Source: Amoebophrya sp. A120 (Eukaryota; Protista; Dinoflagellata). Taken from it: a stretch of DNA of 64,000 bases. The notes under the pieces are model-generated. The model had not been told where the DNA came from. It saw nothing but the letters and a program-made list of their open reading frames with translations, and did not search any database. Where the stretch lies: assembly GCA_905178155.1 (NCBI GenBank), contig CAJINV010000001.1, positions 11,280,640 through 11,344,639 on the forward strand, in the 5' to 3' direction. The position numbers and the translations under genes are program-made. Shown one piece after another: positions 1 through 64,000 of this stretch; position 1 is the first letter of the stretch, and each line of letters starts with the position of its first letter.

Positions 1-183
1 CACAGCTGCATACTTAGAAAGCCGCCGTCGTCATCGTCGCGTTTCCTTTGATTTTGGAGTCGTGCTCTGCCTTTGCACCATCGCGGCCATCAAAGATAGA
101 AAGCCCGACCCGCTCGAAGACCAAGCGGCGACATTGTAGCTGTCGTCACCACGTAAGCCTCTCCGTAAGTAGTAGTTGCTGCG

Positions 184-1117
184 ATGTTTGGTCGCAGCCT
201 TCCCTGCCGCGCGACGGGCGCCGTGGGCCGCATGCGGGTGCCCTTCCGGAACGTGCGTCAGCGGCGGCGGACGCGCGGACGGATTATCCAGCTGAAACAG
301 ACGCACTACGAACCAAAGCCCGACTGTTCCGAAAAGTTACCGGTCTCGATTCTTGGCACTTCCGTAGTGAAGCGGCTTGTGCAGAGCCCGCGGCAGGAAG
401 CGGAGGAGCTGCTGCAACAAATTGACTGGGACAAGTACAAGACGGGCGTGCCCGGGGTGCGATGGCACGCGGCGGGCGGATTCGTCGTTCGCTTCGCCAA
501 GTATCGCCCGGATAAGAACTTCAACGTAAGTAGGTTTGTTGTGCCTAAAGAAGTGGCTTTGTTGACGCACGTTGTTGCACTCGTACAGGTGGCGCTTGTA
601 TGATCTCATCTTCATCGTTTGTAGTTCACACACGACTCACACTGTACTCGTCGCTGGAGTGAGTTCATCTTGACAAACTAGGGTCGTCGTGCAAGAATGT
701 CGACTGACGTCCTCCTATCGTGCGCGAGAATAATCATGGTCTGAAGCCTAATGTGAAACACAAGAAAAGCCAAACAATATCAATACTCCACCTCAGTGTG
801 TCTGCACCTGCCTGTTTCGTGTCGGGCTGTACGGCTTCGAAGAGGCTAAACGGCGCGCCATAGCATACCGCAAACGGCTGGAGCAAGAGTGGAACGAACA
901 GCAGAAAATATGGCGCATTCTGGACACGAAGGAGGAAATTCGGAAGTTTCAAGCAGCCAAACAAAAGTTGGAAGCTACGACGAAGAATGCAAGGGAAGAA
1001 CATGTTGTGACGCATGATATTTCTCGCGGTCCTCCGCCTGGACGACGCGGCGACGAAAGAATATCACCGCAAGAACGACCTCATCAGCCCCTCAAAAGAA
1101 TGAGCGCTGAGCTGTAG
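184..1117 (+). CDS. AP2-domain protein (ApiAP2-type) with Arg-rich N-terminus; 2 exons (184-525, 797-1117)
   Basis: A GT-AG intron (526-796) joins KTGVPGVRWHAAGGFVVRFAKYRPDKNFN to CVCTCLFRVGLYGFEEAKRRAIAYRKRLE, the GV-W / F-v-yGf-A-AI-R pattern of apicomplexan AP2 domains. Stop TAG at 1115-1117. Confidence 0.8.
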
Positions 1118-1682
1118 AATGATAATGATTGCGATTGGCTCACCTGGCCCATTCATTCTAAAGGAGGTCGCTGGTATCCTCGCTTGTTGCGCTTCTCATT
1201 TGCCTAACGCTAACGGCTACGTGCGACTTATGCAACTGCTGTGAATAATGTATCGTATAGCTTTGCTTCTACTTTTAGTAGAAGGTCACTGAACAAAGAA
1301 ACGCATCAATCTCTTTTCGCTAGCCGTTGAGTGGCTGAACTTAAATTTTCCTTTGTGGCATTGTTCGACCTTGTTGCTTGCGCTGGTGCGTGCGCGGATT
1401 TAGTGAGAGACAAAGAAAAGTGCGCAATGCGAATGAGTTCACTTCGGTGCGCTTTCGTCAGCACACTGACGCGAGGACAGGAGGGCACATACAAGGATCG
1501 GCTTCTTAAAGCGAATCCTAGGGTTAGTGTGTGCAGTCCGAGTTTCAACCAGTAAGCCATTGTTCTACGTCTATATCGGTGCTTACGCAAAACTGGAATT
1601 CCAGATTCATCAGCAAAAGAAAAACAGGAAATAATAGGAGAAAAACGAACAACGTTGTAAACAGTGATACAAGGAGGTCAAG

Positions 1683-3936
1683 ATGTTGAACCGCGTGGGC
1701 AGCTGGTTTGTCAAGAAGCTGGATAAAGACGGTGATGGGAAAGTTACCATTGATGAGGTGGAAGAGATGGTGGAGGATGCAAACAACCGCATCCGAAAGA
1801 CCATCGCGCCGGTAGCACTACAGACGGATGTCTCTGGATGCTTGAAAATTATTTCACGCAACCAGCAACGCTGATGATCATCGACACACATATTTCCAAG
1901 AAAATATTTTTGGTGACCGGTCGGAGAACATCATATATGCGTACGTTTCCATGGAAATACAACAGGTACAGGGTTTCCTACAGAAATACCGTTGGACCGC
2001 CGAGTTAGGCGTTGGGTATGTCGGCTGCTTCTACGGCGGCAACTTTTCGCATTGTTTCCTCTGCGCCAGCGCCTTTCAATCCGCGGAGGGCCAGGCGGTT
2101 GTGAAGAATTTGAAGGAGTTGCAGCAGATCACCAGGGTGAGTAGTACAGAGACAATTAATCTTGCGGTCTCCTCGTTTTTTCTTCGCGTATCGCAGCAAT
2201 TATGAAGCGCTCAAGTTGCTGCATCTGCATGCTATGTATAATGAATTATCGGAAACGGAATTCAACATCTGAATCGCCAAAATAAACCCCCTCTAGGAAT
2301 CAACGAAGCGCTTTACTGATTCCCTTGGCGCGGACGGTGCCATTCTGGTGGCCGCTTCCAGCGGTTCCGCGAGCAATGACGGCTCCCCAAGCGACGATAG
2401 CGTGGAGATTCCATCCTCGACGTTCATGGCAATTTTGACCAGTGTGGAGCCAGACCGAATCTCAAAGTGCGTGCGCAGCTGCTACACTGGTAGAATACAA
2501 CGTACTAGAAGTTGTGTTTGTGTTATCAACGATCTTTATTGAATCAAACCCTGAAGCTGAACAAGATGTCACCATGCATCCATTTCTCAAGTCCCTGGAC
2601 GAGCACCTCCGATGTAGAAAGCGTTTGACAAGAGAAGCGAAAGCTTACGATGGTGACATAGATGTTCTCCATACTGATTAAGCGGAAGCGCTAGCTAGCA
2701 TGAGGCACTTCACGAACCGGAACTGGACCCTGAAACAATTTCTACAGGTCTCCTCGTGGCGCTGTGCTCTGCAATAAACGACAATGCTGCAAAGCTGGGC
2801 TTGGGATTGACGCTGGGAGACCGCATTGCAACTTTTCTCATCTCCATTGCAGACCGATTTATGTCAGAGGTAAGATGAACGTTGCGCGAGAAGTGAGTAC
2901 TATTTGATAACAGTGCAGTGTCAGTGTCCATGCCCAAGATTGTCTGAAACTGCGCTCTGACTTCCGATAGATAAAGCAGTGACATTTACGTTTTCCGAGC
3001 AGGTAACAACACCCTGGTATTGTGGTTGAGCGAGACGAGTCAAACAACAAATTGACCATGAAAAATTCAGGCGGAAGAGAAGATTGCCCTGGAAGACGGC
3101 AGTGCGGCAATCGAGGACAACGCCAACGATGCCAACGCAGATGATTCCAAAGAAGGCAAAGCAGTCGTCCCGTTCAATAAGAAGAAGGGAAAGAAATCCC
3201 AGACACAGGCGCTCGCGTGGACGAAGTTGGCAATCCGGGGATGCGCGAGCCTAAGCGAGGGAAAAGAATGTCTGGTCTCGGTGTTGAGATATGCAGTTTT
3301 GTAGTTCCCCTTCCCCGCAAGCAGCTGTGGTAGTGTGTATGATTTGTCTAGTAAGAACGCACCGCTTGCCGGTGCAGACACCTACGAGGTGCAAGAATGC
3401 ATGAAAAGGCACATGCGAACAAAACAAAACAAATTTCGTAAAACCGGGTCAGGCACAACATTTCGACTTTGATTCCGGAGTTTGGGCGTCTACATCTCCT
3501 GGAAATTGAAAGACATGGCTGCGGTAGTTTTTTTGTGAGGTTATGACACCCTCCGCCTCCTGAGAATCCCCTTGATTTCCTTCCTCCAGATGCTTCATTT
3601 CATTTTTTCTCTGGACTACTAGCTAGTATTGCTTATTGTTCTGACTACTCTTACTCTAGACGTTCAGAAACAAATAAAACTATCGAAACTCTACAGACCT
3701 GGTCTACGTGTCACTGGGGTGGATGCAAGATTGCGACCAGCTTCTTCGAGTTGATGGCACACGAAGACGCCGCTTTGCAGGAAATGCTCGGCTTTGGTAT
3801 TGGTGGTCTTGGCTTTGCCTATCACTTGCGGCACTTTAACGGCCCCGAGCTACCGACAGTGCTGAAGCCAATCCTGATGCCGTTCACCTTCCTCGAAGCG
3901 TTTCTCCGTGGTATCACCCTGGCTAACAACAGCTGA
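1683..3936 (+). CDS. Multi-exon conserved hypothetical membrane protein with N-terminal EF-hand-like motif
   Basis: The N-terminus has LDKDGDGKVTIDEVE (EF-hand loop). About 7 exons join in frame, mostly through GT-AG introns, and encode hydrophobic helices. Ends LEAFLRGITLANNS*. Confidence 0.65.
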
Positions 3937-4334
3937 GGAGCTGGAGCTGCAAGGCGCAGGCGCCATTGATTATTCTGAGTTCGAAAAATTATAGCGAAAT
4001 TAATCTAGTGAAAGAAATAGAAAGATTGGAATGTTGGTAACTAATCCCTATCCCATATTTTCCCTTCGTCTCTGTTATCAGAGGTCGTTTTAAAGTGTGT
4101 TTTACATTTGTATGAAAAAGGTAACTGTTATTGTTGTGGAGTGTTGAGAAGTTTCTCTACCCATTGAAAAACCTGATTGAAAAAGATCGCCTTATAATAT
4201 AAGATTGTTGAAAATGGAGATACCATTGTCGGCAGTTACTGCCAAAAAATATTGTACGACTGCATCGCACTCGAGTTTTACCTAACTTTGGTTTAGCTCG
4301 ATCTGGCGGGGAAACCCCACAGGCCCATCCACGT

Positions 4335-4905
4335 ATGGATATGGTAAGGTATGATCCAGCGCACAAGCATAAATGAAACCGACCTCATGTAAAAAAATGT
4401 ATCAAACGCGAAGTTACAACGAAATACATGATACATCTTGTACTAAATAACAAAAACACAGTTGTAGCAATCTACTTCTATCCCCTCGTACCCAACATTT
4501 TCCCAAAAATACGTCGGCTGATGTATGTGTCTTGCGACAAAGAGAAAGACCAAGATGACTAAAAGAATCAATAGAAAACCAAGATTGATTTTGCATTTCT
4601 ACTGACCGGAAAAGGTATAACAACAAAGTAAAGGAAACAACAAGAAAATGAAAAGCGAAACAGCAAGGTCGAGGCGAAGTTGAAAGCCAAAGCTATGACA
4701 AAGAGACATATGGTTTTGGCCGAGGTGAAGTTGTGTACGCCCACGAGGAGGGGAACAGAGATGAAGCTGCACCAGCGCCAGACTACGTGACAGCATTGTC
4801 CCCTCATGTTCAGGAGCACGAGCACCACAAAGTAATTGGGCTCTTTTGTGTTCCTTCGAGCAAATACACGACGCCCCTTTTTTTGTTCAGGTTTCTGTAT
4901 CATGA
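4335..4905 (+). CDS. Possible small 3-exon hypothetical protein
   Basis: GTAAG donor at 4344, a coding-like middle exon (QGRGEVESQSYDKETYGFGRG...), then a GTAATT donor and a TTCAG acceptor at 4890. No recognisable domain. Confidence 0.3.
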
Positions 4906-7900
4906 CGTTGACGACCACGAGAAACTGGCTCTTGCTGGTCAGTGTTTCTCGTGACGATGTGATCCATCTTGATCAACGAAGAAATGGAGCATGCCAGATA
5001 GGATAGCGTCCTACGTCCTAGTGTTAGATCCAGTCCCTGTTTTGTGGAAATAGCGTGAAATAAATCACCCCACTTCACTTCTAGACGTACCTGCTACATC
5101 AACGTCAGCCGTCTCATCATATTACTTTTGTTTGGCGTTGGCCACGGTTCTTCCGTTTGTTTCAGAGATCTCGCGAAGTCGCCCTTGTTTCTCGACGCGG
5201 CACATGCTGAGCTGGTGCTCGGTGATACATAGATCAACGATCATCAGAAAACTACCCCCGATCTACCTCTCATTTGTACCTTTCGCCGGCGTGGTGCAAA
5301 CTACGTTACGCAAGCAATAAACTTACTTACAATTGCACTTCTGTAGTTCTTGTTGTAGTTGCTTGTAATGCTAGGTCTTGTTTCCTAGTTGCCCGAAGGA
5401 TGACATGCTAGTCGCGTTTTTGTTTTTCAGTCGGACGACGCTATAAGTTGTTCGCAAGCACCAGGTGCAACGAAGAAAATGGATCGTGGTCGTGTAGCAG
5501 AGACAGTGACAGAGTCAGTCTATTCCCGAGGGGTCCTTCAAGATCGTAAAATAGGGCGAGAAAACCGAAGCAAATGACAACCTCTACGAAGTGCTGACTA
5601 CTATGAATACTGACAATGGCACTGCATGCTGCATCTAGATAAAACCACCAAACGCAGCTAGAAGAAGTTCGAAGCACTCTGTCGACGAGGCGAACGCCAA
5701 ATCAAGATGGTTTCAATCAAAATCAACTGGCAGATGAAAAAGTTACAGTTAGGCATTTTCATTTAGTATTAGTCTCGGCTCTTCAGAAAGACTAGGATGG
5801 CTCACCACGGTCTGGAGAACAAGTAGGACTAGTTGAAGAGCAAAATCATAATCAACAAATCTGTGGCTCCCTCGCAATTTAGATTTTTCTACTTAAACTT
5901 ATTTGAAATGAACTGCGATCGAGTATCTTCAGTCACGTTCGGAGTACTACCCACCGGCTATACTACATAACTTGTCTCCACGCGCCTTATCTCGGTTTCT
6001 AGCTAGGCACTAAGATTTTAACACCAGCATTAGCCTCCCGTACTACCTTACATTTCCTTGGTTTTTTTTCCGAGTCACTTCTTCACTGTCACTTTTCCGA
6101 AAAAACCTCGAAGCCAAAATAAACCGACGCCCTGGAGCTCATGTACTTCTACTTACGCTTTTCTTTTTCCAAGAAACTGAAACCAGCACTAAGTCTAAGG
6201 AAGCGAAACAATAAGTACAACTCTCTTTCCTTATCTTTCGATTCCTACGCCAGCCACAAGGACAAGGGAATTTTCATGAGCGCTTCATCACTTTGACTTT
6301 TATTTTCATGATTGTCCTCACCTTTCGTGACATGTTTTGATGTGTTGTCCACCTGTGTAAAATAGCTAATAAAATATGAATGTATAGCCATATTCACCTA
6401 CCTCCAGTCTTCCTTTTGTATTTCTGATATCCTTGTCTATCTTCCTTCGGCGCCGTATTTTATACCAGTAAAGTTTGTTTCTTATTTTCGGTAGTTGTTG
6501 TGTAGCCCTAGCCCTCCCTGTTCTGGATAAAAAATGCGTGTTTGAATAATAACTACCGGTAACTCCGTGTCCTTGTACTTTTTGAAAGGCGTAAAGTCTA
6601 AGTCATTTTGGCCGCCCACATCCCATAGATGTCGCGCGGCACGTACTCGATTTATCTCTTCGACGTTGGCTTTCTTCCAAGATGGAAAAGGAGGACGTAG
6701 TACACATGATAAACTACAAGCGCCAAAACTGAAACGAGAGGCCACTGCTGGACGACGAGAACATCGCCGCAGGACGACATCAACGTCGCCGCCTGCAGTT
6801 TATGCGTGACAAGCTAATGCGTATGCGGCTGGGAAGATGACAGAGAAGTGGGGAAAGTTGTAGTTGTGCAGCAATAATTTGTTACCTTCACGTTACAAGC
6901 TCGCTGTCGTCTATTTTTAGTCAGAAGTCCCGGCTCATCGATTTTTTCTGAAGAGAGTGAAAGTTTGTAATTGCTGGAATGTCCAAGTTGTTAATGCGAA
7001 CGTGTAGGAATAGGAAGAGTTTGTCTTCGTGTGCACTTCTCCTCATCCGATTCTTTTTCTTGCAGACCCCACAGCATAAGCATTATGTTGCATTTCTTCA
7101 TACGACCGGGACGGAGCTGCAACTACCGGAAGCCGATGGTTGCAGAAAGCAGGGGACGACACTATCGCCGTAGGTGGACCACGGGGTCGACATCTTCGAC
7201 AGGCTCCAGTGTGTCTGTCGCGCGGAAGGCCAGCAACAGCATCTACCTACCTTCGGACGGAAAATAAAGCCGAACTTCAGCTGGAGGACCGATCGCCCGG
7301 GAAATTCTTCAACTCGGGCACGGAGGAAGATGACCAGTGGGCTTTTCGCCATGGTCGAGGAAAGAAAGTTTACGCACCACGCTGTTTGAGATTTGACGGA
7401 AGAGCGCTACTGTAGAGTAGTAGCAAAGAGGCAGGCCGAAAGAACAAGCTGCACGAAACAACATCTTCCACATCGTTCTTTGACGAACATCAAGAAGGAC
7501 CTGCTGAATTACCCCTACTAGTACAGAAATATTCGAGAAGCAAAACCGAAAGCATAGTTGTGACTTTCACGTATTACATAAATACAATATCGATAGTACA
7601 GTTACAGCGGACGACAAGATTTGACAGAGAAAAAAGCAAAGACGCAGTTCTGCTGCTCGAGAAGAACAAGAACAAGAAGTGTACAAAAGAAGTTCAAGAA
7701 GTTTCCATGGGACGCACAGGTGCAAGTTTTAGTTCCAGCTCAACTTCCAAAGAAAACCCGCAGCGGGAAACCGAGACGCACGAGGCCGCACCGAATCCCT
7801 CGACCACGTCCACGCTGAAGAAGCACCACAAGCTATCCAGCTAGGGGCCCCCGTCCCCGCTCGACCCCTAGTACTGCGACGATAAAGCGTCGTAAAAACC

Positions 7901-8171
7901 ATGTCACTGATGCGGTCTTACCACCCCTCCGGGCTCAGCGGCCGTGCTTCGTACGCTGAGCTGAAGCTGTATCGCCTCCGTGGAAACATCCATCGAAGCG
8001 AAGAGGACAGTATCTAGATGAAGATTTTCTGACTGTTACATACTTTATTCTACTTGGAAGATTAATTTTAATATAACGAGCCCAGCCGAAGCGAGCAGAA
8101 GTCAAAGGTTTTTTTTTTATGCGTGTTCTTCATCTTCAATCGACCTGTATCAAGTACAAAAAAAAATGCAG

Positions 8172-11100
8172 GCCCCGAGACGTATGTCCTGCGCATTGGT
8201 AGCTTCATGACGATGGGTTTCATCAAGGAGCGCTTGGCGGCACATTTGAATCGTGCGAGGGGCACCAGGGGCAATATTGTCACCGTCGAACAGCAGGAGG
8301 CTGATTCATTTTCATCGAGCGGAGTCGGAGTCGGGGGCAGTACTAGTGCATCCGAAGTCGAAAAAATCAAGACAACGTCTTCTACTTCCGCAGTAGTGCA
8401 CTCCCATCCCGAGGTTCGCCCAGACGACCTGCGGATCATCTACAAAGGCATCGAAATCGGTGCGGGAGCGAACGGATCTAGCACCGTGATGATGAAAGAG
8501 TTTGGCTTGATCGAGGGGGAGAAGCACACTGCAGATTACCTCCTCCCGGTCGACGGGCGGCCACACTCAGAAGAAGAACTGCTCGAAAAGCTCGCGGCCG
8601 CGGAATCTACCATGCTGCAAAAAAACGAGAATATTATCGGAAGTAACTACAGCTGCAGCCTTTGTTCCCTTTCTCCCACTCTGGAACCTACCACCCCCGG
8701 TGCTGTGCCTCTGTTGGAGGATCGCACGCCAGCACTGCTTCCCGCTGCCGGATCCGGTCCTTCGTTTGCAAGTCTCCCGATCCGGCCACGTGGCCTCAGT
8801 GTGTGCCTCGGCAGCGCGACCGCTCTGGCGAGGCAGTCAAGTGGACCTGCGACGCCACTCACGCGGAAGCATGCTGCTGTATATGGAGGTTTCGGAGCCG
8901 CTTGTCGTGCTGCTCTCGGGACAGCTCCTCAGACCACGCTGCTGCCCACGACCCCGGAGCGTGGCCACGTTGCTGAGTTTGCGAAGTCGCCCTGCTCTCC
9001 AAATTGTAGTTGGGCGGGACAAATCAGAGCTCCTGTGGTCACAGGTGGATCATCCAAAAAGGCTTTGAATTCATCCGCTCTCGCCCACCCGTCGACCGAG
9101 GCTGCTGCCCACGTTGTGCTCGTGAATCCCCTTGATAAAGCAACACTTTCTACTGTCGCTGCTCACGACCGGCTGGATGAAGATGATGCTCAACATGGAG
9201 GCTCAGGTTTTACCACGACAGTACTAGAGAGTGATGAACAAGTTCGGGAGCTGCGAAGTCAAGCGGGTGAAGCAACAAGTTCCGCACGTAATTTTCAAAA
9301 CGGGGCTTCAAGGACCACTGCCAGCACGCGGCGCGTTTCTTCCATGGAACAAGGCGAAACGCCATGTCCTGCTTCTCCCAGGCAACGAAGCGATGGAAGC
9401 ACCGAACGATTTCCAGCGGTCGGGGCAAATATGAACACAATCGCCAGATGTCCTAGTACTTCGATTGAAGAGTATCCCAACGTTGCTTTCACGACCAGCA
9501 GTGCCGACGAGGACTCTTGTGCCGCCAGTTTGGGCACGACCAGTCGCTCTCCAACGGGGGAAGCGAACATGATTTCCGCTGAGGGAAGCAGGAAGCAAGG
9601 ACCTTGGAGTCCAAGAACTGGTAAGAAAAAACAGGAGGAGGTTGAGGACGATGACAAAGTGGCCACTTTTATCGCGGACCCGCAGGCCTTTATGGACTCC
9701 GATGTGGAGCACCTAGTGCAACAAGCGGCCGACGCTTTCACGAACGGCGCGTCGCCGCAGCTCACTCCCGATGGAACGAGTGGGACCTACCGAATTTACG
9801 ACTCGGCACACCCGACTACTGTTCCACCGCGCCCGAAGAAAAACAAGAATAAGAGAGCTGCGCCTCATAGTTGTACTTCTACACACGAAGACGTGGAGCC
9901 GGAAGAGAGGAGTACCGCAGGAAGTCGAAGTCCATCTAGAGGTTTGGATAACTATGTGAAGGAGTCCCAGAAGTATAGCAATAGTGTGGCCGCGACCCAC
10001 AGCCAGACTAAAACCATCGACACCTCCCTGAAGACGTTGCTCGTGATGCCCAGCAACTCGGAGGAAAACAGTAATGGCCAGTCGGAAGGTAGCAGCTCTC
10101 ACTGCGAGCAGCACAAGCCGCGAAGTAAAATGCCTCCGTGGCGTCCGCGCCGGCTTCGGGGCACCACCTTCTCGCAGCTCTCATCCAGCGGGGACTCGCT
10201 CGTCTCGACCACCGCCCCACCGGAATCCGAGCAGACTTGGACGTCCAGCAGCATGGCTTCAGCACCAACGGCGAGCCTGGGGTCAATCGACCCGGACACA
10301 ACTGAGGGGCTGACAGCGTGGTCCTACAGCCTCAGCAGCGAGGGACCATCTCCATCCTCTTCCGCGACGAACAAATCGAGCCCAGTGAGTCATGGATTAA
10401 TACTGGGCAGCACTGGTGGTTTCGGGAAAAGAACAGACGTAAACATCAAGAACCAACAGCACAGCGACCTCTCTGCGGTGCTGTCTACTGCAGGCGCAGC
10501 TACCAAGAACACCGGTAGAAAATACATTCCGCCACATGCCCGCTTTCGGTTCACAAACAAAAATTGTTCTTCAACGGCCGCCTCAGCAGCCGCTGAAGAA
10601 GGTATGCGCATGGATGTCCAGGAGCGTGCGGCGGGTGCTCGACCAGATGCGGTCGATGATAACGAAGCCCCGGCGTGGTCGGGTACTGGAAAAACTCGTA
10701 GTAGCCAGGACCACTTTGACTTTTCACTGGTAGACGACGCGCATGGAGAAGTGGAAGCGGACGGCGTCGACGGTGACCGCCTCGCGTACAGGGGGAGCGA
10801 GGAAGTGGAAGTACCGGGTCTGCTGCAAGAAAATCGCACGGAGGACTCGGACCATTCGCACAGGACCGCTTCGACCGCAACCTCCACTCCAACGGTCGGC
10901 TCGGTTGTATCGCTAGTATCGGACATCAACCTGACGATGAACAATATCAATATTAAGTCCAAGCCACAAATAAACCAAAAAACGCGGGGGCAACTACAAC
11001 ATTATGCGTCTCCAACTAGCTCTAGTAGTGCGATGAACTACAACGCTACGAACACGTCGGCGCATGTAGCTTCACAGCAGTCACACCATAATCCAATGCG

Positions 11101-14100
11101 CATGTTGTTAACTGCTACCTCCACCTGTTCGCAACTGAAAGTGATTCCAGAGCGAGATTCCGTCAGGTCAGGCTCCTCATTTTCCGCTGACGGAACCTCT
11201 CACCGAACGGAACGGGTAAGCTCTTGCCTCGAGGAGCCCCCGGACACGACCACCGCCATGGCGCGCACGGCCTCGGGAAAGTTGAAAAAGAAGTCCGCGT
11301 TCCTCGAGATGCACAAGGATTGCACTGACCGCGAGCATCTGATCGGGTTTTTCAAGCCCCGCGACGAGGAGGTGCACGCCCCGTTCAATCCCCGGGGCAC
11401 GCAGTCCAAGGTGCCCGACGTGGAATCCAGTCGACCGGGCGTGTACGCAACGCAGCAGGCCTGCCGGGAGGTCGCGGCCTACGTCATTGACCAGGGGTAC
11501 GCGGGGGTGCCGCCAACTGTCATGGTAAAATATGGTTTTTTTGTGGGTCGCTGATCTTCGCCAGATGACGAGACTCAGACTCGTCGTGGTCTTTGAACTG
11601 ATTAAATAGAAACCCCGAATGTCTGATGTCTGTGCTTCGAATTCAGATTTCTTGGGGCATTTTGACGAACGAAAAAAACTTTAAAGTTAAACTACAAGCA
11701 CGACTTCACTCTATCGTCTCAATAAATTTCTATCTCAGTGTCGAGCCCGGCATCCGGTATTTTGCAATCCGGAAACGGGGTTGATCTGGAAGCATGGTAG
11801 TCTGCAGCAGCCCGTGGATTCGGCCCGTGACTCGATGGAAGACTTCGGTCGGTCGATGTTTTCCCCGGAACAGATCCACCGAATCGGCATCCTGGACGTC
11901 CGCATTCTGAACATGGATCGGAACGAAGGAAACTGCCTGGTGAAGCGGAAAAAGGTCGTCCGGGCGCAGGAGCAGCCCGGTCGACCCCTGCCAAATTTTG
12001 CGTGCGAGGACGATGTAGTGCAGCACGAGGAGCACTTCGAGGAGGACCCGAAGGAGGTCGAAGTGCTGGAATTGGTTCCCATCGACCACGGACTGTCGCT
12101 CCCTGACCGCCTGGATATTTCCGCAAACGATCTCGCCTGGATGAAGTACCCGCAAGCGAAACTGCCGTTTTCCCCCGAGACGCTCACCTTCATTCGCAGT
12201 CTAGACGCTCACCACGACCGAGAACGCCTGCGAAAGTATTGTGGAATCAGATCAGATCCGCTGCGCCTGCAATGGGTATTCATTGTTGTACAGCTTTCTA
12301 GATTTAAAAAGTTTTGTCATCTGTGATTCTTCTTTTTTCCGTACACGACACGACACGATCACAATTTCGCTCCGATTCAACATCTCCAAGAAGATGCAAA
12401 AATTTTACAAAGACGACACTGACCAGCATGCCCTTGCCCGGCACCGCAGCGATTAATACGCCTCCTGCAGTGCATGTTGTTCGTAGAAAGCGCAAAGAGT
12501 TCTTGTTGTATGAAAGATTTTTAATATGATAATATGCCAAAAGGAAAACACAATCAATATACAGGCGGCCACGATCCTGCTGCAAGTGTGTGCTGGGGAA
12601 GGGCTGACGCTATACGACATTGGGTGCATCCTGTACAAGGATGTCGAGCCGCAGCAGGGCGGCTTGGCACCGCAAACATCGGAGCCCGCGACCGGAGTTT
12701 CTGTTTCCTCTGTGGGACCACACCATCCGCTTCTCCTGCACCCATGCGTGTTTGAGAAGCTGATTCGGCATGCCATGTTGGCAACGGTTGGCTACGTGAC
12801 CCGCAACAACTACATCGTCAGCCCGTGCTTTGCGCCGAGGAACACGAGTCACCTGCCCCGCGGGGTTACCGGCGCGCTTGCCCAGTCGCCCGGCGGTCCG
12901 CGGATCCAATCTACCTCCAGCCCGAAGTTGATTCCGTCAGATCTGATTAGCCCGAAGAAACAACCGAAAAAAATCCGTTCTCCAGCTGCTACTGTTGCGT
13001 CTTGTTCCACGCCCCGGTGTCCTGCTCCGCCTCCGGCTTCTCTACCTCCTGAGGCACTGGATCATAAAGAAAGGCAGGTCGAGGTCGAACAGACGAGCAA
13101 ATCAAACTCCAACCGAAATAACTATGTGACCGCTGCTCAAGCAGCAGCAGCAGCAGAAGGCCGAGCAAAAGAAGCAGGGAGTAGAATAGCGTCGCCGCCA
13201 AGAAATTCTTGCAGCATAACTCCGGATCTGGTTTGTGATGTTGATCGTCCTTGCACGACGAGCACTGCCTTGGCGGTCGAGGCTGTAGGGATCGTGCCAG
13301 TTCCTGCCACAACTGCGGACCGGATTGATGAGAAATCGTTTCCGCCTTCCCAGGCTACAAAGGGAGAGCAGCTCCAGCTTGCATTGCCAGCATCTGGTGC
13401 ATTACGAGTCCGGCATACAGATACACACGACCCGTCTCGACCTGGATCTACTTGCGGCGCTGGAGTAGAGGACGGTGCGCTAGACATGTTGTTTGTCGAG
13501 GAAGACAGGCGGGAGCAGCTCGAGGTCAAGAGTTCGTTGTACAGGTTCCCCGCCAAAACTCCGGACGAGGACTGCTGGTATCAGAATTGTATCGCTTTCA
13601 GATCTCCTGCTGCTGCTTCAAGAAGTGCTGTGGCACTAAAGAGCTGCAAAGTGAAACAAGTGCCGATGAATAAAGCGCCGGACTATCGGAAACGACTGTC
13701 CGAAAGCTCGCCAGTTGATGTACAAAAGCAGCCCGAGTTGAAGAAGCACTGCGGGCCAGGGCGGCGAGATTTACCTCTTCAGCAGCTGGTGAGGACCAGC
13801 AATTTCAACGCCGCTTCGATGTGGTCATTCACCTCCGAGGAGAGTAAGCAGAACAACATCAAGTTCGGAATCCGGGACGAGTACAACACCGAAAAAACCC
13901 CCGACGTCCCGTTTGCTTCTCCAGCGGTTTTCTTTGGACCCCATGACAACCGGCATCGGCTTTGCAGCGACTTTGCCGCTCTGTTCGCGGAAGAAGCGGC
14001 TGCAAAATCCCCGCAGATTGCGCAACAAGAAAAGGGAAACAACCAGAGTTGCCCAGACTTGAACTTGTTGCATCAAAGAGTGCCGCTAGTACCTCATCCA

Positions 14101-17100
14101 CCCGGCACGCAAAGGGACGAAGATCCCGGTCTTGTTTTCGGCACGCACGACATTCAGATTTCACAGTCAACGCTGGACGAAATAGACCAGATGTCACTGA
14201 CCCTAAGTCCGCCAAGCGGGGTCGTTCTCCCGCCACTTGTTCCGAATGCAACTACGAGCTGCGCGACCATCACCAATTCATGTTTGAGTGTCGGCAATGC
14301 TTCCAACTCCGTCCCCGAGTTCGCGCTAACGGGCTTCCCGGATTCTCCGGTCCGCAGTAGCTCTCTGGAGCAAGACTTTTCCCTTGGCTTGAACCTTCCG
14401 GCGCATCAAGAAGACCTTTTCCAACTGGACCAGGAGCAGAACCGCCTTGCGTTTGGAAGTACTATCCCGATGCTCCTGCCGCACGACAGGGACGACTGCG
14501 GCAAAAGTGTTGCAACCGGGAGAAGCACCCCCGGAGGACCGAACGAGTCGATCCTTTTTCAAGAGGCGGTTGCAGGCACTGGCACACCTGCTTCTCGACC
14601 TCCGCGCCCCATTCAGCTCCCGGAGCCTTCCTGGTCTACGTCTTCGACGGACATCAAAGATGGTGGAGCACCATCTCCTACTTCGTCCGAAAACGGCTGC
14701 GCGCCGCGCACCGCAGTTGAGGCGCCAGTTAGTCGCACGGATCCGCTTGCCCCGCTTCGCGTCATGGCGTTGCCTGCCGAGGCACCACTGGTGCTCCCGA
14801 TGTTGCCAATGATTCCGCAGCCGTTCATTCCGAAGGAGACCAGTGGGGGCCCAGACACGGACTCGACGCCAACTAGGAAACGAGCTGCTCTCCGCCAAGA
14901 ATGCAGTCCATCCTTAAACAAGTCGACGGCGCCTTCGGTAGAACGCGAGGGCGCGTCCAGCTCACTTCTAGGAGATGTCGCGCACCCGCCGCCCCGCACG
15001 TGCAGAAAGGTAGAGAACGTGGACCTTGTTCCAAGAGCAGATGCAGAGGTCGTCGCCACAACTTCGAACGAATTCAAGAACCAGTCAGCTGCTTGTGGTC
15101 AACAGCATTTCTCGACACAGTCTCAGTCTGCAATGTTACCCTCCCTGCATCTGCCGATCATAAATCGTGCGGAAATGGCAACAGCATCGTCGTTCGTGAG
15201 TTGGGAGTTTGCCGAGGACCAACACGGTGATGCTGACCATAATGTCAATGTTGATATTCTGCAGCTCAAGTCCTCAAACACAAACAACGGCACAACACAC
15301 GACCGCAGTGGCAGTGCTCCCGTCGAGTGCGAAATTTTCGGTGCAGGAGACCACCAGCTGCAGGAAGTAACCGGAAGCTGCGCGGCGGGACAGAAGTATG
15401 GACAGCTGTTTCACAAGCTTGAACACGAGGTGAAGGAGAAGACACCATCATCAAGGAGTGCCAGCGACGCAAAAAGCATCGCGATGAAGATGGCGCTCGG
15501 CACCTCTGGCACAAGCATGACGCCGAAACTGCATGAAGTAGCTGCTCCTTCTGATCCTCGTGGTGCGAAAGAGTTTCAGTTTTCATCTTCACCGACTGGA
15601 AGGGCAACAAGTCTGTCAGCATCGTTTTCGAAATCAATAAGCAGAGCGAAGAGCAGCAGCCAAAACCATGAAGACGAGCACGTCGGGCGTTGTATTGTTC
15701 AACAGACCCAGCAACAGCTCCTCGAACCTGTTGCGCACAATACACGATTCCGCCGTACGGCCGGAGGATCTCCGCGTTGCATTGGCGACGGTAAAGGAAG
15801 TAACTCCAGCTTCTCTCCGTCTGATTGCACACCCAGATCCGCGGCTGGCAGTGCTGTTTCTCCGTCGCAGCGCAGCGGTAAAGTTGCTTTTGCGCCGGTG
15901 CTCCCAAAAAATCGATGCTGGGCCGAGGACAAGGAAAATTTTTTCTACTCGTCCCACGACAACTCGCTCTCGACTTCTCCGGTGGCTGCTTCGTCTTCTG
16001 CCTGTCCTGCTTGGTCAACCGATGATGGTGGTCCAGGTCTGTCCGGAACGCCAAAGAAAAAAAAGACCAACATCATGGGGGCCATGTTGCTGCCCTCGTG
16101 CCTAGCATCTGCGCACGAGTTGTGTGCACCTTCACCTCAGGATGCGACAAGGCTGCAAGGCTGTAGTTCTACAGCAGCTGGCACAACAACTGGCGGTCCT
16201 TCTGCCAGCGATGAGCCAGCCGAGCAAGCAGAGCACGACAAGGATTCTGACGCCGGCGCTACAGATGGCAAGATTCCAGATCACGCAGTTCCTCTGGACG
16301 ATACCACGAGCGCCGATTGTACGAAAAATAGGACCGAAGCGAAGCACGAAGCAGGAGTGCTACAGGGGGAATCGACATCGATGATGAAAGATGAACTCCC
16401 GCTACTTTCTTCGCTACAGTCGTCCACGGCGCCGTTGCCGGGGTTTCGAAAGTCATTCAGCGACGACGATGATCTGATTTTGTTACCGTCCCCGACGAAG
16501 AAGTCGGTTTGGCGGCGCCGCAAACTCAGTTCAAGCGACAGTCCTTTCTGCGCAACCATCACAAAGGTCGAAGATGAAAACTCGAGCAGCTCCTCCTCTG
16601 CGCATCAAATTATCGCTTCTAAAACTACGAGTTGTAATGGCAACTCCTCTAGTGCTCCGTTTGACCTCAACATCGCTTGTGAGGTAGAGAAGCTTCCTTT
16701 GGATGATGAAGCAGTCGACCTCGACGAGGACAACGATGGTATTATACCAGCACAGCAGCAGAACTTCTACGGTGAAGAAGATGCCGGAGCTCCTTTCGAA
16801 ATGGTCATCTTCAACGAGCCGGGTCACGCACCAGACGACGCAGACCGTTCTCAGACGAACTCCAAATCGAGAATATCAGGCCGCCTGAACACGACCGCAT
16901 CTTCCCCGTTGCGCCGCTCCTCCGTCACAATGATGCCAAACCTCATGTCCTCGCGGTCTGCGCTGCCGGCCTCGTTTGTGTGCAGCCCGACAAGTGGAAG
17001 TGCTGGCTGCGCAAGTTCATCGTCGACCTCGCTGGTTGCAGCTCCTTCACCCGGTGCTTCCGTGGGAACAAGCTCCCCAGCAGCACTACAAGAGGAAAGA

Positions 17101-18741
17101 ACATCAAATACCAACGGCACGAGGAGGACTAGCACGAAAGGCACGAATGCGACTTGTGCTGGCAACAATTATTCATGTTCTTCGCACGCGCAGCTGACGA
17201 ACGGGAACGGTACAACTTCAAAAACCCACGGTGCTCCGGGCAGCTCGCATGCGATGAACCAGCACTCGTCCCTTTTTCAGTTTCCACATGTCATGAGCGA
17301 GGAGCTCTCCTGGTCCGACCCGATCATGGAGCAGACATTTCGGCACTACCTGGAGTTGAGCATTCGCACCCACATCATGATTTGTCGCAAGCGTGCTGAA
17401 AGGCAAAAACAAACCAAGGCCGATTTCTCGAAGGACTACGTCCCCTCCGCCACTGCGACCGCGAGCTCCTCTGCGGCAAAAACGAAAAAGCGGCACTCCC
17501 GCTCTGCGTCTTCGGCTTGTTCCACTTGTTTGGATGCTACTACAATTACAGCAGCCGGCGGCGGCCTTCTCCCTGTCATCAAGCCCAAGGGTGAGGGTTC
17601 GACACCGGGGTCGCCGAAGATGAACGGGGAGACTAGGACAAGCCCAAACTCAAAAGGCCTCGAAAAGAGTTCAGCTGCCCGTGGTGAAGGTCAACATCTC
17701 CACACCAGTAGTGTCGAGACCTCTACTGCTGGAGCAGGCCGGGGTGCTCGAAACAATGAACCAGAGAGGATGCCGGCATCGCAGCTGCCCAAGGAGCAGC
17801 AGGAGCGATCATTCCCAAGCGACCCGAGCCCTGTCGCAGTCGAAGCTCCCGGCGTCAGCACGGCGCAGCCACAAGGTCGAATAATTGCTGCAAATATGAT
17901 GGCGAGCGCGGAGGAGGACGAGAACCATAAACTGCAAACCAACAGCACAAAGGACGTTGTTTTTCATCTTGCCGAAGATAGTCAGCCTCATCTTCTGCAT
18001 CTGAAAAGCCTTCCCGCAACTTTCTCGGCCTCTACGACATGCACGGCTCCGAGCAATGGCGACGTGCACATGGCGCGCGCCGGTGGAGATGAAGGCAAAA
18101 ATTCTGCTGCAGCTACAACTTCTAGTGCCGGCAGCAGCCCCGTACAACTTTTGAACGTCGGGCACGGGTGTGAAGAGACTCCAGTAATGAAGACGACCTC
18201 GATTTCCTCTACAACGAACATCAATATGACTCCGGCTTTGATGGCTGATAGAAGCACTCCGATGCCGCACGCGAAAAAACTTGACCTACATCAAGGAAAT
18301 GCCAGCGATGATCTGCTGGTGTATCATTCGCCGACCGGCGATTCGCACCAGGCGGGCGTCGTCGGAGAAGTAGTAACGGGCGGGGATAAAAACCATAACC
18401 ATCTTTTTCAGGACTGCGCCCTAGTAAGGCATGACTACCACGACACTTCTTCGATCCTCAACTTTCCACCTCAGACCTCGGAGCAACGGAACGAGCATGA
18501 CGTCGAGTGTAGTTTTGTGGACCTAGAGGACGATGATGAAGACGAAGAAGAAATTGAGGATTCGGATTTTGACGCTATTGCGACTGCGTTTCTTGTGCGC
18601 TCCAATAGTGCACCGCACCCTGACGCGTACTACACACGGCTACGCGAGGACACGCACAGCCTGCTAGGCGTATTTGAGGAAGAGGTGGCGATCGTGGCAC
18701 CAACAGTAAGTAAAAAAGGAAAAGAACCTTCTGGCGCGTAA
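8172..18741 (+). CDS. Giant type II (gamma-like) phosphatidylinositol 4-kinase with N-terminal ubiquitin-like segment; 5' exon unresolved
   Basis: Motifs DGTSGTY, FKPRDEE..NPRG, REVAAYVID..VPPT, GSLQQ, IHRIGILDVRILNMDRNEGN, LVPIDHGLSLPD and WMKYPQAKLPFS. GT-AG introns 11525-11738 and 12276-12564 join the three long ORFs in frame. Ubl-like ETYVLRIGSFMTMGFIKERL..LRIIYKG. Confidence 0.88.
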
Positions 18742-21700
18742 GAAAAAGAATAAGACTAAGCCGATGAGTTCTCTACAACCTCCGCACAAGCGTAGTTAAT
18801 ATAGATGACTCTTGCTCACAACACAACTTTCGTTGGCGTTGGCAATGGCATTCACTTCACGTGATGTAGTACTACAAACTGATGACCTACAAATTTAAAT
18901 TTTGATTTTGTATCTCGTTCATTTTTTCTAGTTGGCAACGACAGCGATCGTTTATTACTATTTATTTCAACTCACAAGCCCCAGGCCCAGCCCGACAATG
19001 CGGCACATCAGTACCAGCTGATGAGTTCAGATCGAGTTGTATTCTGTAGCTGTAAAAAAGCACACATCTAACGACGAGGAGCACTGTAGCTCTGTCTTGT
19101 TTCCCTTTCAGTAAAATGAATATAGGCAAAAATATTATACCGGAATACGATATCCGTATCCTATCTCGTGGGCCGTGCTTCGCTAGTACGACCTTGCGAG
19201 TTTTGTCGTCTCGACCCGACCATGAGTTTGAAGAAGGTTTTCACCTCATCAAGAGCGCAAGTAAAAGACGGACCAACGCTAAAAACTGACGCGAACAACG
19301 AGGACTACGAAAGCCACCGGAGTTCGCCAGCACTTCTTTGAGGCACGACGTGCCATACTGTACTTTGTCTGCTAAAAAAAACGGCAAAAAATAGAAATAG
19401 TAAAAACCCGACCACGTCGTCCTCGTCGTGATGGTTTCAAGCACTGACTTACTCCCTAGCATTCGGCGCTGTTGGCATGGCCTGCGTTGTAGCATCAGCT
19501 TTACTTTCTTTTGAATCTGGAGCTGGAGAGGACGTTGGTTCGTCGCCTTTAGCAATGCCGGAACGATAATGACATGAAGACCGACGGAAAATAGGGCAGG
19601 TAAGAGCTGACTAAAGTGGAAGATTAAGATATCGTGCTCCTGCCAGTGACACAATACTTGTCGTGTTATAATGTAGTACTAAAACAGTTTCATTTTTTTC
19701 TCTACAAACTAAAGGTAGCACACCTGTGAGTCAATAAAAAGAAAAATTACAGCGAGAAGCGGCGGCTTGGGCTACGGACAAGAAGCTATAGTACGAAACT
19801 TGCCTCAGTCACTGTCTAGAGCTAGTTGTAGAGAACCTAACAAGTACTCGCGGCAAGGGCAACAGGCTACTCTGTACTTAGTTGTATTGTCAAATCGAAA
19901 ACGCCACAAAGTGCTTCAAGTTGGATCATGCTGCCGTACTTGTATAAAGATAGCGAAGCACCATCAGTCTTTTGGTCGACGATGTTGGTGCTGTGATCAT
20001 GATGTGAATCGAAGCAAGTGTCGGGAGGCAACATTCAACAATACTTATCGAGCCTTCGACTTATACGAAGCAATGATGCCCGGATTCCTTGCTACCACGT
20101 TGCAGGTTTGGAAAATGGAAAGAAAACGAAGACGACGAAAGCACAGTGCAGCGTACAAAGACTTTGACTAGGTGGAGTTCACCATGAGAGTTTCAAGAAT
20201 TTCAAACCTGACTACGAACCACTGGACCGAATGCGTGTGACGCTAGTGCCGCGCAATCTGTTTGCGTTGCAAGCGCACCTGCGTCCACGAAAAGTACGAT
20301 TTTTGTCAGAAAGTAAACTTAGAAATGAATCCAGCAAATACTTAGAACAACGAGAATATATTTTGGATTGGCGCTGCAGTTTTCTGCTTCTGTCAACAAA
20401 ATCAGAACTAAGTATCGCAAGTGGTGTGCGACTTTTAAACCTATTCTTGTTCATCTTCTTCCGAGCTGCAGTCATAGATACCCCTTTATTCGCGTCAGGT
20501 GGTCTTTCCTCTTTTGCATCTTTCACTTCCTGTCTGGTATATTTCATTCTTCGTTCTGTCCTGCAGTCGTGTTTCAATTTGCTTTCTCCTTCTGTGCTCA
20601 TGGTTTCTAAACGTAGAACTAGACTAGAGTAGAGGAAATACATCATCATCAACAATCTAGCTAGGCTGTTAGGTCGAAAAGCTCTCGGCCTCGGGTGCAG
20701 CTCCTCCTGCAAGCAAGAGATGGTGCCGTGAGTTCGAGAAAAATGCATGCGGCACCAACTTTCGGTCATTTGTCTCTTGACTCTTTGTGGTGAAACCCAG
20801 AAGAAACAGAAATTTGAAAAACTAACCGTAAGCAGTCGCAGAAACGACATAACAAGCTAACAGATCAGCTGGATCGTCACGAACACGATGTGATTTGTAA
20901 GCCGAAGAGACGGACGAAAAGAATAAAGTACAAGTAGCATAGGGTTGGGGAAAATACAATAAGGAGCCACCACCGCTGCGGCCGCCCCGGCGCACTTTTA
21001 CACAAGAAAGACGGCCCATAGCCATAGACACACCCAGACGCAAAATTTAACGTGTTACAACAGGAGCCGTGATGATATTTATTAGTATGATCAGTCAAAA
21101 ATCTACTACTACCTGTTAATGAACGCAAGCAGCGAGGAGCCACTCTTGCTGCCACGGACCATCTCGATTTGCAAATGTAAAAAAGTATTGCTTGGATGTG
21201 TCGATGTTGAAGCGGACGCCCAAAAGCGTGAGGATCAGCTGGAGTTAGAAAAACCCCTTTTTCAGCAGCACTCCCACTCCCTTCTAAAGCTGTTTTGTCA
21301 TCATCCCTACATAACTTGAATAATTACTGGAGTAGTATACTTTCTATTGTCGCCATCCAGCGCCGTGGGGAACTAGTGCGAGATGGACTGGTGGATGGAC
21401 GTGGTGCACTACCTATGTCATATGATTCGTCTACGTTAGCGTTTGATATTATTTTCATTTGTCGCGAAACAAGCGCATTCGACGAGGAAGGCGAACAGAT
21501 ATAAACACGGGCAGACCTACTTTCGCTTTCTCTCGTTGCTTGCACAGAAGGGACCAGAAGCATCTGCTAATAGCCAGGTTGAGATTGTTGAAAAAAAAGA
21601 AACTAAATCAAAAACCAGCTGCAGCCACAAAATTGCAGCCCCTATAGATTTTTGTCAAAATGTTAATGTGAGAACGTTCGAGTGGTAAGTGCTTCTGATC

Positions 21701-22238
21701 ACAAACAGTTACGGTAAAAAAATCTGAATGGTAGAAATGCCCGGCCTTTGTTACGAGAGGAAATCGTGAAGATGCTCAAAGAAGAATGTAATTGAAAGTG
21801 ATGCGATCTCGATCCTGTCGTGCTGCCAGAATTTTGCAAAAAAGTAAAAGAACGGAACATCTGCGGCGACATCAAAAAGTTCGAACGACAACGATCTAAA
21901 AGAAGTAGGTGAAAGAAAAACAAGGTCTCAGTTTGGATCAAATTCAAATTGGGCTCTTAGCTCAAACCGAAACCGCGCACTTTACTTAGTGAATGTACTT
22001 ACTATCCAGCCTACCTTTCAATTTCATACTCATACAGGTGCTTAGAGGTAGTGCCGCACATCTCGTCACGAAGCAGAGAAACTAGAAACACTCAAAGAAA
22101 CTCAATCGAAGGAGAACAATCAAAAACTTCAAGACGCGTAAGTCTAAGTGGAAACTTATTTTATTTTCGTCGACTAACCCTACCCTTTGCTCTTTGAGTT
22201 TGACATTGACTTCGTGATCATCAGAAAACATAAATATC

Positions 22239-23540
22239 ATGGGCGAGCAGTCTGAGCCAAAGTCCGCCTTGGCGGCACTGATGGCCAAAAAGAAGGCGCA
22301 GAAGAAGGGAGCCAAGGCAACACCGACTGAGGTATTTGTTCCTTTTTTGTACGTTTCAGTTGGTTCGGAAAACTAGAAAGAGCTCCCCTCAATCTCTTTC
22401 ATTTGCATCTTCTACGTAGAACAATTCCAATTCTCTTTCTTTTTCTATTTGGTCTTAGTCATTCACCTACCTCGTCCTCTAATTATTTTGATAAACCTAA
22501 CAACCCAACCGCAGGGACAGGACGCAAGCGCAAATGTTCCCACGACCCCTGCACGAAAAGCTGCCGCCGCTGAAGAACAAGAAGCATCGTCCCCCGCACA
22601 AAAAACCACGCAAAGCGCGAAAGCCTCCTCAGCCACAGCCGCCTCCTCTTCCTCGTCCACCTCCGAGTGGAAAAAGGCGTATGAAATCGAGCAAGACCGG
22701 ATGGCGAAGTTTGGGTTGCGGATCAACACCATGCAGGCGGACGGGGCGTGCCTTTTCAGGTCGTTTGCGGAACAAATGTTCGAGGATTGTGACCGGCACC
22801 AGGAGGTGCGGGACCGGTGCGTGGACTTTTTGTCCCAGAACCGACCGGAATTTGAGCCATTTCTCGCCGAAGACGAGCCCTACGAGGTGTACCTGAAGCA
22901 GATGCGGCACCCGCAAACCTGGGGCGGCGATATGGAAATTCAAGCCCTGTCGAAGCTGTACGAGGTGAATGTCGCGGTTTTCGTACCCAGCACATACACC
23001 CTCAGCGCCGCCGCCGTGGAACAGCTCGAGAACGAAAAAGTGGCACGGCAGAGGGAAACAATGAAGAAAAAGGCCCAACCCTTGTGGCTGCAAGAACAGA
23101 AAGTAAAGGACAGTACCGGAGGCGTCGCTGCGGGTGAGAACGTCGAGAAGGAGGAAATAATATTAAAAGAAGAAGACGCCGCGGCTCTTAAAACTACTCT
23201 TAGGAGCCCTAGTGAGTTGCTGCAGCGTGAGTTTGGCGGCCATGCACAAGTGGTAGAAATGTACAATTTCAGTGTGGAAGCCGCACCGGTTGTTGCGCTA
23301 TCGTACCATCCTCATTACCATCTGGGCCGACACTACAACGCAGTGCGGCGTTTGCGGCTGCCAAGCGGATCACAAGAAGTTGTACGTGACGGGGCGCAAG
23401 ACGCCGGGGCGCACCCAACCGTGCCAGGTCTCACTGAGCATATGAAAGTAGCGCACGACGAGAAAAAAAGGCAGGAAGCTGCTGTCGCAGCGGAAAAAGC
23501 AAAACCTGTCAAGAAAACAGCAAAGGACATATTCGGATAG
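22239..23540 (+). CDS. OTU-domain deubiquitinase (OTUD3/OTUD5-like); exons 22239-22331, 22515-23540
   Basis: Catalytic motifs ADGACLFRS, WGGDMEIQALS and LSYH...HYNAV. A GT-AG intron (22332-22514) keeps the frame. Confidence 0.9.
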
Positions 23541-24261
23541 TTATCTCCCCTACATACAACAAGCGACACATGGGCACCACGCAGCGACATTATTTATCGA
23601 CAAAAATCGGAAAATTTCCAACAAAAGAACAAAAGAGAACAGAAGCAGCAAGATATCCAATTGCTGATGACGGATGATCGTCCGTGGATTGTTCCCAAAT
23701 CATGTCGCTTACCTTCACAACGACATGGTGTTCATATCGTTGACTTGTTGTCGTTGCCCTTGCGCAAGTGAGGCTACTACAACTTGTTGGACATTCACCA
23801 GTGCCAGTGGTGTGTCGTTTGTGGACGTAAAGAATGTGTCTCTTCCGTGTCGTGGTGTTGAACGCAGCATCATCTTGTTGCAGTCAAATGCATCCTCGTC
23901 GTCTTGAAAGTGGTTGCCAAGATGCCTGCGTGTGATAAAAGGGAGCGAGTCGCTTCCGCTCTGTATCTCGGCTGCGACTGGCTGGATGAGATCATCCACC
24001 AGGATGATGCTTCGTGTGAGAGAGCAGTGCCAGGCACGACCAGGACGGACCCCGTGGCACGGCGCAGCTGCTAGTCATCTAGATCGTGCCAGACTCAGAC
24101 AAGACTTCTTTTCCTAGTGGTCCATCTCTATCTCTAAAAAGCATATTTCAGCAAAGGCTCCTGCAGAACCACACTGAGGCTAGTTTCATAGATGAAACAG
24201 GTAGTCGTACGCCGTAGTCGTTGAAGTAGTAGTTTTTCTTTTTCCAGCAGAGCTAGAGAAA

Positions 24262-26460
24262 ATGTCGATTGACCAGTACCTGTATGCCGACCAAAAGGCA
24301 ATGTACATTTTCGCCGCCGTGGCGGGTGGCGTGCTCATGACCGGCGGCCTATTCAGTGCCTGCTGCTCCCGCGATGCCGGATTTCTTCTGGGTGCATTTA
24401 CTGTGTCAGTGCTGGGGATCAGCCTGATCGTCGTGGCAGTGCTCGGCCAACAGAGCCACGGGTAAGCTTGCGCTTCTGGATCTCCTCGATGTGATTGTGA
24501 GTCAGGAGCTTGAGGATTCCTACACACGACGATCGTCCCATTTTTGTTGATGTGCCTAGTCCACTAAATCAAACAGAAGCCGCAAAACCAAAAGAATAAA
24601 ACCAAAACAATTTGTTCTGCAATTTTCCAGGCTTGCCCGTGCGACGTCGGTAATAGAGGCCAACACAGACGAGACCTGGAGTATCCCCGCCTTGCTGCAC
24701 GGGGTGATGGCTATCGGCGGTCTGATCGCAATTGTTGCCTGGGCCGGCATGCTGGGCGCCACACGCGGGCTGAAAAACTGCGTCGCCGCTTATTTGTTGA
24801 CAACATTACTTTCGGGTGCAGCCCTTCTCGGCACCGGCTTCGGGCTACTCGGCTTCATCGAGACCGCGACGCCACAGATCCTCCGACAAGTAGGCTCCTT
24901 CTGTCAAAAAGACACCTATCCCCAGCTGTACAGGGAGCTCCAGTGCACGGACGAACTCGACGGCAACAGCGTTGGCCTGCAACAGGGCCTCGACAAAGAT
25001 GCCGCGGAGGAAGGCTGCAACGGCACCTGCCAAAATAAGTATGTAGATAGTACCTTGACTTTTTTATTACAGTCTTTCCGTTTCACTCGCGAATTCTGAA
25101 AATGCTAGTGCGTGGAGCTGTGATGCCTTCTTTTGTCGATTCGTCTCTACTGCTCAGTGAGAATCGCCACAGCATTGACTCGCTGTCTAGCTGCATCAAG
25201 AGTAGAAGCAATCAAACTACTTTCCTCCTCAACATACGACCAGGGTTTCCGTTTTGAAGAAGATGGGTGGTTGCGACATGCTCACCTATTTGTGCACCCG
25301 TAATACGTACGGTCTCGTGGGCGAGGGCGGCGTGATATGGAAGCGAACCGCCCCCGAGGTTTTGTCCGGGGTCTGCCTGTTGCCGCGAAACACCCGACCA
25401 CCCATGGTTTGGCTCTCGTTCGGGCCCAGACCAAGCATGACGGCGGCGGAGAGTACGCTGGAGTACTGCCGTGACGCCTGCAACAAGGACTTGGACTGCA
25501 CGGGGTTTAGCTACTTGAAAGCCCGCAGGGAGTGCGCACTTCTCAGCCCAAATAACCCGGACTGGATAATAAATCTGCACCTGGCGAAGGGCGAGAAGAA
25601 AGTAGAGCACTGGAAGCAAATCAAGCACGTGGCGACAGACAGTACTCCTTCTAGTCTGCTGCTCAGTTATTTCCTGAATTCATTCAAGATAAGTTCATTT
25701 CTAGGACCACTTACTTCTGGTGTGAGTGTCTGAGCTAATTGTAGATGAGTCCGTCTGCCTGGTCTTCAAATCTGGTTTTGTTACGGTACATAGCATGAGG
25801 AAAAAAACACGCACCTTGATGAAATTGGCATTGTCTATCGCGAAGCTAACGTCGACACCCGCAAACCGTTGAATAAAACTCAAATCTGCAGCCACTGAAA
25901 AGGATCTCTCGATGTACGATCTGGATACGCCCGCAGACTTCGGCATAAGCGACAAGTACGGACCCATCGTAACCGTTCACCCCGATGAGGATGTGGAGTG
26001 CTACGTAAAAACCACCACGAGGCTCGTATCGCGCCTCCTCGGCTTCATTTCCGCGCTCGCACTGTTGCTGCTCGGGCTAGGGGTAAGTAACAAAGTGCGT
26101 AGTGCAGTTTGATGTGCGATGAAATTCATTGAACAGGAGGATTCACTTGCTTTTTCATGCTACTAGTGCTAGTGGCTTCTCGTCCTCGTCAACCTCAACA
26201 TGCACGAGCAGCCTGCTAGAAAAATAGCAGCAGTCACAACTGAAACTGTCCCGTCTGACAATCAGGTATTGCTGTGCTGCAGCACCTTGCACGGTCTTTT
26301 CCTCTTCATGAGCCGCAGAAGACGAGCCAAGACGGACCCTGCACTGAGCGGTCTGCTCTACGCAATGTTTTGCCCCTGCCTCCCAGGTGGCAATGCCGTT
26401 CTCGACATGGGTGAGCCTTTGAACGATGTGGAAGACGACACTGACGAGCCAATGGAGTAA
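24262..26460 (+). CDS. Multi-pass tetraspanin-like membrane protein with a PAN/apple domain in a Cys-rich loop
   Basis: Several TM helices and Cys-rich loops. LEYCRDACNKDLDCTGFSYLKARRECALLS fits the PAN/apple C-x3-C..C-GF-Y..C-L pattern. Exons are joined by mostly GT-AG introns. Confidence 0.65.
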
Positions 26461-27632
26461 CTTTGCCGTGTAAGACAAGGAAAAACTACTTACCTTGCTG
26501 ACGAGCGACAGCGACGCGGACGACGCCGACGCCCCCTCCGATCCGAATTATCGGCGCGCGACGCCTCCTTGCTTTGCGCCGGCGCTGCGGCTACATGGCG
26601 ACGTGTTGGATCTGCATCTATGTTGATGCATACGACGAGCGACAGCGCAAACATCCTGTAGACACGCAACAACGTAGGTGATGTCACTTGTTGTCAGCAG
26701 CTGTGAAAAATTTGTCTGCCCGCATTCTTGCCATTGGCATTGCCGCGTGCGCTAGGCCTACGAAGATTTTGATTTTCGTAGATTCTTGGCGACCATCAAA
26801 GACCTCGTTATAAATTCGGAGTTTGATGAATGGATCTTCATCTTCGGAATGCCAACAGGCAACGCACACAGCCGAGATGAAGGTACTCGTAACAAACTGA
26901 AAGCACGCCGCGGCCACGACAGCCCAGCTTGCTCTTCATCCACGCAGTTATCGCACTTCTGTATTGCGTTATGCGCAAGGGAGTAGCTCGTGCCTAGCAC
27001 TGAACTTAACAAGCGCATCTGAAAGATAAAGATCCAAGTAAAAAGACGAAAGATCGAAGCTGGTGACAAGCTACCAGCCAACCCTAGCTCCCGACGTTTT
27101 TGTTTTTCAAAATGTAAATGTAGATCATAGAGTCGTGAAGATCATGGTATGATTTGCAAAATCACGATGAAAGAGATGTATACTCTCTTGCAACAAGATG
27201 ATGATCTACTTCGACTATGAATGTGGATCATACCAACGCAGCACATCAAAGAGATCCTTGGCTTGATTTGGACGTCAAATAAATAGTTCCCATTTCGATT
27301 ATTTTCGTCCATCAAAAAATCACAAGGTGGGTCGATGCAAAAGCTTGCTTCTAGAGTCGCAATGCATCAAGAACAGCAGCGACCAGCAAAAACTATCGTG
27401 AACGTGATGTACAAGTAGAGGTCCTTCAATTACCCACGCCGATTACAGTCACGACAGGAGTAAGTTGCAGAGCCGATGGTCTTAGTAAGGCACAACGTCG
27501 CACTACACGAGAAATTTAGATTGCTCTGCGTCCTTCATCTTTCGACGCATATTCACCTTCGTCAAGAGTCAACTACGATTGTTTACGTTGTTTGAAGATT
27601 TTCCCCTATTCCTCGAGATAAAACGAAAAAAA

Positions 27633-29305
27633 ATGGCTCCAATCGACGACAGCGGGCCTTCCAACCTCTGGGAAGCGTCCGGAGAGGGGGATCAAAAGGC
27701 GGTGAGCGTCTTTCTGCAGTCCGGTAAGTACACACCGATCTCCATCGACCAGAATGGCTATTGCCCGATGATGGCCTGCATCTCGTGGGGGCAAATCAAA
27801 TTTTTCGACTGGTTGTGCTCTGTGTTGGAAAATACCACGATCGCGGGCTTGGAGAAAATGATCGAAACCGAGGAACTGATGCTTCGCCGACAATCGCTCG
27901 GGGAGCAGGATGATCCCTATGATAAAAGCCAGGACAGTACCTTGTTTCAAGAGCAGGAGGAAGGAGCGGAAGCGGAAGACACTGCAGGAGCTCCTGCTAA
28001 GACCAGTAGTATTAATCTCGCGAGCAGCAGGACGAAAAACGCCGAGGACGATTCTGATTCGTACATGCAGGACGTAGAAGTTTCCGAATTCGCACAACAA
28101 GATGAACTACACAATGACGACAGTATGATGGTCGACGAGAGTGCGGACGGGAACGCAGCGGCAGAGCACAGCAGTTCGTCGTCCTCCGCTTCGCTTTCCA
28201 ATGACGTCGCAGCAAGCGCTGGTGGAAGCACTTCCAGGAGCGCGAATTCAGCACACCCCTCTACTTCTGCATCAACGGCAGCTGCACCATCGGCAGGAAA
28301 GAACGCTAGCAACATTGAGAACGACGGTGTAGTTCTTGCGGAAGGGTCTTTTACGGAAAATGACGACCCGGAAAAGTACTTGGAATACCTGAAAAATATT
28401 GATGCCCACACAATCGAGGAATATCGGGGCTTCGTACTCACGCTTGCGCGGCTCCGACAGCTACTCATGAAGGAACAACAGCGGGTCAAAACGGAACAAA
28501 CAGACTCAAAGTCAAATTCTTGCGCAACTACGGAACGACCCCAAGGAAAGGCAGACGAGAACGCCAAGCAAGGAATTATGCTTGATTTCAGCAAGCACAA
28601 CCTCTCAAAATCCGGGCAGTTCTCCATCGTGGAAATCGCGTTGCAGGCTACCGACAACGAAGGCGACACCCCGTACCACCACTTCGCGACCAGTCTGTCA
28701 GACGTGCAGCCACCGAACGCCCGTCAGATGCTATCCAAGAAAAAAACTGTGTTAGTGTAACTTTCTTCGGCTGACAGCATCACAAATTTGCTCTGCATGA
28801 CAGAGAAAACCTGTCATGCGTGGCTTGTAAGGGAGAATACACACGAAAAAAGGACTTCATGGCTGTGTGGCATGACAGGTGTAACTCTGTTGCATGTTTT
28901 GCATTACAGAGTTACACTTACACAGTTTTTTTCTTGCATAGATGCTGGTGGAAAGGTTCAAGAAGTACAACTGCAGTCCGGAAACCAAGAATTTAGGTAC
29001 GATGCTATTTCTCCTACTTTAAACAATCAATATCAAATTAAAAACAAGAAAGTGCTGTGACTCTGATAGTACGTAACAAAGGCGAAATAAGCGAACGAAC
29101 CGTCTTGCATGCCCTTCAACAAAAAAAAATTCTCACAGAGTGCCAAACCGCCTTCGACATGGTGCTCGAGCATGACTTCGAAGAGGCGGAGTGGTTTTTC
29201 CAGGTCCACGGCAAGGAGGCGCCGGATGAGCTGCCCGAGGAAGGAGGCCTGGATGCCGGTGACGGCGGCGACTTCGGTTACGGGGACGGCTACGACGAGG
29301 AATAG
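27633..29305 (+). CDS. Ankyrin-repeat protein with long acidic/Ser-rich insertion
   Basis: Ankyrin motifs LWEASGEGDQKAV..DQNGYCPMMACISWG, ATDNEGDTPYH and KNLECQTAFDM. The model needs removal of TIR element 28732-28940 plus one TSD, and one GT-AG intron. Confidence 0.75.
28732..28940. mobile_element. TIR introner (209 bp), TSD GATGC
   Basis: Left end tatccaagaaaaaaactgtgttagtgtaact matches the right-end reverse complement tatgcaagaaaaaaactgtgtaagtgtaact. GATGC at 28727-28731 and 28941-28945. GCATGACA motifs inside. Confidence 0.85.
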
Positions 29306-30562
29306 TACTTTTTATTTCTACGCATGCTCTGCATTTCATTCAACAGAGGACGCAGCTGTTGTATTCCAAACGAGTTACAGGCTAGAATGAGTCTGTACGC
29401 CGCTGCGCCGGCATCAAACATCGTTAAGAGATCCTCATCCTCGAACAAGCATAGAAATGAATCGAATTTCTCATCCTTGATTTGCTTTCGTCGATGAGAA
29501 CTCAATTACATTTTCCTTCAATCGAACCGAAAAGAACAAGAAGAACCCAACGAAATCCAAATCGAAATGAACAGCGATAGTGAAGGGGAGTTTGGAGACG
29601 GCAATGTGCAACTGGAATAGGAGAACATGAACAAGACATGGAATAAATGCTGTTGTACTTGTATCAGTGACGTTTTTCGTCTTCGCAGAAGAAAAAACTT
29701 CGCGTGAGGACTACACCAGTGCCACCTGCAAGTAAGTACAACTACACGCCCCCGAAAGGATGAAAGCGACACACGGTGATGGAATGCTGTAAGCAGATCT
29801 TGGAGTTGGAGATCTGAGTGTGAGTTTGAGTGCTCACGCGCAGCATTATACCAGCGGCCTGTCTTGTCTACACGACAGAGGAACGCATGCCATAGTAGAA
29901 AAGCTCTGCAGCCATTGTACATGTAAATCCGTCACGAAGTACCACAGTGCGACATCATTGTGCTCGCGCACGCCATCAAGGTCAAAGGGCAAAAAGCACC
30001 TCGCGACTCAGATGAATGCAAATAATACTAGACGCATCAATTGATTAAGCGCACCACGAATAAACGAAGCTGCATGTTGATGATGTAGTACGCCGCCATC
30101 TTCACCTTCTACAAAGACTAGAAGTAGCACGGTAAGCATTCGTGGCGTACTTGTATCAGCGACAGAAAACGATTGTTCCCGTGAAGTCGCTCTTTCTTTC
30201 TGTTTTTGTTATCTGCAGCTCTTAATGGCCTCAGTCTGCGTTTGAGTTTGTTCTTCACGTAAGGACTTCTTCCGTGGTTGTTGTTCTCTTTCTCTTCCTG
30301 GTTCTCTATTGAAATGTCCTGTCGAGAGAACCGCATGCTATGGTGCAGCACCAGCTCCAGCTGCAAAACTTCAACCTGAACGTGGAGACACGCCGAAGCA
30401 ATGTGAGAGAGGGTGCGACTACTCAATGATAAAAAACGTGTGTGATAAGAACTTCTTGATGTGACACCACTACCCCCACGTCAACATCCACTACAGTTGT
30501 TATTTCGCTGTGCGTTAAAGTGGAAATAACGTGCAACATCCTCGCCCTCTTCCTCGTTGATC

Positions 30563-31353
30563 ATGCTGTGCAGTGCTGCACGCGTGGTCTGCCGCAAGCA
30601 GAACCCAAATCGAGCGGCGAGGGAGCTCAGGAGTCAGCATCAGCAGCACAGGCATATGGCCAATGCCAGCGGGGTGAAGCTTCTGGACGAAAGAGGTTCA
30701 TTCTACACGGATAGTCGTTGTGGTTGTGTTTCATCATGAATCGACACAGAAAAACGAATTTGCATCGTGTTGAAATTATCGCGGATACTGTTAATGATGA
30801 GTGTCAGACTGATGTTGTGACCGGCTCGCCTTCGAGAAGAATTCAACAGCTGGCGCAGCAAAATAGTTGTCAGGCTCGGGACCGACGTCGTTTCAAAAAA
30901 TACAGACGCACCCTAACTCTAACAGGTAAGGCCTCTGAAAACATCTACTTTTCGCAAGAGGATCAGCGGTTGATGAAGAAACTCCTGGAACAGAATCCCG
31001 ACATCGAGAGCAAATACGGTGCAGGAGGGGCAGGGGAAAGCACGGAAGAGAAGGTATTGCAAAGGTGGTCGTTCTTTAGTTGTGGTATTGGAGTTGGTGG
31101 TCGTTCTTAGAAACGACATAGTTGGAGTTTCTGTCTAGGTTCTAACTTTTCTTCGAGTATGATGCCGGGCCTCCAGGAGGAACGGGAAGACGAAGAAACA
31201 TCCACACATTTTGAAGCACACACTTCACCGCGAAGGAGATCATGCTATCATTGCCATTGATAGGTAAAATTGGTTTTCCTGAGTCACGGAATTCCGCCAC
31301 TGAACAAGAATTTGATTAACGACTTGGTCGGCGTACTGGAGGAGAAGCGGTAA
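30563..31353 (+). CDS. Mitochondrial ATPase inhibitor IF1-like protein; exons 30563-30695, 30926-31053, 31264-31353
   Basis: Arg-rich presequence-like N-terminus followed by LLDERGKASENIYFSQEDQRLMKKL, which resembles the IF1 ER-A-E--YF--ED--L-KL core. Two GT-AG introns. Confidence 0.7.
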
Positions 31354-32500
31354 TGTCAGGTGGACAGCAGTGGCACACTCCACCGTGCAGCTTTTTCAAT
31401 TTCTTCAACTTCATCTACAATTCCTGACAAGGACCAACCACGAGCTCTCCCTTTCTGTTTCCGGTACTGAGGAGCAGCACGTGCACATCTTGATCTTACC
31501 GCCAAACACGTGCGTGTGCCTGCTGTCAGGCGAAAAGACTAGAGGAGCCACCGACGAAGCACGTCAAGAAATTCGTGCGCTACTCGTATCGACGGCAGAC
31601 ATAGGAGTGTTCTAGTGTGTCACTGTCACTGTGTATAAAAGATCCAAACTTCTTGCCGTGGAGAGGGAGCATGCTGCTCGTCTAACACCGAGTAGAAATG
31701 CTCTTTCCACTCCTTCGTCATCAACGTAAAACACGAAGAAAAGCTAGGGTGCTGACGCTTGGCGTGCCACTGGTCGGTGGAAAGCAATGTCGTGAGAGGG
31801 AATACGATCTCCGAGCAGAGACCCAGCTCCACCCCTTGCTCTTCTATACTGCCGATTGATGATTTTGCGGAGTTCACCTTCAGCTGACCAGTGACTCTGC
31901 TCCTTCGTGTTTGTTCCCAGCAGGTCGGGGCTCCAGCATTCGAGATTCCGAGCTGCGCCTACGATGTTTTGCAAGTTCGACGTTGGTTGCCCATCTTTAT
32001 CAGCCGAAGTTCCGTATTAAAAGAAACTCGCCTCGCCGACGACGTTGAAACATCTTGCACGTCTTGCTTCCTCGCCATGAACGCGAGTACTTCATCAAAT
32101 CATTCTAACATGCTATGGGACTCTGGTTAGAGGTAGTAGCTGTAGGTGTTCGCTTCCGGCAATTGTAAGAGACATGAGTGCGCATCAAGTACAAGAGCGC
32201 ATGACCACCACGAGCACGACGAGCGGTAGAAGCTGAGGACAGGCCGCCAGGTGAAGATGGCTTGTTCGTAGTCTCCGCTGCTGGGCTCCTCTGATAGTTG
32301 AGACGCGACGAGCGCTGCCGGCACATGAAGTAAGATGACGATCCGCATTGATGATCCATCATTTACGTTGTATCGGTATCGTCACAAAAGTAACAAGGAA
32401 GATAGTTCTAGTGGTGCTGGTGCACCTGGACTCGCACCAGGCGCTAGCACGATACTTGCTCTTGCAATTGGCAAAAGTATAAGTAGTTGAGTTAAAATCT

Positions 32501-34698
32501 ATGGCGACCTGTCCCGCTGGCGGAGCTCAGGGTAGTGTCCCACTACTCACCCCGGCTGCCAGCCCCGAGCACCATGGTACCCCTTCGTGGCAGCACCGAG
32601 ATTACCGTGTGCAACTCTCCGACTGCAGTGATGACGTGTTGTTCTGGTGTGAACCTGCGGTGGCGTCGCCAGGATGGGAGGGAACCGGTAGTGCTGGCGG
32701 CTCTTCCTCGACGCTGTCAGCCTCTTCTATCGGCAACAAAGCGTCCGACTGCGTCGCGTGCCGGTCCTACTCGGACATTGGTGCCTTCAAGACCACGGGC
32801 GTGATTGTGCTCTTCGGGATGGTGTTCACGGTTTTTGTCCTGTTCCTGTACGAGCTGCGGGAGCGGGATTTTGACGTGGTGTCGAAGAAGATGCTGGTCT
32901 ACCCCTTCGCTGCCATGCTCGGAGCGACGCTGCTGGCGTGGAACCACTTCGCGGAGGGCCGCGGCGTGTTGGATATCGATGTCCGGCTGGTCGATTTTTT
33001 CGGCAGCCTACTGTTCGCGTTGCTGCTGTTCTATAACGCGTACTTCGTGCGCACCCGGGGGCTGTACCTGCGGTTCCTCACCATCTTCAACCAGGGCAAG
33101 ACGCCGGACGAGGCGGACCGCGACATGGTGCTCAAAAGCCGTAGCCGTGCACAAACGCGTTTCGACGTTGTATCTTCAAACTGTGACGACAACGACCTCG
33201 TCGACACAGCAAGCGGAAGCGAGGCCGTGCTGGCTGAGGAGGATGTGGATGAAATTGATGTCGATGTTGACGACAACAGTGTCGGGCACAATCTGTCCCG
33301 GAAGGAGTCCGAGGTCGTGAATGATCATTACACGTCGACTTATTCCAAACAAACTAGTCTTCAATCGACCGTGAATAAACACCTCTCCGTCTCCTCTGTT
33401 TGGGGAACTTTTACACGCCCGACAGTAACAAGGGCTAGTGTGTGGGCAAAAACAAAGTCGGTCCTGCCCACGCCAGGCAAAATCAAAGCGCAGACAAACT
33501 CCGCCTGGAAGAAGATGAAGAGCATAGCGGCGGACGCAAAAATCGACGCAGCGGCGCGACGAGCAGGCCGGCGCCGAACAACCAACATGAACATGGACGC
33601 AGAGCCGGACGACCGCGGTTTGGACGTAAAAAGACTAGAAAGCGTGGAAAGCACCCCTAGTGATGAAGAGGCAATCGCCTCGTCGTACAGCAAGACGGAC
33701 TTGGAGCTCTTCATCGACTTCGCTTTTTCAATTTTCTTCTACGTAGCCTCTGTCAGCATCGTCTGCCTGTCGTTCAAACCAGACGCGCTCCCAGTTTTCT
33801 ACGCCCCCTGCTGTGGCCAGGCAACTCCGCGCCCGCCAATGAACCGCTGCTCGTCTCGGCAGGCGGCCCTGGACAAGCTAGGCACACAAGGAGCGGCACC
33901 CGGATCGACTCGCGCGCAACAAGGATCCTGGCCATCTGGCTGCACCGCAAACACGGGCTGCCAGACAGCGCCGTCGCCGCTCTGTCCGGGCGGTAAAGAT
34001 CACCCTGCTGCGCCCTATTGTTTCTGTGATTACGAAATGAAGGTCGACTGCGCGACGGGTGGCTGGACGCCAACGCCGCCACCAGGAGGAATTACCAAGG
34101 TGCTGAGGTATGAACTTATTTAAGTCCTCGTGTGTTTGTACCCTCTCTCGACGAGAGCGCAAGAACGTAGTACTATTACGTGAACGTCGTCGTTGATATT
34201 TTTAAGCACTATCATTTTATTTATGGTGCTTCGAAAACACGATGATCTTGGTTGAGCGTAATAAACCACTGCTTCAAATGTCCTAGTAGAGCATATTATC
34301 GGTGTAAAAGTAAAGAGAGTAATCTGGAACTTAGACTATGACTAACAAGTTCACCGTCGTGTGAAAAAATTCAACCTATCAACAGTCACGGCGCCCCTCG
34401 CAGCTGCGTTTTGTGTGCGAACGGTTGGCAGCCAAATCCATTTCAGACCGCTTGCGTCCCGGCAACGTGCCCTTCGGGACAGCAGAGTTTCTGTGGCGTG
34501 TGTCACGACCCGTTCACACCGCCGCTCGGTGTGGATATTGGTAGCGACCAGGGGTACTATGTGGCTATCATTGTTCTCGCCTGTCTGTGGGGTGCGCTCT
34601 GCTGTTGGGTCGCGTTTGGATGGAGAAACTTCGTGCCGCCAATACCCGACATCGAAATACACCAACAAGAAGAAGTGACCGACTTCAACAGTATCTAA
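32501..34698 (+). CDS. Multi-pass membrane protein with Cys-rich extracellular segments, unknown function
   Basis: 540-aa ORF with several TM helices. A GT-AG intron (~34108-34385) leads to a Cys-rich exon and a final TM. Stop at 34698. Confidence 0.65.
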
Positions 34699-37290
34699 GT
34701 ACACACAAATAGCAAGAAGCAGTATGCGAGTAGATACATTCGAATATATCTATGGATACTGTCGTGCAGCTAGTAGTAGTGCTCTTCACTTTCTTCAATA
34801 CGAATACTTTTTTCGTTGTGGCCACACAAATTGATTTCAACACGTTACAAGAGTGCGCACTTTCGAGGAAATCAGGGGTGTTGTTCTATTTGTTCATGCA
34901 GACAATAACAAACAACTAGGAACCTTGACCACAAGAAGCGGCAAAGAGGGCATCCTTGGAGAGGAAGACGAAGCGGATCTACAACTACAAGTCCCGCGAG
35001 TAATCATCACGGATGTTGATGCCTTGTCCTTTGACGATGACGACATCCAGCCAAGAACTTTCCAGCGTATTCCCAACACGGAACGACCCTTTCAAGAACT
35101 AGCAACGAGAAAGATGAAGTCCGTCAACTTCACTGCAAGTACGTAGGCGTAGCGCAGCACTTACAGACGCAATAGCGCCGGAGGAAGCCCCCTGCCAGTT
35201 CCAGTTATACTCAGCCGCGGAAGGGAACAATGCGGATGAAGCGACGAAAAGGAACAGGACCGGTGTACTCCTGGACAGAAGATGAAAACCATGATCTCCA
35301 TCTTCAACTACAACTCACGGAACGAGTCTTGAAAGAGCAAACGGTTGCCAACGGCTTAGGTCGAGCTAACGGAGGGCAGCCGCAGTTGTTAGGACAACAT
35401 GAACACTAACTTAAGTGAAAGCGATAAGAATAAAGAAGCTTCGTCTTCATCTGCTGCAAGAATAGCTGCAAAAGATATGAGCAGTACCGACGAAGAAACT
35501 ATTACTACCAGCCCTTATCAGTATCTGCAAAAGGTGCAGGGCACGTATCAGGGTAACGCCCAGGAGCGCAAATCGTATCGAGCATTTTCATGAGAGAATT
35601 TTTCTCATGGACTTGCTATAGAATTTTGAAATGGTACAAGAAGTGCGCGATTTCGCGTTTGAACAAGTGAAGACGAAGAGCATACCTGTCTACCACAGCA
35701 TTCCTCACACGAGTGCGGTTATTTTTCATCTCAAAGCAAAAGAACTCACCGACCTGCAGGGCAACTATCATGATCTGCTGGTAGGGGTGCCACAATGATT
35801 TACGTTTTTCCCTCCGTCGGAAATCGGATTCCCGCCTCTTGTCTTATGTGGAAGTGTTTTCGTTACGGCTCGCCTTGCGAGAAAACAAAGCGAGATCTTC
35901 GATGACCTCCTCATCTCTTCACACATTTGCAGATGCAGCTTCATCAGAGCGGAATAAGTACAGTACGCAAAACGGATCGCAATTTGGAAAAACGGTAGAA
36001 AAACTGAATTTGCAAATCCGGAAAAGGTGTTGAAGTTGATGATCTCGTTTGGACATATGAGTTTTTCCGTTCCTCAGATCCTCTCTGATCGTCGAAATCG
36101 TGATCGTGCTTGCTATCATGTAGCAGTAACATCGGAAGAATATAATGAGCTGCAAATATTCCTAGAAAGTCTGGAGATGGAAACGAAAGAGAATGAACAG
36201 AAAATTCGCAATGAGTACTACATCATTTTTTTCGTTCCGGTCCGATAATCTGCTCTCAAGTATATCGATCCACTTCCATCTTGAAATTTATTATTGGTCT
36301 TTATCACAAAAAACAGCGACATTCATTCCATGAGTAGGGTGTGAGGCATTGTATGATTTTGCTCAATAGAAAAAGCATGGCTCTAGTCGCGTAAGCCCTC
36401 CTGCAAATTAATGGCATAGAAAGGAGAAGTGACCGTACGAGTATGACCCGGTGACCAAACTTCCGGGTGTTGCGATCATTTAAGTACCAGATAGCCGGCC
36501 TGTGGCAAGCTTCTATCCTCACCAAAAGCTCATGAGCATGAAGGATTGCCAGCGAAATCGACAGGATCAGCCTGCGTCGCGTCGCAATCGGCTTTGAAGA
36601 TTTCGGCAGAGACTCTCGTGCACGTTTATTGGTGCGTGGACCTCAGGTTCCGCCGTCGTGCCGGCAACAGGTGGTGTAAGTCCTAATCGTAATCAAGATC
36701 CTGGCGCCACTGACGCTCGACCCTCTCGTCGGGGAGGAAACGAAAGAACGACAGTGGAGGACCCGTTACTTCGCCTGCTCGGATGGCCTTTCTGTTCAAC
36801 AAGATTTATCGTGCTCCTGCTGCTCAAAGACACTGAATCCCCCTCCGTTTCCCCAGAGTATTGCCCGCCCGCGACCTTGCCAAAAATAAGACCACGACGG
36901 ACAACGACTGAAGAGCGAACGTCTCTTCACAAGACGCACGATCTACTTAGCGACATCTGCCAGCGCCGCCAGCAGTAGACCTAAACAAGTCATAAGACGC
37001 GAACCCGAGGAATACGACTAGAAAACAACCAGCAGAAGCGTTATCTACAAGAAACCGCACTCAGGCTCAGCGACCTCACTGCAAGCGCTTCTGTTAGGGC
37101 AGATTGATTGCGACCACCTCAACAGAGCAGCTGGTGTGACGTCTACCTCCAACCGTTTGCGTTGAAGCTAGTAGTTCGACCTGCTCCCAAGCGCACCAGC
37201 TACGTTCCTATCAACATCCGGAGCGACGAGCTACAACGACCTACAACGCCCAAACCCATAGATACTCGCTTTGAGTCGGTTACGACCAAC

Positions 37291-40184
37291 ATGATGCGCG
37301 GATCACCTGGCGCAGGCGGAGCGGCACCCGCCGCGTATTCCGCTTCGTCGAGCAGTGCCGCGGCGACAAATACCATGCGGTACCGCGGCCAGGCCGACGT
37401 TTCTCCGGCGTTAAAGAATCTGCAGCAGCGGTACGACCAGGAGGAGAAGAGAATGGAGATGATCTGCAGGTTCGTTTTTTGCTGAATCTTGCCCTAGAAA
37501 TAAAGTGTAAAAATCGACCAGAACCAACTACAATGCAACTTTCATCTTCTATTGCTTTTGCTACTAGCAACTCTTCTTCAAAAACAGGAGCACGACGTTG
37601 ATGCTCCTGCTCGACAATTAGCTCTGATGAAAAAAATGTCCACCACTACACTTTCATCAGGCTCGTTGTTGTTACCGGATTGGTGGGCCTCGTTCTGTAC
37701 CTGTTCAGTCCCCAGACAAACCTCCACCGCGACGACGACCTTTTCGACACAAGCAACCCCACCCCGCAGATGTACGCCCACTTGCAGGACAGTGTGCGAT
37801 TCCAGCCCCAGACCGGCTGGCTCCCCGTGTCGCCAGTGGTGTTCTTTACCTGTCTGGCCGTCCTGATCGCGGGCTACAACTTTGTGAAGGTAGAAGTAGT
37901 ACACCGCCTTTTTTTATTTTTGTCCTACAGTAGGATAAGGATAGGCATCACCTCCACCCTTTATTTACTTTCTCACTAGCACTGGAAGGAGGATTTTTCG
38001 CCAGGGCGTTCTAGTATCTACTTAGTAATTTTCTCCTCGCCGTTCAGTAGCTGGAAAAGTAATATGTCATGATGATACAATCACAAAATTTTACCAGGCT
38101 CCGCCAGCAGAGCAATCAGGGCGACTGCCCGGTCAGGGTGTTCCTTCGTTTCAAAACGCCGGCGCATTGGTTCCCGTACAGCAGAACAACGCACCCGTCG
38201 TGGACCTGCGGCCAGGCGAGGCAAACGGCCGCTCACTATGGGGCAGCTCAAATGTTGGGAAGCCGAACGCTCTGACAGCACATCACCAGCACATGCAAGG
38301 TAAATAGTTAGTTTCAGTGCAACATCTCGAAACTGAAACTTGATATCATGGTAAGTTCGTGATAGCAAAAAGAACAAAAACTCGATCTCGAGAATGTCGC
38401 AGCTGCTAGAATGCACAACTACAATGCAATCTCCGCTGTCACACACATTAGCGCAGCTTCGAGCGATAATACTTTTAGTTTTATGTAAAGACCAATAGAA
38501 TCCAAATGGCTTTTCTTTACACTCCTGCAGGCACAGCTGGTGGTAGCGGGTCATCGAGCAGCAGCGCGCCGCCGCCGGTTCCAAATGGTTTCGCGGGCGG
38601 TCTGAGTCTCGGCAGCTTCTTCGGCGCAGCGAAATTTGACGACCAAGGTGTGCGCACTGAGTTTCCCGCGGTCCCGTGGCTCGTCGGACAGCTTGAGAAC
38701 ATGGTCCAGCAGAGCATAATACCGCCACTACTTCGTATCATCTGCATTTATTCATCTTAACTACTTTTTGTATTGCTATGTTTATGCCTGGTATTTGATG
38801 ATGTGATGACGATGATGTTGTGCGCATATTTTTCTCAGGATGATGTGAAGATATCTGCTGTTGAATTTGTTGATCACCAAAAACTACAGAGCAACTCCGC
38901 GAGAGTGACGAGCTTTGGCAGCAAGGTTTGCGTCGCGTCGGCAAGACGCTGAGCTTCGAAGAGCCGAGCTCGCGCACCGGGGACCGGCAGAACGGCAACA
39001 TTCTCTCCGTGTTCGATCGCAACCTTCCCGCTGAGTTCGCGTCAGACCAGAACGCGGTGCAGCTTTGGAAAAAGCGCCAAGAGATGGAGGTGTACCTCTG
39101 CCACCCGTCTTTCCCCCTTGTAGCCCGAAACTACGTTCACTCCCGCCTCATGCAGTGGGCCAGCGACAATCTGACCTCCGCCTCCGGCCTGCGCTCGTTG
39201 CAGAGCAACGGCTTCAAGCGCAACTACCACGCGGAGCAGGCGGACCCGGCAACCGGCATCACGGACTCACACATTCTCGAAAATTTACTCGTGAAAACGC
39301 TGGAATCCCACCTGGGGCACCAATTTGCAGCGAAGTACATGGCTTCCACCTCGGCAAACGGCAGCGACGCGCACACCACCGCGGCCAGCCGCAAAAATTT
39401 GTCTTTCCTGCCATCCGCGACCAGTGCTGCCAGCTCCCTGGCCGCAACGGCGTACAACCACCTCGCGGGCAACGCCGCGGCGTCCAACGGCGTGCTGTTG
39501 CGGTCCTTCCGGCTTCCCAACGGAGGCATCAGCTACGAAGTACTCGGCTCCCGGGTGTTCCGCCTGCAGAACCTGCTGGACGCCTTCGCTTTGTTCTTCT
39601 GGCTGAAGCGAACCGACGTCGACTGGCAGCAGTTTCCGCTGGGGATCTTGACGGTGGTCCGCGACGCGGAGTCTATGTTCGCTGCCACCGGGACAAATGG
39701 CCCCGGCGCACCCGCGATGAGCAATCGCGCCCTTGACCAGGAAGAGCGGGAGAGACAGCGAAGGCAAGAGCTCATGCAAGGAACGACGGCGAACGTTGGC
39801 ACCTTACAGCAGCAGCAACAGCTTCCGGGCAACAACATGCAGCAGCAGTTTCAGCAGCAGCCACTAGCAGGAACAATAAACACGATGGGCATGATGGGTA
39901 GCACAACGATGATGGGCAACCCTTCATCTGGAGGGGCGTTCATGCAGCCATCGGCTCAATTTCAACAATACTCCGCGTTGAGTAACCAACCAGGAATGAC
40001 TGCGATGGGAGGAGGCCAGCCGATGTTTGCGGGCAACAATAGCTCAAATTTGTTCGCGGCCGGAGGAACCAACGCTGGCCTCAGTGGCATGAGCGGATTT
40101 GGGAACACGACGTTTGGTGGCGGAGGTTCAATTTTCGCAGACAACTCGTTCTTTGGACAAGGAGCCTATTCCAGAGGAAGATGA
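37291..40184 (+). CDS. TMEM209/NET31-like nuclear envelope membrane protein with FG-rich tail
   Basis: Two N-terminal TMs, then WLVGQLENMVQQSIIPPLL, YVHSRLMQWAS, ITDSHILENLL and NLLDAFALFFWL, in the order of the TMEM209 conserved blocks as I recall them. GT-AG introns. C-terminal Q/G/FG-rich tail. Confidence 0.65.
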
Positions 40185-41594
40185 GCTCGAGATGAAACAT
40201 AAGCCAAGAGCTCCAATGAAACACATGAACATCCTAGGCGCGCATCTATGCACGACAAGAAAAAAAAAAGAAAACATTCGAGGGTGCTTCGAAGAAGCAC
40301 GCTGAAGCCGAAGCGTTCGGTGACAGGCGCTAGTTGCAATTCTCTGCACCAATCTACTGACCACATGATGACGTGTTCTACGCACGACGCATATAATAAC
40401 AATGAAAGAAAATTATAGATCTTATTCTTGGCTTCGAAATTCTTCAATGACTGATATGAATCGGCAAGCATTATTTGCAAAATCGTTTTTTTTTCTTTTT
40501 GAAAATTTTCATAAAAAAATGGCTTTGGTCCTCCATGTGACACATTTGACAGTTGTTCTCTCGTCTCTTTTTTTTGTTGTGAGTGTCTCAATCGTTTTCG
40601 TTGATGTTATTCTATTCGAGAAAACAAGACCCACATTGTATCTTTTCATCGAGAATTGAAAATCAAATGGATTTGATGTTCGAAACATCTATGGCATGTT
40701 GATAAATCTCTTATTCTTCTCAAATATTCAAAATTTCAGATTCCACGATCTGGATTGATGAAGGTGGAAGAATTTTTATAGGAATTATCCGAGGTTGAAT
40801 TTGGAAGAATTATCATAGACTGAATTTTTATAGCAATAATCTAGTGGAATTGATGGAAGATCGGAGATGAAGAAATACAGAATATGATGGATATCTTTTG
40901 GGTCTTGAATATTTGATGGTGTGTCCGGGTATGGAAAGAAAGAAAGATGGAAGATAATCTGGTTTGAATATTTCTTTCATCAAAAATTATTGAGACAATG
41001 AGATTGGATTCGAGATTTTATGGAAATCAAATTTTGACATTCGAGATGAAATTGAAAAAAAAACCATCATAAAAAAATAAATGAAATCCATGTTGATTCT
41101 TCAGAATATTATACAAAAAAAAAATTTCGAAATACATAGGATAATCCTCGGATTCTGATTTTCGAAAAATTTTTAGAAAAAATCAAAAAATTTTCAATGA
41201 TTCTCGGGAAATCTTTTGCATAAGAAAAACCCACAATCCCATCATCATGAAATAAATTTTCGAAATGAAATCGAGAAAATATTCATATTCCAGGATCAAT
41301 CCAGATCTTCTAATTTGAAGAAATTTCGAAAAATCTGAATTCCATCACCTTTTTTTTTTTTTTTCCATCAATCTGATTTTTTTTTTTCCTTTAATTTCTG
41401 ACCCATCCAATTCTTCATCCGATCGAATGATGAGATATCGGAGATTTTTGAAATGGAAATGGATCGAATGATATTATATCGAATGACCGATCATTCGATA
41501 TCTATGATTGATATGAATCGATTGATATACCCAACATGATAGATAATTCGAAGAATTAAAAATATCTATCCATAATCTTGGATCCTAAACAGAT

Positions 41595-42296
41595 TATGTT
41601 AGGGAAAACTGTCCCCACTACCCCGGTTTTCCCCAAAGAGAAAAAATTTTCACGCACTGGCGCAACCCCACGATGCCCGGCTTCGCGACCTGCCCGGACG
41701 GCATCCACCTGCGGCTCTCCTAGGAGGATAATCCCCGAGGTTGATATGCAAGTTAAGAAGTTAATTAGCTAGTGGCGCACAAAAACTAAAACATTATTTT
41801 TTGACAGATTAAATTGCATTCATGTTTGTAGTTATGTCGGCTTTTTCCGGGTTTGCGGTACGGCGGCGAAGCTTAACTGCATCACCTGGGCCTGCTTGAT
41901 CGCGGACACGTTGCTGGAGAAGATTCTGCTGCTCTGTTACCTCGTCCGCGGTAACAGTTCTACACGAGGTTCATGGAGATCGGACCCGGAGACCGTCGCC
42001 ATGCTGGTCTGCCCGAGGGGATGGTCGACAAGCTGGGCCCGGAAGCCGGAGCGTGGAGGCCTTTCTCAAATGAAATAGATACTGATGCAAGATCTGCAAA
42101 TATAGTTAATGTGCGCCACTAGCTAATTAATTTCTTTCATTCCATAAAGCAGCCCACCGGGAGGATCTGGCTTCGCGTCTCGGCTGTTCGCGGAGTAGGT
42201 CGGCTATGCAGGGCTCCTTCTGGTCGCCCTTGGATCGAAAAAAAAATTTTCTCTTTGGGGAAAACCGGGGTAGTGGGGACAATTTTCCCTAACATA
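41595..42296. mobile_element. 702-bp dyad-symmetric TIR element with three co-axial inverted-repeat boxes; TSD CAGAT
   Basis: Inverted-repeat pairs: 41595-41644/42247-42296 (49/50), 41755-41788/42103-42136 (31/34) and 41934-41941/41950-41957 (8/8). All coordinate pairs sum to 83891. CAGAT at 41590-41594 and 42297-42301. Confidence 0.85.
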
Positions 42297-42337
42297 CAGA
42301 TATTTCTCAGAATATGAAACACATATAAATCCATTGA

Positions 42338-42465
42338 TTCTGAAATTTTTTGAATTTCAAATTTTCTGAATCTGAAAATCTCTGAGAAGATTGTGAAATT
42401 CTCTGAATCTGAAAATCTTTGAGAATCCGAAATTCCCTGAGCCTGAATCTGAATGAATCTGAATC
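42338..42465. repeat. Degenerate tandem repeat (~35-37 bp unit built of TCTGAA/CTGAAT)
   Basis: Successive copies: aaattttctgaatctgaaaatctctgagaa, aaattctctgaatctgaaaatctttgagaa, aaattccctgagcctgaatctgaa. Confidence 0.7.
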
Positions 42466-42800
42466 ATGATGTTGTTCGATCATGAAGATTGATCCTCAAA
42501 TTCGACCTTATTATGCAAAAATTTATCCGGAAACAATTACAGATGAAGCAAGTGAATTCATTTGAAGGGTTCATGTCGAAGTAAAAACGTCATAATCTTA
42601 TCCAAATTGCAGATGATAATTTTATGTGAAACCACAACCAGGTCGTTGGTGGATGAAGTTGAGACAACAACATCGCTATACCATTAGAAGCATGAGTTAG
42701 AGCTAGCAACAAACCATTTAGTCTTTTGTGACTTAGCGATTGCAATTCATTTAGAGTTGTAGCCCTTAATCTTACAGCGGTGCACATCCAGCATTTTCGT

Positions 42801-45800
42801 TTAGTGTGTGTAGAGGATGAGATGTTCCATTCGTTTCAATTCTCGTTGATGTTTTTCTTCGATGTCTTTCTTTTCCGCTTGAAATTTTGCCGACAGCTCC
42901 GTCATTAGGTTTGTTTGCCTCTGTACTTCTCCGTGTAGTTGATCATGATCGCTTTTTGTTCGGAGTTCTGTGATCTCCTCTTCTTTCTGCGCTCGAAGTT
43001 CTTGTTCGCAGACTTTGGTGAGTTCGTGCTGCTCGCTCGCCTCGTCGAGCAGCCGTTGCTTTTGGAGTTCGGTTTTCCGCAACGCGTCGCGGAGCTGAAA
43101 AATTTCATCGTGACAGATCCGCCTCGTTTCTGCTCTCGCGATTTCGATCGACCGGGCCTGCTCCGTCTTCGCGTTTTCCGTTGCTTCCTCGATGACCTGT
43201 CGCGCTTCCAGCCGCAGTTGCTCCTGGTGTTTCTCGTTCTCCTCTCGCAACTGCGCCACCAACGTTTCGATTTTCGCCTGCTCAGTCGCGATCTTCTCGC
43301 GCTCCCGCACAAGAACTTGGGTATGCTCCGCGACGAGCACCTCCTTCTGCCGAGTCAGCGCTGCGTGGATTGCGGCGTGTTGCTCAGACGCATTTTTTTT
43401 CGTCAGCTCGAGAATCTGTCGCTCATGTTCGGCTTTCATGTTCTTCATTTTCGGCGTCGAAATGGGCGCGATGTCCTCACCAGTCGCTCGTTGCTGGCTC
43501 TCCGCCTCGCCTGCCAGGCCCGCTTCCCTTGATGACGGCTCGGCTTCTCTACTATGTCCGTCTTGCTTTCCTTCACAGCTCGGCTTCTTTCTTTGCAAAA
43601 ATGAAAGCGCAGGTGGTAAAGGTGCATTCGCTCCTACTTCGGGGTTCTTCAACAGTTCATCGCTGCTGCATTTCTTGTACAGTTCTCGCTTGGCATCCTC
43701 CAGCCCGACCTTTGGCGAAGTGGCGGGTGGGCCACGACATGCAGCTTCTAGAGGTACGGCAGGAGGAGCTGGCTCAAGAACTGCGCTCTGGCGGGGAGGC
43801 ACAGCAGTTTTCTCTTCGGTTATTTCATTCACGCCCTCCTGGCCCTGCCGTGTTGCCGCGCGCGCTTCTGCTTCCTCGTGGGCAGCTTCAGCAGTGACAT
43901 GCCGCAAGGAATTCAACTTCGATTCCAATAGAGTTTTTGTGGAATGCCAGGCCCGCATCTTCTCATCGGCTTCCATGTCCCGTGTCTCTCGCAGAACTTC
44001 GTACTGCATCCGCAACCGGCGTAGATCTTGCTTTAGGCCTTCGTTCTCCGACCGGAGGTGTGCAAGCTGTAGCTGGTCAACTACATCGTCCTGTAGTAGG
44101 AGTAGAATAAAGATGCAGAGTTTAATGTTGAGTTGCTTTTTTGACAGACAAAAAAGCGAGGATAAAACTCCAACTAGATCTAGCAATAACAACACAAGAT
44201 GAGCAGCTGCAGCAGCAGCAACAAAACAAACAAACGGAACAACGAGGAAGTTTTGTAGAATCGCGCACCCACCTTTCGCGGTCCGTGTTCATCAGCATTT
44301 GTGGCTGCCCGGTCCTCATCATCTTCCGCACTGCTGTCCTCGTGCGCGGTTCCTGTTTCATCTCGGGGGATCGACGACGCGGACGGAAGGGAAGAAGTAC
44401 AAGTCGCCTGCACACCCGCTTCTTGCGTGGCCTTTGCTGGTGGGCTCATCCGCTGTTCATCCGTCTCCTCGAGCAGTGCCTGCTTTTCCGCTCTGAGGCG
44501 TGCCGCGTCGCTTTCCACTCGACGAAGCTGAACTGTAGCCGCTTCTAGCTCCCGTTCCAAGCTTTCGGCCTTTTCTTGCGCCACTGCCAGGTCGCGCGCG
44601 TGCGCTTGGCGGAGTTCGGAAACCGTTTTGTCGTGGTTCGCTTGCAGTTTTCGGGTTTCCAGATCAAATTTCTTTTCCCAGTCCGCCCCGACTTTCCGGC
44701 ATTGGTTCTCCGCCTGGCGCTCCGCTTCCGTTCTTTTCGAGAGCTGGTCCTGCAGGTCCAAGACGGATATCGACGCAACCTGTAGACGGTGTTCCGTGTC
44801 TTGCAGCAACTTCCGCTCCTTCCGCCGGATTTCGTCGACCGCCTCGCGCGCGTCCCGAAGCCGCTTCACTTCCGCCTCCAGGTCCGCTCGGTCGGTTTGC
44901 GTTTCGCTCTGGAAGCGCACAAAGTTCCGCCGCTGCGCTTCCGCCTCCCGTTTCAGCAAATATGTTTCCTCCTCGCTCCTTGCCAAGGCGTTTCTCAGCA
45001 TGGAAATTTCTTCCACCGCTTTGCCTTTTGCCTTCTCCTCCTCGAGCTGGCGAAGGATGTCCGCGCCGGTGCGAAAAAGCTTGCTGGAGAGCACATTCTT
45101 CGGGTCTTCAGCAGGGCATCTGGTCTGATCAGAGCCATGTAGTTCATCTGCCTCCTCCTCGTCCGGCTCATCTGTCAGGAAGGCTGTATGTTGACACGTC
45201 GTGCTGGAAGATGAAGAAAACTTGCGACCTCGACGCTCTTGAACCGCCCCAGTTACAACTGCACTTCCAGCAGATTGCGGGCGTCCGTGTTCGTAAGAAC
45301 TACCGAAAGAGTCGACTCTTCGGCCGCCGCGATGTCCCCGCGCCGACGAGGAAAAGCTGGGCTTTCTCACATACGAGGAACCATGAAGAAGCTCCGCTTC
45401 ACCTTCTTCACTCGGTGACAATGATCCTGCCGCAGGGTCGGGTACTACGCCCCCGCCCCCGATCGCAGCGTTTGCATTCTTCTGCAATTCCAATTTAAAC
45501 ACGTTTGCGATCACGGACGAAATTTGCAGTGATGCTTTTCTTGCCGAGGTCAAGTGTTTAGAAGTTGTGCTACCACTTGAAGATGTCGCTCCTGTAGCTC
45601 CTGCAACAGATGAACATGAAGCTGCGCTGCTCTTCCGAGACGCTGTCGCGGAAGTGCCAGATCCACTACCACTGTATCTTAGACTGGTTCTTTGCTCGGG
45701 AGACTGTGCAGGTTCGATCACAGGAGAGCTCAGCGGACGCAGGTCGAACCGGCAATCTTGTTCCTGCTCCTCAACCTCCGTATGACTCTGGGTGTCGCTT

Positions 45801-46675
45801 CGCACGGAAAACGAGCACGAATCGTGGTTCCGATCACCACTATCATACTTGCTCCTGGCGCTATCGCAAGGCAAAGCGCGGTGGCCTTCATGTACGAACG
45901 GGGAGGCGGAGGGGCACGAGGAAACGTCGCTTGAAGTGCCAGGGGCGGGAGACGGTGAGTGCAGAAAGGGAACCGCACCGGCGCAGGCCGTCGGGTCTGG
46001 TGAGATTCCCAAAAGAGTAGGAGGAGGAACTGTTGCTGTTGATTGTTGATGTGTATGCTGGTGACTCGCTTGCTCCCCAGATAGCTGCTTCTTGGTGTAG
46101 TTCATAGGATCTTTACTAGGCGGGGCCTTGTAGTTGTGCTTCAAAAAAATTTTCTCCACAACGGACGGCTGGTTTCGTCGAATATTATGTGCGCCTTCAG
46201 TAGCGTCCTCTTCTTCATTTTGTCCAGCACCGCCAAAATAACCGGGCTCATCATGATGATGATCGCGGCCACCCAGCAAACTACCGTGGTCGAGCATGCG
46301 GCCGTCGCCAGCACTTGTGGTTCTCGTTTTCGTCTTCAGCTGGTGCGCGGAATTTCCGTCCGGCCCACCGAGGATTAAATCTAGGGTCGCCTTCCGCATG
46401 GCTTCCATTCTCGTTCGGTTATTTGGGGTCTGCGTCGGGTCGTGGCGTGCCACATCATCGGGATGCGGCGGCGGCAGTCGAGCTGCACGCAGACCCCGGG
46501 TGTCGTACACCGTCTTGCGGAGGCGCGTCGGGTGTGTCGTCATGACAACTTTTTCTCCACTTTGCCCTGTTAGCTTCTTGCTGCAATCACAAGCAGAATC
46601 AGCTGGCGTCAACAAAGAAACAAGCAGGCAACCGCGTGCGAAACTACGGGTTACGTCGAAGACATTCTTGGCCAA
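42801..46675 (-). CDS. Large coiled-coil protein with Ser-rich N-terminal region; ends approximate
   Basis: 831-aa and 464-aa ORFs with E/K/R/Q/L heptad composition, joined by a GT-AG intron at ~44092-44272. Confidence 0.7.
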
Positions 46676-47732
46676 AGGCAGCTGCTACAGGAGCGCTGAC
46701 CCAGTATCGAGTTCCTATTGTATTCTTGTCGGCGGTGCCGAATATTTTTATCGAGGGTCGTGCTTTGATGATGTCCCCCACCCCCTGTCGCCTTTGCCTT
46801 TTGCAGGCAAGCACAGGAGCCACAGACGCACCACACGGACACCCTCACCCACCTCAACACTCTCTTCCAATACTCAATGAGAAGTTGATGCCCTCCTCGC
46901 AATAAATCCACGATCGCTCGACGTGCAAATTTTTACTTGAGACGACCGGTTCTTTTGCTCAACATGGTGACCTCCCCAATGACAACATCAATGATTGATG
47001 TCTCAACGTTTGTTTTTCTAATGGGTCGCCGCTCGTCGCAATGAGTGTCGGCGAAAATAAATAAAATAGTTTCTTTTATTTGGTATCCGACAGGAGCAAG
47101 TTAGTGGCAACTTTGAATTTTACGTATCTATGATCTTTATCCAAAAGCATAAGCATAAACCATATTCGTGTCGTTCATAAAAAATTCCTCAATCATCTTC
47201 GTCCATCAAACTGAAACAAATTGCATATCTTCATGTGGAACGAACTTGCACGAGCACGAGACTGCAGGAGTGTAATTTCATCTCTATTGAGTTTCTGTTC
47301 ATTTGTTTTAGGTGAAACAACAACCGACCTACCAATCGCTTGATGTCCGCGACAACAAGTTGTAGGCATAGGCAAAGAACTGTATAAAATCTTAATTTTG
47401 GAGTGCAAGGAAAGCACCTATACAAGATTGGAAATTTTTGGCACTAGGTGCGGTATTTACCCCGACCTCCACCACGGCGGCATTTTCATACAATTTCGAA
47501 GGGAGTTTGAAGATACGCGGTGAAATGACAGTCGATAGTGAAAGTGAAACTTAACTAAATCATATAAGAACTCACCTCTGCTGCAGTAGCACAATTAAAT
47601 GAGGGTGATGCTTCTCTGATGGGATAGAAGGACCAGTGACTAGCTACAAATCTTACAGAGCCCACGGCTTTTGGTTTCTAATGTTCGGAGTATCGCAACA
47701 GATCGGTGTATCGCAACTCGCCCCAGGATCGA

Positions 47733-50700
47733 TCAACTACGGCTGCGTCCCCAGGCGGACGATGCAGTTCGAAACAGGTTTTCGAGGCAGTCTTTGCTGG
47801 GACAGCAGACAGGAAACCGCTGCGCTGCTCCAGCACTAAAGCCGGCCCGGCTGTTTGGCGCAAAGGTTTTGTTGGCCGCATTGGTCGGCGTGGTCGCGAA
47901 GGACCCTCCACGAGCAACGGACTTCGTGCTCCCTTTGCTGTTCGTATGGGTGTGTCAGGATTGAAATCGTCAAAGTTGAAATAATTTGGAATGCATAAAA
48001 TGCATGACCCAAGATACGTGTCTTGCAGAGCAGGCAAGTGAGGCCGATTGTGAGCCTGTTTCCGGTTACAGCTCGAGCTGCTAAAGTAGCATGAGAAAAT
48101 CGCTCTTCTTTGCCTAAACAGCATGACAGACTGGATTTGGGGACCGCCGACATTTGTCATGCGCCACTTGGAAACTGGGTTCCAACTGGCATCCATTTTA
48201 TGCATGGCAAATTATTTCAACTTTGTCGATTTCAATTCTGACACTCCCATAGTTCATCTGGCCCCCGTAATACGCCGCCTCGTCGTCGGAAGAAGTGGTT
48301 TCGGACTCCTCGTCGCTGAAGGAGGACGAGGAATCGGAAGACAGACTGTCAGAGGACGAAGTAACGTCTTCGTCATCGCCGGCCGTGCTCTTCTGGGAGG
48401 ACGAGTTATTGTTCGCGTTCCGCCGGAAGAACTCGGCGCCGTTCTCGCGGTACTTCCGGCGCGTCCCCGGGGAGAGGTTTTGCGTTTCCGAGTTTTCCCG
48501 TAACCGCTTGGCCCGGTCGTGCAGGGGAAGCAGGCTCCGGCTATCCTGGGACATCACACGGCGCAACCACCGCTCGGACGAACGGATCCGCCTGGAGTAA
48601 CAAGTTAGTTGCAAGAGTATAGCTGAAAAAGAACAAGCAGCCTTAGATCTCATGGCATCTGGCAGAAGCGCAACAAGACGATTCAGAAGTTTTTAATGCA
48701 GCAGATTGACAGAGTACGTACGTGTGTTATTTCGCATAGGAATCAATAGATGCTGATGCAGATTGACAACATGACGCACAATCTTCAATGCCGAATTGTA
48801 CCTCGTCGGCAGGTAGTCTACCGCTCCGCCGATTTTGACGCCCTTCCCTTCGATCGGGTCTTTCGAGCTTGCGCGGGGGAAGCGAAACACGCTTTCCTGG
48901 CGCGGGCTACGCTTGCGCGCGGCGCCTAGGTCTTGTTCGCGGCTTCCCGTCAGGCGAGTAGCTCCTCCAGTGGCGAAATTATTGGTTGACAACCCTGGGG
49001 GACCCGCATGATTTGCCAGGTAGTTGTTCGGCGTCCTTCCGCGCCGGCGACCCAGAGCTGGATTCAGATGGTTCGTGCAGACCGAGGAGTCGTAGCTGGC
49101 GGACCGGTTGTTTTTCGAACTGACCGCGCTCCGGACAAAAGCAGGATGGAGCAGAGTCGAGTTTGCTGGAAAGTAACCACCTCCAGCCATAGTACTCATG
49201 CCTGTCGCTGCAGCGGAAGCCAGGTCGGAAGAACCCGCAGCTGCACCTGAGGCGGCGAGTAGCTGCTGCAACGTAGTCGAACCAGTGATGCCGGAAATGT
49301 TGGCGCTCGTACTGCTGGAGGAAGATGGGTCGGCTCTTGATGATAAAGCATGTTCATCTTCTACCGGCTTTCCTCCACTAGAAGTACCGGGCTGCTGCAG
49401 CGTATCTTCTACCTCTACGTTTTGGCTTTGCAGCAGCTCCACCGTCTGCTTAGAATTGGTTTTGGACGAATGGGATGACGAGGAAAAGACAGATGAACTT
49501 GCGTTGTTTGTTATCCTATTTAAAAACGTCCTCACCCTATAGTTGTAATGCAAATCTACATGCTGAAAATGTTTCTCATACGGAGCCCCATGAGAAGCAG
49601 TTTCTAGTCGTGTTCTGCAATTTGTCATGCTCCAATCAGCATGGTGTGCTAGGTCTGTGATGCTGCTGAGCTACCTCAAACAGCACTACACTACGAGTCC
49701 AAATTTGTGATGCAAAACAGCCAAAACTTGTGGATTTGTCTAGCCGATTCCTCATCTTAACTATGGTGTGGGGACATTTTTACTCAGGATATTTGTTCCT
49801 TGCAGGTCGTAAGTAGCAGCTCCACCGCGCACCTGCAGGTCGCACGACTGGGTCAGCGGTTCCTTGGACGTTTGACTGTGGGGCACCAGTGTGGTTTTGC
49901 TGCTAGTGCCGGAGGACGGGCCGGTCGCAGTCGAAGCCGCGGCCACTCCCGAAGCACTTGAGAAGAAATTTAGATTATCAGTCACGCTGATTCCAGACGT
50001 TGGCTTCTCGCGAGATGACGAAGAACTCGCTCCTCCAGCGATGTCTTTAAAGCTGAAAGAAGCTGGCGCGTAATTAGAACCTATGTCGTGTTTAGGATGT
50101 CAAGAGTATATAAGCTGTAAGTGTTGAGAGCCGATTTATTTGACGCATCGGAATAGAGGTTGCGTTGAGGTAGGTTGCAGAATATCACCATCAATTTGCT
50201 CCCAAATCGATGGAGTTGAAGACCAAAGCAGAATTTCCTTTGCCATGCAAACAAAGAAACAAATCCTCACCTGTTCCTGTATATGGTTTCTGGTTTTGCT
50301 GTGCCGGATTGGAGTAGACCGTCGCGACTGACGCGGTTGGGGATTCGTTCCCTAGGTTAGAAATCTCGTCGATCCCACGGCTGCGCATTTTACCTGACAA
50401 GTAAAGGTAATAAATTAGTTCTTCTACGTTGCTCTTTTATCATCATTAACTCGTGCTAGTGCGTCAGCGTGCGCCGTCGGAGACCGAGGCGCCGACGAGA
50501 TGAATTAGCAAAAAAAAGAGGTTATACGTATGCAGTTTCAGTGGTACACAGAGTACATCGCACTAATTTTCTCTTTGGCAATACTTTTGATTCCGCTGGT
50601 GGCGTAGGAGGGATTTTTTAAAACGCCACGGGACGTCGACGACGAGGCTAGAGCGCCTGGGCCTGATGCATCGATTCTCAGTTGTTTTTCACAAAGTTTT

Positions 50701-51251
50701 TCTGTTTGATATTTTAGAGCATCGCCCTCGCCTTGTTCGCCTTGGGCTAGCTTCAGCTTCGTGATTCCCTGACCGCTTCCTTTCCCAGTCCCGATTGCGC
50801 TGCTCTTCAGGTGTTTGGTCGGCGAGCGCGAGGAAAAGTCGCCGGCATGAAGCTCGTAATCTCGTCCGCGCCGCCTGGCCACGCCGATGCTGGCATCGCT
50901 CATCATTCCCGGGTTTCGCCACAGCACGTCGCTTTCGGCTCCGTAAATCGATTCATCTGAGGACGAGGAATCAACGTCGCTGCTGTCATCCACCTCCTCA
51001 TCGTCGCTCTCCATCTTTTTCCGCCTGGTGTCCTCCGCACCACGATAACCTTTGTTCTTCCACACTGGGCCACGGGATGTATTCAGATTTACGGGAACCA
51101 TATCAACAGCGACTGAGGGCAGGTTACCTGTCGCTGTCGGACGGCTAGGAGAGGTCGATGTTTCAGCAGCAACTTTCCCAGCCGATGGAGGAGAAAGATT
51201 ATCCTCCTCTTCTACAGCAACAGGAAACACATCACTGCTGTTCTTCGTCAT
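47733..51251 (-). CDS. Multi-exon Ser-rich hypothetical protein interrupted by two TIR introners; start approximate
   Basis: A chain of minus-strand ORFs is joined by GT-AG introns and by removal of elements 49512-49791 and 47945-48251. In-frame TGA at 47733-47735. Confidence 0.55.
47945..48251. mobile_element. TIR introner/MITE (307 bp), TSD GTTCG/GTTCA
   Basis: ~57-bp imperfect TIR tatgggtgtgtcaggattgaaatcgtcaaagttgaaataatt...aattatttcaactttgtcgatttcaattctgacactcccata. A homologous copy lies at 52615-53949. Confidence 0.88.
49512..49791. mobile_element. TIR introner (280 bp), TSD TTTGT
   Basis: Left end tatcctatttaaaaacgtcctcaccctatagtt versus right-end reverse complement tatcctgagtaaaaatgtccccacaccatagtt. 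TTTGT at 49507-49511 and 49792-49796. TGTCATGC inside. Confidence 0.82.
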
Positions 51252-52180
51252 TCTTTTTTTTCCCGTTGGTTTACTTCCACCTTTGCGTGGAGTGTGGGAC
51301 GAAAAATATCAATTCCAGTTGGCTTGATAAATCTTAATCCCGTTCCTTGCGAGGGCTAGATGAAGATTGTACTAATGTCAAAAATTTGCATCCTGCAGTG
51401 GTTGATGCTTGATCTTCTTCGTGCAAGATTTCCTCGTGCAGGATTGACGGTCTTAGTCGTGCTACTGCTAGCAAGCAATCCGAGAAACTGCGCGCCGATC
51501 GAGATTCAACACTGCTTAACCAGCGAAAACGAAGAGCGACGAAACGAGGAGGAAAACCGATACCGAAAAATTATGTTTATTCTCGATGTCCAACGACTTC
51601 TACGACTGATGACTATGTAGTCCTGATCGCAGGAGGACAAACACCAAGAAGCATATTCCATATTCATGTGTAAAAGGAATCAACATATAATGAAATCGAA
51701 GAGCTAGTACAACAACTTCCGGTTCCGCTCAATAACTCTGTTCAATCTCACGTAAACAGCCACGAAGATGAACATTTCTACCAACTACCGTAATTCACCG
51801 CGGTGTAGCGAGTACGGCGGAACAAAATACGATGTGCAACTGCGGAACCCTTCTTGACCCTGTGCCTGTCCATGCCTTGTTACTTCGTCTAGTTACCACC
51901 TAGAAAAAAGCAGCTTCATCCTCGTTACGCCCTTCCCGCGCCTTCCTCTACATACCAACTTCCTCCACAATTTGGAGGCAATGCGTACAGTCGACGAACT
52001 CGAATGGTGCAGCAGGAGGCGAAACAAGGTCGTGAAGAGTCGGTACATGTTCAGGAGCTTCATCAGTAGCAACAAGCAGGCATGATCACTGATCATCCAG
52101 CAACATGTTGATGTTGATCCGACTGCTGCAATCATCAGATGTTGAAAGCAGGTGGTCCTGAAGACCGACACGAAAGACGT

Positions 52181-55100
52181 TTAGGTCTGAAACTTCCCTT
52201 CTGGCTCTGTGTAGAAGCCGAATCCCATATCAAAAGGAAAAATCCCCCCTCCCCATATCGAAACGAAGTTTCTGATGCTGGATTTCCATACACAAATCAG
52301 ATTTGTCTTGCAGTAGAGGAGTGCAGGCCGCATATGCCAAGCCTCAGTCGAGAGGCTTTGACGTTGGCGCCTAGCATGACAAACGTGTATGCTCTAAGCC
52401 AAACAGCATGACAAACCGCCTGCAAAATGCGGAAGGCTTTCTGGACTTGCCTTCTTGCAAGACAGACAGGATTTGAGGTCACAAATGCGCATCACAAATT
52501 TTCAGACGGAAACGCTTTCGATATGGGGTGGGGGGATTTTTCCTTTTGATATCCCATTTGAAAGCCGTACTCCTCCCCGATCTCCACGGGTTTGTTTAGC
52601 GGGTGGCTGTCGGATATGGGGGTGTCAGGATTGAAATCGTCAAAGTTGAAAGAATTTGCCATGCATAAAATGGATGCCATTTGAAGCCCAGTTTCCAAGT
52701 GGCGCATGACACAAACAGACTGTGCTACTGCGGGCGAGACATTGTGTATCAGGTGAATTTTTTTTTGGCTTGAGTCCCCCCCTCGCCCCCTCGATCTCGG
52801 ATGTGCGTGTACCAAAACAAGTCATCAGACTTGGAGATACGATCATAACAAACCTATGCACGAGCACGGAGGCTGCGGAGTCGCATGGAAAACAAAAGAC
52901 TCTGAGCGGGTAACAACGCACATGCGCGACCGACGGAAACAAGAAGAAAGAAGCAAGAAGATATGTAAGGAGGGACGAAGGCCTCCCCCCCGAAGGGTTG
53001 GAAAAGATAGCGAAGATGGACAGGAGGAAAAGCCTGTACACATACGTAAAAATAAGGATGGCATAGCAGAATAGAAAAGCGGGAGAGAAGGCCCATGAAA
53101 TAGGAAGTAAGTAACAAAATAGCACAGCAGCCGGGAAAAAAAGCACGACCAGCTGGGATCCGGGGTGAAGGCCGGAAAATTGATAGACCAGCGAAATGTA
53201 AAAGTAGAGATGAAAAGGCGAACGAGGGGCGAAGGCCTCGAGAGCAAGGACTAGGTAAACGGCATGCTGTGGCGCAAAGACAGTTTGAATAAGCGCGCGA
53301 CTACGCACAGGTTACGACAGTAAAAATCATAAGTGTGATAAGGGATAAATGCAGAAAGAAACTAATTACAATGGAAATCCATGCAGCAAGAGGTAGACAT
53401 ACATCGTAGCACAGTCTGAGTAATGACGTCATGCAGCAACCAGGGACCACGGCGGCAACCCGGGCCCTACGGACCTGGCACTCCCAACTATACTCCTCAC
53501 ACAAAACGCCACCAATACAACTGTAGGACATAGCCAACCACCCCGGAGCACCTACACCAGCAACGGGGGCGGAAACGGCGCAGCCCACTTCGCCTTCCTA
53601 TCTGGCAGAGCACAGACCACCAGCACACTTTGAAAACTGGCAGCTATTTTTCTTTGCCACGTTCACTATGGCAATACCTTGGCAGGGACGCACGCACAAC
53701 AGCACGCGCCCCATGCAGAGAAGGCGCATGACAAATTTGGGCAGAGCCTAAATCCAGTTGGTCATGCTGTTTGGGTAAGGGCGACGCCAACGCCTTTTGT
53801 CATGCTACTTTAGCAGCTCTATTTCTAGCCCTCAAAAGGCTTACAATCTGCCTCCCTTGCGTCCTCTGCAATAGAGGCACTTCATGCCTTGCAGTTTATG
53901 CATGAGAAATTATTTCAACTTTGACGATTTCAATCCTGACGCTTCCATATCGGAGAGTTTGACGAGCGGTAACTCGTCCTGGACCCGCTCTCCGTCCACG
54001 ATTCCGGTGTTCTCCGTGGTATCCGCCACGAGGCCGTAGAACTCCCCGAGTCCCGTGGGACCGTTACCCATCATGTCGGTGGCGCGGTCGATCACGCGCG
54101 CCAGGTAGAGGACGACCAGAACGATCACAACGGTAGTGGCCACGTACATGGTAAACACCTGCAGCCCTGCCGCCTTGTCCGCCTCTCGACTGGGATAGCG
54201 GGTCCATTTCTCCAGTGCGGTCTGGGCGTCGTTGGAAACGAACGGAGAGCCAAAGACGGCGGAGGCCATCACGTTATAGGGGTACACCGCACAGACGCCC
54301 AGAAAACTGCAGTCCCAGATGAAAACGGCTAGCCGCAGGCCCAGCAGCAAAAACGCCCCCGTGCGAACCGACTTCAGCTTGCCTGCTGAATTGTCCAGCC
54401 CCGCAAGAATGCCAACGAATCCGGCGCCCGTGGCTACGACGGCCTGTCAGTTTATTTCTTTCTTTTTTCGGTTGGTAGTCCTAGTCGCACTTGCTGCAAC
54501 TGATAGATATGTATTGACTTTCCCCCTGAGAATTCATTCATTCATTCACGCAAGCGATTATCCTTGTTGGAGAGAGTTTCGCCATCGCCTTCTCATGCGC
54601 ATCGTTTTCTCTCGGATGTGCTTACAAGTGTATCTTTTTTATTTTTCCTATACAGGTGTGTCTTTTTTCCCCCTGAGAATTTCAAGTACAACGAACCGAA
54701 CAAGAGCTAGTAGAATCGAATGTCCATGTTGCAACTTCGACAAGTATTTTTAGATTTCGCAAATCCTGATGGAATCGCACCACACTCACGATGCAAAAAA
54801 GCGAAAGAGTAAGAATTTAGGTGAATTTAAAGCTTTAGCAGTACGTCCACACTGATCCGCAGGTAATAGGACCATTTTTGCACCGCGTCGCAACTGATGG
54901 GCGATTGTGCAATGCCCGCGGCAGTCGTTGCTGGCTCTGTTTTCAAGTATCCGAAGGTCTTGTAGGAATACACAGTCCACAAGCAAAGCTGTCCCAAGCC
55001 GGCAACGAACAATACATACGTATCCAAGCAAAATCATTTTGTTCGAATAAAGCCACTGGACTGTCTGCAGCTGCTCCCTGTTGAGTTGTATTTAAAGACA

Positions 55101-55253
55101 GAGAGCAGGGGGCAACAAATGACAAAAGGAGAAAAAACAAACATGTTGTCTGAAGTCATGATTTTGCTCACGATACAGCGAGAGAAAGCTGATGCCAGCT
55201 TTTGCGGGAACGCATCCACAACAGGTGCCATATTTCATTGTAAAAAAAGCCAT
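52181..55253 (-). CDS. Alveolate-type multi-pass membrane protein (possibly GAP40-related) interrupted by two TIR introners
   Basis: N-terminus MAFFTMKYGTCCGCVPAKAGISFLSLY and several TM helices. The C-terminus ...KLSDSHPLNKPVEIGEEYGFQMGFGFYTEPEGKFQT* reads through only after removing both elements. The GAP40 resemblance is from memory and unverified. Confidence 0.6.
52228..52551. mobile_element. TIR introner (324 bp), TSD TCCCA
   Basis: TIR tatcaaaaggaaaaatcccccctccccatatcgaaa / tttcgatatggggtggggggatttttccttttgata. TCCCA at 52223-52227 and 52552-52556. Two GCATGACAAA motifs. Confidence 0.88.
52615..53949. mobile_element. TIR introner (1335 bp) of the 47945 family with a nested ~1 kb insertion; TSD TCGGA
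   Basis: TIR containing gtcaggattgaaatcgtcaaagttgaaa at both ends. TCGGA at 52610-52614 and 53950-53954. The internal sequence is the reverse complement of the 47945 copy. Confidence 0.88.
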
Positions 55254-56539
55254 GGCGATTGTACTGCTGGGTGCTGGATTGGTATCTTTGCTCTCACATT
55301 CCTTCTACATAGTCGCTACACCATTTCCATTCCGCGCCACCGCTGCAGCGACGGACAATAAGACGACGGCTATGGCTTGCGCAGAACAAACACAGAAGAC
55401 TGGTCTTGAAAATGAAAAGGAGAAGCGCTACGCAGGAGACTTTTCCGTCATGAAGATTGGCAGCAACGACGACCAAGAAACATATTCATATGTGGTGTGG
55501 TGCCCCCCGCGCTCGTCTCTTACTTTTGGTCTAAACTCGCTCTTGTTTTCTTGGGTCACACAGCGTCACGCTCTCGATTTCTATCTCTCTATTCAAATAG
55601 TTCCACGCGGACCACTGTTAACCCGCATTCGGAAAACGGCACTCTGCCGAGATGATTTTCCGCCGCACTCTAAATCCCCGCGGGATTGCCCATTGGCGTA
55701 CACCTACATACACAACTCAGATGGAAGCCACATAAAGTATTCTCGCGAAAGAGGAATGAAGCAAGAGGAGGTCATCTGGCCGCCCTGTGTATCTGCAAAC
55801 TTTTTTATTTTCTCCGTCGTGTACCTACCGCAGCTGGGGCGAGCTACATTGTTTACATTTCCATTTTTGCGTCAACTCACGTGTCGTCTTTGTCGTGTGC
55901 AGTTCAGAATCATGATGAATACTAGTGATGTAGTGAAAGTGGAAGTGTTTGTGGAGGGAGGAAGGACGGAGATGTACTAGGGGTCAGAAAATATACATTT
56001 TTTGCCCGTCCAGCTCCAGAGACATCACTTAGCAAAACCTTTCATTCTTTCTTCATCTACAACATTCCGAACGGATTTGCATGCTTTTTAAGGTCGTAGT
56101 TGTTCTTCATCCTCAACATACTCATAGCTAGGAAGACTACTTATTTTTGGAATTTCCCCTCGTAGTCGTAATCGCGTGTTGCTCGATGCCAGTCTGGACG
56201 CCGGATCTGCTGCAGCTCCGGCTGCCTGGGGGTAGAATACTGCAGACTTCTCTCGTAAATGACATCGAAGGTCGTGAAAGTCGCACTGCGAAGGGGTGGG
56301 TCGTCGTGGTCGCTTTTCTTTTATTTCTTCCATGTCTTCTTCTAGTTCTGGCTGTGCTACTGGTCGGCATCACAGGGGCCGCGCTCGATCCATCTAGCAT
56401 CTATTCCTGATGCGCCGGCGGCGTGACAGAACTCCTTCTTTCGCATCACGGCCAAGCAAACGTCTGGCTCGTCTTCGTCGTCGGGGTTGACAACCTGGTC
56501 GCTAGAAGTGGGAGTCAAGGACAAGGTCATGCTTCAGCT

Positions 56540-57538
56540 TCATGCCGCTGCTCCCGTTCCCACCGTTTCTGTCCTAATTTGCTCTCTCCAGGTATCGAAG
56601 ATGTGTTGCGCGCGTTCGCTGATCTCTTTATCCTTACGCTGGATCACCGGGTTGTCGGCCCAGTACCGAATCTCCCGCGCCAGGCCGGTCTTGGACAGCA
56701 TGTCCTTCGTATACTTCGTCTTCTCGAGCTGGTTAAATATGCTTTCCACCTCGGTTCGTTCGAACCGGCCCAAGTTCCCCGTATACTCCACCCACATGTT
56801 CATCAAGTGATCGCCATCACAGTCGTCCTCCAGAAATTCGTTGCCCTGAAGGTCTCTGCGGTTCCGCGAGGCTCCCTTCTCCGTCAGCTTGAGCCCGATG
56901 CTCACCATGGAGCCGGGTTTGGCAAGCGCGCATTTTTTCTGGTCGTCGGCGCCAGGCATAATCCGCAGTCCGTCGATGCTGGTGCCGTTCGTGCTCCGGT
57001 CCTCGATAACGAGCATTTCCGGATAGTTCAGGCTCTCAGAGACCAGCATCTGTTCGTTGCTCACTTTCAGATTGTTCCGTGCCATCTTTCGGGTATACGC
57101 ATGCTTTCCGCTGCCACCTTGTTTTTTGGAAGAAGGTATAATGGAATTTTCATTTTTCTGTCGCTACCCGGCCATAGGGTAGAGCGTACTAGTAGTACTA
57201 CATTAATTTATTCTCGACCTCTTTTTCTGATGAGACGAGGATCTATTCTATAACTATAATCACAGCGAAGGACATCACAATATTATTATTAATATTTTTG
57301 AGCGTCACGCTTCTGCATTTTTCGAGGATCGAGACCAAGTTCATCATTATCTTCAGCTGCGACTGTTTATATTTTGTATCTACTCTCATACATCATTGAA
57401 GTCGTGAGAAACAAGAAGTTCCGATGCCGGGCCTCTTCAAAAAACACATAGGTCAATACCGTTTTTGCTCCTGCCGGGGACGACCATAGCATCCAGAACG
57501 TGGGGGTGGTAGGGGATCAGCACGAATTTTGCGCCCAT
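56540..57538 (-). CDS. FHA-domain plus TFIIS N-terminal (Med26/IWS1-type) domain protein; 3' end uncertain
   Basis: FHA motifs VPGRS, SGKHA and IEDRSTNGTSIDG..GSMVSIG, followed by the TFIIS-N-like LEKTKYTKDMLSKTGLAREIR...AQHIFDTWREQI. Confidence 0.7.
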
Positions 57539-58447
57539 GATCCTTGCCCGCAGTCGACAAAGCTTGACTGTTATGTCATTATTGCGTTTTTTCTTTCGTA
57601 TCGCTTCCTTGTCCGTCATCCGCCGCATCTCGCGAGCACGCTGGTTGTTCTGCTGCTTGTGCTGTATTCGAATTTGTTGGAGACGATTATAGAAGCGGAC
57701 AGTACTACACGCGCAGCAATCACAAAAGCCGACTTGGAACATCTTCGCTTCATCTTCGACTAAAAACAGTATGTGTAGTTAGAAAGTGAATTTATCAGTT
57801 TTCCGTTCATAGAAACAAATCAAGCAGCAGCTGCAGGTATGGTACCCGCTCTTCGTCTCTGTCCAGTTCGCGTTCCTCCTCATCTTCGTTCCGAAATTAT
57901 CCGAACCAAATTCGCGAGAGTCGCATCTTCGTCGTCGTGTACGTGAACGTCTACTTTGCGTTTAACGTCTTAAGTGACAACAACCAAAGATTGCACTACA
58001 AAGATGCATGTGAATCCAGATCATGCCAACATTAAATCATACGTACCTATCTTTTTTAGTATTTATTTTGTCCCGGCACTGTGACCGTGACCGTGTTCCT
58101 CGGCCTCGTTTTGTATTCAATCGCACGAACGGATGTTGATCTTCGAGCATGAATCAACAGCGCATGTTGTTCACGAACGGTACTGGAGGAGACCAGAAAT
58201 AATGCAAAGAAGAATGGGATGAAAAATACACCCTAGGCACCAGTAGTGTTAGAGTGCAACACTCCACTTGCGACCCTATCATGATTTTGCGCATCGTGAT
58301 GCAAATAGTGTGTGACACAAGCAGCAGAACAAGCATAACTCAATGTGTACACGTAGTAGACCTTAGGTTGTGGCTGCAGGCTAAAGAGGTGCTGAGCTGA
58401 GGTAGACGACCACGACGACAAATGCGGCGCCATGATGGAACTCCAAT

Positions 58448-59858
58448 TCATATTGGTCCGGGTCGTTTGTACTCGTCCCGCAGGTTGGACTCGTCACGTC
58501 GCTGGTACCCCGGGATTCCCGAGTTGTAATTATTCCTCGTGTTATAGTTTGAAGTACTGCTACTACTGGCAGGGTTTCCACCCGCTTTGCTCGCATGCTG
58601 ATCCTGATGGGCGTTTTTCGTACCGGGCCCGCTTGTGCTGGACGCTGCTGCGCCCATGGCTTCTTCCCTGGTTCGCTTTCTCGCCCGAAAGAGCGGGTTG
58701 TCGTACCCCGCTCGTGTGGAAGGATTCCCGAACACGTTAGTTGACTCCGCCTTTGCATTCCACCTGTGAAATAAATCAAAATGAATTTTTACCATGACGA
58801 AGGGAAAAATTGACGATATGCTGACGCCGGACAAGATGACGAGCAGGCGCCGTGTCAACATTTCATCTGATGATGATGCAATGCATTCAACAAATGAAGT
58901 AAAAACGAGCCCGACGCGGACGATTGATCAATTTTGAGAAGTCATGACACTTTCACAACGATAGAGTTTCTTTTCTACCTTCCATGCCCTCGCGCGCCCA
59001 TGGCGCTCATCCCGGTGTGGTTTGCTTTCGGCGGGGGTGGAGGACGAGGCGGGTTGGTACTACTTGGCATGCGAGGGTGGTGCACGCCAACTGGCGGCTC
59101 GGGCTCCGAGCCGGAAGAGGCTTGAGGTACGTACATCGGATTGTAGCCGCGGGGGCGGCCGGCGTAGGGATCCCGTTCCGCGTAATTCTCTTTGTTCGCG
59201 TAATAGTTGAAGAAGCTGGAGCTGGCGCTGCCGCTCGCCGTCGAGTGGGTGTGTGAGGTTATCAAAGGGAAGGACTCTTGGACTAGCATATTCAACGACG
59301 TCTTTATTTTGTTGGCAGCCAGAAAAGAAACAAACAAACTCGACCAGGACCAATCCATGCTACTGCAAGATGAGAGTTATGTACTTATTTTCTTCGTACG
59401 TGTGATGTTGCATGTGTCATCACGGAAGGTATCTCAATCTCGCATCGTGAAGCAATTCAGTATATAAATAAAATAAAAATTCCAGGAGCAGCCTACATGC
59501 AAATTATCCGTCTGAATCTGAAAGTGTATGCTCATGCTAGCCCAGGTACAAAACACTTCTATGGGATAGAGAAGTTGTGGTGATGGTAGGCACCTCCTCC
59601 TCCCGCGGTAGGCGTCGTGCCGCTGGATTTGCCGCCCTCCATGGTCCAGCCCCATACCTTGTGCTCCTGCTGGATCTTCTCATAATTGGCCTGAATATCG
59701 GCGAACTTTTGGTTCGCCTTTTCCTGCGATATCGGATCCTTCGCCGCCTTGTCAGGGTGGTGCTGGAGGCAGAGCTGCTTGTAGATCTTGCGGGCCCGCG
59801 CCGGGCTCAGGGAACGGGAGATCCCTAACGCCTGGAACGGATCGGCGTCGTACTCCAT
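58448..59858 (-). CDS. DnaJ/Hsp40 J-domain protein (type C) with low-complexity C-terminus; 3' end approximate
   Basis: DPFQALGI...YKQLCLQHHPDK...FADIQANYEKI, including the HPD motif. Confidence 0.85.
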
Positions 59859-61187
59859 CTTTAACTTTCTTGCTGACACAGAGACAGATAATTGGAAATA
59901 GGGTATGAGCACAAATAAATCAATGCTATATCCTTTTTGTGAATCTGAATCTGTAAACTACAATCGACTCTACTCGTCGCATCATTTAGGGCCTAAATTT
60001 GAGGCATTGAAGTATTACTAAATCATGAGGACATGGACATCGGGTCTTCAAAAAAAAACGAACGAAGGAGAGACAAAGAAAGTTGAAGTTGTGAGCAAAA
60101 ATATCGCAAAAAAAGATGAGGGCGGCGCGACCTCTGTAGAGAAATTTCTATTGTTAGATGATCTCTTTCTTTTAGCTTTACACCATGCTGAACGTTGAGC
60201 GGCAATTGGAACTATTACTAACTATAACTAAGTCAGCACCCGGCGGTGCTGAAATCATCTCCCTGCCAGACAGTTTGTAGATAAAGATCGAGATAATTGA
60301 TTTATCAACTTCAACGTAAGTACCTAAGTGACTGAACCTGAGTTACAAATCGCTTGGAAAATATCCAAAACGTGCGAGTGGTGCGTAGCGGGATACCTAA
60401 TGTTAATTCGTGGCGGGCTAGTGAATACTCGCCCATTCTTGATCGTCGTTCATCAATCGCACAGGAAGAGCTGGTTACTAGATAGACTAGATCGTATCTT
60501 TTCAAGCGATTATTCATCTACTTGCTGGAGCTGTGTGGCGCATATACCTAGTACTAGTTCAACTTCAATCAGACTGACATAGAAATAAGCGTGGGTGTGG
60601 GTGTGCATCGTCGGTGCAAATATATTAACGGCACATAACACGTTTTAGCTTCAGTTGTGAGTATGAGAGTCGACGTTTCTTACAGTCATGACCTCCATTT
60701 CAGCATAAGCGCTTATTGCAACAGAGGCAGCCGCTGGAACAGCAACTGCAGACACAGGGAAGTAGACGATCTTCCTCCTGAGAATTACCGGAAGAGAGCA
60801 GATCGTGAGAAACGTTCTTCATGTGGCGCTATCCATATTCTTCGTTTTTACCTATTTTCCTTCAACTTCTTGATGCTTGTTTGTCTCAAGGTTTCTTTCT
60901 GATTCTGCTGTCGAAGATCATTCGCGCTCGGCCTCAAAGGCTGCTTGTAGCTTCATCATCTCCATTCCAACCCTAACCGACGCCGCAGCAGAGTGAAAGG
61001 ACGGCAAAAGCGATTGAAAAAATCATGGATGAAAATCAAGACTCATAATTCAAAACTCCAATCTGTAGGTTGCAAAGGAAAAATTGCATATGGAAAATTA
61101 ATAGTACCTGTACCGGGATCATGTTAGATTTTGTTGCTGCGGCAGAAATGGATCATCATGGTCATGCTCTACAACTGCTTCAGACCT

Positions 61188-63468
61188 TCACAACTCCACA
61201 ACCAATTTCCCGACGCTAGCGGCGCTGCTGAGCACAGTATGGGCTTCTCGCGCATCCTTCAAAACTGTGACTGGAATGGCTTTGCCGATCACGCCCTTTT
61301 CGACGTAACCCACTATCATGTCGAAGTAGTATTTCAGCACTTCCGTCTCCTTCGCGAAGAAGCTGATTTAAAGGGGAATTTGGCATGCATGCAAACACAA
61401 ATTTGCATGAAAAAGGCAGATTTTTTTTAGGAAAAGTAGCCACTGAAACTGATGAAAATGATTTTGGGATTCCGTATTCCCATGTTGAATCTTTTTCTTT
61501 CATGAAGATTTATCGGTGCGTAAGCGTATTCAAAATCAAATCGTGCTTTCATTACCTCAGATTGAACCCGATAGCGCCCTTACTCGCGACGGTCATATTC
61601 ATGGGGTCAAATCTGGGCATTCCCTGCACCATCTTGTAGAGCATTTTGAGCCACTGCCAGGGACTGAGAAAAGCCGCGGCGCTGGCAGAGGGCACGTTGG
61701 TGTGGAAGCCGTAGATGATAAGTCGCCCCCCCTGTGCCAGGTGGCTGTAGCTTTTCGCCAGCGTTTCCTGTCCGTTCGCGTCGAAAATCGCCTGGAACTC
61801 GTCGTCACCGACGTCATCGCCCCGCGACGGACTGGACATATCTTCTACCACGTTGTAGTCATCGAGTTTCTTGCTCGAGGCCACGACAGCTGCTTTGGCT
61901 TTGCGTTGCTGCCAGAGTTCTGTTTTGAGCACCACGGAGTCGCAAATGCCCATATCCTTTAGGGTTTGAATCTTCTGCGGTCGGCCGACGACACCCACCA
62001 CGGGAGAGCACCCGAACCTCTTGGCGAGCGTGCAGAGCATCGTACCCACGCCACCGGCTGCGCTGTGCACGAGCACACCTGGTTGTCGTTTGTTCAACTT
62101 AAGTTTTTTTTGCAGGGAGCTGCGATCAGTGTGTTTATACATTTCTTTGACAAAATCGTTCGTTTTGTCCTCTGTATGTGTATGGAAGTGAAAAACACGT
62201 TGAGTCGATGTGTTTTTTTTATTTCGAAGTTTGTAACGTCGCGAGTTTAACTTTAATTCATCGATTCGCGGCGTTACTTTGTACTGCTATTCTTTGGCAT
62301 GAGCCATCTTCATCTATGCGCTGCAATCTATAGATACCTTTATTAGTGGTTCGCGGAGCCACGTCGGGTGAGAAGCCAGCGAGGTGCAAAGCGTGCACAG
62401 CGGTGTGACAGACAGCGGGAAGCGCAGCAGCTCTTTCTGGCTCGAGACCTGATACCACGACATGATCATCCAGTTGTAAAGAAATTTTCACACTCGAACC
62501 AGAACGACTACGTTGTGAAGGTGGCATCGCAACAGCAAGAGCAACTTGATGAAGAAGATCGCAAAATAATTCCGGTCAAGCAAGATAGAGAGTCAACGTA
62601 AAGAAATGCGACCAAGTATACCTTTCGGCACCTTACGGAGCTGCCGGACGGGGACTAATACGCGGGAGGAATTATCCTGCGCAAAAGTATCGCACTCGTA
62701 GTAATTGCAGTTATTCTTTCTCAAGTTAAATCCGCATCAGAAATTTCATTTCTGATGCTGAGGAAGTTTGTCATGCGATTTCTACTAGTACGATAGTTTT
62801 GCAATGCATAGGAATACCCGCCGAACAATGTCGCGCCAAACACGCTGTCACCTGGCTTGAAGCCGGCTTTTGTCCCGGCTCGCTCGACGACCCCGGCGAC
62901 ATCGAATCCCGGACAGATTGGCCACCCAACAAATTTATTTGCGGAGTCGTAGAGCCCCCAGCGAATACAGACGTCCGCGTAGTTTACGCTGAAATGGGTA
63001 ACCTGAATGAACAAGGACTTGCGTATACTAGATTAGATGCAACATTACACCAAAAAATATAACAAATAACAAGATGAATTGAAGTAAGTTGCATGTTCTA
63101 CATCTTTATCTACCGCGGTCACCAGTACACCGTCGAAGCATCCGCGAGCAAATGTAAATTGTGTGTGTTCTTGTTCATACCTTGAGTAAGACACAGTCCT
63201 CCGGTAAGGTTTCCGGTATCGTGATCACGGGGCCCGGCGAGAGGGGCGGAAGGTTGTAGCCGATGGTGCACTCGTTTTCCGCCATTTTTCGCTTCCGCAC
63301 CTGGTTGATGCTCCCCGGCCGGTGGATGAGATAACAGTAGTTGTCTTTCTCTGCGATGTCGTCATCCGGCACGGGCTGCCGCTTCAACACTTTCAAATCC
63401 AACCAGTCGTACAAGTTCCAGAGCACAGCATCGAGCTGGAACTTAAACTGCTCGTAGGAATCCCACAT
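61188..63468 (-). CDS. VAT-1-like zinc-independent medium-chain quinone oxidoreductase (MDR family)
   Basis: Motifs SVNYADVCIRWGLY, PGFDVAGVVE, GDSVFGATLFGGYSSRVLVP, VLVHSAAGGVG, IFDANG, GGRLIIYG and SVGKLVVEL*. GT-AG introns plus one TIR introner. Confidence 0.88.
62673..62810. mobile_element. TIR introner (138 bp), TSD GGAAT
   Basis: Left end tatcctgcgcaaaagtatcgcactcgtag versus right-end reverse complement tatgcattgcaaaactatcgtactagtag. GGAAT at 62668-62672 and 62811-62815. TGTCATGC inside. Confidence 0.85.
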
Positions 63469-63956
63469 GGTAAGAGTATGAATATCGACCGACACTGACA
63501 CAGATAAGTAGACGAGGTCAAAACCAGTCTGGAAAGAAATAGACTTCTTAAGACAACCTGGGTCCGAGTGCACTGGAAGGTTAGTGCGATACGACCCGCA
63601 CCCTGAACATTAACAAAGTGCTTACTTAACGTACGAGTTGGTACGACTCTTTCATTATTCTATCTCTGATGATGAGAGCAGTAAAAGTAATCATGACGCG
63701 GTACGCAAAACTGCAACATCCATGACGATAAAATGCGACAACAAAGCAGTGCGCAGACTACACAAACCACATGAACCAAGAGAAAACGCAAACAACAAGA
63801 AGCGGAACCGATACAAAAAAAAAACAGAACAGGGCGCCCGGCGGGGTGCGTCGTAGCACCGGGGAAACTTTGAGTCCCACAGTTTCAAGTCCAATCCCGA
63901 GCTGTCTACAGTTTCAAAGCAAAGGCTCTCGGGTTGACTATGTCGAGATCCGACAA

Positions 63957-64000
63957 CCCGGATCCCGGACCCCCCCCCTCCCCTCCCCCCCCCTCCCCCC
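63957..64000. repeat. C-rich low-complexity tract (G-quadruplex-capable on - strand), truncated by the window edge
   Basis: ccggatcccggac followed by poly-C runs broken by single T. Confidence 0.6.

Follow-up and report, generated by a model that had tools for sequence, protein, structure and literature searches.

How a hairpin-forming insertion can sit in a coding exon and leave the messenger RNA without the borders of an ordinary intron is the question raised by a 64,000-nucleotide stretch of the genome of Amoebophrya sp. A120 (hereafter the window). The elements concerned are the introner elements (IEs) of this organism described by Farhat et al. 2021 (PMC7789003), so their kind is already known. 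The preliminary description of the window had compared them with Amoebophrya introners; the relation is one of identity rather than analogy, the spliced product of one host gene being the public A120 protein P0001 (444/444 residues).

Anatomy of the elements and of their copies

Six elements, here E1-E6, had been described, and all are present at the positions given for them. They start with TAT(C/G) and end with (G/C)ATA, their terminal inverted repeats (TIRs) pair 15-20 of the first 20 nt, and their flanking 5-bp target-site duplications (TSDs) are those listed before, one being imperfect (GTTCG/GTTCA). By BLAST, the TIR arms of E1, E2, E4 and E5 measure 31-66 nt. A strict scan for TAT..ATA elements of 60-3000 nt with a TIR of 15/20 or better and a TSD of 4/5 or better returned seven matches in the window, while block-Markov shuffles returned none in 46/50 and one in 4/50; a loose scan that accepted any start and a TIR of 14/20 yielded mostly chance matches. 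Two elements come in addition to the six. E7 (41595..42296, no strand assigned) is a 702-bp TAT..ATA element with a 56-nt TIR and the TSD CAGAT, lies in AT-rich surroundings with no evident host frame and contains an inner TAT..ATA hairpin (41745-42146) without a TSD. E8 (55021..55175, minus strand, 155 bp), found from RNA joints, is decayed, and its TSD copies read CGCTG and CGTAT.

The elements have the features of a MITE or non-autonomous TIR transposon, namely TIRs, a constant TSD length, uniform family length and no coding capacity. End-to-end hairpins reach z values of -5.5 to -13.1 for E1-E4, E6 and E7 and of -4.0 for E8, compared with 1.7 to -1.8 for eight GT-AG introns. In six of the eight window elements TAT is followed by seven variable nucleotides and then at least three A. 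E2 and E5 form one family, which keeps of that run only the A at position 13, a base present in 169/178 copies; the pooled set has families of 45, 29 and 28 copies. The elements share a repeated internal motif, GCAT(G/C)A(C/G)A. No Rfam family was found in the window, and no viral contig matched the TIR pattern.

As had been claimed, GT-AG or GC-AG borders are available to none of E1-E6 in any of six registers in host orientation, and among these only E1 could take an AT-AG register, which is probably not the one used. More broadly, a GT/GC donor combined with an AG acceptor occurs in 0/7 genic window elements in any register, unlike in canonical U2 spliceosomal introns. GT-AG introns do occur alongside the elements in the host genes, also as described.

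A second assembly, linked to the window through common element families, supplied further copies: from 379 raw pairs, best pairing with a TSD of at least 3/5 left 207, and of these 206 were kept as top-level, 171 as strand-consistent and 108 as confidently coding copies. Perfect 5-bp repeats flank 134 of the 379 raw TIR pairs; perfect repeats of 3, 4 and 6 bp number 7, 5 and 1. GT/GC-AG borders are possible in any register for nine of the 108 coding copies, in which the base counts of the TSDs equal those of the flanks, with no GT or AG enrichment at targets, and the codon phases are distributed 32/39/37. Orientations split 28/17, 12/14 and 10/16 in three large families and 7/0 in one small family (p 0.016, uncorrected). 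The donors of the 171 strand-consistent copies are GT (49), AT (48), CT (42) and TT (32); at the acceptor all 16 dinucleotides occur, AG in 8/171. Across the junction, a frame free of stops for 600 nt or more is present in 120/206 copies at +5 versus 98-99/206 at +3, +4 and +6, a modest difference. No autonomous partner with the same ends was found among the 207 elements in 314 kb of loci, and the four elements longer than 450 nt hold no ORF above 116 codons.

Removal from transcripts

Transcript evidence comes from contigs of the runs X1 and X4, which belong to a single sample and are presumed to be RNA. A raw-read RNA run, X7, contributed none, with 0 reads on 44100-63900. One host is a zinc-binding dehydrogenase (VAT-1-like) gene (60805..63655, minus strand), the source of P0001, which has four GT-AG introns and, in a conserved stretch, E6 (62673..62810, minus strand, 138 bp, TSD GGAAT). 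An RNA joint, 62666>62810, skips 143 nt at depths of 118.7 and 31.7. The longest frame of the gene is 307 codons with E6 retained versus 491 without it, and 59/59 homologs have no indel within five residues of the junction.

Three elements lie in a second host region (51800..55425, minus strand, the left bound being arbitrary) with one GT-AG intron (54444-54844) and a 297-codon stop-free frame for which no family was identified. E4 (52228..52551, minus strand, 324 bp, TSD TCCCA) is skipped by the joint 52221>52551 (329 nt; depths 132 and 21.8); the longest stop-free stretch is 303 codons with E4 and 297 without it, and since E4 lies near the end of the ORF, ORF length by itself lends it no support. 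E5 (52615..53949, minus strand, 1335 bp, TSD TCGGA) is an E2-family element into which about 1 kb has been inserted, placed in the host transcript in the orientation opposite to that of E2; none of its three internal ORFs has a Pfam match. The joint 52609>53950 skips 1340 nt, and the unique interior of E5 has depths of 0 and 0.87 versus joint depths of 132 and 21.8. At E8 the joint 55016>55177 skips 160 nt (both=0; depths 132 and 21.8). The skips of 329, 1340, 143 and 160 nt share contigs with GT-AG intron skips in X1 and X4.

The third host gene (47096..51351, minus strand) has three GT-AG introns and, in the best-fitting models, a 795-codon stop-free frame once spliced. E2 (47945..48251, minus strand, 307 bp) has the imperfect TSD, TGAAC upstream and CGAAC downstream in host orientation; RNA contig pieces stop at 47939 (X1, X4), the record length agrees with a 312-nt skip, and the first base of the upstream TSD copy is retained in the mRNA; the predicted intron is 47941-48252. 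At E3 (49512..49791, minus strand, 280 bp, TSD TTTGT) the contig piece stops at 49506 and the record length agrees with a 285-nt skip. E1 (28732..28940, plus strand, 209 bp, TSD GATGC) interrupts an ankyrin-repeat gene, and its predicted intron is 28731-28944 (CT-TG).

The elements therefore behave as non-GT-AG introns, as had been proposed, the element plus 5 nt being absent from transcript-derived contigs by direct joints at E4, E5 and E6 and by length arithmetic at E2 and E3. The accompanying claim, that deleting the element with one TSD copy restores the host frame, has RNA backing at E2-E6; E1 was judged by translation only.

Position of the cuts

Where both TSD copies are identical a junction can slide; at E8 it cannot. 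The E8 intron (55017-55176) consists of G, the TAT..ATA element and CGTA (GT-TA), so the cuts lie one base upstream of TAT and four bases downstream of ATA (-1/+4). Registers 3, 4 and 5 predict distinct mRNAs here and only 4 agrees, which sets the register at k=4; register 0 is ruled out by E2. As E8 is removed exactly despite its diverged target duplication, the cut positions are pinned and the direct repeat is dispensable. The fixed geometry of the preliminary description is thereby borne out and sharpened to -1 and +4, and E8 likely fixes the boundary that the literature had left open.

We infer that -1/+4 is the general register. The element that sets it exactly, E8, is the only one to do so; it is decayed, has a TSD match of 2/5 and happens to start with GT. 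It has no BLAST match in the element set, and its TIR score (22) is little above that of one GT-AG intron (20). With k=4 the donor becomes N-TAT; the GT-AG introns of the window start with GTA in 7/8 and with GTAT in 4/8 cases, and T is the second base of each of the nine predominant A120 splice pairs listed in Table S4 of Farhat et al., in registers that are aligner-dependent (PMC7789003). At locus L034, reading position 4 from the upstream TSD copy yields a Tyr that aligns with a Tyr of the solved coronin 4OZU (E 0.16). Where TSD copies differ, the upstream copy was favoured at positions 1-4 in 23/38 cases (p 0.26) and at position 5 in 1/5 (Fisher p 0.15), neither being significant; a looser set gave 39/68 and 1/6 (p 0.088). 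Polarisation by codon likelihood favoured the upstream copy in 20/27 single-mismatch copies at positions 1-4 and in 0/4 at position 5, a signal that did not reach significance after double mismatches were added. A stop-codon test of the register was split, L054 speaking for it and L041 against; polarisation by mutation spectrum failed because the spectrum is symmetric, and homologs sought for polarising the TSD mismatches were not found.

If fixed, the -1/+4 register would reduce dozens of apparent splice-site pairs to one rule and would allow A120 gene models with unequal TSD copies to be corrected; it would also predict the exact ends expected in lariat or circle sequencing.

Routes of removal and known systems

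We somewhat favour the explanation that MITE-like A120 copies in coding exons are retained in DNA and are likely cut from pre-mRNA at -1/+4 by a relaxed spliceosome, with the TIRs and not GT and AG as its guide. A DDE transposase that binds the motif GCAT(G/C)A(C/G)A would insert the element with a 5-nt staggered cut; in the transcript the hairpin would juxtapose both splice sites, and the spliceosome would perform the chemistry, accepting N|UAU, whatever its first base, in place of the usual G|UAY donor and choosing the acceptor by its distance from the stem. Having the same signal at both ends, a copy would splice in either orientation, and with 1+4 nt of the duplication taken the original exon would be exactly restored. 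Almost the whole set of spliceosomal proteins is kept in A120, as are U2, U4, U5 and U6, and a tunicate spliceosome has been reported to excise non-canonical transposon introns. Counting against the spliceosome, an acceptor with no conserved base and a free first donor base are far from known spliceosomal rules, and the long stem would need unwinding.

A lesser but serious possibility is removal at the RNA level by a spliceosome-independent endonuclease and ligase acting at the base of the TAT..ATA helix, again at -1/+4, as is suspected for euglenids. Neither cut has a conserved terminal base, the ends are symmetric and both orientations occur, the end-to-end hairpins are strong even at E8 (unlike those of GT-AG introns), and no U1 snRNA was detected in A120; the overhang of euglenid introns is similarly asymmetric, and they are released as circles (PMC11282704). 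However, TAT falls where canonical donors have TAY, which a nuclease recognising only structure would not need, 15% of the canonical introns of A120 have the same repeat layout (PMC7789003), and no candidate nuclease was identified. Slightly more doubtful still is the broader claim of a second, spliceosome-independent mRNA splicing system in A120 that measures -1/+4 from the helix base whatever the bases; if it held, it would make a perfect intron of any transposon insertion with a 5-bp TSD, in either orientation and any codon phase, at tens of thousands of sites in a genome. Of the earlier proposal, the fixed TAT/ATA plus 5-nt geometry is supported; the separate second pathway is a less favoured reading, the relaxed spliceosome fitting equally well or better. 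A spliceosome with no need of terminal bases or a new pathway of RNA cutting and joining would each matter for the origin of introns from transposons.

Ciliate IESs are excised precisely from DNA, and a similar excision at some life stage, with one repeat copy left, had also been suggested for the elements. We consider it very improbable. It would yield an identical product wherever TSDs are perfect, and the evidence on it is a single DNA run (X5, of unspecified life stage and possibly the window's own source), whose contigs lose rare variants; but X5 has no contig joined across E4, E5, E6 or E8, at E2, E3 and E6 its contigs run into the element from either side, and E8 leaves a chimaeric TSD product with no usable repeat. 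With the elements kept in the DNA run, IES-like excision is unsupported. Joints in X5 from element end to element start were rejected as circles, adjacent copies producing the identical pattern; its summed depth over the elements, hundreds of times flank depth, is not a copy number. Least probable of all is reverse-transcriptase template switching over hairpins between direct repeats, the genes not being truly spliced there: hairpin plus direct repeat is the known setting of this artefact and the RNA contigs come from presumably cDNA-derived runs, but the E8 junction has no repeat, the interior of E5 is nearly missing from RNA contigs, and retention of E6 breaks a protein (307 vs 491 codons) that is continuous in 59/59 homologs.

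Among known systems, the nonconventional introns of euglenids resemble these elements in being transposon-like, with a TIR stem uniting the ends, TSD-like repeats, no GT-AG and a longer unpaired 3' tail, and they come out as circles (PMC11282704). Their stem has CAG/CTG at +4..6 and -8..-6 and their junctions are pyrimidine|purine (PMC11282704); here TAT lies at +2..4 and ATA at -7..-5, with no junction preference, which sets the elements apart from the euglenid class. Introns of Fritillaria borealis are likewise MITE-derived, with TIR and TSD, and are removed with non-GT-AG ends, but they prefer the ends AG-AC and AG-AT and have a target preference, neither of which is seen here (PMC11282704; bioRxiv 10.1101/2025.08.15.670264). 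IS3EU/GingerRoot elements share the TA..TA termini, but their TSD is usually 6 bp (PMC10045372); among the 379 pairs here, a single perfect 6-bp repeat stands against 134 of 5 bp.

The closest counterparts are the published A120 introners. Gozashti et al. 2025 class most A120 families as TIR DNA elements that belong to no known superfamily; the lengths of these families (~106, 150, 255, 278 and 305 bp) resemble those of the families here, and about half of their sites are non-canonical (PMC12130899). Their automated TSDs are of 2-5 nt, no fixed register is given in the rows consulted (22/58 A120 rows of supplementary file 8), and family 38, with Copia/Gypsy-like ORFs, has no counterpart found here (PMC12130899). 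Farhat et al. counted 29,850 IEs in 1,954 families in A120, with direct repeats that span 3-5 nt (the legend of Fig. S19 gives 5 bp) and overlap the exon/intron borders, and describe the border position as unknown and the direct repeats as variable (PMC7789003). Their IEs and the window elements share the TAT start followed by seven variable bases and at least three A (six of the eight here), inverted and direct repeats, repeated families, RNA-supported non-canonical borders and the lack of an internal transposase (PMC7789003). The inverted repeats, 8-20 nt in their IEs, reach 31-66 nt in the window elements, and the constant 5-bp repeat, the -1/+4 cut and the internal motif were not found in the text of that paper, whose figures may show some of them (PMC7789003). 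What is new here is the decayed E8, which is still exactly removed with a diverged target duplication.

Hairpin elements and their copies

Direct sequence check confirmed all six elements of the preliminary description, E1 (28732-28940), E2 (47945-48251), E3 (49512-49791), E4 (52228-52551), E5 (52615-53949) and E6 (62673-62810), each running from TAT to ATA with terminal inverted repeats (TIRs) and a 5-bp target duplication (TSD). A strict scan of the window for these features recovered the six and one extra, E7 (41595-42296); 50 shuffles of the window gave 0 or 1 strict match each. Every element folds end to end into a hairpin, with z-scores of -5.5 to -13.1 in those tested against shuffles (E5 was folded without them). 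The internal motif GCAT(G/C)A(C/G)A has 21 of its 24 window matches within elements, which cover 3,295 of the 64,000 bases. Read in host orientation (E1 on the plus strand, the remaining five on the minus strand), none of the six yields GT-AG or GC-AG in any register (cut position within the TSD), as had been claimed.

E7 contains a TAT..ATA hairpin without target duplication (41745-42146, arms of 34-44 nt). The AT-rich tract 40400-42800 (GC 37-41%), flanked by convergent gene blocks, has further inverted repeats at 40584-40997 and 40735-41319 and a 37-nt direct repeat around 42352-42425. E5 carries an insert of about 1 kb (52712-53722), A-rich on the plus strand, of which a second, diverged copy is present in the DNA run X5; its three ORFs gave no Pfam match. 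Also in the window are two very long ORFs that gave no Pfam match (8072-11554 and 12514-18741), an OTU protease gene (22377-23540) and a DnaJ-domain exon (59559-59957).

A repeat search with the E2 family returned 59 loci, every one from a single other assembly, with 207 elements after filtering; the TSD is perfect in 139, matches at 4/5 positions in 56 and at 3/5 in 12. The two element ends follow a common consensus (TAT-S, and A at position 13), and 164 of the 178 copies contain the internal motif, with 234 occurrences in sense and 227 in antisense orientation. Three large families show both orientations and one family of 7 a single orientation. Among 108 confidently coding copies, TSD base composition is that of the flanks, insertions fall in all codon phases, and GT-AG or GC-AG is possible in some register in 9. 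At individual loci, nested in an E2-family element (L006, 3990-4421) is a smaller one of 111 bp (4028-4138), flanked by a perfect 5-bp TSD separate from that of the outer copy; a 1126-bp element (L031, 6010-7135) is likewise bounded by a perfect TSD and filled with tandem palindromic units, with no long ORF; a single 4,989-nt frame is broken by five elements (L011); and nine element calls crowd into 8 kb, with inter-element exons down to about 45 nt (L039). The first 3.6 kb of L033 hold a long plus-strand ORF that by eye looks RNase H-like and is perhaps retrotransposon-derived.

Removal from transcripts

In contigs of X1 and X4, two runs of one sample that are RNA by guess, the skip is 329 nt at E4, 1340 nt at E5 and 143 nt at E6, in each case the element plus 5 nt, which bears out the earlier claim that one TSD copy leaves with the element; GT-AG introns beside the elements are skipped in the same contigs. 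These joint counts are drawn from 15 of 152 joints, those listed, with E2 and E3 outside them; for these two, contig piece ends and record lengths are consistent with skips of 312 and 285 nt, the remainder being exactly filled by GT-AG introns. RNA depth in the unique interior of E5 is 0 and 0.87, versus 132 and 21.8 at the joint. E2 and E5 belong to the same family, are inverted to each other relative to their transcripts, and are both absent from mRNA. The comparison takes in E2-E6 and E8, a decayed element on the minus strand (55021-55175); the raw-read RNA run X7 had 0 reads in the region. In the DNA run X5, 0 contigs carry the joined forms of E4, E5 or E6. We consider it very probable that the elements are removed at the RNA level.

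Cut register and removal machinery

E8 folds end to end (z -4.0), as the 8 GT-AG introns of the window do not, and its TSD copies, CGCTG and CGTAT, differ. Its joint connects 55016 with 55177, reads GT-TA and is unable to slide; 160 nt are removed, namely G, the 155-nt TAT..ATA and CGTA. The mRNA has the upstream TSD copy at positions 1-4 and the downstream copy at position 5, so that one cut precedes TAT by 1 nt and the other follows ATA by 4 nt (-1/+4), and since E8 is removed, the direct repeat is dispensable. E2 agrees, position 1 in its mRNA being the upstream base, as does a coronin gene (L034), in which the upstream position-4 base gives Tyr as in 4OZU, in a weak alignment (E 0.16). The nine leading A120 splice pairs in Table S4 of Farhat et al. 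2021, an aligner-dependent table, all have T second, as -1/+4 predicts. On the other side, a codon-based register test across many copies was not significant, and a stop-codon test split 1:1. The -1/+4 placement is likely, its exact form coming from the single decayed copy E8, which is not placed in a family. No statement of this register was found in the openly accessible literature searched.

TSD mismatches at the 59 loci, in host orientation, are rarer at position 5 than at 1-4 (6/74; p 0.008 against one fifth), perhaps because the first base of the intron is constrained or because register 5 is used in part. A minus-strand GT-AG intron at 63003-63180, whose ends pair over about 10 bp (TATGAACAAG versus CTTGTTCAT) beside TSD-like CAAGG/TCAGG, is possibly an old element turned canonical in the -1/+4 register.

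We somewhat favour removal by a putative relaxed spliceosome, because the TAT at the cut sits where A120 canonical donors have TAY, spliceosomal machinery is present in A120, and there is a precedent in a tunicate. Of the window's GT-AG introns, 7/8 begin GTA; Farhat et al. 2021 (PMC7789003) recovered almost all spliceosomal proteins in A120 and did not detect U1 snRNA. Removal from RNA by a putative nuclease and ligase can be proposed more tentatively: no terminal base is conserved at either cut, and euglenid introns provide a parallel. Template switching by reverse transcriptase as the source of the skips, and repeat-guided excision from DNA, are both argued against by E8, which needs no direct repeat; together with the X5 result this also speaks against the IES-like DNA excision offered in the preliminary description.

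Spread and relation to known elements

The TIRs, the fixed TSD length and the symmetry of the internal motif between strands suggest that the elements would spread by cut-and-paste through a putative DDE transposase with a 5-nt stagger. No such transposase was found in the window or the 59 loci, nor any transposase in A120 by Farhat et al. 2021 (PMC7789003). IS3EU/GingerRoot elements have similar TA..TA ends but a TSD of usually 6 bp, versus 5 bp here, and we therefore assign no superfamily.

An exon of the dehydrogenase gene matches at 99% a protein named Amoebophrya sp. A120, and the protein assembled from RNA joints with E6 taken out equals the public A120 protein P0001 (444/444 residues), which implies that the public annotation already has E6 as an intron. 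The likeness to published Amoebophrya introners thus holds in the same organism: Farhat et al. 2021 (PMC7789003) describe A120 introners (29,850 copies in 1,954 families) whose inverted repeats open with TAT, followed by seven variable bases and then several A, and whose direct repeats measure 3-5 nt; the authors call the border position unknown. The elements are real, and given that description they are a feature already known in kind and in A120. The present analysis contributes a splice register that can be tested, and indicates that neither target sequence nor orientation matters.
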